DNA of 64,000 bases from Phoronis australis (taxonomy: Eukaryota; Animalia; Phoronida). The position numbers were made by a program, and so were the translations under genes. The stretch covers positions 770,343 to 834,342 of the forward strand of contig NMRA01000019.1 in NCBI GenBank assembly GCA_002633005.1. Direction: 5' to 3'. The notes under the pieces are model-generated. The model had not been told where the DNA came from. It was given only the letters and a program-made list of their open reading frames with translations, and made no database searches. Shown piece by piece: positions 1-64,000 of the stretch. The stretch's first letter is position 1. The number at the start of each line of letters is the position of its first letter.

Positions 1-59
1 AGCAAACTGCTTGCCAGTAGTCTTTGAACCGTGGACGCATCTGTACATTGATGGTTCTA

Positions 60-300
60 AGCATCTAGACGAAACTGGTCAATGTAGCTTGCGGAAAATA
101 TTATTTCATTTTCAAAAATAGTCCCTGCTCTTAAGAAACGAATGTATTTTCACTGTCCGGACTTCCATGCAAAAAGATTTGGCTCCAGCTCTTTGCTTTA
201 TGAAGGTGTGAAACTTTAAAATGATCTTCCAAATACGTTGAATAAATTGATAACGCAGACTGTCTCGAATCAGTTAAAAACATCCTTTACTATACGATTG
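60..300 (+). mobile_element. Degenerate 3' remnant of a non-LTR retrotransposon (CR1/L2-type ORF2 C-terminus)
   Basis: Reads RFGSSSLLYEGVKL*NDLPN around 175-237, matching the GxxSxxYxGxKLWNxLP motif at LINE ORF2 ends; contains a stop. Confidence 0.5.
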
Positions 301-689
301 GAAATCGTGAAACATGCAGATTACTTCTTTAGATTTTTAGGGTGATGAAACTCTAGATTAACTAAGTACTGTATGCTTTGACATGTTAGGTAGGAATCTA
401 TTGTTATGTAAGTAATGTATTGATTTTTCACAAAATTTTGTTTTAGGTTTAAATTTGTGATCGGCAACTAGTTGTTGAGCTAATGTTTATTGTTATATTT
501 CTCCGATTTAAAATACATTCTTTCTCTGCTCCATCTCGAGTACTCTACTAGTACTCAACTTTTACAGCTAAAGGGGCAATAAACCGGTGCGCCATCTGTT
601 GATTAGACTACTCGTCGTTAGAAAAGCGGGAAATGAGAATGGTTTCAAGGCTTGAGAAGAACTGACAATTCATCGCTTTACTTGAGACT

Positions 690-939
690 GGGCACATGGG
701 GTATTGAAAAGGCACATGGGGGTATTGCAAAGGCACATGGAGTATTGCAAAGGCACATAGAGTATTGCAAAGGCACATGGAGTATTGCAAAGGCACATGG
801 GGTATTGCAAAGGCCCATAAAGTATTGCAAAGGCACATGGAGTATTGCAAAGGCACATGGAGTATTGCAAAGGCACATGGGGGTATTGCAAAGGCACATA
901 GAGTATTGCAAAGGCACGTGGAGTACTGCAAAGGCACAT
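690..939. repeat. Minisatellite, ~12 copies of a 20-bp unit (GGAGTATTGCAAAGGCACAT)
   Basis: Direct tandem copies are visible; they explain the five overlapping repetitive ORFs at 608-995. Confidence 0.95.
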
Positions 940-1191
940 TTCATTCACCAGAAGGAAGTATAATAACTGGAATTGCTAATATTTTTGCAGTTTAGTAATT
1001 GAAAGTACTGCAAAATCTTGTGTCGAACTCTAAATAGGGAGGGCAAGCAATTTTCCAATAAAGTAGAAATTTGAGGTGGTTGGTAGCTATATATATGGTG
1101 TGCACACGATTCGTAGTTTAGTTGTTGACATTACTGCAAAAAACTTTGGTTCGATATCTTTTTGGGCGTCACATAGTATATGCATGTGTAT

Positions 1192-1441
1192 ACATGCGCG
1201 AACTCAGGGTGGCTAGGGGTGTCGAACGAGCCCCCCTCATTTGGCGAAGTGGGCAAAAAGGCCCACTTCTAAGAAACAAAAACTCCGAAAAAGTAGAAAA
1301 CGAGACAAACGTCCACTAAAAAGCCATGAACTATCAAAATTAGACGAATGTACAATTCAAAGCTGTGAATGCACGGTACCCCGTGAATCTTAGTATATAG
1401 GGTCCACGTTCTTAAAAAGTCGAGCTCCCCATATGTGCATG
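1192..1441. mobile_element. Degenerate MITE related to the element at 20708-20879
   Basis: CATGCGCG...GTGCATG ends; internal GGGCAAAAAGG-CC-C---T-AGAAACAAAA shared with the reverse complement of 20820-20850. Confidence 0.45.
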
Positions 1442-1659
1442 TGTATATATATTTATATGTAGATTTACATATATATGTACATATATATGTACATATATAC
1501 AGATTTTCTTCATTTGATCTCATGACTATCAGCCCAAAGTACAATATATAAACAAGTACACAGATGTGTTTTTCACACTGGTCACTAATACAAAAGTTGC
1601 TCCTCATTTTTACAAAGGCAGAGTTTGCAGATTTTACAACTGAGGTATCAGACGTACTT

Positions 1660-1800
1660 TACATTCTTAGGCAACAGTCGGATATAACGTGCCCGTATTT
1701 TGAGAACCTGAGTTTGATACCCGTTATTCAGTGGAGAAACTGGATATCGTAATTCGGGCACGTTATATATCCGACCATTACCCATTCAAATACAATGTAT
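1660..1800. mobile_element. Small palindromic non-autonomous element
   Basis: GTCGGATATAACGTGCCCG ... CGGGCACGTTATATATCCGAC inverted arms. Confidence 0.55.
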
Positions 1801-2080
1801 GCAAAGAAGGATTTGTCCACAGGCTTTCAGCTAAATACTCAGCTCTGATTTTAGAGAAAGCATCGCAAACTTATAAAAAGTAGAATTCACCTTTGCGAGC
1901 ACAGCCTACACATTATGTTCTCGTATCCAATGTTCAAATTACGACCAGTTTCTATTGCTAGTCTGTAGTTTGCACTGCGACGACGTTCAAAATTTTATAC
2001 AAAATACCTTGGAATATAAAATATTTTTCTAGTTCAAATACAGCCTTCTACTTTTCATGATCTTAACTACTTTAGAATTA

Positions 2081-2217
2081 CACGGGCGGCGCAGCACTGA
2101 AAAAAACTAGAAGGGGGGGCTAAAGCCCCTCCAGCTCTCTTGTGGTGCGCCGCCTATAGACCATGGGCGGCGCAGCACTGAAAAAAATTGGGGGCTATAG
2201 CCCCCTCCCAGCCCATG
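2081..2217. mobile_element. Tandem short GC-rich MITE units (family also at 22667-22816 and 23171-23251)
   Basis: CA(C/T)GGGCGGCGCAGCACTGAAAAAA...GGGGCTA-AGCCCC...GGTGCGCCGCCTAT; reverse-complement copy at 22667-22816. Confidence 0.7.
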
Positions 2218-3973
2218 CAGTATTGGACTGCCATCTTTGAAAATAACAATCCCCCAACACGCTGTAAGAAATATTTACAAACGACTCTTGACACACCACT
2301 CCACGTTTGCAGCCTAGACACACGTCAAAGAAGCCATACGTTAAGAAGTTGCGAACTGGACACGTGACTTGTCTGCTGGCTACAGGTAGAAACTCGGTGG
2401 AAAAACTTTGAAAATTGCGATCTGAAAATTACAGCGTTCAAGCAAACGTATTGGTCATTTTGTTATTAATCCTGTTATTAAGCAGAACTTTGTAATACAA
2501 ACAATGTCCTCAATTTTGATTAAAATGTTAGTTGGAATCCTGTAATTTTAATAACTTTATCATTGGTAGTTACAGCAAACGATGAAGCGAACGATAATAC
2601 TTTTCACCATAAAAAGGATCGATTTGTGTAGTTCATCCGCAGACCTTGTCGATAATTTTGTCAATTTTGACAATCATTCCTGATCAGGTGGTGCCATTTT
2701 TAATTTACGAGGCTACTGCATACGTCCACATCCAGACACAAACTTTTGCTCTGGGAATCTGCTGAGTATCTGCATTGACTGGGACAGTTGAAGTTGAATG
2801 GAAATAGTTTGTATCCGTCATGAGGTCAAGGGGCACGCAAAGGGACATTTAATAGAAGATTGTCCGTTGTGACAGATTTCTATAATTTGCGTCCGCAAAT
2901 ATTTGTGAAGGCAGCGTGAATGGAATAGAGGACGATGCTTTTATAATCGATGTGTGTTTCGTAATAACGGCGATGGTAGAACATTCGAAATTTTGACACA
3001 ACTGTCACAAGCAAAGCCTGAGTCCGTTGTGACTACTGGTTGTAAATACTGGTAGCTTCCACAATGGAGTGCACGCGATTTTCAGTTACGTAATAGACAA
3101 ACTGCAAAATTTGAGGTCGATGTACCTTTTTATTGGTGATTAGTCAAATATATGCGAGTGATACCCTGATAGGAAGACAGATTTTCCCTTGTATTGCTCT
3201 TTTTGTTTTATGACCCCCAATTACATTTTCGCCAGAATATAAATAATAAAAAAGAAGACTGGTTTGCAATGAGACATACTGAGTGTCATTGAATATATTT
3301 CCCATAATTTTTATATGAATATTAAAAGATGTCTATCTTAAGTTTATTTAATGGAAGTCAATTAGTTCTTGAAGATAACATCGACATTTAAACTGTCATT
3401 TAGTATAACCACATATTGTCTTTGATGTTATCTTGACGCCAGACATTTTAAAACATTTCGAATTCAATAACAAGCTGAATATTCGTCACAGGGTATCTCA
3501 CGGGCACTTTGCGCTAATTGTCGTCAAAGTAAATGTAATTCACATTTCTCTGTACGACACACATAGTGACGTATTTGCACAATCGTGCTTTGTCTATGAA
3601 GGCGAAGTGTATGTCATTTCCTCATTCTATTCACAAGTATTTTGTCCATACAGTTGTATATGCATTCCATCATTAAACATAATTGAAAGCAAAGGATTGA
3701 GGTAGAGGTTACAGAGTAGTTCATCATTTGAATACGTCAATTGAATACTAAAACGGTATAATCGGTCACTTAACTTAACTGCACATAACAGATTTTTACA
3801 AATTCAAAAATAAACACCGACAGTTTCCTAGGAATCGTTCGTTTCTGAGAACAATTCTCTGCTGAAAATTCTGCCTACCCAATACCTTTCTTCATTGTGT
3901 GTCATTTGGAATTTCTGCAAGAAAACAAAAAATAGCAATATTGATTTTCAAGACATTGTTCATGAATTCTTAC

Positions 3974-4502
3974 TTGTTAGTCTTTCCTTCCTGTTTTCCA
4001 TCCAGGAATACGGGAACACAGGCTGCATAAGAGGTGCGCCGAATGGCGGGAACAAGCCGGGCTTGTGAGCGGGCACCCTCATGACAGCTCCCAGCCCTCC
4101 AAACATGAAACTTTGGGCCGTCTGCATAGGTGACGGAAAGCCATAGCCAGCTGCCAGCGACCGAGCAAACGATGTCTCCAGCGCCGCTCTATTCGGTGGT
4201 ATATCTTCTGAAGAGGTTTGAGGAAACGGTTGTGTTAAATGTAGCCTAGTCCTGTGAGCTTCCTCGCCGTCCTCGGATTCTTCGTCAGAAGCCTCGCTAT
4301 CTGATGAGCACTGTCCAAGTATATTACTTATGCCAAACGACAATTTCTTGCTGTTTGTTTCCGAGAGCATTTTTTTCGACGTTCGCATTCTCATAATTTC
4401 TTCTGGTGACTTTTTGCAGTCTCCATTGTTTTTATGTATTGTATTGTTTGCTTCCTGTATGATTATAGATCCATTAGACGTCGTATGAGAAGAATGCGAC
4501 AT
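3974..4502 (-). CDS. Tlx: T-cell leukemia homeobox (Tlx/Hox11/C15) protein, first coding exon; homeodomain exons not in window
   Basis: eh1 motif LSFGISNIL, Tlx-typical VMRVPAHKP (cf. VIRVPAHRP), hexapeptide-like FPYSWM followed by RKERLT; GTAAGA donor at 3973. Confidence 0.88.
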
Positions 4503-4656
4503 TTTACTAAGCCTATTTGTCCTTTCAGCAGTGACTTGGTTGTTTTCGCTCCAACGTTTAAGAACACCCTAAATAGCAGTCTAGAAGAAGTGTATGACAC
4601 TTCGATCCTTTTTTCTATCTGTCATCATCACCACTGGAGTGTCGTGTTAAAAGCAG

Positions 4657-4717
4657 TTTATAAACAATTCGCCAAAGCGTTATTTCCAAGTCGCACGAAA
4701 TGACGATCGCTGATTGG
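4657..4717 (-). promoter_or_regulatory. Putative Tlx core promoter: CCAAT box and TATA box
   Basis: Minus-strand CCAAT at 4717-4713 and TATAAA at 4662-4657, about 155 bp upstream of the ATG. Confidence 0.5.
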
Positions 4718-7700
4718 TTAAAAGGAAGGTCATTTTGTTGCACGGTTTTTTGAATTAGGTGAGAGAAATTACGCTACACGTTACTCTACTAAAATGTAGC
4801 ACTTATGCCATGGCATATATTTAGCGTTTACTCTTGTTTTGTAAAAATGGTTTTTGCAAAATATTTCTGTATATTTCTGTTTTCCATTACTCAGTGCTTC
4901 ATTATAATATCTGACCACGCCCTCATGGACGTTATTAGCAGTATGATGGATGCCAGACATGATTAGCAATTAAGGTCTTTAAGAAAACTATTTGTTCAAA
5001 GTCAGCTCTCGGAACGTCGGTGTAACCGATCGAGTTTAACAGATGGGTCGATACTTAAACAGCGCTCGTTAAATTGATTACATTAAAATTATTGTGTTTA
5101 ATAGTTTAATATTGCGCTATTGAGACACTAGTCATACAAGCGGATGATGCTAGAAAAATCAAATTAGAATGTTTTTAACATGATTAAAAACGAGCAGTGC
5201 CAAGTGGCTGGTTGATAAAAACAAAGAGGATGGCAGTTTCATACTCTATTAAGGTTAAAGGAGATTACGCCAAGGCATATGGTCAGAGAGTCTCAACGTG
5301 GAAGCGATATGAAGTGGTTATTGTAAAGAATCTGAAGAGAACGTATTAAAACTGCTTTTAAAACAACTTGATGCTGAATGTAACAATCACACAAAGTAAT
5401 GTTAGGACGGGTATTTTAAGGCTTATTAATTTTTGAAAACTTTCAACTGGGAGACACTGCAACAACGATTTGCTGCCATGTGTTAAGATACGTTTACGAT
5501 ATCATTTTGCATGTGCAAAATTTTGAAGAAAAAGACATTTTTCTGTTTAAAAGTTAGATGCAACTGAGGCAGGCCTGCTTGTATTCCACACTGAACATTC
5601 AAACGTGCGTAAAACAACTGAAGTTTAGTACCACGTTTGAGTAAATACCCGAACCAGTAGTCTTAAAATAAATGAAACCTGGCTTATATCATTTAGCTCA
5701 CCATTTTGTCTTTCGCACGTTCACACTCTCTCTGTCTCAGCGCGGAGGGTCTCATGCGTTCTTGCTGTGTCTATCAGCTTGAGCTGTTTGTATACAAGAA
5801 GACATTGTCCAGAAATGGCATTTCACTCGTATGTCTGTGAAGGAGCTGTCTTTAATTTAGGCTATAGACGTATTCATTTAATTTAATCAGTTTCTGTTCT
5901 TTGTAGCTAATTCATCAACATTTACAAGAACAAACACGAAAGTCCCTTATCGACGTCTTCTGTCTTGAGAGTTAAAAACGTTTAAGATTGCGAAGAAAAT
6001 GATAGCGGTCACAAAATCTAACGTTCATTAGTCGTAATAAAAGAACTCACAGTGGTCTTTCTGGTTTTCAAAACAAATTTAATACATTTTGTCGTTTATT
6101 GGTTTTATCATTTTGAAAGAAAATCACGGAGTGTTGAGAAAGTTATTCATAGCTTTATGCTCTTTATTTAACGAGGTGGCTTGTTGGTACACAGTTTAAA
6201 ATATCTATTATTACAAATTTACTTCGTTTAAGTGTATTTCAGTGTTGTTCAAAATTTTTGAAACACTTCAGTTGCTTTCACAATCAGATAACGGGAACTG
6301 AAATGTAAAACGTATGCTGTTAAATGTTGCTGAAACACTGCCATTGCCGCAGCTCAGTATACTTTGTCGTCTATTTACAGTGATGTAAACACGTCTCAAA
6401 GATAAGTTACTTAGCGGAAATGCTGCGTTAATAAAACTTAAATCGATGCCGCGTCTTGATAGTGTCACAAGCAGTTGAAGTTCTATAACGGACCAGGCGA
6501 CCGTTCCGGCTATTTGAAAACTTACTCATAGACGTGTTACGTATTTTACGAAGACATCGTTGACATGCGCAGTGAAAGAGTGACGTCACTGGCCTTATTG
6601 CTTTCTCTTTAGATTCAATTGCAGATAAAATGAAAGAATGCACCGGCGCACATAATTTCGATCAACACTTCATGAAGTTCACAAAGGTCATCAACTAGGA
6701 TCTCCCTGATGTTAACAATATTCAGTTACGCTCGCTCAAATTTTTACCGACAAAGCTGTTTCACACCAAGTAATGTCACGCGCCCGCTTGTATTGTTTTC
6801 CTATTTGTCCGACATGGTGACCCAATATCCAATGCGTGCGTTCGAAACTTTTCAGTTATCAAGCTTCAAAAAATGCAATTTACAAATTTTAGAAGGCTAT
6901 TGCCCATCAGTTATCGCTTGACACCATCCAAAAGAACTTATTTAAGTTGCTTTTTTAATAATCGCCAAGATCGTCTGTTTATGCTTTCGCTCAAGTATCC
7001 TGCATTTTAACCACCTGTACTGCCTCGTTTACAGTAAAAAATCTCTTATTTTCTGGTTTGGAAGGCCAGGATAACAAAGAATTGTCGTGGCAGTAAGCGT
7101 CAACTTCAAAACCGTGACTCCTATCAAGTAGCGTTATCATGGATGTTTAGTTTGGATAGTTATGTTTGTTAATCACTTGTCAAATTTGACTTTGAATACT
7201 AAAACAATTTTAAGAAATGAACATTTTGGTCTTCTTTTCTCATTCAAGGTTGTCAAAATAATTAGTTCACGTCTAGTACCATGTTGAATAGGTGCGCCGC
7301 ATGAATTCGTAGTAGCACAAAAACCATCACGAACAAATAATACATGCATATTTTAAATGACTGAAAGTTAAAGCATCGAAGGATAGATATAATTACCACT
7401 TTTTCGTGACAGGTTGTCGGTCAACCCACTTTAGGTGTCCGACCATACCGTACTTACCAACTCCTCATGTACAGGGTGTCAATGCTAAACCAGATCCATC
7501 ATGTTTACTTTAATAGACTCGGCGGACATTGATCATCATTACGTTACAGTTGACATCATTGAAATTGGATCCGCCATTAACGTGTCCATTTTATTGCGAA
7601 AACTATTGCTACAGACGTCGTTGTCTTTATAATTTTCGATTCGCATGATACAGTCGATGGTTGGTACTTGTTTATTGACATTCTAGCGTTGCTCTCATTA

Positions 7701-8529
7701 CGTCTACCAATACCCTCGCCGCATCTTCTAGTGGTAAATATTGTTGGAGTTCTGTTTATCCGAGTTCATTCCAGTAATCCCATTTAAATTATTCTGCCAT
7801 AGGAATAAGCAACCAAGTAAATTTCGGATATGAAGAAATTGTTCACATACGCCAAACTGTGAGAAAGCGCCACGGCCCAAAGTGAACAGATGCGATTTCG
7901 CTTAAATAATCTCTTAAAGTGACATAATCGACGAGAAAACTGGATTTCTGAGATCAGTCCCAACTCACCACCTCAGCGGTCGAGGAGTTAAATCCCACCC
8001 ATAAATAGCAGAGTATTGTAAGCGCATTTAAGTGGTAAAATCAATGGCCGATTTGTAATAAAATCACCAAGCACACTCTTGTCAAAGATAATAACTAAAA
8101 ATCCCACTGAACAGTATTCCCAAAACTGCGTTTTTCGGCCGTAAAACCGATAAATGTGCCTTTTAGTAAGCGGCCTAGCCATTCACATTGTCAAACAAAC
8201 TTAAAATTATTATTGGAATGAAATGTGTTAAAATGCACGTATTTCAGTTTCTATGGAAGCTTTCGAGCTGGTTCAGAGGCTGACTTTGATCAGAAGAAAC
8301 AAAATAGTGTTATGGCTTTACACTATTTTGTCGGAAGCTTTGGCGCTGACAGAGGGTGATTTTGAACAGAAGGTACGAAATAGTTTTATGGCTCTGTACT
8401 ATTTCGTCGGGTGCTGTGACTTCCGCTTGATGTGTTCTCGAATTTGTAGAATATTTACAATTTTGCTACATTTCTCTCTCCGGAAACTGCCCTCGTTGTT
8501 ACAATTGCATCACGGTCAACTAGCCTCAG

Positions 8530-8930
8530 GGCCTGGTTTCTAATCTTTGTACTCGAAACGAACTCGAAACTATTTTTGGCAATTTCTCTGCTCCTTTTGT
8601 GCTAACGTAAGATAATTGGTTATCAGAATGTGCTCGAATACATTATAGTTTATGCATAGGCGTTTCTAGTTTAAGTTTGCCCTTGAAGACCCTTATATTT
8701 GTGCTACAAACTCGAGTAAAAACTCGAAATTTCGAGTTCAAACTCGAACTTATTGCTTTAATATTGGGTTTACAAACTGTGAACTAAGGGCAATAAATTA
8801 TCTACGTAAGTTATTGTGTACTCGAGCATAGAATAATAGCCACTTATCTTGAGTTCGCCCAAAAGTAGAGTAGAAAATGCCAAACCTAATTTCGAGTTCC
8901 ATTTCAAGTAAAAAGATTGGAGACCGGGCC
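8530..8930. mobile_element. PIF/Harbinger-like MITE
   Basis: TIRs GGCCTGGTTTCTAATCTTT / AAAGATTGGAGACCGGGCC with a CAG duplication on both flanks (8527-8529, 8931-8933). Confidence 0.75.
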
Positions 8931-10370
8931 CAGAGTTATTTTGGACAGATGTAACATAGTCATGATTGTTTGACCACACACATTATCTCCACGCTCGATG
9001 ACCAATCGGTGTCTTTTCATGGTCAAACCACATCATCAGCGGTGTCATCTTGTCTGTTTGTGCAATAAATATTCGTGTATTTTGGTAAATTTGCATCCTC
9101 GAAAAAGTTGACGCAGCAAAAAGGTCTCTGTTGTGCAGAAAAGATTTCCACCGATGTATTTTTTCGCAGCGAAAAAGTTTCCGCGTGAGATAAACGTTTT
9201 TGCTATGGCGAAATGATTGCTTTCTTTCGTCTTTTTCGGAGGCGGATTTTTTTCCAGCTGACATATAAACGGTTCACAAATGTGTTTAAGAATGAAATGT
9301 TTAACGTTGGACCAACGAGATGGCTTTAGTTAAAATAAACATTTCGTACGTACACATCTCGGCATTTGAATCCTTATACAACTTCTTCACCCAATTAATT
9401 TCCATGGAAAACCTTTTTAACGTGCCTGGCATCAGTTCGATATCTATCATAACACCTGTTTAAGTCAGCTATAGGAAATGGCAATAAGAAATGAAAACCA
9501 ACCATTACCGGTTTAAAGACATGCTAATGGTATATTTGACAGATTGAATATTTTTTAATCTGAAGAAAATTTTGCCATTTCCTATGGCACCTGGTACGGA
9601 AGTGCGTTGGTACATTTCACCTTTCTAAGCAGGCCGGGCTCCTAATTGTTACTTGCGTAATGTTTGGTGTTATGAATGATAATAATTGATAACGCATTTA
9701 TTTCCACAATTTAAATTTATTTCTTAGAAGTGTGAGAAGGAATGCGTTTATTATTAATTTTTTAGTTCCTGTGCCAATTTAGAAATGATAAGCTATTTTT
9801 GTTCTCTTTCAACCCTAGTAAGTTTTTCAAGTTTTTCTTTCCCTTATGAAACAGATTTTATTTTAGAGTCGAATAAAGTTACTGCACTAAAATTTTGTTC
9901 TAAGGTACAAAAATTTTACTCTTTAGCTTTTAGGATTTTTCGAAAGCCTAAGTTAATTTTTAGTTTTGAGAAAGGCAGAACTCTGATTTTCTTTGTAAAA
10001 AGTGTTTTGACTCTGAATACATATATGCTTATTCTGACTGCTCCATTTCAAAATACGAGTGAACGTATTAAAATTGACTATTTTTTAAAATTGGCTATAT
10101 TTCCGAAATGCCTCGCTATGAATGTATTAAAGCGCAACTTACATAACAGGCTTAACAATCGTTCATAATCAGCCTGACTTTAATGTTACTAGCCAGCATT
10201 TAACGATGATCGAAGAGGTTAGAATACTTTAAAACGAAACCAATCAGCATTACATTTGATTTAGTGTGACAACTAAATTAAAATTCGGTAAATGCCGATT
10301 CGATCAGCACGTGCTCCAGTGTTGCGATGCATGGGCTAAATATTTTGATTATACAACATGACGTTTGTTG

Positions 10371-10373
<3 letters not shown>

Positions 10374-10415
<42 letters not shown>
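10374..10415. repeat. (TTA)n microsatellite
   Basis: Direct observation. Confidence 0.95.
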
Positions 10416-10416
<1 letters not shown>

Positions 10417-12574
10417 CCTTTTCATTCATAATGGTATTATAATTATCGTGGTTGTTGTTTTTGTTGTCATTACTAAACAAGGCATAAACATAAAAGCTAT
10501 GTAAAAACGGGAGCCTTTATCACATTATTGAAACAACTGATATATTTGTCACCAATTGGAGTTATTTGATGTTTTGAATAAATAAAAAGGAGATAGTGTC
10601 GTTTAAATTTTGTTTGAGATACTCAGCGGATTTTTAAGGATGTCACCATGCGCACTCAACTGCACTAGTAATCAGGGTCAAACTAACTCCCCAATGCCGA
10701 ATGCATAATTGTTCGTGAATCCGACCTAAACGTTGACTGCTCATAACCTCGGCAGTTTAATCCACTGTCTATCGCAATTCTTAATTAAGATGTATGGCTC
10801 TCTCTTAATGAGGTCGTAATAGAGTTGTTATTAAAGATGATATTTTGAATAAATGGACTAATTTATCATGTGGTCGCGTATCGACAACTGTTGTGGTCAT
10901 GTTCAAATTGAAATCTAGAGTCTTCTCCATTTTTGGTTTACCGTTTGCGACTTGTTAAGATAAACCTGGAAGTGCCACAGTTCGCATCACTTCACCACAG
11001 AGTCACGTCAATCCTTTGAGCACAATGGCCTCTTCTTTATCGGTGGATATCTTGCTTTATGACACGGGAAAAGAGGTGTAATTCGACAGATGGCTTCCAA
11101 CTATTCAGATCAGTTTATGAAAGTATACTTGTTGATGATCAGCTATTATGACACTAAACTGACATTTCCCGGAGAGTTTATACGAACAGACCAGAAGGAA
11201 ATTGGTACTATTAACCACCAGTCACATCAAATTGTGAAGATGGTTTGTGCGCGATAGTCCAAGGCAACATTTCGCACAATACATGAAAAATTCCTCGAAT
11301 ACGGTGAGTGAAAATGTTATTGTAACACCTAATTTTCTACGCCGATGGCCCAATTTCCTAGTAAATAAAATGTGCAAAGAACAAAATTTATTTGAAAAAA
11401 TCAATCGACCACATTTCGACGGTCCAGTTATACTTGCTAGATAATTCAATCTGGTTTGAAGAGTCACTGCTTCTAAGAGATCGTACGCTGTCTTGAAAAT
11501 TTAGTGTCACAATATCAATTGTAGAAGCCCGGCATTTCAGGGTATCCAGTGCAAAAACAATGGCGTGTGACCTTAAAAAACCTGGTGGGAAGATTCGTAT
11601 TATAATTAACTATAACAGTCATTTCTTTATGCATCCAACTTTATCGTCACTTTTAAAGGAACAGATGTTTAAAATTGAGAACGGAACCTAAAATAAAGAA
11701 AACTACTGTACGTTGCTTCATTTTTTTTGTTCGAGCGAATTTTAAAAGGCCGAAAGATACCTCCATGATATAAAACAACCAAAACTATTAAAGGCATTAT
11801 ACCTTTCACAGTCGAGAAAAACAAAGGAAAAGGCTTTGATAGACATTTGTCATTATTAGCCTTGATTTGCAAATGCCCATTAATTGCACGGACCATTTTA
11901 TTCAATTTTTGACGATAAATTATTTGTCATTTCGCCTTTGCTATTACCATTCCGACGGAGCTTCAATGGTCATTTAGTTAACAGAAAACTCCATTATACG
12001 GACAAACGATTGTTCAACTCGCGTGCTCAGAGCACTTTGTTACTGCAAAACAGTGGTTAAGCATAGTTAGTGTGTTTAACAGCGTCTTGAGGTGTTACTC
12101 CATGCAATAATGTGTCCCGATGGAATTCAATTAACGGACAATCATTCAAACATTATGCAGTATAGTTGATGGGTCGCCCACTATTAGTTTATGAGCGCAA
12201 TATAATTAGCGCTTATAGCAGTCTGTTCGCTTATCTCGCATAAATAAGCGAGCACTGAAGAAATTTGATGACGAAACCACACGCCACTCAACAAGATGCA
12301 AAACATCAATTGCGAAATTATTGACAGTTAATTTTGGCTTGTTTATTTTCTTAAATAAATAGTGCATTGATCTGAGAAATTCTGTTATATGTTTGAGGGC
12401 TAAAGTTTTCTATTTCAAACTTGAGTCCCATATTTCAGCTGCCAGTAAAACAACAGTTACAACAATATACATCTTCATGTACGTTTTAAAACAGACCACG
12501 AAGTAGGGCGGACTTATTTGTGGTCAAAACTCTCAAATGGTATTCTCTTGTATTTGGGTATACATAAGCAGATG

Positions 12575-12896
12575 CAGAGTGTTCCATCGAAACAGAAACC
12601 CCGGTGTAAAACAGATATCCCGGAGTCGAAAACAGACTCCCGTACCTTCAAAACAGGTAACCAGCTCGAAAAACACGAAACCCGGCCTTTAAAATAGGAA
12701 TCCCGGAGATCGGACAGCAAACCGGGGCGGGGGGGGGGCAAAAAAATTGTCCGGGGTTTCCTGTACAATCCCCGGAGTTCCTGTTTTAAAGGTCGGGGTT
12801 CGTGTTTTTCGAATTGTTTTGAAGGTGCGGGAGTTTGTTTTTCGACTCCGGAATATCTGTTTTACACCGGGGTTCCTGTTTTGATGGAACACCCTG
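12575..12896. mobile_element. Young MITE with long TIRs and a 5-bp TSD (hAT5-like)
   Basis: CAGAGTGTTCCATC-AAACAG... / ...CTGTTTTGATGGAACACCCTG; AGATG at 12570-12574 and 12897-12901. Confidence 0.85.
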
Positions 12897-13015
12897 AGAT
12901 GGGACACTTCGGTATTTGATTTTTTTTAATAATATCGATCCAATTTCCGCGCTGGTCAACTGGTGTATATTTCTGCTAGGTAGTAATTACAGGATCAGTT
13001 TGGGTTGTGTCAATT

Positions 13016-13754
13016 TTATTTCTGGGAAACATTCATAAACACTTCAATCTCTTTGCTGTTACATTTGGTGCCTAAGCTGTACCGAATATCACTTTTAAAA
13101 GCATCCTTAAAGCATCCCTTTTTGATAAAATTCCAGGAATTTCGTTCATTTCCCTTGGTTTCCTTCGATATCCTGGGTTTCTTTCCCCCCGCTCTGTTTA
13201 CCCGGCGGCGACGTCGGCGCCTTGTGCTTGCGGAACTTGACTGTGAAGTACTTCCGTTGTCTTTGGATTTCGACGAGACTTTCGCTCGTCTCTGTCGTCG
13301 CTGTTTCTTCGTTACTGACTTACTCGTTCTTTGGCTCCTTTTCTTGAGTGGACTTCTGGAGGAGAATGGAGTTTTTCTCCTCTCGGACCAAGTAGAACCG
13401 CTCTTTGATTTGCGTTTCTTGCCCATTGATTTTCGAAATTTAACTCCTTGATTAGTGCCCTTGCTTGCACCAATTTTCCTACGCCTGTTTCTTGATCGTT
13501 TGGCGCGACCTTTTTCAGCCACCGGACTCGATGATAGCTTACTCTTGCCAGGTGACCTTGATTTACGGGATCTGCTACTTCGGCTTCTTTTTTTTGACGA
13601 TCTTCGACTGCGACTGCCACTGCGACTACCTGGAGTTTTCCCTCGGTTGTTCACGGGACACTCACCGCAACACTTCGACTCTTTTCCTTTGTGACAATAG
13701 CAGCCGCACTTGCGACAACGGTATGGATTATTTCCCCGTCTGCCAGATGACGAC
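13016..13754 (-). CDS. Basic Arg/Lys/Ser-rich, Cys-cluster protein (protamine-like candidate), exon 2
   Basis: Polypyrimidine TTTTTTCCCAG acceptor, phase 2; open for 246 codons; CRKCGCYCHKGKESKCCGEC then RS/KS/RRRR tracts. Confidence 0.72.
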
Positions 13755-13816
13755 CTGGGAAAAAAGGAGAGCTTGTTTTTTTGCTCAGAAAGTAATAAAA
13801 TTAACATCTACTACTA

Positions 13817-13871
13817 ATTAGAGTGTCTTGCCTTTGCAATTCGGTGCCCAAATGCGTGGGCACCGAATTGC
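13817..13871 (-). mobile_element. Perfect 15-bp hairpin followed by CTAA; possible Helitron/Helentron 3' terminus
   Basis: GCAATTCGGTGCCCA-AATGCG-TGGGCACCGAATTGC (13836-13871); CTAA 14 nt downstream on the minus strand. Confidence 0.45.
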
Positions 13872-14260
13872 TTAAAATGGTCAGTTTGTTGTGGCATGTA
13901 CGCAATCTCGTGGAAGACGAACCGTTGACTGAAGAATCGGCAAAAACGAGATGATTGCTACCCTCTTTGTGTTACTATTGTGACTCACTCTTATTGTCAA
14001 ACTCTATGGACTTCACAGTACTGTGCTGCCTTGTTCAGAGTGAGTGTCATTTTGTTATGCAAATTTGTATGTAAGTTGTGCTGGGATTTTCCTACATGAG
14101 TTCAGTTTGACTGACACTGGATAGCCGACTGAGAATTTCTTCAATAAACTATTTCTGACCGTTTTACTTGAAGTTTAACTGACTTTGGCTGACAGGACCG
14201 TAACATGACGCTGCATATTTCAAGGCGCCGAAAGCCGTAGCCAAACAACTACTGTAGCTG

Positions 14261-15775
14261 TATGAAGACTATCGTCAAAATACAGCTAGGTGCCACTGTA
14301 TGTTCATCGCCGATAGACCTCGAAATTGCACACAGCCAGGGTAGTTCTGCACGTCACCTTACCGTGAAACTTGTATCAACATGTAGAACTAGAGATCGGA
14401 CGAGGTGCATGCAAAATCTGTGAATCAACCGACACTCACCTTGCCCCTTACAGCTGCTTAAGTGAAAAACAATCTAATAAACGTCATTTTATTGCATAAT
14501 TCTTCGCTTTTTGTAACAATGAAAAGTATTTCGTCGTTTTGATAACACTATGCTCGTGTCATGCGCACGAGCCATTTCCGAAATTTTGCGACATTTCTCT
14601 GGAGATGATGACAGCTTCGCAGCACTAAAATTGATTCTGAAATTCGGTTTGCTGATATTAAAATACTAAAAACTTCTAACTACATGAAAACAGTTCCGAT
14701 AATTTGTTGTGACATCAACGCAACCTTGAAGAAGAAGAACAGTTGATTGAAGAATCGACGAAAAAAGAAACTGGCCAATAGGTGACGTAATATTTCATGG
14801 CGCCGAGAGCCGACGCAAAAGATCATTTCACAGCTTTAGCAGCAGAATAACGGTAGACGCCAATTTTTCCAACACCGTTAAATAATTGCGTTTACTCAAG
14901 GAAGAGTGAAGTTTTTAATGACACTAATTTTGTGTCAGATTTTATCTGGTCAGTTTTTACCCACATCGGCACAAAGCTGATGTTCAGTATACAGCTTCGC
15001 ATCAAGGCTACGAAAGCCGATGCATAAGATTGCTTAGCCTTGGTACAAAGCTGTATATTAAATATACAGCATTGCGCCCATGTGGTTAAAAATGACCAGA
15101 TTCAATATGACACAAAATTAGTGTCATTAAAAACAACACACTTATTTGAGTAAATAAATCATTTTCAGGTTTTGGAAAAATTGGCATTCTACCGTTATTC
15201 TGCTGCTAAAGTTGTGGAGCGATCTTGTGTGTCGGCTTTCGGCGCCATGAAATATTGCGTCACCTATTGGCCAGTTTCTGTTTTCGCCGATTCTTCAATC
15301 ACTCAATTGTTGTTCTTTCACTAGGTTGCGTACACGTCACAACAAAATATCATTTCACTATAAGTTTTTAGAATTTTGATACCAGCAAAGCGAATTTCAG
15401 AAGAAATTTTGCTGCTGCCAAGCTATCATCATCTCCCAAGAGATGTCGCAAAAACTTAGAATATGGCGCGTGCGCGTTTCACGAGCGTATTGTTTTCGAA
15501 ACGACATCACTTTTCTGTGTTAGAAAAGGCGGAGAATTACGAAAGAAAATGACGTTTATTGGATTGTTTTTCACTTAAACGGCTGTAACGGACAAGGTGA
15601 GTGTCGGTTGATTCCCAGATTTGGAATGCACCCCGTCCAGTGTTTAGCTTTACATGTTGATGCAAGTTTCACGGCGAGGTGACGAGCAGAACTACCCTGG
15701 CTGTGCGCAATTTCGGGGTCTATGAAAGAAAAACACACTGTGGTACCTAGCTGTATTTTGACTATAGTCTTCATA
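14261..15775. repeat. ~1.5-kb foldback (two inverted copies of a ~750-bp repeat); more copies at ~15795-15975 and ~16785-17375
   Basis: TATGAAGACTAT-GTCAAAATACAGCTAGGT at the left mirrors ACCTAGCTGTATTTTGAC-ATAGTCTTCATA at the right; matches run inward to ~15000/15040. Confidence 0.85.
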
Positions 15776-16099
15776 AAACTAGCTGGCTGGCTAAAGATTG
15801 CTCCACAACTTTAGCAACACAATAAAAATAGAACACCAATCTCTCCAACACCGGTAAATAATTTAGGTTACTCAAGGAAGGATGTAGTTTTTAACGACAC
15901 TAATTTTGTGTCAGATTTTATTTGGTCAGATTTTTGCCCATATCGGTGCAAAGCTGCATATTTAATATACAGCTTTCCACGTAAATCAATGCAACCTGTA
16001 ATTTTTGCAATAAAACTAAAAGAAAAAAAGATTTAATGACTTAATCAATTCGAAATACAAATCGTTACAGTACAACTAAGTGATAGAAACAACACGTAC

Positions 16100-16227
16100 C
16101 GTTTCTTTTGTTTTTTTCTTCTGGGTGATTTGGAAACTTTCTTTGCAGTTTTTGTCTTCGATGTCTGAGTTGCACAATGATTTGTCAGAACAGCTTCATG
16201 AGACCCACAGCCTTGAGTTACTTCCAT
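16100..16227 (-). CDS. Basic Arg/Lys/Ser-rich protein, exon 1
   Basis: First ATG after an in-frame stop; MEVTQGCG...KSPRRKKQKKR; CG|GTACGT phase-2 donor fits the exon-2 acceptor; spliced product 288 aa. Confidence 0.68.
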
Positions 16228-18798
16228 ATCCAATACCCTTTCGACGTTACAGTGCAGTTCCCGACAAGAGTGTCCAGCGGCTTTTTACGTTAATAAGTTT
16301 TGAAGCGTTTTATTTTTCTCGTTTCCCACGCGACACGGGCCTTGTGCGTGCAGCCATCAGGCGTACTTTTGGTAATGAGTGTTTAGCTTGTAGTTAGTTT
16401 TGTTCTTGTAAACATATAATCGTCAACTAGCCGCTAGTGGGAAACGCCAAGGGAAATACATGTAGATATTCCTAATATTGAACATCAGTGTTCATCGTAA
16501 GAGACAAGAATAGTTCTTGAAAGGCCGTGTTCAAAGCTTCAAGCAGAATTTCAACTGTCAGATTTTAGAAGGCAAGGTGTGCGGCTGCGGGATTCTTTCT
16601 CAAGGCAGTACAAATTTCTTTCTAGAACATTTGACATTGCCGTAACACAATTTAAGGAACACTCAGATAATTCTTTAAAGTGTAAACTAAGAATGCCTTT
16701 GAAATACTGTATAGTACACAAAATGTAAAATAGTTACAAAAGTTGCATCATAAATGTACACACTGAAGTAGAAAGCCAGCTGACTGTATGAAGACTATCG
16801 TCAACATACAGCTAGGTAGTTGTGTGTAGAGCTCACCGTTAGACACCGAAATTTCACACAACCCCGGAGCTCAGCTTGCCACCTCGTTGTGAAACTTAGC
16901 CTACTAACAACCTACAGGGGCGCATGCAGAATCTGGGAATGAACCGACATTCACCTTGCCCGTTACAGCCGTTTATAGAAGTAAAAAGATAATCTAATAA
17001 ACATATTTTTCGTAATTTTCCGCTTTTGGAACAAAGAAAAATCTGTGGTCGTTTTGAAAACAGTGCATACTTGTGACACGCGCACGTACGCGCCATTTCC
17101 GAAACTTTTGCGATATTTCTCGAGTGTTTTATGAAATTGGGTTTTCTGATAATAAAATAGTAAAATCTTGTAATGAAATGAAACCACTTGCGATTGTTAT
17201 GACAAATTCGCAACCTCGCATTTGATTGAATGACATGGAAATTGGCCAACAGGTGATGCAATGGCGCCCAAAGAGAGCATAGCAAATTTAGCATCTGGAA
17301 ACTGAAGAACGCCAATTTTCCAACAGCAGGGTAAATAATTTAGTTTATTCAAGGAAGAGTAAGAATTTTTTAATGAGGCGTCATTAAGTTTGGCGGCGAC
17401 AGGCCCGATGAATTATATACGTGACAGAAGCCGGAGGGAGTGAAATTAAGCCGACGGAGTGACATCACCCAGGCCATTGAACCAACGAACTGACGTCACC
17501 AAGTCCAGTACATAACTGGCCACCTTCCCTCCGCGTCCGCGAAAAAACGGCCCGTGAGCAAAAATAGAACACCTCGAATCCAAATAGGGGGCCGGTGCAA
17601 TACCTGGGACTAAGACTGTGCCGAAACGGGCAAAACGGTTGAGACGGAGTTTTTGTGCAAACGATGCATTTTGTATAATAGATACTGTAAAAACTTAAAT
17701 AACAAACTTTCGTTTTCCCGAATAGTATAGTTAAAATGCATCCGGAAATTTATGTATGAAGGACCCTGGAAACGTTGAATAACATTCGCTCAAATCAACA
17801 TCTCTCCATTTCCCGCGTTGTACTTTGATCATTAAATAGTATTTCGTTACATGTTGAATTGTTAATGGAACTTTTCATGCTGAGTGAGTTATCCAAGTCG
17901 TATGCCTAACCTACATTTTTATGTAGTGTTTCACTGATCTTTTAATCATGTCTGATGATGATGTTATCTTTAGCGCTAACTAATAAACAGGAGGAACTTC
18001 CGACCCTGCGAAAGAAGAAGTTGAAACGAGATTTTTACCGAAGTGCCACCATGCATGGTTACCCTAAATTCCGCAACAAACGTCGTCCGAGCATGCGGCA
18101 GGGACTAAACTTTTGAGATTAAGCATACAGCACATTGATCACGCTTTTCTAAGTGTTACTATTAAGCAGACATTTATCCGCTGTTTATAATATTAAAATG
18201 TGTATGGCCCACATGAAACACTTGTAACTCAGACATTCAAAGAATCAATACGGCGGGTTTATAAATGCTGCCTGCCTGTATATATCTGCAAAACAAAACA
18301 CAGGTTCAAACAAATAAGAAATCTAACCATAATGGAAATGTACACCTGTTAAATATAATTGATGCACAGTTGAAATTCCAACACCAAAAGGGTGTGACAA
18401 GCGGTTCATTCTCGTATGTATGAATCCAGGTAAAACAATGCAATTAATGTATAAAGCAAGATGATAATAGCTTTTCAGGCAAGAGCCTCCATAACAAGGT
18501 CAAGCGAGCCGCTTCTCAAATGGCACTTGAGGATTGTTCTCCCGGGAGACCAGGCGTGCCGTAGATAAAATGCTAGGTGGAGACAGGTTTGGGTGTTGAT
18601 ATTACAACTGATTTTCACAACTTGTCAACAAACGAGAATTAATTTTGACGAGGAAGCTTCGGAAATTTGGTGGCACCCGTTGAAGAAATACTTGGTAGTA
18701 CTTGTTGGTACCATCTAAAGCAATACATGGTAGAACTTCTGAAGCAAATTGTTGTGGGAAAACGGCCTACCCTGGCCGTATGGCTTCCGAAAGTTAAA

Positions 18799-18849
18799 AT
18801 GAAGAAAGGGATTGGACAAATGCTGTTTTTGGTATTTTTACTAGTTTTG
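18799..18849 (+). CDS. Delta-like giant gene exon 1 (signal peptide)
   Basis: MKKGIGQMLFLVFLLVL|GTAAGT, phase 0. Confidence 0.8.
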
Positions 18850-21800
18850 GTAAGTATTTAATTTTGGTCGTTTGTACGAATGTTTCTGATTACTGTAATG
18901 TTAACAGTGTATATCACTGCTACCGTTGATGCGGTTGAAAATTGAACCGCCCAAACCTATCCCCGTGCTCCCAAATTTTCGATTCCTTTCTCTCGCCACA
19001 AATTTCGCTCTCCCTCTCCTGGTAGTCACCATTTTGTTTACATGCTATTGCCAGCATATGCACTTTGAAAATGTTATTCCGTTAGGCATGTACACTTCAC
19101 GGTTATCAAATTACCCCTCAACAGTCTAATCGACACATGCGAGTTTTCTATGAACAACTCCTTTCAGTTTCATCAACAGTGATTTCCTAATTATAATTTT
19201 TAAAAGAATATTATTCTTGAAATTCTCTCAAGGAATGTTGTCATTGCGTAATTCATAAGTAGCGATTTTCAAGTTCTTCAAACTTTCGATGTCGGTCTAT
19301 GCTGTAGCTTTTTCCGTACAAGCTCACATTTTTGGTTGAATGGTCCGCATGTCTTGAAGCTGCTTTTCTTCACATGAACAAGTTATGTGTCAGTTCTTTT
19401 TTTTTGAGGGGGGGCAAAGGGGATGAAATTAGTGGGGGCGTCTTTCGCCCCCACCGTTCCTGCCGCCCTGTAGTGGCGTGTGTCAAAGTTTCCCGCGATT
19501 TGCTTCAAGGTCGACACACTCCACTATGTGTTTCGGATGCTTTAAAAAGGTCGGAACGGTGACCAACAAAAAGTCGCTTTAAATTCTGAAGATGGCAAAG
19601 GACAGAAATTTTCTTATCTCACCTGCGTTTTTTTAATGCGTTGTAGGTAAGGACGTCAACATGTGAGGACGAATCGCAAATGGGCGGTACCTTCGTAGTG
19701 AAAATGGTGGAACAAAAAAATCCCACCGGACGAGATTATCATGGCAACTGTTGTGACGGTGACGAGAAGAACGGTTTTTGCCAAACACCGTGCACAAACC
19801 ATTTGACACTGGACTTCCGATGGAGTGACGACGGGTAACTACACTGCACTGAACAAAGGAGCTGTATCAATATTTAATAATCATATTTTGGGATGAAAAT
19901 ATTTCTTTATTTCACAAGTTATTGCAGAAAGCATATCCCAGCCACAATCACATGCATCGTTATACAGCAGTTTTGAACAAGTTAATATTTAGCAGTAAAA
20001 ATTTTACGGGATTTTAAAGTGTTCGTTTTACAGCTCCTGTGTTGTCTCATTTTATTTGGTATCTCCACATATCAGTTTTAATCGTTTCCTTCTCGTATAC
20101 CGTTCCTTTGTATTATGATGTTTTACGATTATCTTGCACCGCGTACACATGGTGTCCTATAGGAAGGCAGATCAGAAGTCAGAACCGTCATTCGCTGACG
20201 ATAGCTTGTGAAACACCTGTTTTTATTGTTCCACTCCAAATCAGACGGCAGGTCTGCTTTCTTATCAAGAGACGGAGCCTATCATCCAAAGTCGTGATTT
20301 GTGTTAGGCTCTGCTGCCTCGTGCTGAGATTGCACGTGATTGGTCAGAATATTCGCATTTTTCTCGTAAGACAGGACACTTCTGAGAAAGTTCGTTATAA
20401 ACGTATGTTTTGCCTTTAGCTCAGATATCCTATATATTATTATAAAAATTCCATGTCCGAAGCGCGCTATACGATACCGACATACCTACCAATTGCGTTC
20501 GTCTCTTATCCCACGATGAGAATTTTTTTGTAAAAATCCGACCAACCGCTTTTGAAGCCAAGCGTTCACAAAGGCGCCCTATTTAACTTCTTACAAGATC
20601 AACAATGCCCAAAATGTGAGTGATGTTCTGTACGATCATTTTCGGAATGTTATAGCCTTCTTACGGTAAGAAAGCAAATTATCCCGTCTAATTTATGGCG
20701 GTTGATACATGCGTGCACCCAGTCTTCAATATGGGGGGAGGGGGTCGAATACTTGACGTTGTGGACCTTTAGCTAAGAAAAGAGCGGGCGGACTAAAAAA
20801 AAAACGGGAGCTCCACATTTTGTTTCTCAGGGGCGGACCTTTTTGCCCCCCGAGCCCCCCCCCCCTGGGTGCACGCATGTGATCAGACGGTACATCTGAC
20901 GATGAGCGTTCGCATGGATCTATGTGTGATAGGGCTTCTGAGCGGACGGTATGTGAACACAAACTCAATGCCGGATGGGCGTCGCTGCCGGATAGCGCGT
21001 GACTGACCGTTTACTATAATCGAGCCTACCTCTTTTCTCAAGCCGTTCTTCATTTTTATCTGTTATTGTCCTTCATATGTGTCCTTGTTAGTAAATAAGA
21101 CTGCATTTGTATTCGCCGTCATATTTCCGTTTTATGTTTTATTGTATTGTTTTGTTTTACGACATCCACAATTAACAGGCCTTGACCGACGAACAATGGA
21201 TAATAGACTATAATGGGGTTATCTTGGCCCAAGACGGACATAGGTGTGCTGTTAGGCTTTCTGTGGCCCCAGTACTGGCTTAACAGTGACAATATTTGCA
21301 GGCCGTCATCCAGCAGTTTCTTAACAATCGGTGTAAAATACCGTGCCAACAGCATCACCTTCCCGACAGACAACCCCGGCTTTACCAATCCTGTGTATGG
21401 GAAAATAAAGCGTTGGAGGGTAAGTTCATCGAGATCAATGTTCTTTTTAAACAAAAATGTCAACAATTATTAGAACAAAGACCTCACTCAGCAACTCTAG
21501 TGTTTTGCATCATAAAATAGAAACTATTTGTGGGTTGATCACCAAATCTGAGGAACCAATGTCTCGTATTGGATCCTCGCCCATGCAAATTCACCGCCGT
21601 CTAATGTGTTTGTCTTCATTCTCCGTTTATTAGTTACCGAGGTCAATTTCACAATATATAAATGGGCCGAAGAACAAGTAATCTGGGACTTCTCATAGGT
21701 ACGCATATAATGAGCAGTATTCAAGTTAAAAAAAAACAAGAGATCTCGGCCGTCACTGAATTAGATATGTTACCGCTACTAACTGTAGTTACTTAACTTT

Positions 21801-24800
21801 CCTCGTATTCTTTGGATTTAATTCCACGTAATTTTGCCAAATTTCAGTACAACGTCACCATCAGCGCCACACTGCGCAAAGATAACAGCAGCGGACCTCT
21901 GATTGACACCTTCCAAGACTTTTATATGCGTCCTGCGGCATATCAGGCTCGAGTCAATCACACTTTAACCAGGTTTAACCTCGAGGGCAGACGACCAAAT
22001 AACGCTTCAACGTAAGTAAAGCGGCACAACTGCTCGCCATTCGAGCAAATCGTCGAAACATCACTGCGGAAACTCACGCGACCGCCAATTCGTGTTAGTG
22101 ACAGTTTAGACCTAACGTAAACAAAAAGAATAGATGTCCTGCTTTGACCGTGTGTCGTAACTGGTCGGAGTTTAATTGTCAGCCTGATCGCGCCCAGAGA
22201 GGGGGAGGGGTAAGGGTAAAAGTCACTGGCACTACGGATCGTGCCACTCGAGATAGGAGGCTTTATAGTTTTTAGTGAGATAGGACGCTTTCATTTTTCA
22301 ATTATATGTACACTCTACCATATGACAGAGATAATTTTTTATTTGGACCTCAGTTAACAAAAGGATCAATTTTCTCAACGCCGACAAACAGAGAAGGATT
22401 TCCTGTCGTGTGAAGGTCTTGGAAAGTATACTGCGCGTGCGCGTATTTACGCTCGTGCGCTCATATTCCTTGGGTCTAAAACGGGCACAAGTATACCGTT
22501 GGCACTTTTGAAAAGGTTGTGACAAACATCTACAAAAGCCTTGTTATACAGTGACTTTTCATATAAGCTCCCAACAAATACTTCAATCGTGCATAATTGA
22601 AAGAAAACAGAATAAAAAGTTCTGTTTCCGTCGCATCCGACTTACTTTGAAATCCGCACCCGTCTGCATGGGCGGCGCACCATATGATAGGGGGCTGGGG
22701 GCTATAGCCCCACACTTTTTTCAGTGCTACAACGCACTTGGTCTATAGGCGGTGCACCACAGGGGCCCTGAAGGGGCTTTAGCCCCCCCACTTTTTTCAG
22801 TGCTGCACCGCCCGTGTGCATCACTTTTACCGAAATTATTTTTCTAATTTTCAAAAGCTACACAATCAATAGGTTTAGATCAGTGATTTTAAATCCCGAC
22901 CAGCCTTCTTCCACCCCGGTGATCCAACCGGCGGAGAAAAGATAAATTCCGTCACTGTGGGAATAATAAAAAAAATCGTACCACTTTCAGCTCATAGGCT
23001 AGCCTATCTGGTGATTTTTTGCCGGCGGGGGAAATAACACGCGGCGACAAAAAGATACGGCTTTGTCCAATTCTCAAACTAAAATAAGCACAGACTAGAG
23101 GGTTTTAGCTAAGTCATTCTCTTGCTCTCTTCAGATGTCTGACCGTTTTCATAGCCTGAATACCTATACACATGGGCAGCGCACCATAGGGGGTTATGGG
23201 GCTATCAGTAGCCCCCTTACTAGTAGTTTTTTCAGTGCTGCGCCGCCTATGGGTGGTGCACAACAGGGTGCCTGGAGAGTATAGTCCCTCACTTCTTTCA
23301 TACTGTGCCGCCCATGATACATCAGCACAAATAGACCTTGTACTTAGTACAGAAAAGAAGCAATTAAGCTTTTTGGCCTTACTCTGAAACAGGCCTTATC
23401 CCGGCCATTGTGACGAACCATGCAAACTTTCTTGATAATTATCTCCCCTTGTTCACGGATTTGGCTGCTCTTCGATTGTAGAAAGTAAAGTTCGACTAAA
23501 TTGACGCCATTTTTAAAACACTGCACAGTTGGCGGTGGACATGTATATCATTCTTTTAAACAAACTTATGCCGTTTGTCATCAGCAGTTACTCCCCACAG
23601 TTGGCGATGAATCCACACGGACTTGATGTCGTCAGATGTGACAATTTGTGTGATATTTTGAGACACCTGTTTTGAAACGTGCTTCCTGTGAACCATGTCA
23701 TGAGCCTGTTAGCCACTGGCTACAGCCCTGTAATACAGGGCATTGGCCTAATACTTTAGCTGAATAGTTAGCATGCTCGCCGGTTTTGTCGGGGGTTGCT
23801 GGCTCGATTTCCGATTCTGGTAATCTTGATTATTACTAAAATTGGCGTAGTCGGCAAACAAATGATATACTGATGAAGCACTACATGGACCCTCGAACCT
23901 TGGACAGCACGCTTGTTGTGATACGTGCTTCGGGTGAATCATATGTTTTATGTCTAACACTAAAAATTACTGTGCCTGCATTCTTCTCAAGCTTTGCATT
24001 CACGACTGCCGGTGTATGTGTCACCAATGTTGACACCTGCATGTCGCAGCGATCGGAGAAAATCGAGCTTTGTGACTACAGTAAAGGGAAAATGTTGGCA
24101 TAAGCTATAGCTCAAGTTCAGATGTTGTTCATGGTTTATACCAAGGTCACTGCAGGAAATCAAGTTTAACATGGGGAATTGTTGTTGGTAAGCCTACATG
24201 CAATATCTCAAGAAAGCAGCTTTTTTCATTGTTTGAAGGTGTAAGTGGGAGAATTCTTGGCAGGAGTCGATTTGGGGCTTTGACTTTATTTCAAAGGTCA
24301 TAGCGAAAAAATCGGGTTTTATTGACTTTGATCAAATTTTGTTAGGAGGTTTAGATGTTGGCAACTTCAGGCATTAATTGATTTTGTTAACCTTGACTTT
24401 CATTTTCAAGGTTACAGCGAGAAACCAGGTAGGCGTGGTATCTCAACGAGGCAGGCTTGGATGATTTTCATGAATGTTTTACACTAATAGTTGACATAAC
24501 TCTTGGTGCCAGTCAATTTTGGTGACCTCAATTTATTTTCATTGGTAGCAACAAAATCAGTTTACATGTGAATATGTTGTTGATGCGACAAAAATTGTTG
24601 CAAAAATATTCATCTGACTTACCTTTACACAAACTATCGTTACCACGTACCATTTTTGTACCCTTAAAAACGGATGCATCTCCAGGCAGTGGGGTAAAAT
24701 TTGGTCAACCTGTGACAAATGCTTGTTCTGCTTCAGATTTGTACTTGAGCTGAGTGTCTTCTGCAACCCCAACTTTTATGACAGAGACTGTAGTAGGTAC

Positions 24801-27800
24801 TGCAATGCATCTAACTGTGATGTTGTGGAGACTCCATGCAGTCACGATCCGTGTAAAAATGGTGGAACCTGTGTCATCAAGTCGTCGACAACCTATGCAT
24901 GTTCTTGTCCCGCAGCATGGACAGGAAGTCAATGTCAAACTGCTTTTGTGAATATGTCATGTAGCGACATAACATGTCAAAACAAAGGAAGGTAAGAAGT
25001 ACTGCAAGTGTACTGCTAAGTGATAGAATAGAAAACTTTCAATTAATTAGCAACATGGCGACTCGCGGAGAACAGATACTAGTGGCCTCTAGAGGATGAG
25101 GACCGAGGAGGCAATTTAAATTTTGTTAAAAAACCTTCATGTGTAATCACATATAATGCAAAAGCGTGTTTTTCACGAACAAATTGAAATGTTCCCTTCA
25201 CCACCCGCTGCGAAGATAAAGTACCTTCTCATGCAGCCACATGGCATTAAGTGACCAATCGCATGTGAGCAGCCTTCATTGCTGAAAATTTTCCTTTACA
25301 GCGTGTGTCAATCAAACTTGGAGACCTTTTTGCTCTGTTGCGATTATTTGTGCGCAGCTACTTAATCTCTTTATTCATGTTCAGTCACTAAAGACATTTA
25401 AGAACCAATCAAAAATCTCTACCAGTTGAGATGGTGAACTTGCTGAATGAATTCCAATCAAGTGTGCCCAGTGTTAAAATTCTATAATATGGTTTCTTCC
25501 ACAACAGCTCAAATCAATGCCAAAAAGGGTTAAGTATTTTATTTGCCAACGTGTTTTCTGTTCCTGATGTAGAGCACAGTATAGTTGAATATCATAAACC
25601 AAGTGAAAAACTGTAGAAATATACCTCATATCTGAAGTTTTAAGTATTATTATTTAGTGGAAAGGAGTTTTCAAAACGTTCTTGACAAAGCATGCCTCCT
25701 TTTTATTATCGCAAGAAGTAGACCTAGCACATTGCCCTTGTAGAAAATGTGACCTTTGACCTTGATGTAAACAAACCAATGGCAATTTCAAGCCGCAGCC
25801 TGTCTGACTTCTGTGAGCACATACGCATATATATTATTAGGGGCGGAGAATTTGGAAACTGTATTGGGATGAAACTGTTTTATTTAGTCTGTATTTCAAA
25901 AATAGTGAATCTGACAATTTTTTTAGAAGCTCTTGCAGTATTAGAGGTGAATAACTCTCATGTTAGCATCCCGAAGAAGTAGATTTGCCACGATCTGTTT
26001 AAAATGTATTTTTTACTAGTTTTCGTGCTCCATGTCTTTTTAATACTGTAATAACAATGTCAATTTATTATCAAAAAAAGTTGCTTGTGATAAGCTTTCG
26101 AGCCACCGTAACAATGATTCTGGACAACCCTCCACTGCATTTGTTAGTAGACCTGTAGTGCTTTCACGCTGTAGTGAAATGAAGCTAATTCATCAAATTC
26201 CACGTTGCGTACGTGTACGTGAAGGAACACCTGATTAAGCTCCAATATATGATGAATAATTTAAAAACGGAAACGTGTAATTCTTGTTTTCTTATAGTTG
26301 TGTTATGGTTTCTGGCAAGGGGCCAACATGTGATTGCCCGAAACAGTGGACAGGCATGTTCTGTCAGACTGATTACGACGAATGTCAGAGCAAACAGTGT
26401 TTGAATGGGGGTACGTGTGTCAACTTGGAGGGTGGCTTTCGCTGCACCTGTCCACATGGTGAGTCCTTTTTCTTTATGTGTCTAGTTCCTAGCTCTGTTT
26501 TAATCTTAATTATGTTTTGATGCTGTTTTTGGAAGAGCTGACTGCTAGCCTTGGTACAAAGGTGAGCCGGGAGTATACTGCTTTGGACTGATGTGGGTAA
26601 AAGGTGGAATAACTAAAATGTGACCTAAGTTATTGATTCTTCTTTCAGCGAGCAAACTTGGTTACTAGTAGGCAAAAGATGTTTTTAGTCAATGATTCTG
26701 AAGTTAATTTTGTGTCGCCATCACATGCATCAACTTCGAGAACCAGCTCCACCCATTAGCCACTTTTTAAGCTGATTCTTCAATAAACTGTTCTCTATTC
26801 AGAAATGTTTGTGCAATTCAAAACAAATATGACAATTGTTTTCAGTTTGCTGTAATTTTTAGCAATTAATTACTGGTAAACTGTATTTCTTAGCAAATTT
26901 TACTGTGGCAAAGTAGTTTCCTAATACACGCCGCTTTACTAAAACAAAAGATTCAGAAAATGGCATCTGCACATGTCACGTGCATACTTGTTTAAGTGGA
27001 TAGAAGACTTTTTTTAAATTGTATTTGTTTTCTCCTGAATGGCCCCAAGGTAGGTGTCGTTTGATAGGCAGACTGACAAAAACTCTCATCTGGTTGGGTG
27101 TGCTCCATTTTGGTGCAAGTTTCATGGTGAGAGAAAAACAAATAGAGTTGTGGCGAATTTAAAAAGTGAGCTTTGTTTACTTTGCCACTGTTTTACCCAC
27201 ATCAACTCCTAGATGTATTTGATGTTTAGTTGTACACAGCTAGCTGCATGGTTGGGCAGCTCATGGCGTAAGTGGCAAGGGCGCCATTTTGAATGTTTAC
27301 ATTGTATTAGGGAAGAAGATAGTGCTCGTGTTTTATCCTGTGAAAGCACACCTGTGGACTTTTACCAACAATATCAGTACATGTAAGATTTACGCTTAGA
27401 AAGTTTGCTCGTCTTTCGTCAGATTATGAAGGGACCAAATGCGAAAAAGCATCCAATCCGTGCGAGTCCAGGCCGTGTAGGAATGGTGGTCATTGTAACA
27501 TTGAGTCGTCAAAGGAGAGATTCTCCTGTAGCTGTGTTGGTCGGTATGTTGGCCGAGTCTGTGAACGACTTGTAGTCACCGGTCAAGTGTACCTGAATGG
27601 CAAGAAGTCGGAGATTTCACGTCAGATGGGTAAACTGTACCAGCAGCTGATCAAAATGTGGTACAAGAGACGACCAGGTGAGTGGGCACACGAGGTGGGG
27701 GTACCTACAGGAGACACTGCGAATATGACTGACTTGTTCCAAGGGCTTGTATATCGAAGAGTCTATAGCCAAAAGTTGATCGTTTTGTCGTTTGGATATG

Positions 27801-30800
27801 GCTTTTAGTTTGTTCCTAAGCAGTCTGTGGATTTCTGTCTTATGGCTTAAAGTTGTTGACAAACTTTTTATCCTTAACGTGATTTGGTGAAATATGCTAA
27901 GTCTTTCGTAGACTGGTGTTAAGCCAAAAGACAATAGACTTTTCGAGAAACATCCCTCTGGTGTCATTGTATCCTACTGTACTCGTCCACATTATCCAGG
28001 GCTTGGAATTTCCGCTAAAACGCGGATTTCCGCTTTTTTCAAATGTGCTTTCCGCTTTTTTTATAATATTTCCGCGTAAAAAATCGGATTTGATATAAAA
28101 TTTCCGCGGCAAATTCCTTTCTTACCGCAGCGTTGCAGACGACGTTCACCTCGAAAAGCGGAAGTTGCCGTTGCTCTTTATGTTTTGGAGGAACGTAAAT
28201 TGTCAACATTGCCGGGGCATCTGGGACAGCTTGGTGTGATTTTCAATGGCATCTCGTGTTATTGTTAAGCGCGGCGACAAATACTGCCGCTCTGCAGCCA
28301 AAAATGTGTGGGTTGGGAGTGGACGGGCGAGCCAAAAGGATGCAGACGCATGCTTCTGATGGNTTTCTGTCTTATGGCTTAAAGTTGTTGACAAACTTTT
28401 TATCCTTAACGTGATTTGGTGAAATATGCTAAGTCTTTCGTAGACTGGTGTTAAGCCAAAAGACAATAGACTTTTCGAGAAACATCCCTCTGGTGTCATT
28501 GTATTTTACTGTACTCGTCCGCATTATCACAAATGTTCGGCCACCCCTGAAATTTGCCAAAATGTTCACTTTTAAATGCCATGCGTGGCTCAGCGTCCTG
28601 TTTCTTACTAAAAGGAGGTGCGAAGGGGTTCTTTGGGCTCATGGCCATTCTAGTATTATCACACGTGCTGAAATCCTATGCGTGAACAGCATATGCCCAG
28701 CTGTGCCTGTTGGTAATGGTTGCTGCGTTAGAAAATTTAATGATGCATTTTCCGAGCTGATTGATACATACCATGGTGGAGAAAAAGGAAAAACTTAATT
28801 GTCTTACACCTTTTTACTGGTATCTGACATTGGGCATGCCATGCATCAGTCTAGTACAACTTAACACATTATGTTATACCACATTGGGTGTAATGTTATT
28901 TGTCGAGAATGCGCTCACCATATATACTTCATTAATAAAAAATAATTGCAGGCGGTCTGATACGCGTTGTACCAGACATACGCAGGCCACGCATGGGGGC
29001 CCATTGCACTGATCAAATGCAACCATTTTTATACTTTTATTGATATATGGTTAAAACTGATGAAGAGCTAGAAACCTGACTCAAGGGTTTTTGGCCCAGT
29101 GGGATTCGAACCCACCACCTCTAGTAAAGAAAGCGGGCACCTATCTCACTAGGCTACACTGCCTCCACTATATATTTAATTGCCCTACAAGAACTCTATG
29201 AAATGAAAATGGATAGAAATTTCAAATCTTTGCGCTATATTTCTGTGGTTTTGCATAACAGAAATATCCTTTCCTTGAACAAGGAAGTAAGAAAAATCAC
29301 GGGCATAACTAACGATTGTGGAAACTCCACCAAAATTTATTTAACAGAAACTGCGTGTGCGAATCACAGTCGTTGTAAGATTACATGTTGCCTCTTTTCT
29401 ACAAGTTGCCGCTAAAGTACTCCTAGTTACCTTTATGGTGATGGGACCATGCATGGTGGACTTGAACTAGACACTGTCAGATTGTTTTAAAAGATGGACA
29501 CATGAACCACATAGTGAAGCTAACTTGACTGGGAGCAACTATTCTCGGTCAATGTTGGCCTGTTTCGAGGGTTTGTGTATTTATGACTTTTGCACGTGAT
29601 GGGAAAATGGAAACAGCTGAAAAAAGATAGTGAGAGTGCAGAAAATCAATCTGATTTGTAATTTTGTAATGCAAGTCAAATATTCGCATTCATGTGGTTC
29701 CAAGAACAACGGTTTTTTCATAGATTCTTACAGTTATCAGAACTTAAAACAGTGAGAACATCTATCTCAGACAGGCAGATTTGAAAACTTTCCCAATAGA
29801 CAAAGCCACCCTGGCTACTTGACTTTACCCACTTTTATGTTGTGAAGGTGGAGACCGCATCATGCAGAGCATTGACCTCCTCTCTGGGTTTGCTTGTGTT
29901 GCATATCAACCTTGCCTGACTTTACTGAAACACTGTGCAGTTTCTAATTATTTTCTGTGTTACTGTTGGGTGAAGTTGTCTTCACAATTTGTTTTTGAAG
30001 CCTCAAGACTGACTCAGAAATATTAAAGCTACAACTTGTGCTAGCATTTAATCTGACTCCTCCAGCACACTGTCAAAAGAACACAATGGCTCACAAGCGA
30101 TAACATGAATCTGCCAACTGTGTAAATGATATGGCCTGAGGTGATTCATTTGAGGGCAACCTTGCGTAACCTGTCTGATGATGGCTCATGTTTTGGGCAC
30201 ACTTTGAGTTTCAATATTTCTCTTAATGTTCTACTGATTGATTTGACTTGTGCATAAATCCAATGCATAGTTCCCATGGCAATAACCTGAACCAACCGTG
30301 CAGGTTAGTGCCCACCCAACCATCTCTCAAACATTTCTGTTTTAAATACCTTTTTTTTGGCTGAACACCCACCCCCTTATTTGTGAGTTTGCTAATTTAG
30401 GTGCCCCAGATCAGTACAGTGCATCAAATTGATTGGTTGTTCCCTGGAACACTTTATGTCTCAAAAGCACAATAGCTTGCTGATAGTCAACACAGTACAT
30501 TGTACTAAAACAAGTGATTAACAATAAAAATCAAGTAATATTAAATCACATGATTCTGAACTGTAAAACATGTTTGATTTATAATGATCTCCATTACTGA
30601 CTGATGCGTTGGGTTTCATTTATATTAAATGGGTGACCCTACCACCTGACAATACTCTGTTGACTTAATTTTTGTTTTCCTCAGATCTGGCCAACTGCAA
30701 GTGTATCACCCATGAGCCAGTGTCTGTGGAAGACTATATTGACTCCAAAGGGTGAGTTGTACCGTTTTTACTAACTGACCTGTGCGCCTTCTCCAAGTTT

Positions 30801-31185
30801 GCTTAACAAATGTCAGCATTAAGTCTTTAGACCGAAATATTCTTATTCGTATGGGCTTCACTGATACACTGGAAGGGCAGCAAGATGCACACCAGAAGCG
30901 AGGTGTACAGTGAAGCAACAACATGAATGGGAATAGTTCATATTTTATGATAATGAGTAATCGTACAATACAGACTGACATTTAGAGAGAATACATGATA
31001 ATTAATGACATTGTAAATGTGGGTGACAATGAGCCCACTAATGTCTTCAGTGAATACATAGGTTACATCGATGGTAATGGTGGGTGACAATGATCCCACA
31101 AGGCTATGGTAACAGACGTACTGAAAATGTACAATAAATAGAGAGAGAGAGGGAGGGAGGGAGGGAGNGGAGGGAGGGAGGGAGG

Positions 31186-31223
<38 letters not shown>

Positions 31224-34200
31224 AGACTGTCATAGACTATGAGAAAATTATGTAGGGTTAAAGGATGGGAGATTTTTGAGTAATAATTGTGACCGAATAA
31301 AAGAAATGAAGATAGGTGTCAATGTCAGCTCTCTGCCCAAAGGGATCACATGAATAAGTTGTTATGAGAAGTAGGTCATACGAGTGATAAAATAGGTCAG
31401 AGTCGCTTATACAAAATGGGTCATTTTGTTCACTATAATAATCATATACAAAATTTTTTGATTGATTATTGTGTGGTGGAAGACTTGTACTTGAGTTTAC
31501 TTTTTCTCAGTGTGGCCATATCATATGTGCTTTGTATTGATTTCGTAAATTCTGCAAAGCATCACATCAAGTACATTGAAAACTGACCATGGTTTGAAGT
31601 TTGTTGTGATAAAGAATAATTTGTATCAACTTGATTTGTTCAATATGATGCTTAAAGCTTAGATTCAGTGAATTTGATTCATATTTTCACCTTTTCTATG
31701 AATACCATTCCTTTCTTCATGTTACAGAAATGATGTCACTAAAGTAACTTACCGCCTCTTGATCAACGGTATTCCCGTCGATTCGGAACAGGTGAAGAAG
31801 CCCTCTGTCAGCGAGTATCAGACCTACTTGAATGAAGTGACCCGTCCTAATGGTCAGCCGTACGCAGTGATGAACCCTGACCAATTCAATCTGCTTCTTT
31901 ATCGGTGAGCGCGGAGTGGACATCTGTCCTGTAGTTTTCATGAGCAATTTGTAGAATTTCATCAAAATTCATTTAGGTCCCTTGACGTAAATGTGGATAT
32001 GAAAACCTGATTAAAATAACGAGGCAAAATAACTGATTTTTTTACTCTGATATATTGATTTTTGCCAAGAAGTGGAATTTTTATTGAAAGAAGACCAAAC
32101 ATTTACGGAAGGGCATACAGTCATGCATGGATGCATTGTTCACTTAATTCTACTGGCCATCACTTAGAAAAAGTTTTGAAGTTACACCATCTCTTTTCAA
32201 AAGGCCTAGATTTAAAGTTTTGGAGGGCCACACTTTTCACTTAAATAGTATTGTACGATGTACTTGATAAAGGGGCTCAAATGCAATGTTTACCCAATAG
32301 TGAATTGATGTTTTTAAAAGTTTCTTATCAGAAAAGCCCAGAATAATGTTGTAGGAGACTGTGCTGACACATGAAGGATATACTTCAAATTGTTTAAAAT
32401 TTTGTTTATTTACCCTTCTCCAAAGTATGTTCACTGTTTCACAGTCCGAAAATGAGTGCTTCAAAGTCTGTGTAGATTGTCCACAAAAGGAGCATGAGTC
32501 GTAGTTTGCAACTAGTTAGTTTTTAAAAGAATTCGTCGTCAAAATTAACAACTACTAAAACGAGACTATTATATTCCATTAAGGCAGCTTTGATACCTAA
32601 AATATCTCTGATAAATGTGCAACTCCAAATATTTCCCTCTGGAGGAAACAAGTTCTTAAGAAATACTATGCCTCCATAGAACCAGTTCTTGTAAAAATTG
32701 CCTTATCCCCCCGGCTTGCGGGTCACTGCTCAACCATAAATGTAGGTAAAGTTTTACAAACTATCATCAATGTGATAGCCTTGTTCAATGCCTAGCAATT
32801 TATAGGGAAACTCACTTGAGATCAAATTTTCTTTTTTCATGGGCATTGTTGGTTTAGGTTTTACACAATATTAAAGCAACTAAAAACAATGGAAACCATG
32901 AATTTTCATAAGATTTGTTTGCAAAAAGGATAGGATGACAAAAAGCAAGCAATAAATATTTTTGGCTTATAAATCATCCTTCAGCTCAGTAATTTATGTC
33001 AAACCAGAGTTTGATTCTGAAGAAATTTTTATTGACTGTTGTATGTACTTAATTCATATCCCAGGTTACCTACAGTTTGTCTAGTAGCTGGAATGTATTA
33101 AATATTATGGGTTTTCATTTTATTTTCACTCAATGGTTGTTTGTGTCATCCTTTTCCAGACAGCTTCATTTTGACGTCAATTTCAAAGGCAGTGTTTACG
33201 AAGACGACTATTCCAAGTTGGAGAAGGCATTCTTGAACACATTCCTTGTCAAGTATCCTAGTGAGTATAGTTACACACAGTCATTTCATTGTTGATTTGA
33301 ATGCAGAAGTGTTACTATAGAATCTGATGCTACTAGCATTAATTTTGGAAAAAATGTTGAATTTTTCTTTAAAAAACTAAGCTAACAACTTATCAGTGAA
33401 TCCGTCGTTAACAGGTAGGCCCAATTTGAAATATTTACGCGTTCATTAAAATATAAATCTTTTTGCCATGCTTTAAATAACAAAACAAAGTATCGGTCGT
33501 GATAAACTTAATGTGAATGTGGTGTTCCTATGGTATTCAAAATTTTCCAAGAAACTGCAGTGTCAAGCAGGAATTGATGAATCAGTCAACATCAAAAGGC
33601 AACGTATTACATCCACTGTTAACTTGTTATAAAAGTTGGTTAATATCTCTATACAGATGGTTCTCACAATAGAGTGTGTAGATTAGCAAACTCTATTTGG
33701 GCTTAGGTAAATCTATTGTTATTGCCAGTGGCTAACTCTGCTATTCTGGACTCTACGACTTGACCAGTAACATGTTCAGGTTTTGTCCAAGTGTGGCAGA
33801 AGCTTTGGAGCAAATCAGAGGAGAAATATTAAATACATTAAATACATCTTTAATCGTAATGCATTTTGATTTTTTGTAAAAATATAGCTACAATTTATCT
33901 CTGATTGCTTACAAAGTTACGCAACTAAACTTTTAATAAAATCTTGTATTGTATATGACAGGTGTTTTTCTTTTTCTTCAGAACGTAAGGGCTGTAACTG
34001 TGTAGAGTTTGACATCAAGCAACAACAGGTGTTTACAGACGTATTTGGGTGAGTTTTCTGTCACCATCTTTTGCTGTATGATATCAGCTTATACACCGCA
34101 GACATATGCTGTATGATATCACTCAGTTTATACACACTGTCAGTCACATGAGAAAATTTCACTGAACATTAGGTAAGTGTAGTTGTTGTCTGGCGTGATA

Positions 34201-37200
34201 TCTTTTCTTCATATTCCCTCTCGTTGTCTGCCTTCTCCACTGTCTTCGTTCTAGCTTACAAAGTGACCACAGGTTCCCAATTTTGTTATTTTGTGGTTGT
34301 TTTTGTCAAGTTTCAACTCATAACAGTTTCCAGTCAAATTTTGTGTTTATTGTGATAGATAGTTTCACCTTCTTCTCTTTCACATTGCCAGGCCCAAGTG
34401 AGTGTCCGCTTCTATCTTTGCCAATACTAGGAAGTCTGACTCATTTTGGGACATGCGCTCATTGACAAAAATGCTCACTCTCATCAATTTCTGTAAAGGT
34501 CTTGTTGTTTTTTTGGAAAAGCTGCACAAATGTGCGTAAGCAAGTTGAAATGCCATCATTTGCCAAGCGATGAGTAAAAAGAAAAATGATGAATCATTTT
34601 TGCTCATCTTAGGCAGATTTTCTTGTTTGGAAAAGTGAACAACTATTTAAAAGACATATTGCACCACTGACTCGATTTTCAAAAAAAAACAACAAGAAAA
34701 CAGACCAGAACCAACTATGACTTTTTTGATCATACGTTTAACGTAATATTGTTTGCTCTATATCAGGAACAAGGTAACGCGACTTCTGTACACCATGCGT
34801 ATAGAAAATCGCCTGGTGAACCCGCTCAACAACCCTGAATATCGACTGGATTTGAACGTGCTGAAAAACCACTTGGGGGGCATCGGAAACAATATGAAGA
34901 CATGGGTGGGGCTGGATCAGTTCCTCACGCCCACCTCAACCATCTACAATGTGTACTTCAAGACACCCGTCGCCGACAACGACTTGAACAAGGTCAAACA
35001 GCAACTGGAGAAGACCTACGAAAAGTTGGATCCAAGTAATGTCGTGACCTCTGACCTTTGTGTAGCCAGCCAGCTATCTGTGCATGATTAAATGCCAGAA
35101 CACAACTAGGAATTGATATGGGTAAAAAAGTTGTGAGTTTAAGAAAAGCTGGCCGTTTCAGTTTGCCACACCTGAATTAGCGTCTCTTTCATCATGAAAC
35201 TTAATCAATGGTAGCATGCCTGAGACTGAAACATTCAAATGACACCAATCTTGACCTGTTTTAAAGTAACACAGGGTCATTTACTTGCTTCAAAAATATG
35301 CTTGTGACATGTGGACACGTCATTTGCTCTATTTTGTTTGTTTGAGAAAGCCACGTCTTGGTAGATGGTGACTGTTTTGCTGAAGTGAAATTTGCTCACA
35401 ATTTTGGTTCCCTGGTAGTAAAATACTCAAAACTGGTGACAAAGTGCTGGTATCTCTGGAAATTTGTTGTGAACTGTGCACAAACTTTTGAAAGAAGAAT
35501 AGTGGCTTGAAGAATATTCAGAAACAGAAATTGGCTAACAGATGGCGCTCTTTTTTCATGGCAGTCAACGTTGATGTGTATGATCACTCAACAAATTTAA
35601 CCGCACAATAGCGGGCTAACAGGATTTGTGCACCTCTAACCAAATTAGTCGACAAGGAAGACTGCAGTTTATGACATTAATTTAAGATTTTACTTCACCA
35701 GGAATTTTTACCCAGATCATTCCAAAGTTGTGTATTATTTTTGTATTTAATATACACAGCTTTGCGCCAAGGTTAACTTTTGTGTTGCTTCTTTCCTTGA
35801 CCTAGCTCTCGCTAGATTCACTATTAAGTGACTTTTGTCTTCATTTTTTTACTGTTTTGCACAGAACATTGAGCATTATGGGAAGATGGCCATTGGGCCT
35901 CCTGTAAACTGCTCAAATATTTTGTTTTCAGTGCTTTTATTTGCTGTTCAAGTCAGTTGGTGAACAGGAGCAAACGGACAGTACCCGGAGTAGACTATTT
36001 TATTTTAATTTTTAGCCAGTGAACTCTTTGGCCCTGTTGAATCCATCTAATTTACATGACCTCTAAAATTTGTCCTAGATGACCGACGCGAATCATCGAT
36101 CACTTTGATCCTACTTGTGGTTTCCGCTCTCACTGGACTTTACGCTGTCAGTATTTTTTCAATTGCAGGCCTTAAAGGAAAGGTTCAAGTGCAGATATTG
36201 AAGCAGGAACCATACGTAACATCTGATGGGTGAGTAAAGGTTAACTGAGGCCAGTGTGATCTCAGCTGATGTCTCTACAGTAGAAAATAATCTTTCATTG
36301 GAGACTTAAATTTTTGTACTTCCTAACTTGATATTCTTTAAGAGATTTTGCTGTCAGGAGCACAAACTCAAATTAAACCGTGATTGTCATCAATTACCTG
36401 AACATTAAGTGTAACTAGGTTTCTTGGATGTTTAATGATGGAGAACAGCTGTTGCTTTTAGGGATCATTTTTAATTTCAATATGTATTACATATCGAAGC
36501 TGAGCTGTCATGTGATCTTTGACTGTACTACGGGCTGTAAGTGAACTTCCATAAATCTTTTCTCAGGAAAACGATATCATCTGTCAAATACAAAGTGTTA
36601 GTTGATGGTGTCGTCACCAATCCCAAGGTACCACCAACTGAAGTGACGAGAGTGTTGAATGAGACTATGAACATCACAGGACCAACAGACAACTCTCGCT
36701 ATGAGTTGTACACGGGTCCCCTGACAGGTGTTGCTCCTCAGCAGGAGCAGTACAAACTATATCTGAAGAAGAAGTTGAACACAGATGGGCTTGCCAAGCT
36801 GAAGGACTCTCTACTGCAGGCCTGGCTAACGCAGAAACCCAGTAAATTGTTTACATACTTGTGAAATCTGCAATACTTGACTAAAACGGATCGCAGTTCT
36901 GCATTACAGGATAGATACAGTACTAAGGTCAAGGTCAATAAAAAAATACGCAAGAGAATTTTGGGACATATAAATAGCTGCTTCAATAAATTTCAACGAC
37001 ACTTTAATACTAAGGACACAAATGAATTAGACATGATGATTCTGTCACTGTTATCTTGAATTATTTTTAGTTTGCGTGAACACGACTTAATAATATACGT
37101 ATGAAATTAGGTTTCATTTGAGACAAATGGGTTTGGTTAATAAACATGCAGTTTGCCATTACATACTAAATGTTTTTAAGATAGTTTAACGTAAATGACA

Positions 37201-40200
37201 TCCAATATTTATTTAGATTTGTGCTTGGGAACTTAATGTGTTTAGTGCAAAGATCAGTCATTGTCTTTTCCTTGTTTTGCATTGCAGAACTGTCCAAAGA
37301 GTCAACAGATGTAGAAATCACCAGTGTAAAGCCAATGGTGAATAACAGAGGGTGCGTTACTTCATACCTTTAGTGTAGGGAGTTTACTTTCAGGTCTGAT
37401 AGCTGTCTTAATAAGAGTTTGGTATTTTGGGGATGAAGTAGTTTTTCTGTCACTTAAGTTTTTAGTCATGAAGCTCGCCACATATGTTCAATTGGCATAT
37501 TCTGTTACTTGATCAGTGACCGTTTTTGACCAACCAGAACTCGAATTCCCCTCTTACAAAAATTGAATGCAAATCTTGGTAAGTAGCGTAATTGACAATA
37601 CTGATTAACAACATTCATGAAAATTATCTTAGTGTCTTTATTTCCGTGTCATGTACAACCATCAGATTAGTTGGTTTTCATACACAACAAAATGCTTTGC
37701 CTATTCTTTATTGAACTATTTGGCTCCACCATTTTGCATTGTTAAGTGCAAGCTGTTACACAAGATCAACTGTCTCATAACATATTTGTTGTGCATTACT
37801 GAATCAGCCTCTGTTTCATCTCTGTTTCATCTCTCCCTTCTTACAGTGAAATGATTTATAAAGTTAACTACTTCTTGAAAGTGAACGGTAAACGAGTGGA
37901 TGCCAGCATCACGTACCCGCTAGACAATAAACATGTCAATCAACAAATACAGCTCAATGGACACAACATTCAACTAGGTAAGATAAACCCAAAGTGGGAA
38001 AAACATTACAAAGTCTATTCTGTTCCCCTTAAATGCTAATAAACAAGTTGCGATTGATGACATCCTGTAATGACCAGAAAGAGAATGTATTGGAATTTGC
38101 CCATGTGTTTGCAATGGCATATTACAAAAAGTTGCAATCTGAGTGATTTTGATCAAATTTACATGTCTTAAGTATTTGAAAAAAGACCACGAAGAATAGA
38201 ATAAAAGTATGGAATTAATTCCAGGCGTTATGACTGGTGAACAGGTGTTTACTTCAAACAGTGGTACGTCATGCTTTCTTGACTTTCTCAAAAAATTTCG
38301 TTGACATCCTGTTGCATCATTATACCTATGGACTGTTATTGCTCTTTTTTGCAGCTAATTAATTAATTAATTAATTAATTCCTGCCGTAGGGTAGATGTG
38401 GGTAATGCTGTTTTGACAGAAGGATGCATGATCTTTGTCATCGCTGAAGAAACAATCCTGTGGTCTGGTAACATGTCCTGTTTTCTCTTTGTCTAGTGGA
38501 CTCAGTTGTCAAGCCATCTGACTACCATGATGAGTCATCTCTCTACAAGTTGGTGCTGGATAAGCAGCTAACCTCTGAACAGGTGGAGAAATTGAAGACT
38601 TCTCTGAAAAAGGCCGTGGAGGCCAAATATCCAAGACTAGGGAAAGTGAAAATCACTACACTCCCTCAGCAGGAGTACACTACATCTGATGGGTGGGTAC
38701 ACGGTTATTCTAACTTGTATTTATCAAAAACACTTATGGCAAGCACTTTACAGTTAGTATGGAAATTGAGGGCAAAATTAAATTTTCTTGATTTTGAAGA
38801 TTAAGACATGGGCGATTTAGGTGTTCATATTTTTTCAAATATCGTACTCTGCATTTTGTATCAGCAGAGTACGAAAATTGAATTAGCAGATCATAAAATC
38901 GTTGGAAAAAACCATGCGTTCCTGTAGTATGTAACATTGAGGTGGTGCGATTGTTTGTTGTTTATCCTAATTCTTCAATTTCAGCTGGCCAATATTGCTC
39001 GTTTCTAAATTCGGTACAAGCTCCAACCTTGGGCAAAATTATTAGTTTTACTTTTCACTGTCCCAAACTGGATAAATTTTACTGTAATTTATATTTCACG
39101 TGCTCTAAAATTCTTCCCTTTGACACTTAAGCACTCAAGGGTTGACTTCCCAGTTTCTCTGTCTCATAAGCCGACTCACTGCCAATTTAAATGGATAAGG
39201 AATGCATACTACGATGAAAAAACAAGGCAAAATAATTCATTGCCATGTGGCATCAAACCTGTGAATGTGTTAACCTTTTATTAACTACCTTTTGATAGCT
39301 TTAAGCGCATGAGGATTCTAGACTATTACTGGCATTGGTTACCTCCATTTGCAGAGGTTTTATATAAACCCAGGGACTCTGTCTGAATATAAATGCAATA
39401 AATCTGGTGTTTCATGATATTGAGTACCATCTGAAGTGTCAGTTGAACACAAGGTTGGGCACAGTTAACACTATCATTTATGTGTTAATTTTTCTGAAAT
39501 TTTTGCATTTGACATTGAAATTAAAATCCTGTGTAGGTGCATCCATCAGCTTAATTGTAGTTTTCTGAGTTTTGTAAGATGTAATTTATGATTTGTATTT
39601 TTCCAGTAAAACCGTTCACAAGTTACTCTACAAGGTCACCTCCGACGTGACCTCTGTGACCCCGAACCTTATTCCGCCGTTGTCGCCTAAGACCGTTACG
39701 GAGTACATGAAAAAAGAGATGCCGTCTTTTGAGATGAACGTTCTCTCCCCTGACACCGTGCTCTATCCGGCCCTGTCAAAGAAGCATTTCTCACTGTTTA
39801 TGAAGAACAAGGTGTCACCCAGTGAATATACTAAACTGGAGAGTGACATCAAGAATACCATCACAAAATTCATGCCAGGTAAATAACATGATATGATGTA
39901 ACAGTGGGATATTACTGGTCATTAATAGTGTGACTGCATTCATATTATCACAAGTTTGCAAGCATTTGAAAGTCTGGTCTGCACGCCTCCTGTTGGCCAC
40001 ATCACCTGACCTGATGAATATACTGCAAGTCTGAGCTTTATGCCGCGACGGGGACTCGAAACCGAGACCATGTAAACACCCTAGGCCACTGAGCCATCGG
40101 GACCACAGAAATCCAATCAGACTTAGAAGTGGGCAGCCCACCCATAAAATCCCAAGTGTATGCTCATTTTATCACAAATTATTATCGGCAAGTAAATATT

Positions 40201-43200
40201 AAACGTGATCTGATTTGATATAACAGTTACTGATTTTGTTGAGATGAGGAATGCCATTACTAAGCTTATACCACATGCACACTGTGATACTTTTAAGAGG
40301 ATGGCAAGATTTTGATGGGGATTGTGATGATGTCACAGTTAATCATTGCAATGCCAGCCTTTAAACTGCATTATGTGGTTCATTCATCTCTGCTTTGTTG
40401 TTGACTTTCAGAGTTAAAAGGCAAAAACGTGAAGATCACCATCAAGGGTCAAGAGGAATACCTTGATAAAAACGGGTCAGTGAATAGAAGTCCTAAATTT
40501 TTTATTATTAGTAAATTAGCGCGCCTCTCTTGTGACATCTTATTTTCGCTGTCTGTTTACATCACTAAACTGTAGAAAACTGTATGCTTGGACTTTGAAA
40601 TAGCTGAATAAACTGGCGTGTAAACATTCACCAAAGAATGTCCTCGTACTGCATCATACAGCATGTGACACGGAAGACAACTGCGTCAATTTACAACAAA
40701 ACAATGGTGGGCAGGCAGATGCAGCCTTGATGGGTTCGCTAAAGAACATCATTTTTAGACAACGGGCACTTTTGAGAGTGGCACGTGGTAATCATTTGGA
40801 TGCTCTTGGTGGCAATGATATCGAGCCACAGTTAGATCTTGTCATAACTTAGATAATTACTCTATCCAACTTTTTAGTGCCTAGAATATCTAAAATAACT
40901 TCCAAGAGCCATATATATTAAGTTATTTTTACCAGTTTCATAGTTCCATAACTTGTAATTGGTGCCATCTACAAACTTCTACTCACTGTTGTCTGCTTAT
41001 TCCAGCAACAAGCGTTCTCGTCTGTACTACACAGTTGACGCCGATGGTAAACAGCTGGATGCCATTAACTCCCCGCAATACTTCAAGTATTTTTCGGAAA
41101 ATCTGTCACCATCTGGTGCTTACCTGATCGCCCCGGGCAACCAATTGGACTTCAGGGCCAAGAGAGACCAGTTTGCCACCTTCGTTGGACCTCAGGTGTC
41201 ACCAAAGGATATTCCGAAATTCGAGAAGGCAATTAAAGATGCTTGGCTGAAATTTAAGCCTGGTAAATGCACTCTTGGTTACACTTATCCTTGACATCTG
41301 GTTACTAATGAATGTAAAGGGGCTGAAAACCAGTGAGTTCTGTTAAAAAGAAAGTTTTGATATAGGACGCTCACTGTTATATAATCTGTCTCCTCTTGTT
41401 CCTCACGTAGATTATAATTTTTTCTTGACTTGAGAAGACCTTGCAGGTTTTTATTACTTCAAAACAGGCCCATTGAGTTCCTTGTCAGCTATGGTAGGTT
41501 AGTTTCAGTCGCCAAGTCGGTTTGACCAACAGGGAATTAATTTTAACTATTCAAAACAAAGAATAGGAATGCTATGACGTAGCTTTAGAAGAGTGACTAT
41601 GAAGAAAATTGGATCTTTTAATCTGGTTTTTGGTGGGTTTAGATATTAGCATATCACGGGATAATCGACGTTAAGCCATGACCAAATTTTTCATTTCTTT
41701 TTCTGTCCTTCTATTGGCCGTCTCGGTGTGATCGAGTCTGGTTGGGTATTGAATTGACTGTGGATTCTTCTGTCATTGCTTTATAGAAAAGCCAATCAAA
41801 TTGTGAGGGGTGATTTATGGTTGTATTATCTATTATTGCTTAAAATTTCTTTGTAGAACTTAAGAACAGGAACATCTCTGTTGAAGTAAACAGCGTTAAG
41901 AAATATTTGGACTCAAATGGGTATGTATTTTGACATTGGAAAACGTTTTACACAGTTGAACTGGTTTTATATTGCTCATTCTGCACCAACATGATATAAA
42001 ATGTTTCTGATTTTGTCTTCGCATGCATTTTAATTATAGTCTGGAGTTAGAAATCAGTACATCGCTTGGCTAGTTGTAATGTGAACAGCTAACTAGTTAG
42101 GTGTTACTCCAAAGCAGTTTTGGTGGTATCCAGGTCAACACATGACCCAGCAATGCAAGTCCATAACAGTTACTTAAGGGGAAGCAAGATGTTTTGTAAA
42201 ATTAATTTGTTGTTTTCTCCAGAAAAGAGCGTTGGAAGCTATCTTACTATGTCATGGATAATGGCAAGGTAGTCTCACGCATTAGCCTACCCAAACTGCC
42301 GCAGCAGTACATTGCGCAGCAGGTAACCTTCACTAACCAGTACGGATTGCAGTTCCGCGTACATGATGTCAGCAATGTCGTAGACTATGACGAACACCAG
42401 GTGGCTCTGTTCAAGAAGCACATTCTTCCCAATGATGTGCCGGTCGTAGAACAAGCCCTTACTGAAGCATGGTCCCAGAAACATCCGAGTAAGTAAAAAC
42501 GTATTGAATATGGAATTGAGGTTTATGTAATTGCTAATTCTATACATATTTTGGTCGTTTTCATTGTCTACGATGTCAAAAATAGCCATAAAGAATGAAA
42601 ATATTGCACTGTACAGGTGTCATATAATAAGGTTTGTGTTATATTTGGGACATTAGTCTTTTATTAAAAACCTGAGTCACAGTGTTTTTGATGTGCATAA
42701 TATGTAATTCATTTCGTGTATTCTTGTTGCTTTTAGATCTCAAACACCTGAATGTGAAAATCGCTAGACAAGATGAAGTCTTGACTGAAAATGGGTAATC
42801 AACTTTGACATTTCTGCATTTCTAGTTGTTGTATGCAGTAATACTTGTACCATATACACAATACTGAATATGTGGAGAAGTCTGCTGCACTAAAACACCA
42901 ACTTATGAAGAAGGACCCGCTTTCGAAGAAAACCCGTAGTTTCAGCAAAACCTTGTGAGCATGTCTAACCTTTGAACATGTCTAACCATTGCGTATAAAG
43001 TAACGTAGATCGACAACAATACACAGGCTTTGGTGGTGTTTGCATTACAATGTTGTTGGTTCGATATATTTGTGGGAATTGTTATACTGACTTGAATATT
43101 GGCTTCAACTCCTGCCTTTTGTTTTTTCATCAGTGACACCTTGTGGAAGGCCACGTACTTTGTCTACAGTGGCAACTACATTGCCAAGAAGTCATCACTG

Positions 43201-46200
43201 AGTAAAGTCGACGATGAATTTATCCGGAGCAAACTGAAGGTGCCACTCAACGATACAACGTGTAACATGAATTGGGACAGCTATTTCGTGTCTAATGTGA
43301 CAACTTATCCGTATGATCAGCATTTTGCTTTGAACACACAAGCTCGTCTACAGGTGTCGCTCTGGCCAAAGATTGCCAAAGCACTACAGATGGCCCACCA
43401 AGCAACCATGCCAGGTTGGTGATATCAGTTTAAAATGGTTACAAAGATAACAGAACCACCTGTTCTAATTGTGCTTCATTAATTTGTCATGGAGACACAT
43501 CATTGGCTTTGCCATTTTTTGTTGACAATAAACTTTGTAGTTGTTAGAAGGTGCTGATTTTTATCGTGATGTTAATTAGTCTAGATACTTACTTGATAAC
43601 ATTCATTTTGGTGTCACCGTAACTTCATCTGAGACTGCACATTGGATGGCACACAAAATTACTACTTGATTTCAAATGGCTGCAAGACGTGACAGTCCTT
43701 AGATACCATGAGTGACAGTCCTTAGATACCATGAGTATAGTGATGGCAAGCACTAAAGACATGAAAACCACTAGACAAGTTTGGCTGAACCAGAACGTTT
43801 TCATGTTGATATTTGCCTAGCTTGTTATCGTATTTTCAGGCATCTTTTTTTCTTTGTTGCAGGTGTAACTCTCAAAATTGTCACGGATGAGTTATACGCT
43901 GAAGGGTAAGTCGGATTGAACTGAACTTTCAAAACATGTATAAAAGTGTTGTGCAGATGCCACTTAGAGCAATCAATTGTCGCCTTTTGCATCGATATAC
44001 TGTTTTAGATGTCTGTTTAGATATCAGACAAGTGAGTGGTTGCGGTCAGCAATTATTGCTGTCAAAGCTTTATGTAGTGACTGCTTAAAGAATTTCTTTT
44101 ACGACATGGGTACAATATGTGTTTTTTGTGCAACTAGTGAAGTGGCCTAATATTAATTGTATTATAGACCAAGTAAATTGCATCGATTACTTAGATTTTG
44201 CAGTAATTGCGTTTCTGCCCCCATAGCTTATTTGGTCTAGTTTGAAGTTTGAAATGTTTTACCTGGACCTTGTTTTTATATGCATTTAAATAAATAGTCT
44301 GATGACATCTGATAATAATAATGTTGGCGATTGCTTCTGCTGCGCTTCTTTTTAAAGTGCCAATCAACATAATACCTCAGAGTATGCCACTGTACAGTTT
44401 TCCTGTCCTGTTTTCAACTCAGATGACGTCTAAGACTTATAGCTCTTTATAACTGGAGTTCCATCCTCTCTTACCCTTGGCTTAATTTTTTCCGTTTCAG
44501 CTAGTAGTGGAAGCAAATTTTAGTACTTTGTTGTCAGCACGTTACTTGATTGAAGATATTGCTCCAACTTGTTTGTGAACAATATGACGGTCCCACAGCG
44601 ACGCTTGAATCTCAAGGAATTTTCCCACAATGCTCCAACATCCGTCAATCAGGTCTCTGGCCTTTTTGCGACACTTGAATTTTGCATGCTATTTGTTGGT
44701 GCCTGGACTACATGATCTGTATTCGACCTTCCAATGCTAGTGGTGTTTTACTGCTTTGCTATGAGCTGCAACTCTGGTGGCAGAAAGTTGGGTAAACTTG
44801 GGAAGTATTCATGGTTGCGATATTTTTCAACACGATTCCTAGAATCAGCCCGACATTTCTAAAACAAGGCCAGTGTAACAGCTCATTTTCCTTCCTCCAA
44901 GACAAAGGAGATTAATTTTCGGAACCATCCTATTGTAGTGGTTGTTCTTTGCAACAATGAGAGTTATCGGGTAACTTTTGAAAGTGATACAAGGATTTTT
45001 GTTTACTGCCTGTCACATTTAATGTGTTGAAGATTGGTTAATTGTTATTCTTCATGCGTTACAGGCAGAAACTTCTCTACCGGCTTATCTACTTTGTGAT
45101 GGACAAAAAAGGTCAACTGCTCAACCCCTACATGTACAAGCCACTGAATCTCTCGATGTTGCAAACTGAATTGACAAAAGAGGGCATTAACGTGCAGCCT
45201 CTGCATGGTAACTCCACCAACATGCGTTATCATCAACATGTGGCCATATTCACTAATTTGAAGGTTACTAAAGCTGATTATGTTAAGTTTGCCGGAGCTC
45301 TGAGGAATCACTGGACTGAAGACATGGGAAATGGTGAGTGTTTGTGTCTTGTTGAGTGTTTTTAAGATTGATTTAAGTACACTCTTTAAAGTATCTTGAA
45401 CAATTGTACTGTAAGCATGATGAGCAGAGATTTTGGCCAACTCGCATTAGTCGCATGTGTACACCTGGCATTCCAACTCTTCTGTGTCGAGTCGTATTGC
45501 CCAAAATGCCTCAGCAGCATCATATCATGAAAAATCGCCTCGACACTAATTATTGTCCAGGTCGTATGACCTTGGAGCTGTGTGTGTGTGAGCTGAATTT
45601 TGGAATTACTTATGTTGCTAACATTGACCTGGTAGTTTCTATACTGCAGAGGGTTGAAACGACTGCTTGATAATTTAGTTGGGAGACATTTCGTTTGCTC
45701 GGGTTGATTTAATTCTTTCCCTTGTAAATAATCAGAGAGACTTTTTGTCTACCAGTATTCTACATACCACTTGGTTCTAGATGCCGTGGTCTCTTGATGA
45801 TTTTTCACATCACATTTATTGCAAACTTACAGAGGGGGATTTCAAGTTCTCGTTCATGTCTCAGGAAGAACATGTCACCAGCAAAGGGTAAGGAATGTTA
45901 ACTATGCCGTTTCATTAATATTTAATAACTACCTAAAGCTGATTTTTTAATATAATTGCAAGGTGTTTATTGAGTAAAGGCTATTGAAGTATAATATCTA
46001 GAATAAACACAAAACTTCACATGCTTTGGTGTTCACTCGCCGCCGTCATGAGATATTGGTGAAGTCATTGAACGCACTTATTGACTCCACTACGTTCACC
46101 ATCAGTTTCAATATTTTGGTTGTTAACAATGTGTAATACTAAGTTCTGCAATATGTTTCGAGTCATTTAGTAAGTATTTTGAATTTAAGATTGGTTTACG

Positions 46201-49200
46201 GGTCGGTAGTTACTCATAGAGGTCAGTAAATATTTTTAGTGACATTATCTTGGCAATACTTTGAATGGATTATCAAATCTGGAACATCCAACTAGACTTT
46301 GAGGTCATGTGACAAATCTAGCTTATGGGGAGTTATTTTGTGTAATTTAAGATTGTGTGTGTTCTAGGGAGACCCTGTACAAGTTTCCGTTCGTAGTATT
46401 CGAAAATGACCGGCCACTGGACGGTCGGCGGCAACAAGTGCCTGACATTCCTCGTCTCCAAGCCCGCATCAACGCCCTCTCTGGTCTTGAACAGACCTAT
46501 GCTATCACTCCGTGGGAGAAACTATGTGACACGACAGTTACTAATGTGGCCAATTCTCACACGGTGGTGCTGGAGTCCAAACTGGAGGGCGCACAATTAA
46601 ACCAACTATCGAAGGTATTGAAGGACTACTGGCTGCTTGTTTATCCAGGTAGGGCACTGTCAGGCTAAACACAGAGGTCAGTCTTATGCTCATGAATTTA
46701 CAATGCAGTTGCCTTAGCCAAAATTCCTAGTTTGTTAAACCGTTTTGTTGCTGAAGAGTTGGTGCCATCTATGTGATCAACATTAAATTTTTAATTTTAT
46801 TTTAGGGACTTTGCATGAATGGTAAATGAACAAGTTGACTTATTTTTATATCCCCAACACAACAAAGTATTGCAGGAGTGGAACATCTTATTAATTTACC
46901 AACTTTCAAGTTTTATTATATCATGCATTTGTGATAGTAAGAAGCAGGACAAATTTTATTTTTCGGAAAATGACATTATTTTCACCCCTGCAAACTGATG
47001 TAAAAATTGTGTCTCTGAAAGTAGGCCATGAGCCTGTATTTGAGGGGGACCTGTTAGCCAAAGTAACTGTTGGCATGTAATAACTTGCTGTGTTCTAACC
47101 TTGAGTAAACATTGCCTATGCTCGCGTGAGTGCTCAACCCTTGAAAGTTACTAATCAAGTGCTCACTGTTTGGCTAGGTGCCAACCCTCTACTTTTGAGA
47201 AGTTTTAATTAATCAGCCATTGCTTGGACTAGGGCTCAACAGTAATTTGGTTCATGGAATTAATTTTCGAATACAGAAACCAGATCAGTTTCCAGTCGCA
47301 GTTTAATTACATCTAGATGTTGTTGCTTGTGACACTCTGTTAGAGTGTATTCTGCCGTACATTGAACATGACCAAGTCTGTAGTCAGCCACAGTATATCG
47401 TTCTATACTACAACAAATTTATTTTTCAAAAGAACCATTTCAGCCCTGTTTACCTCTGAAGCTGAAACTGGTGTCGTGACACTTTGTTGGCTACCCTAAT
47501 ATGTAACTCATATTCAGTATTATGGAACCAAATTCATTTTTTCGAAGAAAATTGTTTAATACACGTTAAGCATTTCTCACGTAGGCGCATGCACCTAAGT
47601 TTACAGGTACAGGTGGGCGTTCTTTGTACATAGCTTACTGTGGATGCAGGAATCCGCATTGTCCTCCTCTAATAAGGGCTTCTTCTTGCCCATGCGAAAT
47701 GCTCTTGCTCAACTTTGACTTCGCGTTTACTAGGACGTAACTCAGATAAGACTCACTTGTAGGAGTAACCGGCAGCAGTCTAGTTCAGTGGCTTATTGTA
47801 ACAGTTGCAAAATGAATTTGAAAATGCTGCGACTTGAGTTGTAGTAAAAGGCCTAATTAAATGTTTGTTTTTTGCCAGCTAAACGGGGTGAATGCAGCTT
47901 TAAATAATAACTGTTTAACAATACTATGTGTTTTTTAATTAGATTATTGTTGTTCCAGATTTGAAGAACTGTAGCTGTCTTGAGATTGACATGAAGAATG
48001 TTCAGAGTGGAAAGGATGTCAAAGGGTTGGTAGAGCCTTATTGAGTTTTATGTTAAAAAATTGGGGTCAGAAGGTCAAATTGGGTTCAGGATGTCAAATT
48101 TTGCTCAAATATTTTCTCAGTTGCCAGTTGAAGAAAACTGAAATATGTGTTAGTCATTTTTTGTTCATTTTTGTAAAAATGTGGTTTTTGCTGCTGAGTC
48201 AACTGTTTAATTGATTTAGTTGTATTCTTGTGTACAGTTACTTTAAGTTATGTAGTATTTATTAAAGACTGTGTAATAACTTCGGAGAATCCACTGCTTT
48301 TCAAGTGGGCCCAAAACATAAAATTAAAATTCAAAGTAAGAAGTATAATTAAATTACCGAGAGTATTAAAATAAATAAAGTTCTATATACAATTATGTAA
48401 ATAAGTTCAAAAGTTATCACATTTACTGATTACTAATGGGGCTATTCGGAGAATTCTCCTCGGGGTGTCGCTGTTGTACTAGTGGTGATTGAATTGCGCA
48501 TGCGTGGCTATCTGCATGTAAACAACTGGTAAAAGATGGAATTTTTATCAAAATACGTCGTCGCGCTAAGCCTTATTACTGCTAATTTCCGTGGTGCAAG
48601 TCTTCGACAGGTGGCCACAAATTCCCAAAAGACCTAAGGTTACTATATTTGTGGACAATTGCGGTCAACAGGGTCAATTAACTGACAAAAAGTGTGTGGA
48701 TGCTGAAGCCCCGTGTGTGTTCTATGACTATGCAGTTCCCGGCATTCGGAGACTACACAACATTACTTGGTAAGTTTTAGCAATCAGTTTCTATCAACAT
48801 TGTTCGGTGATGTTGTACCCACCAGTTACCCCACTGAATAACAGGTTTGTTGAGTGGAACTAAGTGTTTCTTTTTGGAAACTCACCCGATGCCGGGTAGG
48901 CTAGCAGCACATATTCATATTGTCCTGGGTGGGAGTGCTCCCAAAATAAGAGGTGTGTGGTACGTGATGCACAGAAGTCAATAGTGACTTTTTCACAGCA
49001 GTTTCCCTTCAAAGCTATGCTGTTTCCAATAAAATTCTCTAGATGAGTGAGTTTCCTTATTTTATCATGGACCCCACCCCCAGGACCACCAGCTCAGTTA
49101 TCAAATTAACATGAATAAGCCTCAATTCAGTAAATGTCCTAACATTGCATTGGAAAAAATTGCTTGTTGAGATCAGAAGCACATTTTAAGTGTCATGAAA

Positions 49201-52200
49201 AATACATATTGTTAAATCACTTTTAGCCAGTTTCACATATTTTAATTCAGATATTAAATAAGACTTGGGTACAAAGGTTATTAGTTTCTACACATAAACA
49301 TGAAGATGAAATGTCAAGTATGTTCTGCCTTACAAAAGTAGTTTTGTCTTGTCTTTTCTTTTACAATTTCCTAATATTTCTATTCTGTTACAGGCGAGAA
49401 AAAACAACTGAAACCAACCGCCTGACCATCTATTTCACCGTTGGACAAAGTGAAAAGCAATCCTTCAGCAATAACCTGAGAGAATTGAATGTAATTCAGA
49501 AATTCATCACCTGATATGCCTGATTATGGACTCCCTCGCAATGTTGTTTCTTTCTGTGCTTTTTCAGTTTGCCATTTGTTTTAAATACATTGATAATTGT
49601 TTATTCTCGAATCTTGTGCATAGCAGATTCTTATCCAGCTAGCTACAATTGAAAACATACAATAAGACAATCGATGCAGTCACTGAATGTCATTTCCCCA
49701 TAATCTGTACCAAATCGAAAAGTTTTTACCAATAGTATAAAGCCTTTCTTCTGAAAGGAAAATTTAATGTCACTCAGCTTTTGGCTTTCATTTCACTGGG
49801 TTCTAGTTTCAATGGCCTATAGAAGCGCATCAAGCGCTTGTAAAAAAGGTCCAGTTTCAACACGTGGCTTTCTTTCATGTAACCTCGTTCAACCTCAATA
49901 ACATCCACAATTAGACCCTTGAAGGTAAACACAGCAGCATATGACTTGAATCGTTTTGAGCCCAAAACAGACTCTGAACTAGACCAGAGTGTGACTAGGT
50001 CTTCTTTAGCTTCAGTCCCTCATGTTTCTTCCAGAAAGGAAATAAGCTATTGTCCACACATGACTCATTGCCTATGAAAGGGCATCCTCACCAACAAGGC
50101 TTATTTGCGTAGCAGTCAGATATAGTTCGTCTGGATACACAGACAGTCCACTGGCACATTGTCTTATGGTAACTTAGTACTGCGATTCACATTTCTCCAG
50201 GGCCACTGACTTGCACATTGTGCCATGCAGCACTGCTGGTGTGTGGCAGTGCTGTGGGAAGAGTACGGAGTAACAAAGCTTGTCTATGATACAGCTTGAA
50301 GTGGCCTTAAAACGTCACTGAACCTGGAACAAATATTGAAATATGAATAATTAAGTACTCCAGATTGGATCAAAAATGATGTTATCCCTGTTTTTCAAAA
50401 ATGTATGGCGATTGGTCTACAGTTTCACATAAAAGTAAATAATTACTATTTTCAGAAACCAAGGGTGTATATAATGAGTATTGCATAAAACTGTGTCTTT
50501 ATTTTTTATCCCTAGCCATAACAATTCTTTAAACGCATCACTTGTCTGTAAAATATACAAGTTTTTTGAGACAACTTCAAACCTTTGTTACCCATTTTCA
50601 AGCCTTTTTAATTTTGATACTTTCAGCAATTTTAAACTCAGATTACACGTTCATGGGTCTGTCAAGCATACTTCTAGCCTAAGGTTGAGGGAACCGTTTT
50701 TCTTCTAATAGAAGATATGAAGACTTGGGTCATTCATTTAAAAATGATGGATAATCTTTCTGTTGTTTAAGAGTATTTACAAATCGTAAGGCACCATCAA
50801 AAATGCAATTTTCACAAAAATGGCAGTCACTTGAATTTATAACCACTTGCAACATTTCAAGGCATGAGTTAAGACTATTCAGTCATTTTGAATTCGGAAA
50901 ATGTAATATATTTTCGTGGTTTTACAATTGATACAAGTAGCAAAACAGTTTCATGAAATCAACTTGAAGGGACTTCGTGAAGGTTAAGAATTACCTCACC
51001 ATGCTCTTTTCCCCAAACATGTATTACCTGTTATTTCCACACATTCAGTTGTACCAAATATTACAACCCCCCATGCCAATCCCCCCTCAGAGGACCTGAA
51101 TAAGTAATTTAACAAAATGACTTTAAAAATAGCTGTTCCTTTTCAAAGGCTTTGTTCGTTGTCTCCAATATTGAAAGTAGGCTTTGACAACAGATCTGCA
51201 CTGGATGGGAAGATCTTGTTGGTTATCTGCAGTCAAATGCTAAAAACCAATTTTTGTCCGTTCAGGGACGATGCAGAAGCGATGCATATCTCCTCTGCAC
51301 GGTACAAGCCTTCAAACCTAAAAACCAAAGGTTACGCGAAAACTGACGTGATAGATTTCCATTTCAACGTGTAATAGATTTCCAGAAGACATATGATAGG
51401 GAGTAAACAAATACTAGTCTAATGCAATGGATATTTATCACTCACGTACCCTTTGCCATTGGGATTGGATTGTAATCTTAACTCATTAAGCTGTATCGAG
51501 TTGACAGCATAAATACTCAGCATTGATTGATGTAACTGTCACTGATAAACTTTTAGAAATCATTCCAAACAATAATAATGCTTTGATGTACGAAAAAACC
51601 CCGATTGCTACGTCAAGTATCGTATCACATATCACAACATACAAAGATTAACCAGACTCTGGCTGGCGACTGACTGCCGCGAAGTCGACATCGGCGAGCG
51701 CCTCAGTTAACAGGCATTGGTAGAATAATCATGGAATAATCGTTAAAATAATCACAAACCTTACCTTTGTATGAGGTCGTGCTTACTTCCTCTCATAGAA
51801 ACACCCTTTTTACGCAATCTCAGATTTAGTTGGCACGGTTGCAAGCCATTTCACCATGTATTTAAAGGGCTCGCGAAATCGAGGCTGCTAATCTATCACC
51901 ACTAGTACACGCACGCCCTCTAGTTATGGTAGATTTTCCGAATAGCCCCATTCATTAGTACACACCATTCACTATTTTTCATCTTTTTCCCAGAAAACCT
52001 CTCTACCGCTACCTGTACTCACTCAAGGTCAATAACCGGGACATTGGCAAGGCAGGTTACCATTCCCTAAACACCAGGGACTTCACCATGTTCCTTAAGA
52101 CTGTGTACCCTGACTGGAAGGTCAATGTGCGCTCGGCCAGTGATTTCAAGACTAACAAGGGCTTCCCGTTCACGTTCACTATTTCGAGTCAGACGCGCAT

Positions 52201-55200
52201 CCGTGAGGCTGACTATGGTCGAGTGGAACAGTCGCTCAAGAAGCTGTTCGCCAGTGTTAACCCTGCCTTGGCTACATGCAACTGTGTCTCTGTGAAGGTG
52301 GTGAATCAGACGCAGCTGGCTAATGGGTGAGTTGTACATACATAAATTACATGACTGTGTGAGTGCGTGTGCGTGTGCGTGCGTGATGAGATTTAGTTGG
52401 TGAACAACTTGCGAAGTGAGCATCATTGCCGTAGCCTAGTTTGTCTTATACAGTTGCTAATGTTGACAATGGCATCTATGAATGAATGCCTCTGTAAGTG
52501 TACTTGACAACTGTTCAGTAATAATCTAACTCCTGAACACATCTCCTGCGTTAAGCTGAACAATGGACAGGTTGAGTGAGTAATCAGTCACATTGAACCA
52601 GAAACTATCACCATGATAACAGCATAATTCAAAGCACTGGTCTTAGGTTGTAAGAATAGTACACACATACCACCAGTAAGACAAGTCTTATAACTGCATT
52701 TAACATGAAAAGTATTTTGTTTTGAAGCTCAATAAAACTTAACTAAAGGAACTTTGTGACCACCACCATTGCCATCACCAACAATGCCAACATCACCGCC
52801 GTCAACATCATTATCGAATGAATGCTTAGCCACCATCACCACCACCATCACCGTCATCATGGCCACAACTAGCATCACCTTCACTGGTATCGCCACCATT
52901 AACAGTTAGACTACTTGCGTCACTCCTACAACCACCACAGCCCTCCTTTCTACCATCACCGTCACCATGGTCACAACTAATATCACCCCCACTGACTTTG
53001 TCACGGCCACCAATAAAACTGCTTGCATTACTTCACATCTGCCAGGACCATGACCACAACTAACACCACCTTCACTGACATCGTCTTCACCATCAATAAG
53101 ACTACTTACATCACTCCATCTTTGCCACCACCACCACCACCACCACCATCTTTGCCACTACCACCACCATCATGGCCACCACCACCATCATGGCCACCAC
53201 CATCATAGCCACCACCACCNCACCACTACCACCATCATGGCCACCACTACCACAGTCATGGCCACCACCACCATGGCCACCACCACCATCATGGCCACCA
53301 CCACCAGTACCATCTTCACTGACATCATCTCTACCAACAAGACTACTCGCACTACACTCACCATCACAATCCTGCACCTCGATCTACCACCACCATCATT
53401 ATCTACTGTTTCTTACAGTAGCCATGCCATCACCGTGGATGGTGTAATTCGAAGTAGTCAGCCAGACCTTCTCTCCAACCTACTGAACAAACTGGGGGAC
53501 CAGAAGACCTGCCTCAAGGCTAACGGCTCTTTGTGTGACACCATCATCATTGACCCCAAGCACAAGTTCATGCTCCTCACTGACAAGAAAGTGGCTGACG
53601 ATGACATGGAGAAAATGAGGACATCTCTACGCAAAGCCTGGCTTTCCGTAATTCCTGATAGTATGTGTCTGTGTGTTCACATTTGCTCTATTTCATCTTT
53701 GTTTGACTTGCTTACACTGTAATTACTGCACATGTCTAAAGTATAGACAAAATGACCTGCAATTCGCCACTGTGACGGCTTGGCTGAAGTTGGAATTCAT
53801 CGCCAGAGTAGTCTCCTCTTGTGACTAATAATGATGAGGGATAAACAGGAAAGTCAACAAGGTCACTAAGGCATTGTGGGATTAGAATTTTGTCACCATA
53901 ATAGTTAGTACAAGTCATTTTTGCTGTTAATTGATTTAGTCTTCATGGTGGGGGAAATTGTATTTGTCTGATTATGTTTGTCTTGAGATTGATATCCACA
54001 ACTGTGCATCAACTGGAAAATATACATGAAACTGTTTTATTGAATTATGCCAGTGTCATCTTTCAAAACCATTTGTATTCGGTTTATGTTTTGGTGTGGA
54101 ACCTTTTGTTTTGGTTCTTTAGTGTTAGTGTTACAAAACCACAGACTATTTTTACTGGTTTGTAGTTTGCAGTTTTAACTTGACATAATTAGCGTTACAT
54201 GACACATTAAGTATTATTAGAAGGGTTAATTTTCTGTTTGTTTTTTTTCTTAATGTGTCTTAAGTTGTGCATTGCTTCTGCAGGCTACAAGACAGATTTT
54301 GATGTGCGACTGAAATCTCGTGAACCTGCTGTTGATGCAAACGGGTATGGTGAATTTGAATGTGAAACAATGGCATTTGTTGTTATTATTTTACATTCAA
54401 TAGATTGCTCTCAAGTGGTGAAAATATTCAACATTTTGACGTGACTTAATGTGACATTGTTGGCGAGAAAAGTAATTTTCATAAATCAGTCTCTGCTGAT
54501 TCAAACCTGCAAACCCCTGCGGTCACTGAGTCAGATGTTCTACCGGTGGAGTTAAACCTCACTTGATGGGTGACAGAGTATTTTAATCGTACTAGTTAAC
54601 TGGTTGATAATAGCCAAAACATGAGCACGAACTTTAAAATTAGCGCGTAAGTAAACAAAGACATATTGATCTGACATTTCGGTTTATTCACTATAAAACA
54701 TTCTCAAGACAAAAATTCACATTATTCAATCAGGTTAAACTTTTTTCTTGAGAATGGTTTATAGTGAATAAACCGAAATGTCAGATCAATATGTCTTTGT
54801 TTACTTACGCGCTAATTTTAAAGTTTGAGTTAACTGGTTATGCCACAAGTCTTGATTTTCAAGAGGTTTGTCAAAAGAATTAATTGCTGAAAAGGGTTAC
54901 CCTGTCCATGAAAGTAAACAACTTTTGATTCCTTCATCTCAGTTAATTCTCTGTTCCAAGTCAGATTTTATTTTCTTGAATTGCAGAGATTCACTGATTG
55001 GCAAACGCTTATTCACTAAATTGTATAGATATAGTGCCATATCAAACTTTTTTTGTTGGTTGATAATTCATGTCAAGCATGAATTTGATGAATCTTGTTA
55101 TATTTTGAGTGAAGTTATTTCTGAATCATTAGAACAAGAGTCAAGATATATTTCTCCTTAATATGGCTTCAAACTTCTGCCAAAACTTAATTTTTTGAAA

Positions 55201-58200
55201 TTCTTCTCATTCACCTTTAATTGGTCTAGTTTACATACGACTTCATATCACACGGTCTTGTTTCTTAGCAACAAAGTGTGGGCCCTCAGCTACTACCTGG
55301 TGACGCGAGGCCGTCAGCTGACTCCCAATGACGTACCTGTGATGACTATGTCCACCTATAATACCTACATGAACGTGAAGAATGCTGCTGGCCTACGGTA
55401 CCAGGTGATCAGCCAGAAGGGTGCGCTACCATATGCGCTTCACAACAGACTGTTCTTCTCTCGTCCTGTACTTAGAGTGGACATGGACCATCTGCAGTCT
55501 GCGATACAAGCTGCTTGGAGACAGTGGGAGGAAGGTATGGTAACATTGCTATACCTTATAAGTTAGGAGTGCCAAAAATCTTTTCCATGTGCTGCCTTAG
55601 AGTGTCCAAGTCTGTTGGTTGTCAACACTTCTACAATACATACTCTGCTAAGTATCAAGCAAAATTTTCTCAAGAATTTAGTATATTCTGACTTGTCATA
55701 CCTTGCCTTAAAATTTGACAAATTAAGGTTTCACCAATTCCGCTACATGGTGTTTTAAGAAGCTTAACCTTAAAGATAAAAATTTGTGATTTGAACGATC
55801 TTCTAGAATCATGTGGTATCCATGTTGTAAATAATATGTTAAATTGACCGCATGGATTTTATTTTTAATTAATTTGTGCACGTTTTTTCTCTCAAACAAT
55901 TGAAATGTAAGCTGAGTGATGAGGATAATTTCATACTTGCCTTCTAGTGATAGTTAATAGTTGGTTGCACTAGTGTTGCACTAACAACATCCTTTGGCTC
56001 ATTTGTCCTGCCAGGGGCCTCAATCCCTTGATTTTGGGGCTGAGCATCGGCCCCATTCCCCTCTGAAAAGAATTGACAAATCACGTGAAACTCCCCTCAT
56101 GAGGCCCAAAAATTACCCTCAAGTGATTGAAAAATTCCCCTGACTCATAGTTCGAATCACTTGTAGCTCACACAGGTGGCAATTTGAAAGAGCACAAAAA
56201 ATTAGTTTTGGATACTTGAGGCAGAGCATCTGGCTCTAAACAGGGCAGGTGGTGCTATTGATGGTGATTGGGGGGCAGAATTTTCCGCTCAAAATTCCCC
56301 CCTCAGAAGGCACCGTCAGGCACCTTTTCCTTCGGTGATCGAGGGCCCTTTACTCCATTTGTTTGAGCAGAAATAAAGTTTTATTGTTCAATACTTTGCA
56401 AATTGTTGCTTCTTAATTCAGTGATTTAATATAATGTATCTGGTGAATGATTTCATTACAACAAAATAATATTCCTTTTAATCTAAAGATAAATTCTTAA
56501 CAAAGCAGTTACTATTAATTTTATTAATGATATGCTGTGATTTATAGATGCTGGTAAGAATGGTTCACTTGTTCACATCAAGGTTTTGGGACAGGAAGAG
56601 TATGTGGATAAAACAGGGTAGGTCGAATAAATACAGAATATAAACATTACACTTTTGATTGATCTCAAGATTTACATTTTGGTTTCATTGGTGCTATCTA
56701 GTGATAGTTACTTTTTGACTGTATTGAGAACCTTTTTCGTACAAATATCTGTAAATTTCATACGTCGTCGAATGTGATCTAGGTTCTCACATACGAAGCC
56801 TGGTGGCTCACAAAATTTGCATGCCTACACTGCTTGCTGTGTGAACTGGAGCCTTCCATCACAAATGCAGTTATGGCCAGATTGTTTTTGTTACCTTTCC
56901 ACCCCGGTTTTACCTCCCTGTCTGCTGTCCCTCATTTTCATTTACATTGTCTTCTTCCAATAATATTATTCTGTGTTTCCAGCAAATCCTACTGGAAGCT
57001 GATGTATTTCACCAAGAGAGATGGTGCCTACTTCCAGTCCAACAAGCAACCCCCTGTTAGTCTCATCTCCTCCAAACTGGGCCTGCCCATGACTTACTAC
57101 AAGAAACTCTACAAAGACCTACTATTGGACCACCAGCCAAGTGGCACTGCACCATTCTCTTACCACTTTTTTATACCACTCAATGAACAACTGAGCCCAT
57201 CGCAGTACTCACGACAAAGTGACTCATTCCGTGACGCCGCTGTCCATTTGAAGTCAGGTACATCTAATTTCTTAGTTACATAGAATCGATGTATAAATTT
57301 CTACAACTCTGACAATCTGCATCTGGTTTAACGACACTGTACGTTATGAAGCACAGTTAATAAAAGTTAGACTCAAGTGAAATATTTACTGGACAAGATG
57401 TATAAAAAATCTTATTTAAAACTCTGCGAAAATATTTGCTTTTAGGATTAAAAGTGTTTCTACTTGTCTGGAGATCTTTGAGCTGTAATACATTAGCGTC
57501 AAGTTCTTGAGACTTAATTTCTATGCACTGTATGCAGTTGTCCAAATAGTTTAATACAACAAACTACTTTCTTTCTAGACCTGGGCAAAAAGAGCGACTT
57601 AAGTGCTGAAATCTTGCCAGCAGCTAAATACACTGGTCCTGAAAGGTAGGAAGTTAAACATACGTCTCTTGAACTATAAGAATCTAGCTGAAAGTTGTGA
57701 AAACTCGGCTTCATGTATGAGCTGCTAGTGGTTTACTTTTAAATTAGACGGTAAGAATCTTGATCTACTTCACAGGGATGTCTACCATCAACTTTTCCGC
57801 CTGTACAAGAATGGTGCTCTAGTCTATCCTGGTGATCACGCTGACCTGCAGCACAGCCTGATACACAGCTACTTCATACGAAACAGCGATCCGATCTACA
57901 ATGTGACCACTAACCGCAGGGGAAAGCAGCGATATGCCATGGCGTTCAATGTTTACACAGACAAATCAATACCTCTCGGAGACCGCTTCAAGTTCAGCAA
58001 GGCTATACAAAAAGCTATGGAAGTTAAATACCCAGGTGGAGCTTTTGTTCTTTGTTTTAGAGTTTGATCCATTCATCTTAAAACTAAATTGATTGTAGCC
58101 TTTGATCAAAATTAAGAAGATGTTCTTAATGTGCTTGAAATGGATTTGCATGTCGGTTAGATTTTTTGCTGTAATTTGCTTTAAGGCATTGTGGGTAATG

Positions 58201-61200
58201 TGCGCAAATGGCTCAATTCTTTTGGCTCAGTCTGTTAATAGTTACAATTGTCTAAGATATTGGGTCATTTGCTTTAAAAGTTTGTCACTTGTAAAGGTGT
58301 TGACGTGATGTTGCTGTTATCATTCTCTAATACACGACAATTAATTTCCAGAAGCCAAAGGTCAACTCGAGGTTTCCCTTGGTCGTGACGAACCCTTCAT
58401 TATACCTGACTGGTAGGCTTTACAAAGTTTTCCTTATAAGTAAATTCAATTTTACATGAAGCATTAAATTCCCTTTTTGAACTAGAATTAGTTTGTGTTG
58501 CTCTTGTTAATATGACTTTTGTGTAAATTAAGGGATATTTTACTGCAGAGTGAGACAAAATGTCATTACAAAAACCTCCCGTATCAACTCCAGATGGCTT
58601 CGGTTTCCAAATCAAGACTAAATCCAAATATCAATCTAGTCCATTGTTAAGTGTTGCCGTGGTCTGTTTTCCGGCATCACAACTCGTGGCCCATCTACCA
58701 CTGTTTCAAAAGTTACTAAATAAAAATGAGTACCAGAGAACCGACAGCTAAACAATGCATCTATTTTGACTAATTTGATCATATGTCTTTGGGGAAAAAA
58801 ATGTTCGACAACTAATTTTTTACAAGAAATTTAATTTCAGAAGCCAATCTGGTTGAAAAATAAACAGTTTTAGTCCCCGACTCCAAGATATATGAATTAA
58901 CTTTAGCCAGTGTTGTGCTGTTGTCATTGTTACTGTGGCTGTTCCAATGTATAAGACACTACACATTCCTGCTACATTTTGTTGCTTGCCTGTTCATGTA
59001 AGATTATTTTTATTTGGCTACCATTCTGTAATTGACATAGCTACTAATCTGTAGTCGTGGCTATTGCTCTGTTGGCATGGCTACCGTTCTGTAGTCATGG
59101 CTGTCACTCGGTTGACATGGCTATCGTTCTGTTCATTGTTGCATCATTTAATTCCAGTAAGAAGGTATGGAAAATATCGGCCTTTGTCACAGTTAACGGC
59201 AAACCACTAGATGGCAGGAAGGAGGTGCCTTTGAGAGCCTCAGAGCTGCAGCCACACACACCATTCAACATTCTTGATGTCATGCAGTCGTCGTCATGGA
59301 AACAATACAACTATCACATGCCTCTGTACTTGAAGGGCCAGCTGGACCCTAAACACATCAGTAAACTGGAGACAGCTCTGGAACAAACATGGAGCAGCCT
59401 GAATAGTGCGTTGCTATTGGTGACTTTCAAAATTAATGACATTAACTGTACAGCACATGCCAAAATGATCTGAGAAAATAACCTGGAATTCTCCGACCTT
59501 GAATCACCCTTCTTGACTGCAGCCACATTTCTTGTTTAAATTCTTAGTTTATAAATTTGAGCAAGATCATTTTGAAGCTTTTTTTGTTCTCAAGATGAGG
59601 TTGACTGGCATTGCTCTCTATGATAGGAGATAAGTTATACTGAATTAAAATTTTCTGGTGTCAGTTATGATTTAACGACAACATGACAATTTTGATGGTC
59701 CATTGTGATATCAGTTTTGATTATTTTTTACTAAATACAAAAAGTCCATGTACTGAAAACACACCAGTCTTATGGTCATTAGCAATAAGTGCTCAATGTG
59801 CTTGGAAATAAAGGTAACAGGTTGGAACTTCACAGAACGAAGCAACGGTAAAATAGTTCCTACACAACTTGAAAGTTGCCCAATGGCCTCTTTCACTGGG
59901 TTATATTTTCATGTTATGTTGAAGCCTTCTACCTCGTCTGTACAAAATTAATTAGTTTGTTCTTGACTGAAACTTAATAATTCGGTATTATGTCCTTATG
60001 TTTCAGTTTATCAAAACTGTAAATGCATCACTGTGAAGATATGCAAAGAACTGTTCCTCTCCCAGGATGGAAAGTAAGTTGCTCACAGGTGTCGCTGCTG
60101 TTAGGGATCGTGGTTGTCTGCAATAATGGAAAATAGACAGAATTCATGGAATCTGACTTGGTTCGCCAGATTGGAGATTTTGAATCAGATTTCTGTATTT
60201 TAGTTGTAAATTCCTTAAATTTGTTTTTAATTACCAAAAATTAACTTAAGAATCAATATGACCCATCAAATTTGATGTATTCTTAATACACTGTCAAGGT
60301 TTGTGGTAGCTGCAATTTTCCTGATGGCAAAAAATTGTCAGGAAGTGAAGAACATAGGGCGTTATTAGACTGAAAATGCTATAAAAAGATTATTAGTTTT
60401 GTTGATGAATTGTTATGAAACTGTGATGGTAAGAATTACACTAATTGTTTTGTGGTGTCTGTCCTGCAATTATGACATCATGCATTGGGGTAGTATTTAG
60501 TAGGCAGAGCATTCAAAATTTCTTGTGTAAACACTATCAATGGTTTTAAATTTGAGCTAACTAAATCTTGACGATGGACAGTTTGGATGTCATTGCATCG
60601 ACTGCAATTCGACAGTTAAGTGATTGTAAAGTTTCTTCAAATGCAAAAAATGAGTAACTTGAGTTGATACAGAAACTGTAAAATTGAGGTATAACTAGGT
60701 CAAGAATGGAGTAACTAGATCAAGAACTGCAACGGCTATGTAACTCACTGATCATTATATAGTCTGGATGTACGTAGATTTGTCATTGGAGGTGTTTCGT
60801 TTTATGAAAGTTTAATGGCTCCAAAACTATGAAGAAATCCTAGGATGTGCAGTTTTTGGAAAATAATCATCTGTGTTTGTTCTGTATTAATTTTCTACTC
60901 ATTACAAGAGAATTGCCAAAATGACTTTCCAGTTTTCAATTTTAAAAGTTATTTCTTGTTGCTACAATTGATCAAATTGTTGCAGCATTTTGTGGCTTCT
61001 GAATGTTAAGGCCTTTCCAGAAATGAAGTTGAAGTATTTTTTTATTTAATGCGCTTCATTTCTGTTATGAAAAGTGACAAAATAAATTAAATGTTCAGTT
61101 TTGTGTGATGACATAATGTGTGGTAAGAAAATGGAGAATCAATGAGTAAAGTATACCATTCTATCTGTAGGGGTTATGTAACCAAGCTGTTGGGTTTCGT

Positions 61201-63710
61201 CTCTGCACGCGGCAAGTTGATTGATGCACGTCAGCTCGACTATCTCCGCAACATCATGGCCGTACGGTTCTGGAATTTAGTGCGACAGCTGGGACTGGAA
61301 TATGCCCAGTCCAAGTTTGTACCCAAACGTTCAACGGACTCATATGATGTGATCGTCAAAGGTGATGCGAACACGGTGGACTTGACCTCATTGAAGAAGG
61401 TGTTGTTAACGGTGTGGAAGAAGAAGTTGAAGGGTGCGTGGGCTAAACTATGTTTAATTATTAGCTAATTGCATCTTGTACTGTTCACATAATTCTTTTG
61501 AACAATTCTTTTCTATATGGTCTCGTCATGTACAGAATATATACATACACAAAACGCACCAAGAGTGGCGTACATGAAGTAATATCCCACGAGACATTAG
61601 TACGCGTATCGACTGAGACGAAAGATCGAGGTTGATAATGCGGAATAATGTTGAGTGGGATATTACTTCATGTACGCCAGTTGAGGTACGTTTTGTATTT
61701 ATCCCATACTCTTAGAATTCCTATGTTTCTTTCATTTTTTCCGCAGATTTTTTAAGTACTTCACTCAGACTGTTCACATGGCGGATCACACCCTATATGT
61801 ATGTACTTGCGCGTTAGGCTGCAAGTTTTTGCTAGTAAAAAACAGTACTGTTTTAAATGTGACGATTTATTTCTTGAAAAGAGATAACAAAGATGAAAAC
61901 AAGCCAGGGTAACTTTTCATTAGGGTAACTTTTCATTGAACTTGTCACATCTCCTGAAAGTAGTTAAATAACAACAATATTTGATATTGTAGTTACCGAG
62001 GGATCGGCGCCTGAGTTGCAGACGATAAAATATTTAGCAAATGAAAACTGAGACAGAACTGTCATACGATTATCAGTCTTGTTCCAGATGTTACGATTGA
62101 GACCTGATTGTGTTATTTACACTGTCTCATGCTATAATTGTATTACTTTTAACTATTTTCCGAAAGTTTGGTGATCGAACCGGCTTACGACGTCAAGTCG
62201 ACATTGACCTACCTTTTGAACTTTTCATGTCAAAGGTCACTGTTGAAGTAGTGCGGGAGGTGAATACGGAAAACTAAATTATTACATGGCCGTATTTCCC
62301 TCGCGTATGGGTTAAAATACAAACCTAAAGTATTCAGACAAATTAATTTGGATTGAATTTCCCATCATGGTTTTTGGGCGGAAGCCGAATTCACGGTTAG
62401 AGTATAGCGTTCTCTCATGATCAAGAATGATGGGGAATTAACTGAAAATTTAGTAAGGTCGCTGATCCATTCTGTAATTAGACTAATTCTGCTGTTCTAA
62501 TAGTCATTACCTGTAGGTTTCACTGTTTACGGAATTAGTCGTCATGATGGGAAAACGATATTTTGCTCGGTTATTTTTGTCTTGTGTATTTCAACAAGCT
62601 GACCACATGACTGTGTAGAAATTGGTGTGCTTTTGATTGCTGATAAAGTATAATGAAAAATGGTAAAAGTAATACATATTATTTGCATTACTAGACACTC
62701 CAGCTATTTAGTTGCGGGTAAATTTGTAACATAAAGAAAGAGCATACCTAGTACTAGAGCACTCAGGTTCGTTTCTCTTTGAGTTGTTTCAACTTGTTAT
62801 AATGAGAGTATGATAATATGTGGCAACGCCACAATTTTTTTGACCTGTAAATTGTTTGGTAATAGAATTGTAAGAGTTATAAATCATACATTTTTGCATT
62901 CCCTGCAGATGAGAACAGCACTGTGACATTCTCCAACCTACAGAGTTATTTCGGCAACAATGGTGAACGTCTGCTGAGAATCTCTTACGTTGTGCAGGAC
63001 GGTAATGGGACCAAGCAAATACCTGTGAACACTGAGTCGCCACGGACGACAACCCTGATCCGCGCAGCCGAGGATAACAAGCTGCAGGTGGGTGATGTGT
63101 GACTTCATGAATTAAGTCACCATGTTGGCAATATATTCTGCAAATTACACATTTTGAGGTCAGCATTGTCAACCAGCTTCTTAGTGTTGAGCAGCCATTC
63201 TGGGGCACGATAATGTTGGTCGTGGCAGTCATAGACACGTTATTGCAAACTCTGTCCTGTTTTATAATCACCCAATGAAATAGTTGGTCATAGGAACGAG
63301 AATTTGGCATTTCCAACAGTCATTTATCATACATGAATAACAACTTCCATCATGATTATGTCTAAATGTTACGTCTCTCACGTTTCTTCTGCTATTTTTG
63401 ATTGGGCAAGCCACAATGATCATTGTGCAAAGGTTATATTAATATGTTTTGCTGACTGATGATGCCATTTATTTCAAATTTATAACTAACACTTACACTA
63501 TTCACTTGACTACTTGATATGGTTGTAAGATATTTACGAGTACATGGCTCATCATTTGCCCTAATTAACCCCAGGTAAGCTTCCACGATGGTGGGCTGGG
63601 TACAGAGAAGAAGAGTCTACACACACTGACAGTGGACAAGGCTGTGTACTACAATAACAGGAAGGGTCTGGAGCAAGCACTGATGGCATCGTGGGCCAAG
63701 AACACAACGT
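18799..63710 (+). CDS. Giant secreted/membrane protein: signal peptide + MNNL/C2-like + truncated DSL + 4 EGF + >=18-19 tandem ~110-aa alpha/beta (SEA-like) repeats; 43 exons, 3'-incomplete
   Basis: 43 GT-AG exons with continuous phase, 7105 nt summed; exons listed separately. Confidence 0.88.
19647..19834 (+). CDS. Exon 2 (MNNL N-terminal part)
   Basis: GGTFVVKMVEQKNPTGRDYHGNCCDGDEKNGFCQTPC. Confidence 0.85.
20708..20879. mobile_element. Short MITE with perfect 15-bp TIRs
   Basis: CATGCGTGCACCCAG / CTGGGTGCACGCATG; flanks TGATA / TGATC (imperfect 5-bp TSD). Confidence 0.8.
21302..21419 (+). CDS. Exon 3 (MNNL)
   Basis: ...ITFPTDNPGFTNPVYGKIKRWR|GTAAGT. Confidence 0.8.
21848..22011 (+). CDS. 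Exon 4 (MNNL/C2 C-terminal part)
   Basis: YNVTISATLRKD...LIDTF...LEGRRPNNAS; phases 0/2. Confidence 0.8.
22667..22816. mobile_element. GC-rich MITE dimer, same family as 2081-2217
   Basis: Reverse-complement similarity to 2081-2217. Confidence 0.7.
23171..23251. mobile_element. GC-rich MITE monomer, same family
   Basis: CATGGGCAGCGCACC ... GTGCTGCGCCGCCTATG. Confidence 0.65.
24737..24991 (+). CDS. Exon 5 (half DSL + EGF1 + start of EGF2)
   Basis: CNPNFYDRDCSRYC; CSHDPCKNGGTC...CSCPAAWTGSQC. Confidence 0.9.
26298..26458 (+). CDS. Exon 6 (EGF2 + calcium-binding EGF3)
   Basis: [41 protein letters not shown]. Confidence 0.92.
27423..27677 (+). CDS. Exon 7 (EGF4 + start of repeat 1)
   Basis: CESRPCRNGGHC...CSCVGRYVGRVC then VYLNGK...LIKMWYKRRP. 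Confidence 0.92.
27997..28362. mobile_element. hAT-like element end, truncated at an assembly N
   Basis: CAGGGCTTGG terminus with repeated TTTCCGC subterminal motifs; absent from the duplicate flank copy at ~28527. Confidence 0.6.
29093..29163 (-). mobile_element. tRNA-derived SINE head
   Basis: Minus strand: GGCAGTGTAGCCTAGTGAG (A box)...GGTTCGAATCCC (B box); no clean acceptor stem. Confidence 0.65.
30685..30751 (+). CDS. Exon 8 (small repeat exon)
   Basis: LANCKCITHEPVSVEDYIDSKG; phase 1/2. Confidence 0.85.
31141..31222. repeat. (GA)n/(GGGA)n microsatellite with an internal N
   Basis: Direct observation. Confidence 0.95.
31728..31904 (+). CDS. Exon 9
   Basis: NDVTKVTYRLLINGIPVD...; phase 2/2. 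Confidence 0.85.
33160..33260 (+). CDS. Exon 10
   Basis: QLHFDVNFKG...KLEKAFLNTFLVKYP. Confidence 0.85.
33982..34048 (+). CDS. Exon 11
   Basis: RKGCNCVEFDIKQQQVFTDVFG. Confidence 0.85.
34767..35035 (+). CDS. Exon 12
   Basis: NKVTRLLYTM...KVKQQLEKTYEKLDP. Confidence 0.88.
36169..36229 (+). CDS. Exon 13
   Basis: LKGKVQVQILKQEPYVTSDG. Confidence 0.85.
36567..36841 (+). CDS. Exon 14
   Basis: KTISSVKYKVLVDG...KLKDSLLQAWLTQKP. Confidence 0.88.
37288..37351 (+). CDS. Exon 15
   Basis: LSKESTDVEITSVKPMVNNRG. Confidence 0.82.
37847..37977 (+). CDS. Exon 16
   Basis: EMIYKVNYFLKVNGKRVD... Confidence 0.85.
38497..38692 (+). CDS. Exon 17
   Basis: ...KLKTSLKKAVEAKYPRLGKVKITTLPQQEYTTSDG. Confidence 0.87.
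39607..39878 (+). CDS. Exon 18
   Basis: KTVHKLLYKV...KLESDIKNTITKFMP. Confidence 0.88.
40040..40105 (-). mobile_element. tRNA-derived SINE remnant
   Basis: Minus strand: TGGCTCAGTGG A box and GTTTCGAGTCCC B box. Confidence 0.55.
40412..40475 (+). CDS. Exon 19
   Basis: LKGKNVKITIKGQEEYLDKNG. Confidence 0.85.
41006..41262 (+). CDS. Exon 20
   Basis: NKRSRLYYTVDADGK...KFEKAIKDAWLKFKP. Confidence 0.88.
41857..41920 (+). CDS. Exon 21
   Basis: LKNRNISVEVNSVKKYLDSNG. Confidence 0.85.
42223..42488 (+). CDS. Exon 22
   Basis: KERWKLSYYVMDNGK...VEQALTEAWSQKHP. Confidence 0.88.
42737..42794 (+). CDS. Exon 23
   Basis: LKHLNVKIARQDEVLTENG. Confidence 0.85.
43134..43414 (+). CDS. Exon 24
   Basis: DTLWKATYFVYSG...KIAKALQMAHQATMP. 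Confidence 0.87.
43863..43905 (+). CDS. Exon 25
   Basis: VTLKIVTDELYAEG; phase 1/2. Confidence 0.8.
45065..45333 (+). CDS. Exon 26
   Basis: QKLLYRLIYFVMDKKG...KFAGALRNHW. Confidence 0.87.
45833..45887 (+). CDS. Exon 27
   Basis: GDFKFSFMSQEEHVTSKG. Confidence 0.82.
46368..46648 (+). CDS. Exon 28
   Basis: ETLYKFPFVVFENDRPLDG...QLSKVLKDYWLLVYP. Confidence 0.87.
47959..48025 (+). CDS. Exon 29
   Basis: LKNCSCLEIDMKNVQSGKDVKG. Confidence 0.84.
48438..51949. mobile_element. Degenerate ISL2EU-like DNA transposon (3.5 kb) in intron 29
   Basis: AT|GGGGCTATTCGGA...TCCGAATAGCCCC|AT; subterminal GTACTAGTGGTGAT mirror; minus-strand SAP-like and YqaJ-like remnants. Confidence 0.8.
49774..51857 (-). pseudogene. 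SAP + YqaJ/lambda-exonuclease-like transposon ORF, disrupted
   Basis: QLNLRLRKKGVSMRGSKHDLIQR|gt (~51830-51764); TPAVLHGTMCKSVALEK (~50240); SGLSVYPDELYLTATQISLVGED (~50150); LKLKKT*SH; VFTFKGLIVDVI...KLDLFY; stops and frameshifts present. Confidence 0.7.
51994..52326 (+). CDS. Exon 30
   Basis: KPLYRYLYSLKVNN...RVEQSLKKLF...TCNCVSVKVVNQTQLANG. Confidence 0.88.
52757..53400. repeat. Degenerate (ACC/ATC)n low-complexity tract with an N at 53220
   Basis: Direct observation; produces poly-T/P/G/V ORFs in several frames. Confidence 0.9.
53419..53660 (+). CDS. Exon 31
   Basis: SHAITVDG...KMRTSLRKAWLSVIPD. Confidence 0.83.
54284..54344 (+). CDS. Exon 32
   Basis: YKTDFDVRLKSREPAVDANG. Confidence 0.84.
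54630..54825. repeat. Near-perfect ~80-bp inverted repeat, possibly Penelope pLTR-derived
   Basis: AACTTTAAAATTAGCGCGTAAGTAAACAAAG...TTCTCAAGA / TCTTGAGAA...CTTTGTTTACTTACGCGCTAATTTTAAAGTT. Confidence 0.85.
55269..55534 (+). CDS. Exon 33
   Basis: NKVWALSYYLVTRG...HLQSAIQAAWRQWEE. Confidence 0.87.
56012..56349. mobile_element. Degenerate hAT-like MITE
   Basis: CAGGGGCCTCAAT start and ATCGAGGGCCCT end; internal AATTCCCC repeats. Confidence 0.45.
56548..56617 (+). CDS. Exon 34
   Basis: AGKNGSLVHIKVLGQEEYVDKTG. Confidence 0.85.
56983..57257 (+). CDS. Exon 35
   Basis: KSYWKLMYFTKRDG...SDSFRDAAVHLKS. Confidence 0.85.
57579..57645 (+). CDS. Exon 36
   Basis: LGKKSDLSAEILPAAKYTGPE; phase 1/2. Confidence 0.78.
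57776..58035 (+). CDS. Exon 37
   Basis: DVYHQLFRLYKNG...KFSKAIQKAMEVKYP. Confidence 0.86.
58352..58412 (+). CDS. Exon 38
   Basis: AKGQLEVSLGRDEPFIIPD. Confidence 0.8.
59158..59405 (+). CDS. Exon 39
   Basis: KKVWKISAFVTVNGKPLDG...KLETALEQTWSSLN. Confidence 0.87.
60007..60073 (+). CDS. Exon 40
   Basis: YQNCKCITVKICKELFLSQDGK. Confidence 0.83.
61171..61433 (+). CDS. Exon 41
   Basis: GYVTKLLGFVSARGKLIDA...SLKKVLLTVWKKKLK. Confidence 0.86.
61545..62316. mobile_element. Non-autonomous element with a palindromic head (Crypton-like)
   Basis: Hairpin TGGCGTACATGAAGTAATATCCCAC / GTGGGATATTACTTCATGTACGCCA around a GAGACGAAAGATCGAG loop; TTATCCCATAC at ~61699 mirrored by GTATGGGTTAA at ~62305. Confidence 0.55.
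62909..63087 (+). CDS. Exon 42
   Basis: ENSTVTFSNLQSYFGNNGERLLRISYVVQDGNG...; phase 1/0. Confidence 0.84.
63575..63710 (+). CDS. Exon 43 (last in window; gene continues)
   Basis: VSFHDGG...GLEQALMASWAKNTT|GTGAGT. Confidence 0.84.
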
Positions 63711-64000
63711 GTGAGTCTATCACGTCTGTTGTGTTGTCAAACACTAGTCATGGGCCTGTCTCANATGGTACCAATAAACAACCCTAGAAGGATACCGTAT
63801 GCGGTGCAATTGTGGGCGCATTTCAACGCTCCGCGTTGCTCTTGTTTTGATTGGGCAAGCCACAATGATAATTGTGCAAAGGGTATATGGTATTACTGAC
63901 TGATGATGCCATTTATTTTAAATTTATAACTAACACTTACACTATTCACTTGACTACTTGATGTGGTTGTAAAATATTTGTGAGGAGGCTCATCATTTGC

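Follow-up and report, generated by a model that had tools for sequence, protein, structure and literature searches.

The question raised by this locus was whether the Notch-ligand-type head and the long array of unfamiliar repeats predicted on the + strand of a Phoronis australis contig belong to a single gene and, if so, what kind of protein it encodes. The window, that is, the whole stretch of 64,000 nucleotides that was analysed, had been read as carrying 43 phase-consistent exons for about 2,370 aa with no stop. The exon model was derived from splice signals and then corrected with RNA reads from three raw-read runs (X1, X2 and X3) bearing the same species label, over the stretches 18000-31100 and 32800-52700. 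The resulting model (18799-63710) bore this reading out, with 43 exons, 7,105 nt and 2,368 aa, no stops in the spliced translation and introns that are all GT..AG and phase-consistent. At least 23 of the 42 splice junctions were seen in the RNA reads of those two stretches; junction 8-9 falls between them and the 12 junctions after exon 31 lie beyond both. The seven junctions from exon 1-2 to exon 7-8, which lead from the signal peptide into repeat 1, were all present (26-53 reads each in run X1). Within exons 9-31, at least 14 joints were read across, between exons 10 and 30, and junctions 9-10 and 30-31 appeared as loose RNA ends matching the consensus. The ends of the model are as follows:

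18642..18798, + strand: transcript 5' end and leader (many molecules end at 18642 in X1)
18799..19664, + strand: predicted signal peptide, aa 1 to about 23, in exon 1 (18799-18849) and the start of exon 2 (hydropathy; junction seen in RNA)
63611..63710, + strand: partial repeat R19, exon 43, with a phase-1 GT donor at its end (gene model)

Nowhere in the model is a 19-mer more hydrophobic than at the N-terminus (KD 1.87 at aa 5, by hydropathy only). If translation began at the ATG at 18727, which lies upstream in the same frame, the signal peptide would be preceded by 24 further aa. The model has no stop codon up to the end of the window, and its last exon, 43, closes with a phase-1 GT donor; the gene therefore runs on past the window. 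That the EGF part and the repeat part form one gene, as originally proposed, was confirmed by exon 7, which encodes EGF4 as well as the strand and helix that open repeat 1, and is linked to exon 8 by 29 reads. In addition, junction counts were similar in head and array and the sample pattern was identical (X1 high, X2 low, X3 none), which fits one transcript. The gene is thus real and transcribed, and the window holds its 5' part. Among the exonic differences listed between reads and window, 14 of 19 were synonymous. Reads skip the ORF-like pieces at 46985, 48570 and 49394 and the candidate exon at 21635, all of which were rejected; between 46648 and 51994 the reads place the exon at 47959-48025.

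Intron 29 contains an insertion:

48435..51952, no strand assigned: multi-copy insertion of 3.5 kb, bounded by terminal inverted repeats of 16 bp and flanked by AT on either side (reads, ends)

It is skipped by 49 reads and therefore lies outside the mRNA, with loose ends at both termini. It shows heavy RNA coverage on both strands in all runs and a spliced joint of its own (48769-49394), and its two ORF pieces had no Pfam match. It is a multi-copy, transcribed DNA-transposon-like element. Another multi-copy transcribed element, of about 365 bp (27997-28362), is flanked by two 169-bp direct copies of 98% identity (27828-28528). Just upstream of exon 31 there is a CAC-rich low-complexity tract (52760-53400) with a Thr/His/Pro-rich frame. 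The tract is intronic in the reads, which run from exon 30 straight to 53419, but it may be an alternative mucin-like exon. Outside the gene, a 20-bp tandem array of 12.4 copies lies at 691-939, and two frames without Pfam match occur on the - strand. The one at 13016-13807 has 263 codons without a stop and begins with a Cys-rich part; Arg, Lys and Ser are very abundant in it, and we take it to resemble a protamine-like sperm basic protein. The other, at 3960-4568, has an eh1-like motif, and its C-terminal stretch presumably resembles exon 1 of a Tlx/Hox11-type homeobox gene; a motif scan at lower coordinates found no homeobox exon.

The head of the protein proved to be composed as expected, that is, of a signal peptide, an MNNL/C2-like domain, half a DSL domain and four EGF domains:

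19683..24761, + strand: MNNL/C2-like domain, aa about 30-182, exons 2-5 (PF07657; alignment with the heads of the relatives P0001 and P0002; junctions), carried by exons 19647-19834, 21302-21419, 21848-22011 and the start of the exon at 24737
24762..24818, + strand: DSL stub, aa 183-201, with four Cys (183, 192, 196 and 201)
24831..27571, + strand: four EGF domains, aa 206-362, exons 5-7 (EGF-family Pfam matches)

Exon 2 matched PF07657 (MNNL) with an E value of 1.9e-7 and 31.2 bits, the Pfam cut-off being 22.5. In the DSL stub the loop, which is long in relatives, is reduced to four residues and the last Cys pair is missing. No match to PF01414 (DSL) was obtained on exon 5 at E<=1, whereas relatives do match this family; since junctions 4-5 and 5-6 are confirmed by RNA, no DSL exon has been overlooked. 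By sequence motifs, EGF1-3 carry the O-fucose consensus and EGF4 the O-glucose consensus, and a Ca-binding motif precedes EGF3. No Cys-rich vWC domain was found in the 2,368 aa.

Canonical Notch ligands have an Arg/Asp-rich motif in the DSL loop. In the DLL4-Notch1 structure, as described in PMC7922208, the two main contacts with Notch are the MNNL and DSL domains; as the DSL is here a stub, one of them is largely lost. Gazave et al. 2017, in the definitions given in PMC5356439, assign at least nine EGFs to Delta and at least 16, plus a vWC, to Jagged/Serrate, and proteins with extra domains are there termed 'DSL-like' and left out of the analysis. The Phoronis protein has the signal peptide and MNNL/C2 of a Delta; however, its DSL is incomplete, its EGFs are four and foreign domains follow, and it has neither the 16 EGFs nor the vWC of a Jagged/Serrate. 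A Delta also has, by definition, a transmembrane helix and an intracellular domain, which relatives possess and which in the Phoronis gene would lie past the end of the window. Judged by its sequence, it is neither Delta nor Jagged under these definitions. It shares with Delta, Delta-like and Jagged proteins the signal peptide, the MNNL/C2, DSL-type Cys, EGFs with O-fucose consensus and, in relatives, a type I topology. Unlike them it has a four-Cys stub and, in place of further EGFs, 2,000 or more aa of 18+ SEA-like, non-EGF repeats.

These features bear on the possibility that the protein is a long-reach Notch ligand or decoy, whose C2 and O-fucosylated EGFs would bind Notch while the stalk bridges a wide gap or absorbs the pull, leaving Notch occupied and not activated. 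The MNNL match, one of the two contact sites described in PMC7922208, and the O-fucose consensus would suit such a role, as would the Pfam-scoring DSL retained in the relatives P0001 (Potamilus), P0002 (Patella), P0003 (Owenia) and P0075 (Mizuhopecten) and the FxNxxY-type tails of the family, which could supply endocytosis. However, the second contact is the one reduced to a stub, the EGFs are four against 9 or 16 (PMC5356439), and the DSL loops of the relatives also lack the Arg/Asp-rich motif. We therefore consider this explanation unlikely. From the idea of a very long ligand or decoy, the ligand-type head stands, and an active long Notch ligand is disfavoured for the Phoronis protein because its DSL is a stub.

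The remainder of the model is an array of 18 complete repeats and a partial one, each of about 110 aa, with a mean identity of 17%:

27572..31899, + strand: R1, aa 363-477, exons 7-9, beginning in the exon of EGF4, with CxC in the second strand (junction 7-8 in RNA)
31900..52159, + strand: R2-R11, aa 478-1581, exons 9-30, with CxC in R2 and R11 (profile, RNA joints)
52160..53554, + strand: R12, aa 1582-1682, exons 30-31, with a shortened hairpin (profile; junction 30-31 as loose end)
53555..63610, + strand: R13-R18, aa 1683-2335, exons 31-43 (gene model, profile)

In a leave-one-out profile test all 18 complete repeats scored 19.5-80.4 bits, against 3.2-16.1 bits for the best of 200 shuffles of each, and Pfam gave no credible match on the 19 repeat-bearing exon translations. 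The exons of R2-R11 are mostly pairs of a long (about 270 nt) and a short one (about 60 nt). A CxC occurs in five of the 19 repeats, the pI is 8.5 or higher in 15 of 18, and Ser plus Thr amount to 8-22% per repeat; no Pro/Thr/Ser-rich O-glycan domain was found in the gene model within the window. A GSVVV-like autoproteolysis motif at the turn between strands 2 and 3 is absent from 17 of the 18 repeats. R12 has a Gly-Ser (aa 1637-1638) at the position of SEA self-cleavage, a candidate site by sequence, and its turn reads G-S-H-A-I in the window and G-S-Y-A-I in X1 reads. The single RxKR of R2-R11 (aa 1029-1032; 41154-41165) was rejected as a furin site because, given the composition, chance would produce about 0.4 of them.

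Structure prediction gave ferredoxin-like models for the repeat, with pLDDT of 86.5 for exon 30 and 82.5 for the relative P0005. The exon-30 model shows the true domain in circularly permuted form and, as a consequence of this register, ranked generic ferredoxin folds, those of transposases and HMA domains, highest; a SorCS2 domain was also among its fold matches. In the true register the nearest structures were extracellular SEA/MAD domains and not other ferredoxin folds: the best matches were the SEA-like membrane-adjacent domains of PCDH15, CDH23 and CELSR1, with the SEA of MUC16 lower, at sequence identities of 7-13% between the repeat and the matched SEA-like/MAD domains. The best structural match in the Atlas was a KIAA1549 cluster (TM 0.64), under the naming bar. 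Foldseek returned no match at E<=0.001 for either model; of two sequence searches of the PDB, one had a best E of 0.34 and the other no match at E<=10. Pfam SEA (PF01390) was not matched by 25 exon translations or 20 relatives, nor KIAA1549/UPF0606 (PF12877) by repeat exons or relatives. Taking the description of the SEA fold from 10.64898/2026.05.06.723240, the repeats are predicted by modelling to be SEA-like/MAD ferredoxin-fold domains and not a new fold. The 18-19 unfamiliar repeats first noticed are therefore right in number and matched no named family; they are unfamiliar by sequence only, the predicted fold being known. PCDH15 (MAD12), CDH23 (MAD28), CELSR1, KIAA1549 and KIAA0319 carry one to three membrane-adjacent copies of such domains, whereas 18 or more (27 in relatives) make up the whole stalk here.

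The protein had been thought lineage-specific. It is not: a profile of 15 long exons matched 74 proteins at E<=0.001 among 1.84 billion, and head and array occur together in bivalves, gastropods and an annelid. Thirty of the matches were looked up, and those with a species name belong to Potamilus, Patella, Owenia, Dreissena, Haliotis, Mizuhopecten, Tegillarca, Mya and Gigantopelta, so that the source of the window is probably a spiralian too; the weak matches P0061 and P0067, which cover short stretches only, were disregarded. Word-indexed protein searches yielded none of 7,993 candidates with the exon profile, only itself among 2,172 with P0002, and one among 7,983 with A4. The relatives measure 1,250-3,630 aa, with about 6-27 copies of the same repeat. 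Many have a head of the DSL/EGF kind; they also show a membrane helix at the C-terminus and a tail motif in common, and a furin-type site is frequent. DSL/EGF-type heads are present in four of the five records from Patella (KAK6195844), Potamilus (KAK3591160), Owenia (CAH1774350), Mizuhopecten (XP_021363915) and Haliotis (XP_067679697). These uncharacterised spiralian proteins share with that of Phoronis the repeat family, with about 20% identity, and among themselves the membrane helix and tail motif; unlike it, they have a full DSL and mostly a Ser/Thr-rich stretch. In Patella P0002 a signal peptide, MNNL and a full DSL are followed by a further domain, by EGF and a Ser/Thr-rich stretch, and then by 27 repeats, a membrane helix and a tail; Potamilus P0001 has a similar build. 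Owenia P0003 combines three DSLs and many EGFs with a vWA and about 13 repeats, and Mizuhopecten P0075 has, after its N-terminal domain, a DSL stub resembling that of Phoronis, then a full DSL and about 6 repeats. Pro/Thr/Ser-rich stretches were found in P0001, P0002 and P0075. Between DSL and EGF, P0001 (about 160-275) and P0002 (about 225-335) have an unannotated, apparently strand-rich domain of about 120 aa; related units follow each DSL of P0003 and none is present in the Phoronis protein. P0041, P0070 and P0081 have the same repeats behind an EGF array and a lectin-like domain, with an RSKR site; in P0041 that domain is a weak C-type lectin match. Of 52 short matches, 42 covered the long-exon span only and skipped strand 2, which suggests shared intron positions across the family, though the query favours such matches.

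The relatives also indicate how the protein ends. A strongly hydrophobic C-terminal helix was present in seven of the 11 records scanned (six genes) and the other four stop within the array; thus all six genes reaching the C-terminus end in such a helix and a short tail. Among the five full tails, YDxE[HN]F occurs in four and FxNxxY in three, with the NPxY form (FxNPxY) in P0001 alone. R18 found its best match in repeat 22 of 27 in both P0001 and P0002 (z 3.6), which probably puts the anchor 4-5 repeats beyond the end of the window, and none is expected inside it; repeat-by-repeat orthology with these two proteins was found only near the end, the middle repeats not being collinear. A matrix, adhesive or shell protein had also been proposed; such a protein would be secreted and would polymerise through the CxC of some repeats. 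The signal peptide, the lack of any transmembrane segment by hydropathy in the 2,368 aa within the window, the CxC noted above (CxC or CC in five of 27 repeats in each full-length relative, P0001 and P0002) and the strong expression in one of three samples would agree with it, and a shed ectodomain could end in matrix. In view of the helix of the six relatives and of the position of R18 we regard it as very unlikely.

The tails are also relevant to an endocytic or scavenger receptor, in which the SEA-like domains would be binding sites and the tail would drive uptake. LRP-type receptors use tandem modules as binding sites in this way. The tail motifs of P0001 and two other relatives, the basic pI of most repeats, which could bind polyanions, their strong divergence among themselves and the SorCS2 match are compatible with this role. 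However, only one tail in five has the NPxY form, basic charge is not conserved (P0004 is acidic), and known SEA/MAD domains mostly serve for spacing, dimerisation or switching by cleavage, so that we find this function distinctly unlikely.

As the relatives end in a predicted membrane anchor, the protein is likely a long cell-surface tether or receptor. The explanation that we favour, with modest confidence, is a giant, likely single-pass surface protein with a Notch-ligand-derived C2-EGF tip on a predicted SEA-like stalk, working as a long, extensible, MUC16-like tether or receptor and not as a canonical Notch activator. As a type I membrane protein it would bind a partner at a distance through its tip, its stalk would space and yield, its tail would recruit sorting adaptors, and shedding may occur near the membrane. 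An RxxR site lies in the third-last repeat of P0001, P0002 and P0008, resembling the furin site reported for the membrane-proximal SEA-like domain of KIAA1549 (PMC13570299). In the SEA-like fold the first and last strands are adjacent. Simulations of PCDH15 MAD12, as presented in 10.1101/460097, unzip it between these strands at low force and give more than 40 nm per about 120 residues; by simple arithmetic and analogy, 18-27 such domains in series might provide 0.6-1 micrometre of slack. The nearest functional analogue may be MUC16 (CA125), for which PMC4456727 gives about 56 predicted SEA domains. Both would have a tandem SEA-fold array, here of 18 complete repeats with a predicted fold. However, the Phoronis repeats have no Pfam SEA match, and a C2-DSL-EGF head, with no mucin stretch, takes the place of the O-glycan tandem-repeat domain; the SEA array probably expanded independently of MUC16.

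Regarding novelty, Pei and Grishin reportedly studied divergent SEA domains in 2017. No DSL/MNNL protein with SEA repeats was found described in the literature, outside the supplements of Gazave and of Pei and Grishin, which may list members, and the accessible text of two Notch surveys (PMC8166818 and PMC12166595) mentions expanded or degenerate DSL proteins and no such array. Pfam and protein databases likewise gave no named family with this architecture, the names of the relatives being automatic ('hypothetical', or 'Delta-like protein' in UniRef), as the original prediction had supposed. This is a new architecture of known folds, and a family, not a one-off.

Its description brings to light a repeat family missed by Pfam and called 'Delta-like protein' in UniRef, shows the identity of some 'DSL-like' proteins omitted from lophotrochozoan Notch surveys, and provides, after MUC16, another stalk composed of tens of SEA-fold domains, here with a predicted fold. 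The repeats also form a natural series for studies of SEA-domain mechanics and cleavage. Because the activation of Notch requires force that the ligand transmits, a ligand-type tip mounted on weak domains in series makes mechanical buffering directly testable. It is conceivable, and in our opinion quite unlikely, that these proteins are an ancient spiralian family of Notch-ligand-headed receptors in which up to about 27 weak SEA-like domains act as a spring of up to about a micrometre, able to engage Notch, or an EGF array like it, from afar while capping the force, the member with the DSL stub being a non-signalling variant. If this were true, the ligand, or decoy, would itself be force-buffered and would bear the force-sensing fold of Notch's own regulatory region.

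Follow-up and report, generated by a model that had tools for sequence, protein, structure and literature searches.

The 64,000-nt stretch of Phoronis australis analysed here (the window) is animal DNA rich in introns, with a GC content of about 39%, and six-frame reading of it gives EGF-like and repeat-like fragments on the + strand. A sequence-only reading had described 27587..63710 as an array of SEA/ferredoxin-like units with low identity between copies, and had proposed that these form a force-bearing or cleavable stalk. The locus raises the question of what these units are, to which protein they belong, and whether they could bear force or be cut.

A spliced and expressed gene with a Notch-ligand-type head

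Splice sites define a gene on the + strand from 18799 to 63710, with 43 exons and 2368 codons uninterrupted by a stop. Its last exon inside the window stops at 63710 with the reading frame still open, and the gene runs off the window. RNA from P. australis (three raw-read runs, X1, X2 and X3, and one contig set) was mapped over 16000-33400 and 31300-51200, and at least 21 of the 28 model introns within these stretches are found among the joints listed, which are the best-supported ones. The intron 48025>51994 is backed by a loose end with 47 reads, and the 13 introns further 3' are based on splice sites and frame. Thus, the gene is spliced and expressed, and the reads lie on the expected strand. 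Each joint is crossed by 26-77 reads in X1, 0-6 in X2 and 0 in X3; since the depth is similar across the runs, expression is strongly sample-restricted.

The protein begins with a start codon and a hydrophobic leader, assigned as a signal peptide by inspection of exon 1 (aa 1-17, 18799..18849, + strand), which has an RNA joint to the next exon (18848>19646); reads end near 18642. A C2/MNNL domain follows (aa ~31-180, 19686..24755, + strand), encoded in four exons (19647-19834, 21302-21419, 21848-22011 and the start of 24737-24991) with RNA joints. Its assignment comes from Pfam, exon 2 scoring 31.2 bits against MNNL (PF07657; cut-off 22.5, E 1.9e-07), and from a Patella protein, P0003, whose head is collinear with that of the window from end to end (aa 17-198 in the window, 15-183 in P0003); a sequence search of the MNNL exon against solved chains gave 0 matches. 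Next in the chain is the first half only of a DSL-like module (aa 182-200, 24759..24815, + strand), recognised with Pfam DSL and by alignment with the start of the P0003 DSL. It scores 9.5 bits against a cut-off of 24.2, stops half-way and passes straight into EGF1 inside one exon. Four EGF repeats complete the head (aa 206-360, 24831..27565, + strand; Pfam EGF and EGF_CA, counted by cysteine pattern), the third being of the calcium-binding type. EGF4 and unit 1 of the array share one exon (27423-27677) and its frame, so head and array are a single protein.

Other features lie beside and inside this gene. A head-to-head neighbour (13016-13807 and 16098-16318, - strand) encodes a basic protein that is rich in Arg, Lys and Ser and begins with a Cys-rich part; it has no Pfam match and, judged by composition, may be protamine- or H1-like. 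Read depth in the bin 16000-16580 is about 930x in X1, 730x in X2 and <1x in X3, with loose ends linking to about 13753. At 3963-4568 (- strand) there is a 202-codon open frame, also with no Pfam match; we take it to hold an eh1-like peptide and a Tlx/NK-like end, and a homeobox gene probably has its first coding exon here. Two intronic repeats, at 48400-51200 and 27800-28500, attract abundant reads in all runs, with many differing letters, and are likely dispersed elements; the former is read on both strands and the latter contains a ~130-base piece in duplicate, next to an N.

The repeat array and its predicted fold

In the array, 18 units are complete and measure 102-117 aa, and a 19th is present with its first third only, which gives the 19 copies of the amphipathic helix counted in the sequence-only reading. 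It also fills the region then named, unit 1 starting in exon 27423-27677 and the last exon ending at 63710, and the low identity between copies was borne out (mean 17.5%, range 3-34% between pairs). When each complete unit was scored with an HMM built from the other 17, 18/18 reached 18-80 bits and exceeded all their shuffles, of which the best of up to 200 per unit reached at most 3-13 bits, so the repeat is not due to chance. The motifs proposed for the unit hold as a consensus and not as literal patterns, KLExALxxAW occurring in 3/18 units, DxxG in 10/18 and W[KA][LI]x[YF] in 3/18.

All units lie on the + strand, and units 1 to 18 are those scored with the HMM. RNA joints support units 1 (aa 362-478, 27569..31902) and 2 (aa 479-592, 31903..34938), and RNA also supports units 3 (aa 593-704, 34939..36744), 5 (aa 816-925, 38538..39781), 6 (aa 926-1032, 39782..41165), 7 (aa 1033-1143, 41166..42394), 8 (aa 1144-1255, 42395..43317) and 9 (aa 1256-1358, 43318..45233). 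The support is RNA exon depth for unit 4 (aa 705-815, 36745..38537), whose own joints fall outside those listed, and for unit 10 (aa 1359-1471, 45234..46551); for unit 11 (aa 1472-1582, 46552..52162) it is the joint 46643>47954 and the loose end leading from 48025 into 51994. Splice sites and frame define units 13 (aa 1685-1794, 53561..55437), 14 (aa 1795-1907, 55438..57154), 15 (aa 1908-2016, 57155..57932), 16 (aa 2017-2122, 57933..59311) and 17 (aa 2123-2231, 59312..61336). Unit 18 (aa 2232-2336, 61337..63613) is followed by the first strand and helix of unit 19 (63614..63710, from the sequence model), and the gene extends past the window.

Unit 12 (aa 1583-1684, 52163..53560) contains an inferred junction, 52326>53419, and its third strand is about 6 residues short. 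The intron sequence at 52760-53418 is of low complexity, with an N at 53220, and its frame is His/Thr-rich and continues into exon 53419. This frame was considered as coding at 53054-53418 and rejected as intron, on acceptor and phase rather than on RNA; a micro-exon scan of the intron before 53419 found none. Possibly, a missed exon in 52760-53418 would supply the short third strand.

Every unit is split over two exons. A phase 1 intron follows the first helix in 16/18 units, and a phase 2 intron lies in the strand 2-3 hairpin in 17/18. Since these phases recur with the units, the array likely grew by duplication of a pair of one short and one long exon, whose limits are offset from those of the domain. 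Note that the exon pairs between 30685 and 61433 are frame-symmetric, so skipping one pair would keep the frame, create a hybrid unit and shorten the stalk; the RNA joints listed include none that skips a pair. A C-x-C (or CC) pair was also seen in the helix 1-strand 2 loop of window units 1, 2, 11, 12 and 17 (aa 402-404, 517-519, 1508-1510, 1621-1623 and 2158-2160) and in some units of relatives, and is a candidate local disulfide or cross-link site.

The predicted model of three units (pLDDT 86, pTM 0.73) has a ferredoxin-like fold, an alpha/beta sandwich with the order strand-helix-strand-strand-helix-strand, the fourth strand being marginal. The exon 51995-52324, from the unit 12 region, was also folded alone, and the strand-helix-strand-strand-helix order read earlier from the letters matches these models. 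In a structural comparison with 48,161 chains, SEA-bearing cell-surface proteins came on top, before many other ferredoxin folds, and the closest structures were the SEA-like membrane-adjacent domains of tip-link cadherins. We take 15 of the top 16 VIA rows to be SEA-bearing proteins, about 10 of them distinct. Foldseek gave no match with E <0.001 for either model, unit profiles searched by sequence against solved chains returned only matches with E >0.5, and Pfam SEA had no match in 23 window fragments, which are intron-split (E up to 1), or in 15 relatives (E up to 0.05). The ESM Atlas gave no usable match for the window exon, and only scores of at most 0.77 for a part of the relative P0008. 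As to the earlier suggestion of a likeness to the Notch HD region, no Notch NRR chain is among the best 50 structural rows, and no LNR repeats are present. By predicted fold, the units would be SEA-like, as proposed, and neither canonical self-cleaving SEA domains, which are marked by a Pfam SEA match and by motifs considered below, nor a Notch NRR.

Relatives, membrane anchor and cleavage motifs

A profile from 15 long exons was searched against 1.84 billion proteins and gave 68 matches (top E 2.7e-98 and 1.2e-74), 20 of which were looked up. The true matches that could be named come from molluscs (Potamilus, Patella, Dreissena, Haliotis, Mizuhopecten, Tegillarca, Mya and Gigantopelta) and from Owenia. 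Two matches, P0040 (a bacterial fibronectin III protein from Paenibacillus) and P0045 (a repetitive protein from the spider Uloborus), were spurious, with 0 units at >=8 bits, and were left out of the counts. Word-based homologue searches, which are weak because of length limits, gave 0 matches for a single exon, 0/7995 candidates in exon alignment and, with P0002 as query, only P0002 itself among 2174; full-length alignment of the 3600-aa proteins was set aside, its rows being scattered.

In the Patella protein P0003 (3634 aa), a signal peptide is followed by MNNL, DSL, a domain without a name, a single EGF-like module and a stretch rich in Thr and Pro, and then by 27 units, a membrane helix and a tail; this protein and P0004 carry the automatic UniRef name 'Delta-like protein'. 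Potamilus and Patella both have 27 units, and 15/27 units of P0002 and P0003 are best matches in register. This agreement between a bivalve and a gastropod suggests that the number and order of units are old. A full DSL above the cut-off is found in P0002, P0003, P0004 and P0070, as against the half in the window. An unnamed strand-rich domain of ~110 aa stands after each full DSL (P0002 ~165-275, P0003 ~225-330, three copies in P0004); it has no Pfam match in the relatives and is absent from the window protein. Among individual members, the Owenia protein (P0004) has a VWA domain (1692-1859) set into a region of units, and its three DSL blocks stand among numerous EGFs; recent block duplications of units are seen in the Haliotis protein (P0011), and the scallop protein also has a half DSL (P0070 145-170), behind a divergent C2-like head.

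A single hydrophobic membrane helix directly follows the last unit in all six relatives with a C-terminus (P0002, P0003, P0004, P0008, P0011 and P0070), which places the SEA-like units extracellularly beside the helix of a type I protein; of this arrangement the window shows the signal peptide only. The tails behind the helix carry a Y-D-x-E-[HNQ]-F-[ST]-like motif in 5/6 and FxNxxY in 3/6, one of these being a full FxNPxY, which is an endocytic signal (PMC3564534). In the relatives with 27 units, it is units 22-24 that window units 18-19 match, so the gene is expected to encode, downstream of the window, about 3-4 further units, a transmembrane helix and a short tail bearing tyrosine motifs. 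This cell-surface protein family of molluscs, a worm and P. australis appears to be undescribed. No description of an MNNL plus SEA architecture, of lophotrochozoan tandem SEA arrays or of five accession numbers was found in full-text searches of the literature, where the supplementary DSL-family tables of PMC8166818 and PMC5356439, or Pei and Grishin 2017, may include such members or arrays.

In SEA domains that cut themselves, the loop between strands 2 and 3 carries GSVVV or GSIVA (PMC6954182; PMC9478142), and furin cuts Notch2 and GPR126 in the same loop (PMC6954182). GSVV-like autoproteolysis sites, which had been suggested as something to look for, occur in 0/124 aligned hairpins (125 units from 8 proteins), the nearest being GTVVT in one Haliotis unit. 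The hairpin glycine is conserved, and the residue that comes after it is mostly K, N, E or D. The only G-S-hydrophobic run of the window (aa 1832) lies before strand 2 and not in the strand 2-3 loop; a G-S-H in unit 12, considered as a self-cutting motif, falls on the inferred junction and is no match. In 3/6 relatives (P0002, P0003 and P0008) the next-to-last unit has a basic insert in its strand 2; in P. australis that unit lies beyond the window. With this insert in the furin loop and no self-cutting motif, the array would not be serially cleavable, and one furin-type cut in the next-to-last unit is plausible. Of the cleavable stalk, then, serial self-cleavage finds no support in these hairpins, and a single predicted cut near the membrane is kept.

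A putative stalk among SEA and Notch-ligand systems

We see an even chance that this protein crosses the membrane once and that its 19 or more SEA-like units, which follow the C2/MNNL head, the half DSL and the four EGFs, make up a long stalk that stays mostly uncleaved and acts as spacer for the head. In such a type I surface protein, the SEA-like array would raise the C2/EGF head tens of nanometres off the cell. A SEA-like domain spans ~3-4 nm, and the extended stalk would measure 70-110 nm. The raised head would grip a facing membrane or matrix and the tail would couple to endocytosis; under pull, a single unit close to the membrane, cut beforehand, would come apart and release the stalk, and the remaining units would provide length and a degree of extensibility rather than cleavage sites. 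C2 domains of Notch ligands bind phospholipid (PMC8490980) and the DSL is needed for Notch receptor binding (PMC12166595); since the DSL is halved in the window, Notch activation would be less likely than tethering to a facing membrane or matrix. SEA-like domains next to the membrane can serve as proteolytic switches (PMC6586460), which fits shedding at the one primed unit. The earlier interpretation is supported in part; a force-absorbing role is kept below as a rival only.

The same head, array and tail could serve other ends. The units could be ligand-binding modules of an endocytic or scavenging receptor, like the repeats of the LDL-receptor family, with the tail motif driving uptake. The FxNxxY motifs in half of the relatives' tails, including the full FxNPxY, would suit this, as would the strongly sample-restricted expression and the diverged units in an order kept from bivalve to gastropod, which fits unit-specific tasks. 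However, such a receptor does not require a Notch-ligand head at its tip, and the tail motifs are those of the relatives, the window protein running off the window, so we consider it unlikely. Somewhat more doubtful is a long-reach Notch ligand or decoy, whose head would bind Notch on distant cells or, like DLL3, on the same cell, while endocytosis pulls via the stalk. The MNNL above cut-off, the EGFs next to it, the endocytic-type tail motifs and the full DSLs of four relatives agree with this, but the window DSL is only the half module far below its cut-off, and receptor binding requires the DSL. Moreover, the SEA-like domain of PCDH15 unfolds before the bond breaks in simulations (PMC7547225), and by analogy a long SEA chain would probably be a poor transmitter of force. 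Further down the scale we place a wider proposal, that these are lophotrochozoan long-reach Notch-ligand relatives in which a C2-DSL head on a rod of 22-27 units would reach Notch or membranes up to ~100 nm away, and a furin-primed unit near the membrane would act as a Notch-style force switch that sheds the stalk and signals into its own cell.

That same unfolding would be the working principle of a serial shock absorber, in which the units give way in turn under tension or shear and shield an epithelial surface or an adhesive contact. The closest structures are precisely the tip-link cadherin domains that unfold first in simulation (PMC7547225), and the fourth strand of the predicted model is marginal; but a shared fold proves no function, and the pTM across three units hints at packed rather than loose neighbours, which leaves this role as improbable as the force switch. 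Another alternative is about where the units come from and does not conflict with the stalk model: they could be a generic ferredoxin-like repeat convergent on SEA and not descended from it. We give this about as little credit as the Notch ligand or decoy, because SEA-bearing proteins lead the structural search over many other ferredoxin folds and because the units are extracellular, adjoin a membrane helix and have a furin-like insert in the corresponding hairpin.

Among known systems, the units are structurally closest to PCDH15 MAD12, CDH23 MAD28, CELSR1 and the ferredoxin-like domain of Nup54, at 8-13% identity and with no sequence-level match; each of these proteins has one such domain, whereas here 19 to 27 stand in tandem. 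SEA mucins of the MUC16 (CA125) and MUC1 type differ in having both a Pfam SEA match and GSVVV/GSIVA, neither of which is seen here, and the window protein has a Notch-ligand head and no mucin stretch between EGF4 and unit 1. KIAA1549 is similar in that it too is a type I protein, its predicted SEA-like domains stand in tandem, and the last of them, near the membrane, has a furin site (PMC13570299); its Pfam family has no match in the window fragments or the relatives.

With Delta, Jagged and the lophotrochozoan 'Delta-like' or 'DSL-like' proteins, the family shares a signal peptide, C2/MNNL, DSL (full in relatives), EGFs and a membrane helix, but the window protein continues from a half DSL and four EGFs into a SEA-like array of ~2000-3000 residues that is unknown in Delta or Jagged. 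Delta has been defined by a signal peptide, MNNL, a complete DSL, at least nine EGFs and no extra domain, and DSL proteins with extra domains have been set aside as 'DSL-like' (PMC5356439). The window protein has the signal peptide and MNNL, and its half DSL, four EGFs and 19 other units make it, as predicted from its sequence, not a Delta by this definition; the family would fall into the 'DSL-like' bin. In the Notch NRR, three LNR repeats cap a single juxtamembrane domain. This domain folds like SEA, and furin cuts it in the loop between strands 2 and 3 (PMC6954182; PMC6586460); here there are many units, no LNR repeats and no ankyrin tail, LNR and Notch families have no match in the window fragments or relatives, and the units come directly after an EGF or a Thr-rich stretch. 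The protein joins Notch parts from opposite sides of the contact, the C2/DSL head of the ligand and the SEA-like fold of the receptor. It also adds a divergent SEA-like family that is invisible to Pfam, with arrays of 19-27 units in an order kept between bivalve and gastropod, and whose members bear the automatic names 'Delta-like' or 'hypothetical'. If the stalk model is true, these proteins would offer a natural system for the force behaviour of tandem uncleaved SEA-like domains, and Notch-ligand heads would have been reused on mucin-like surface proteins.
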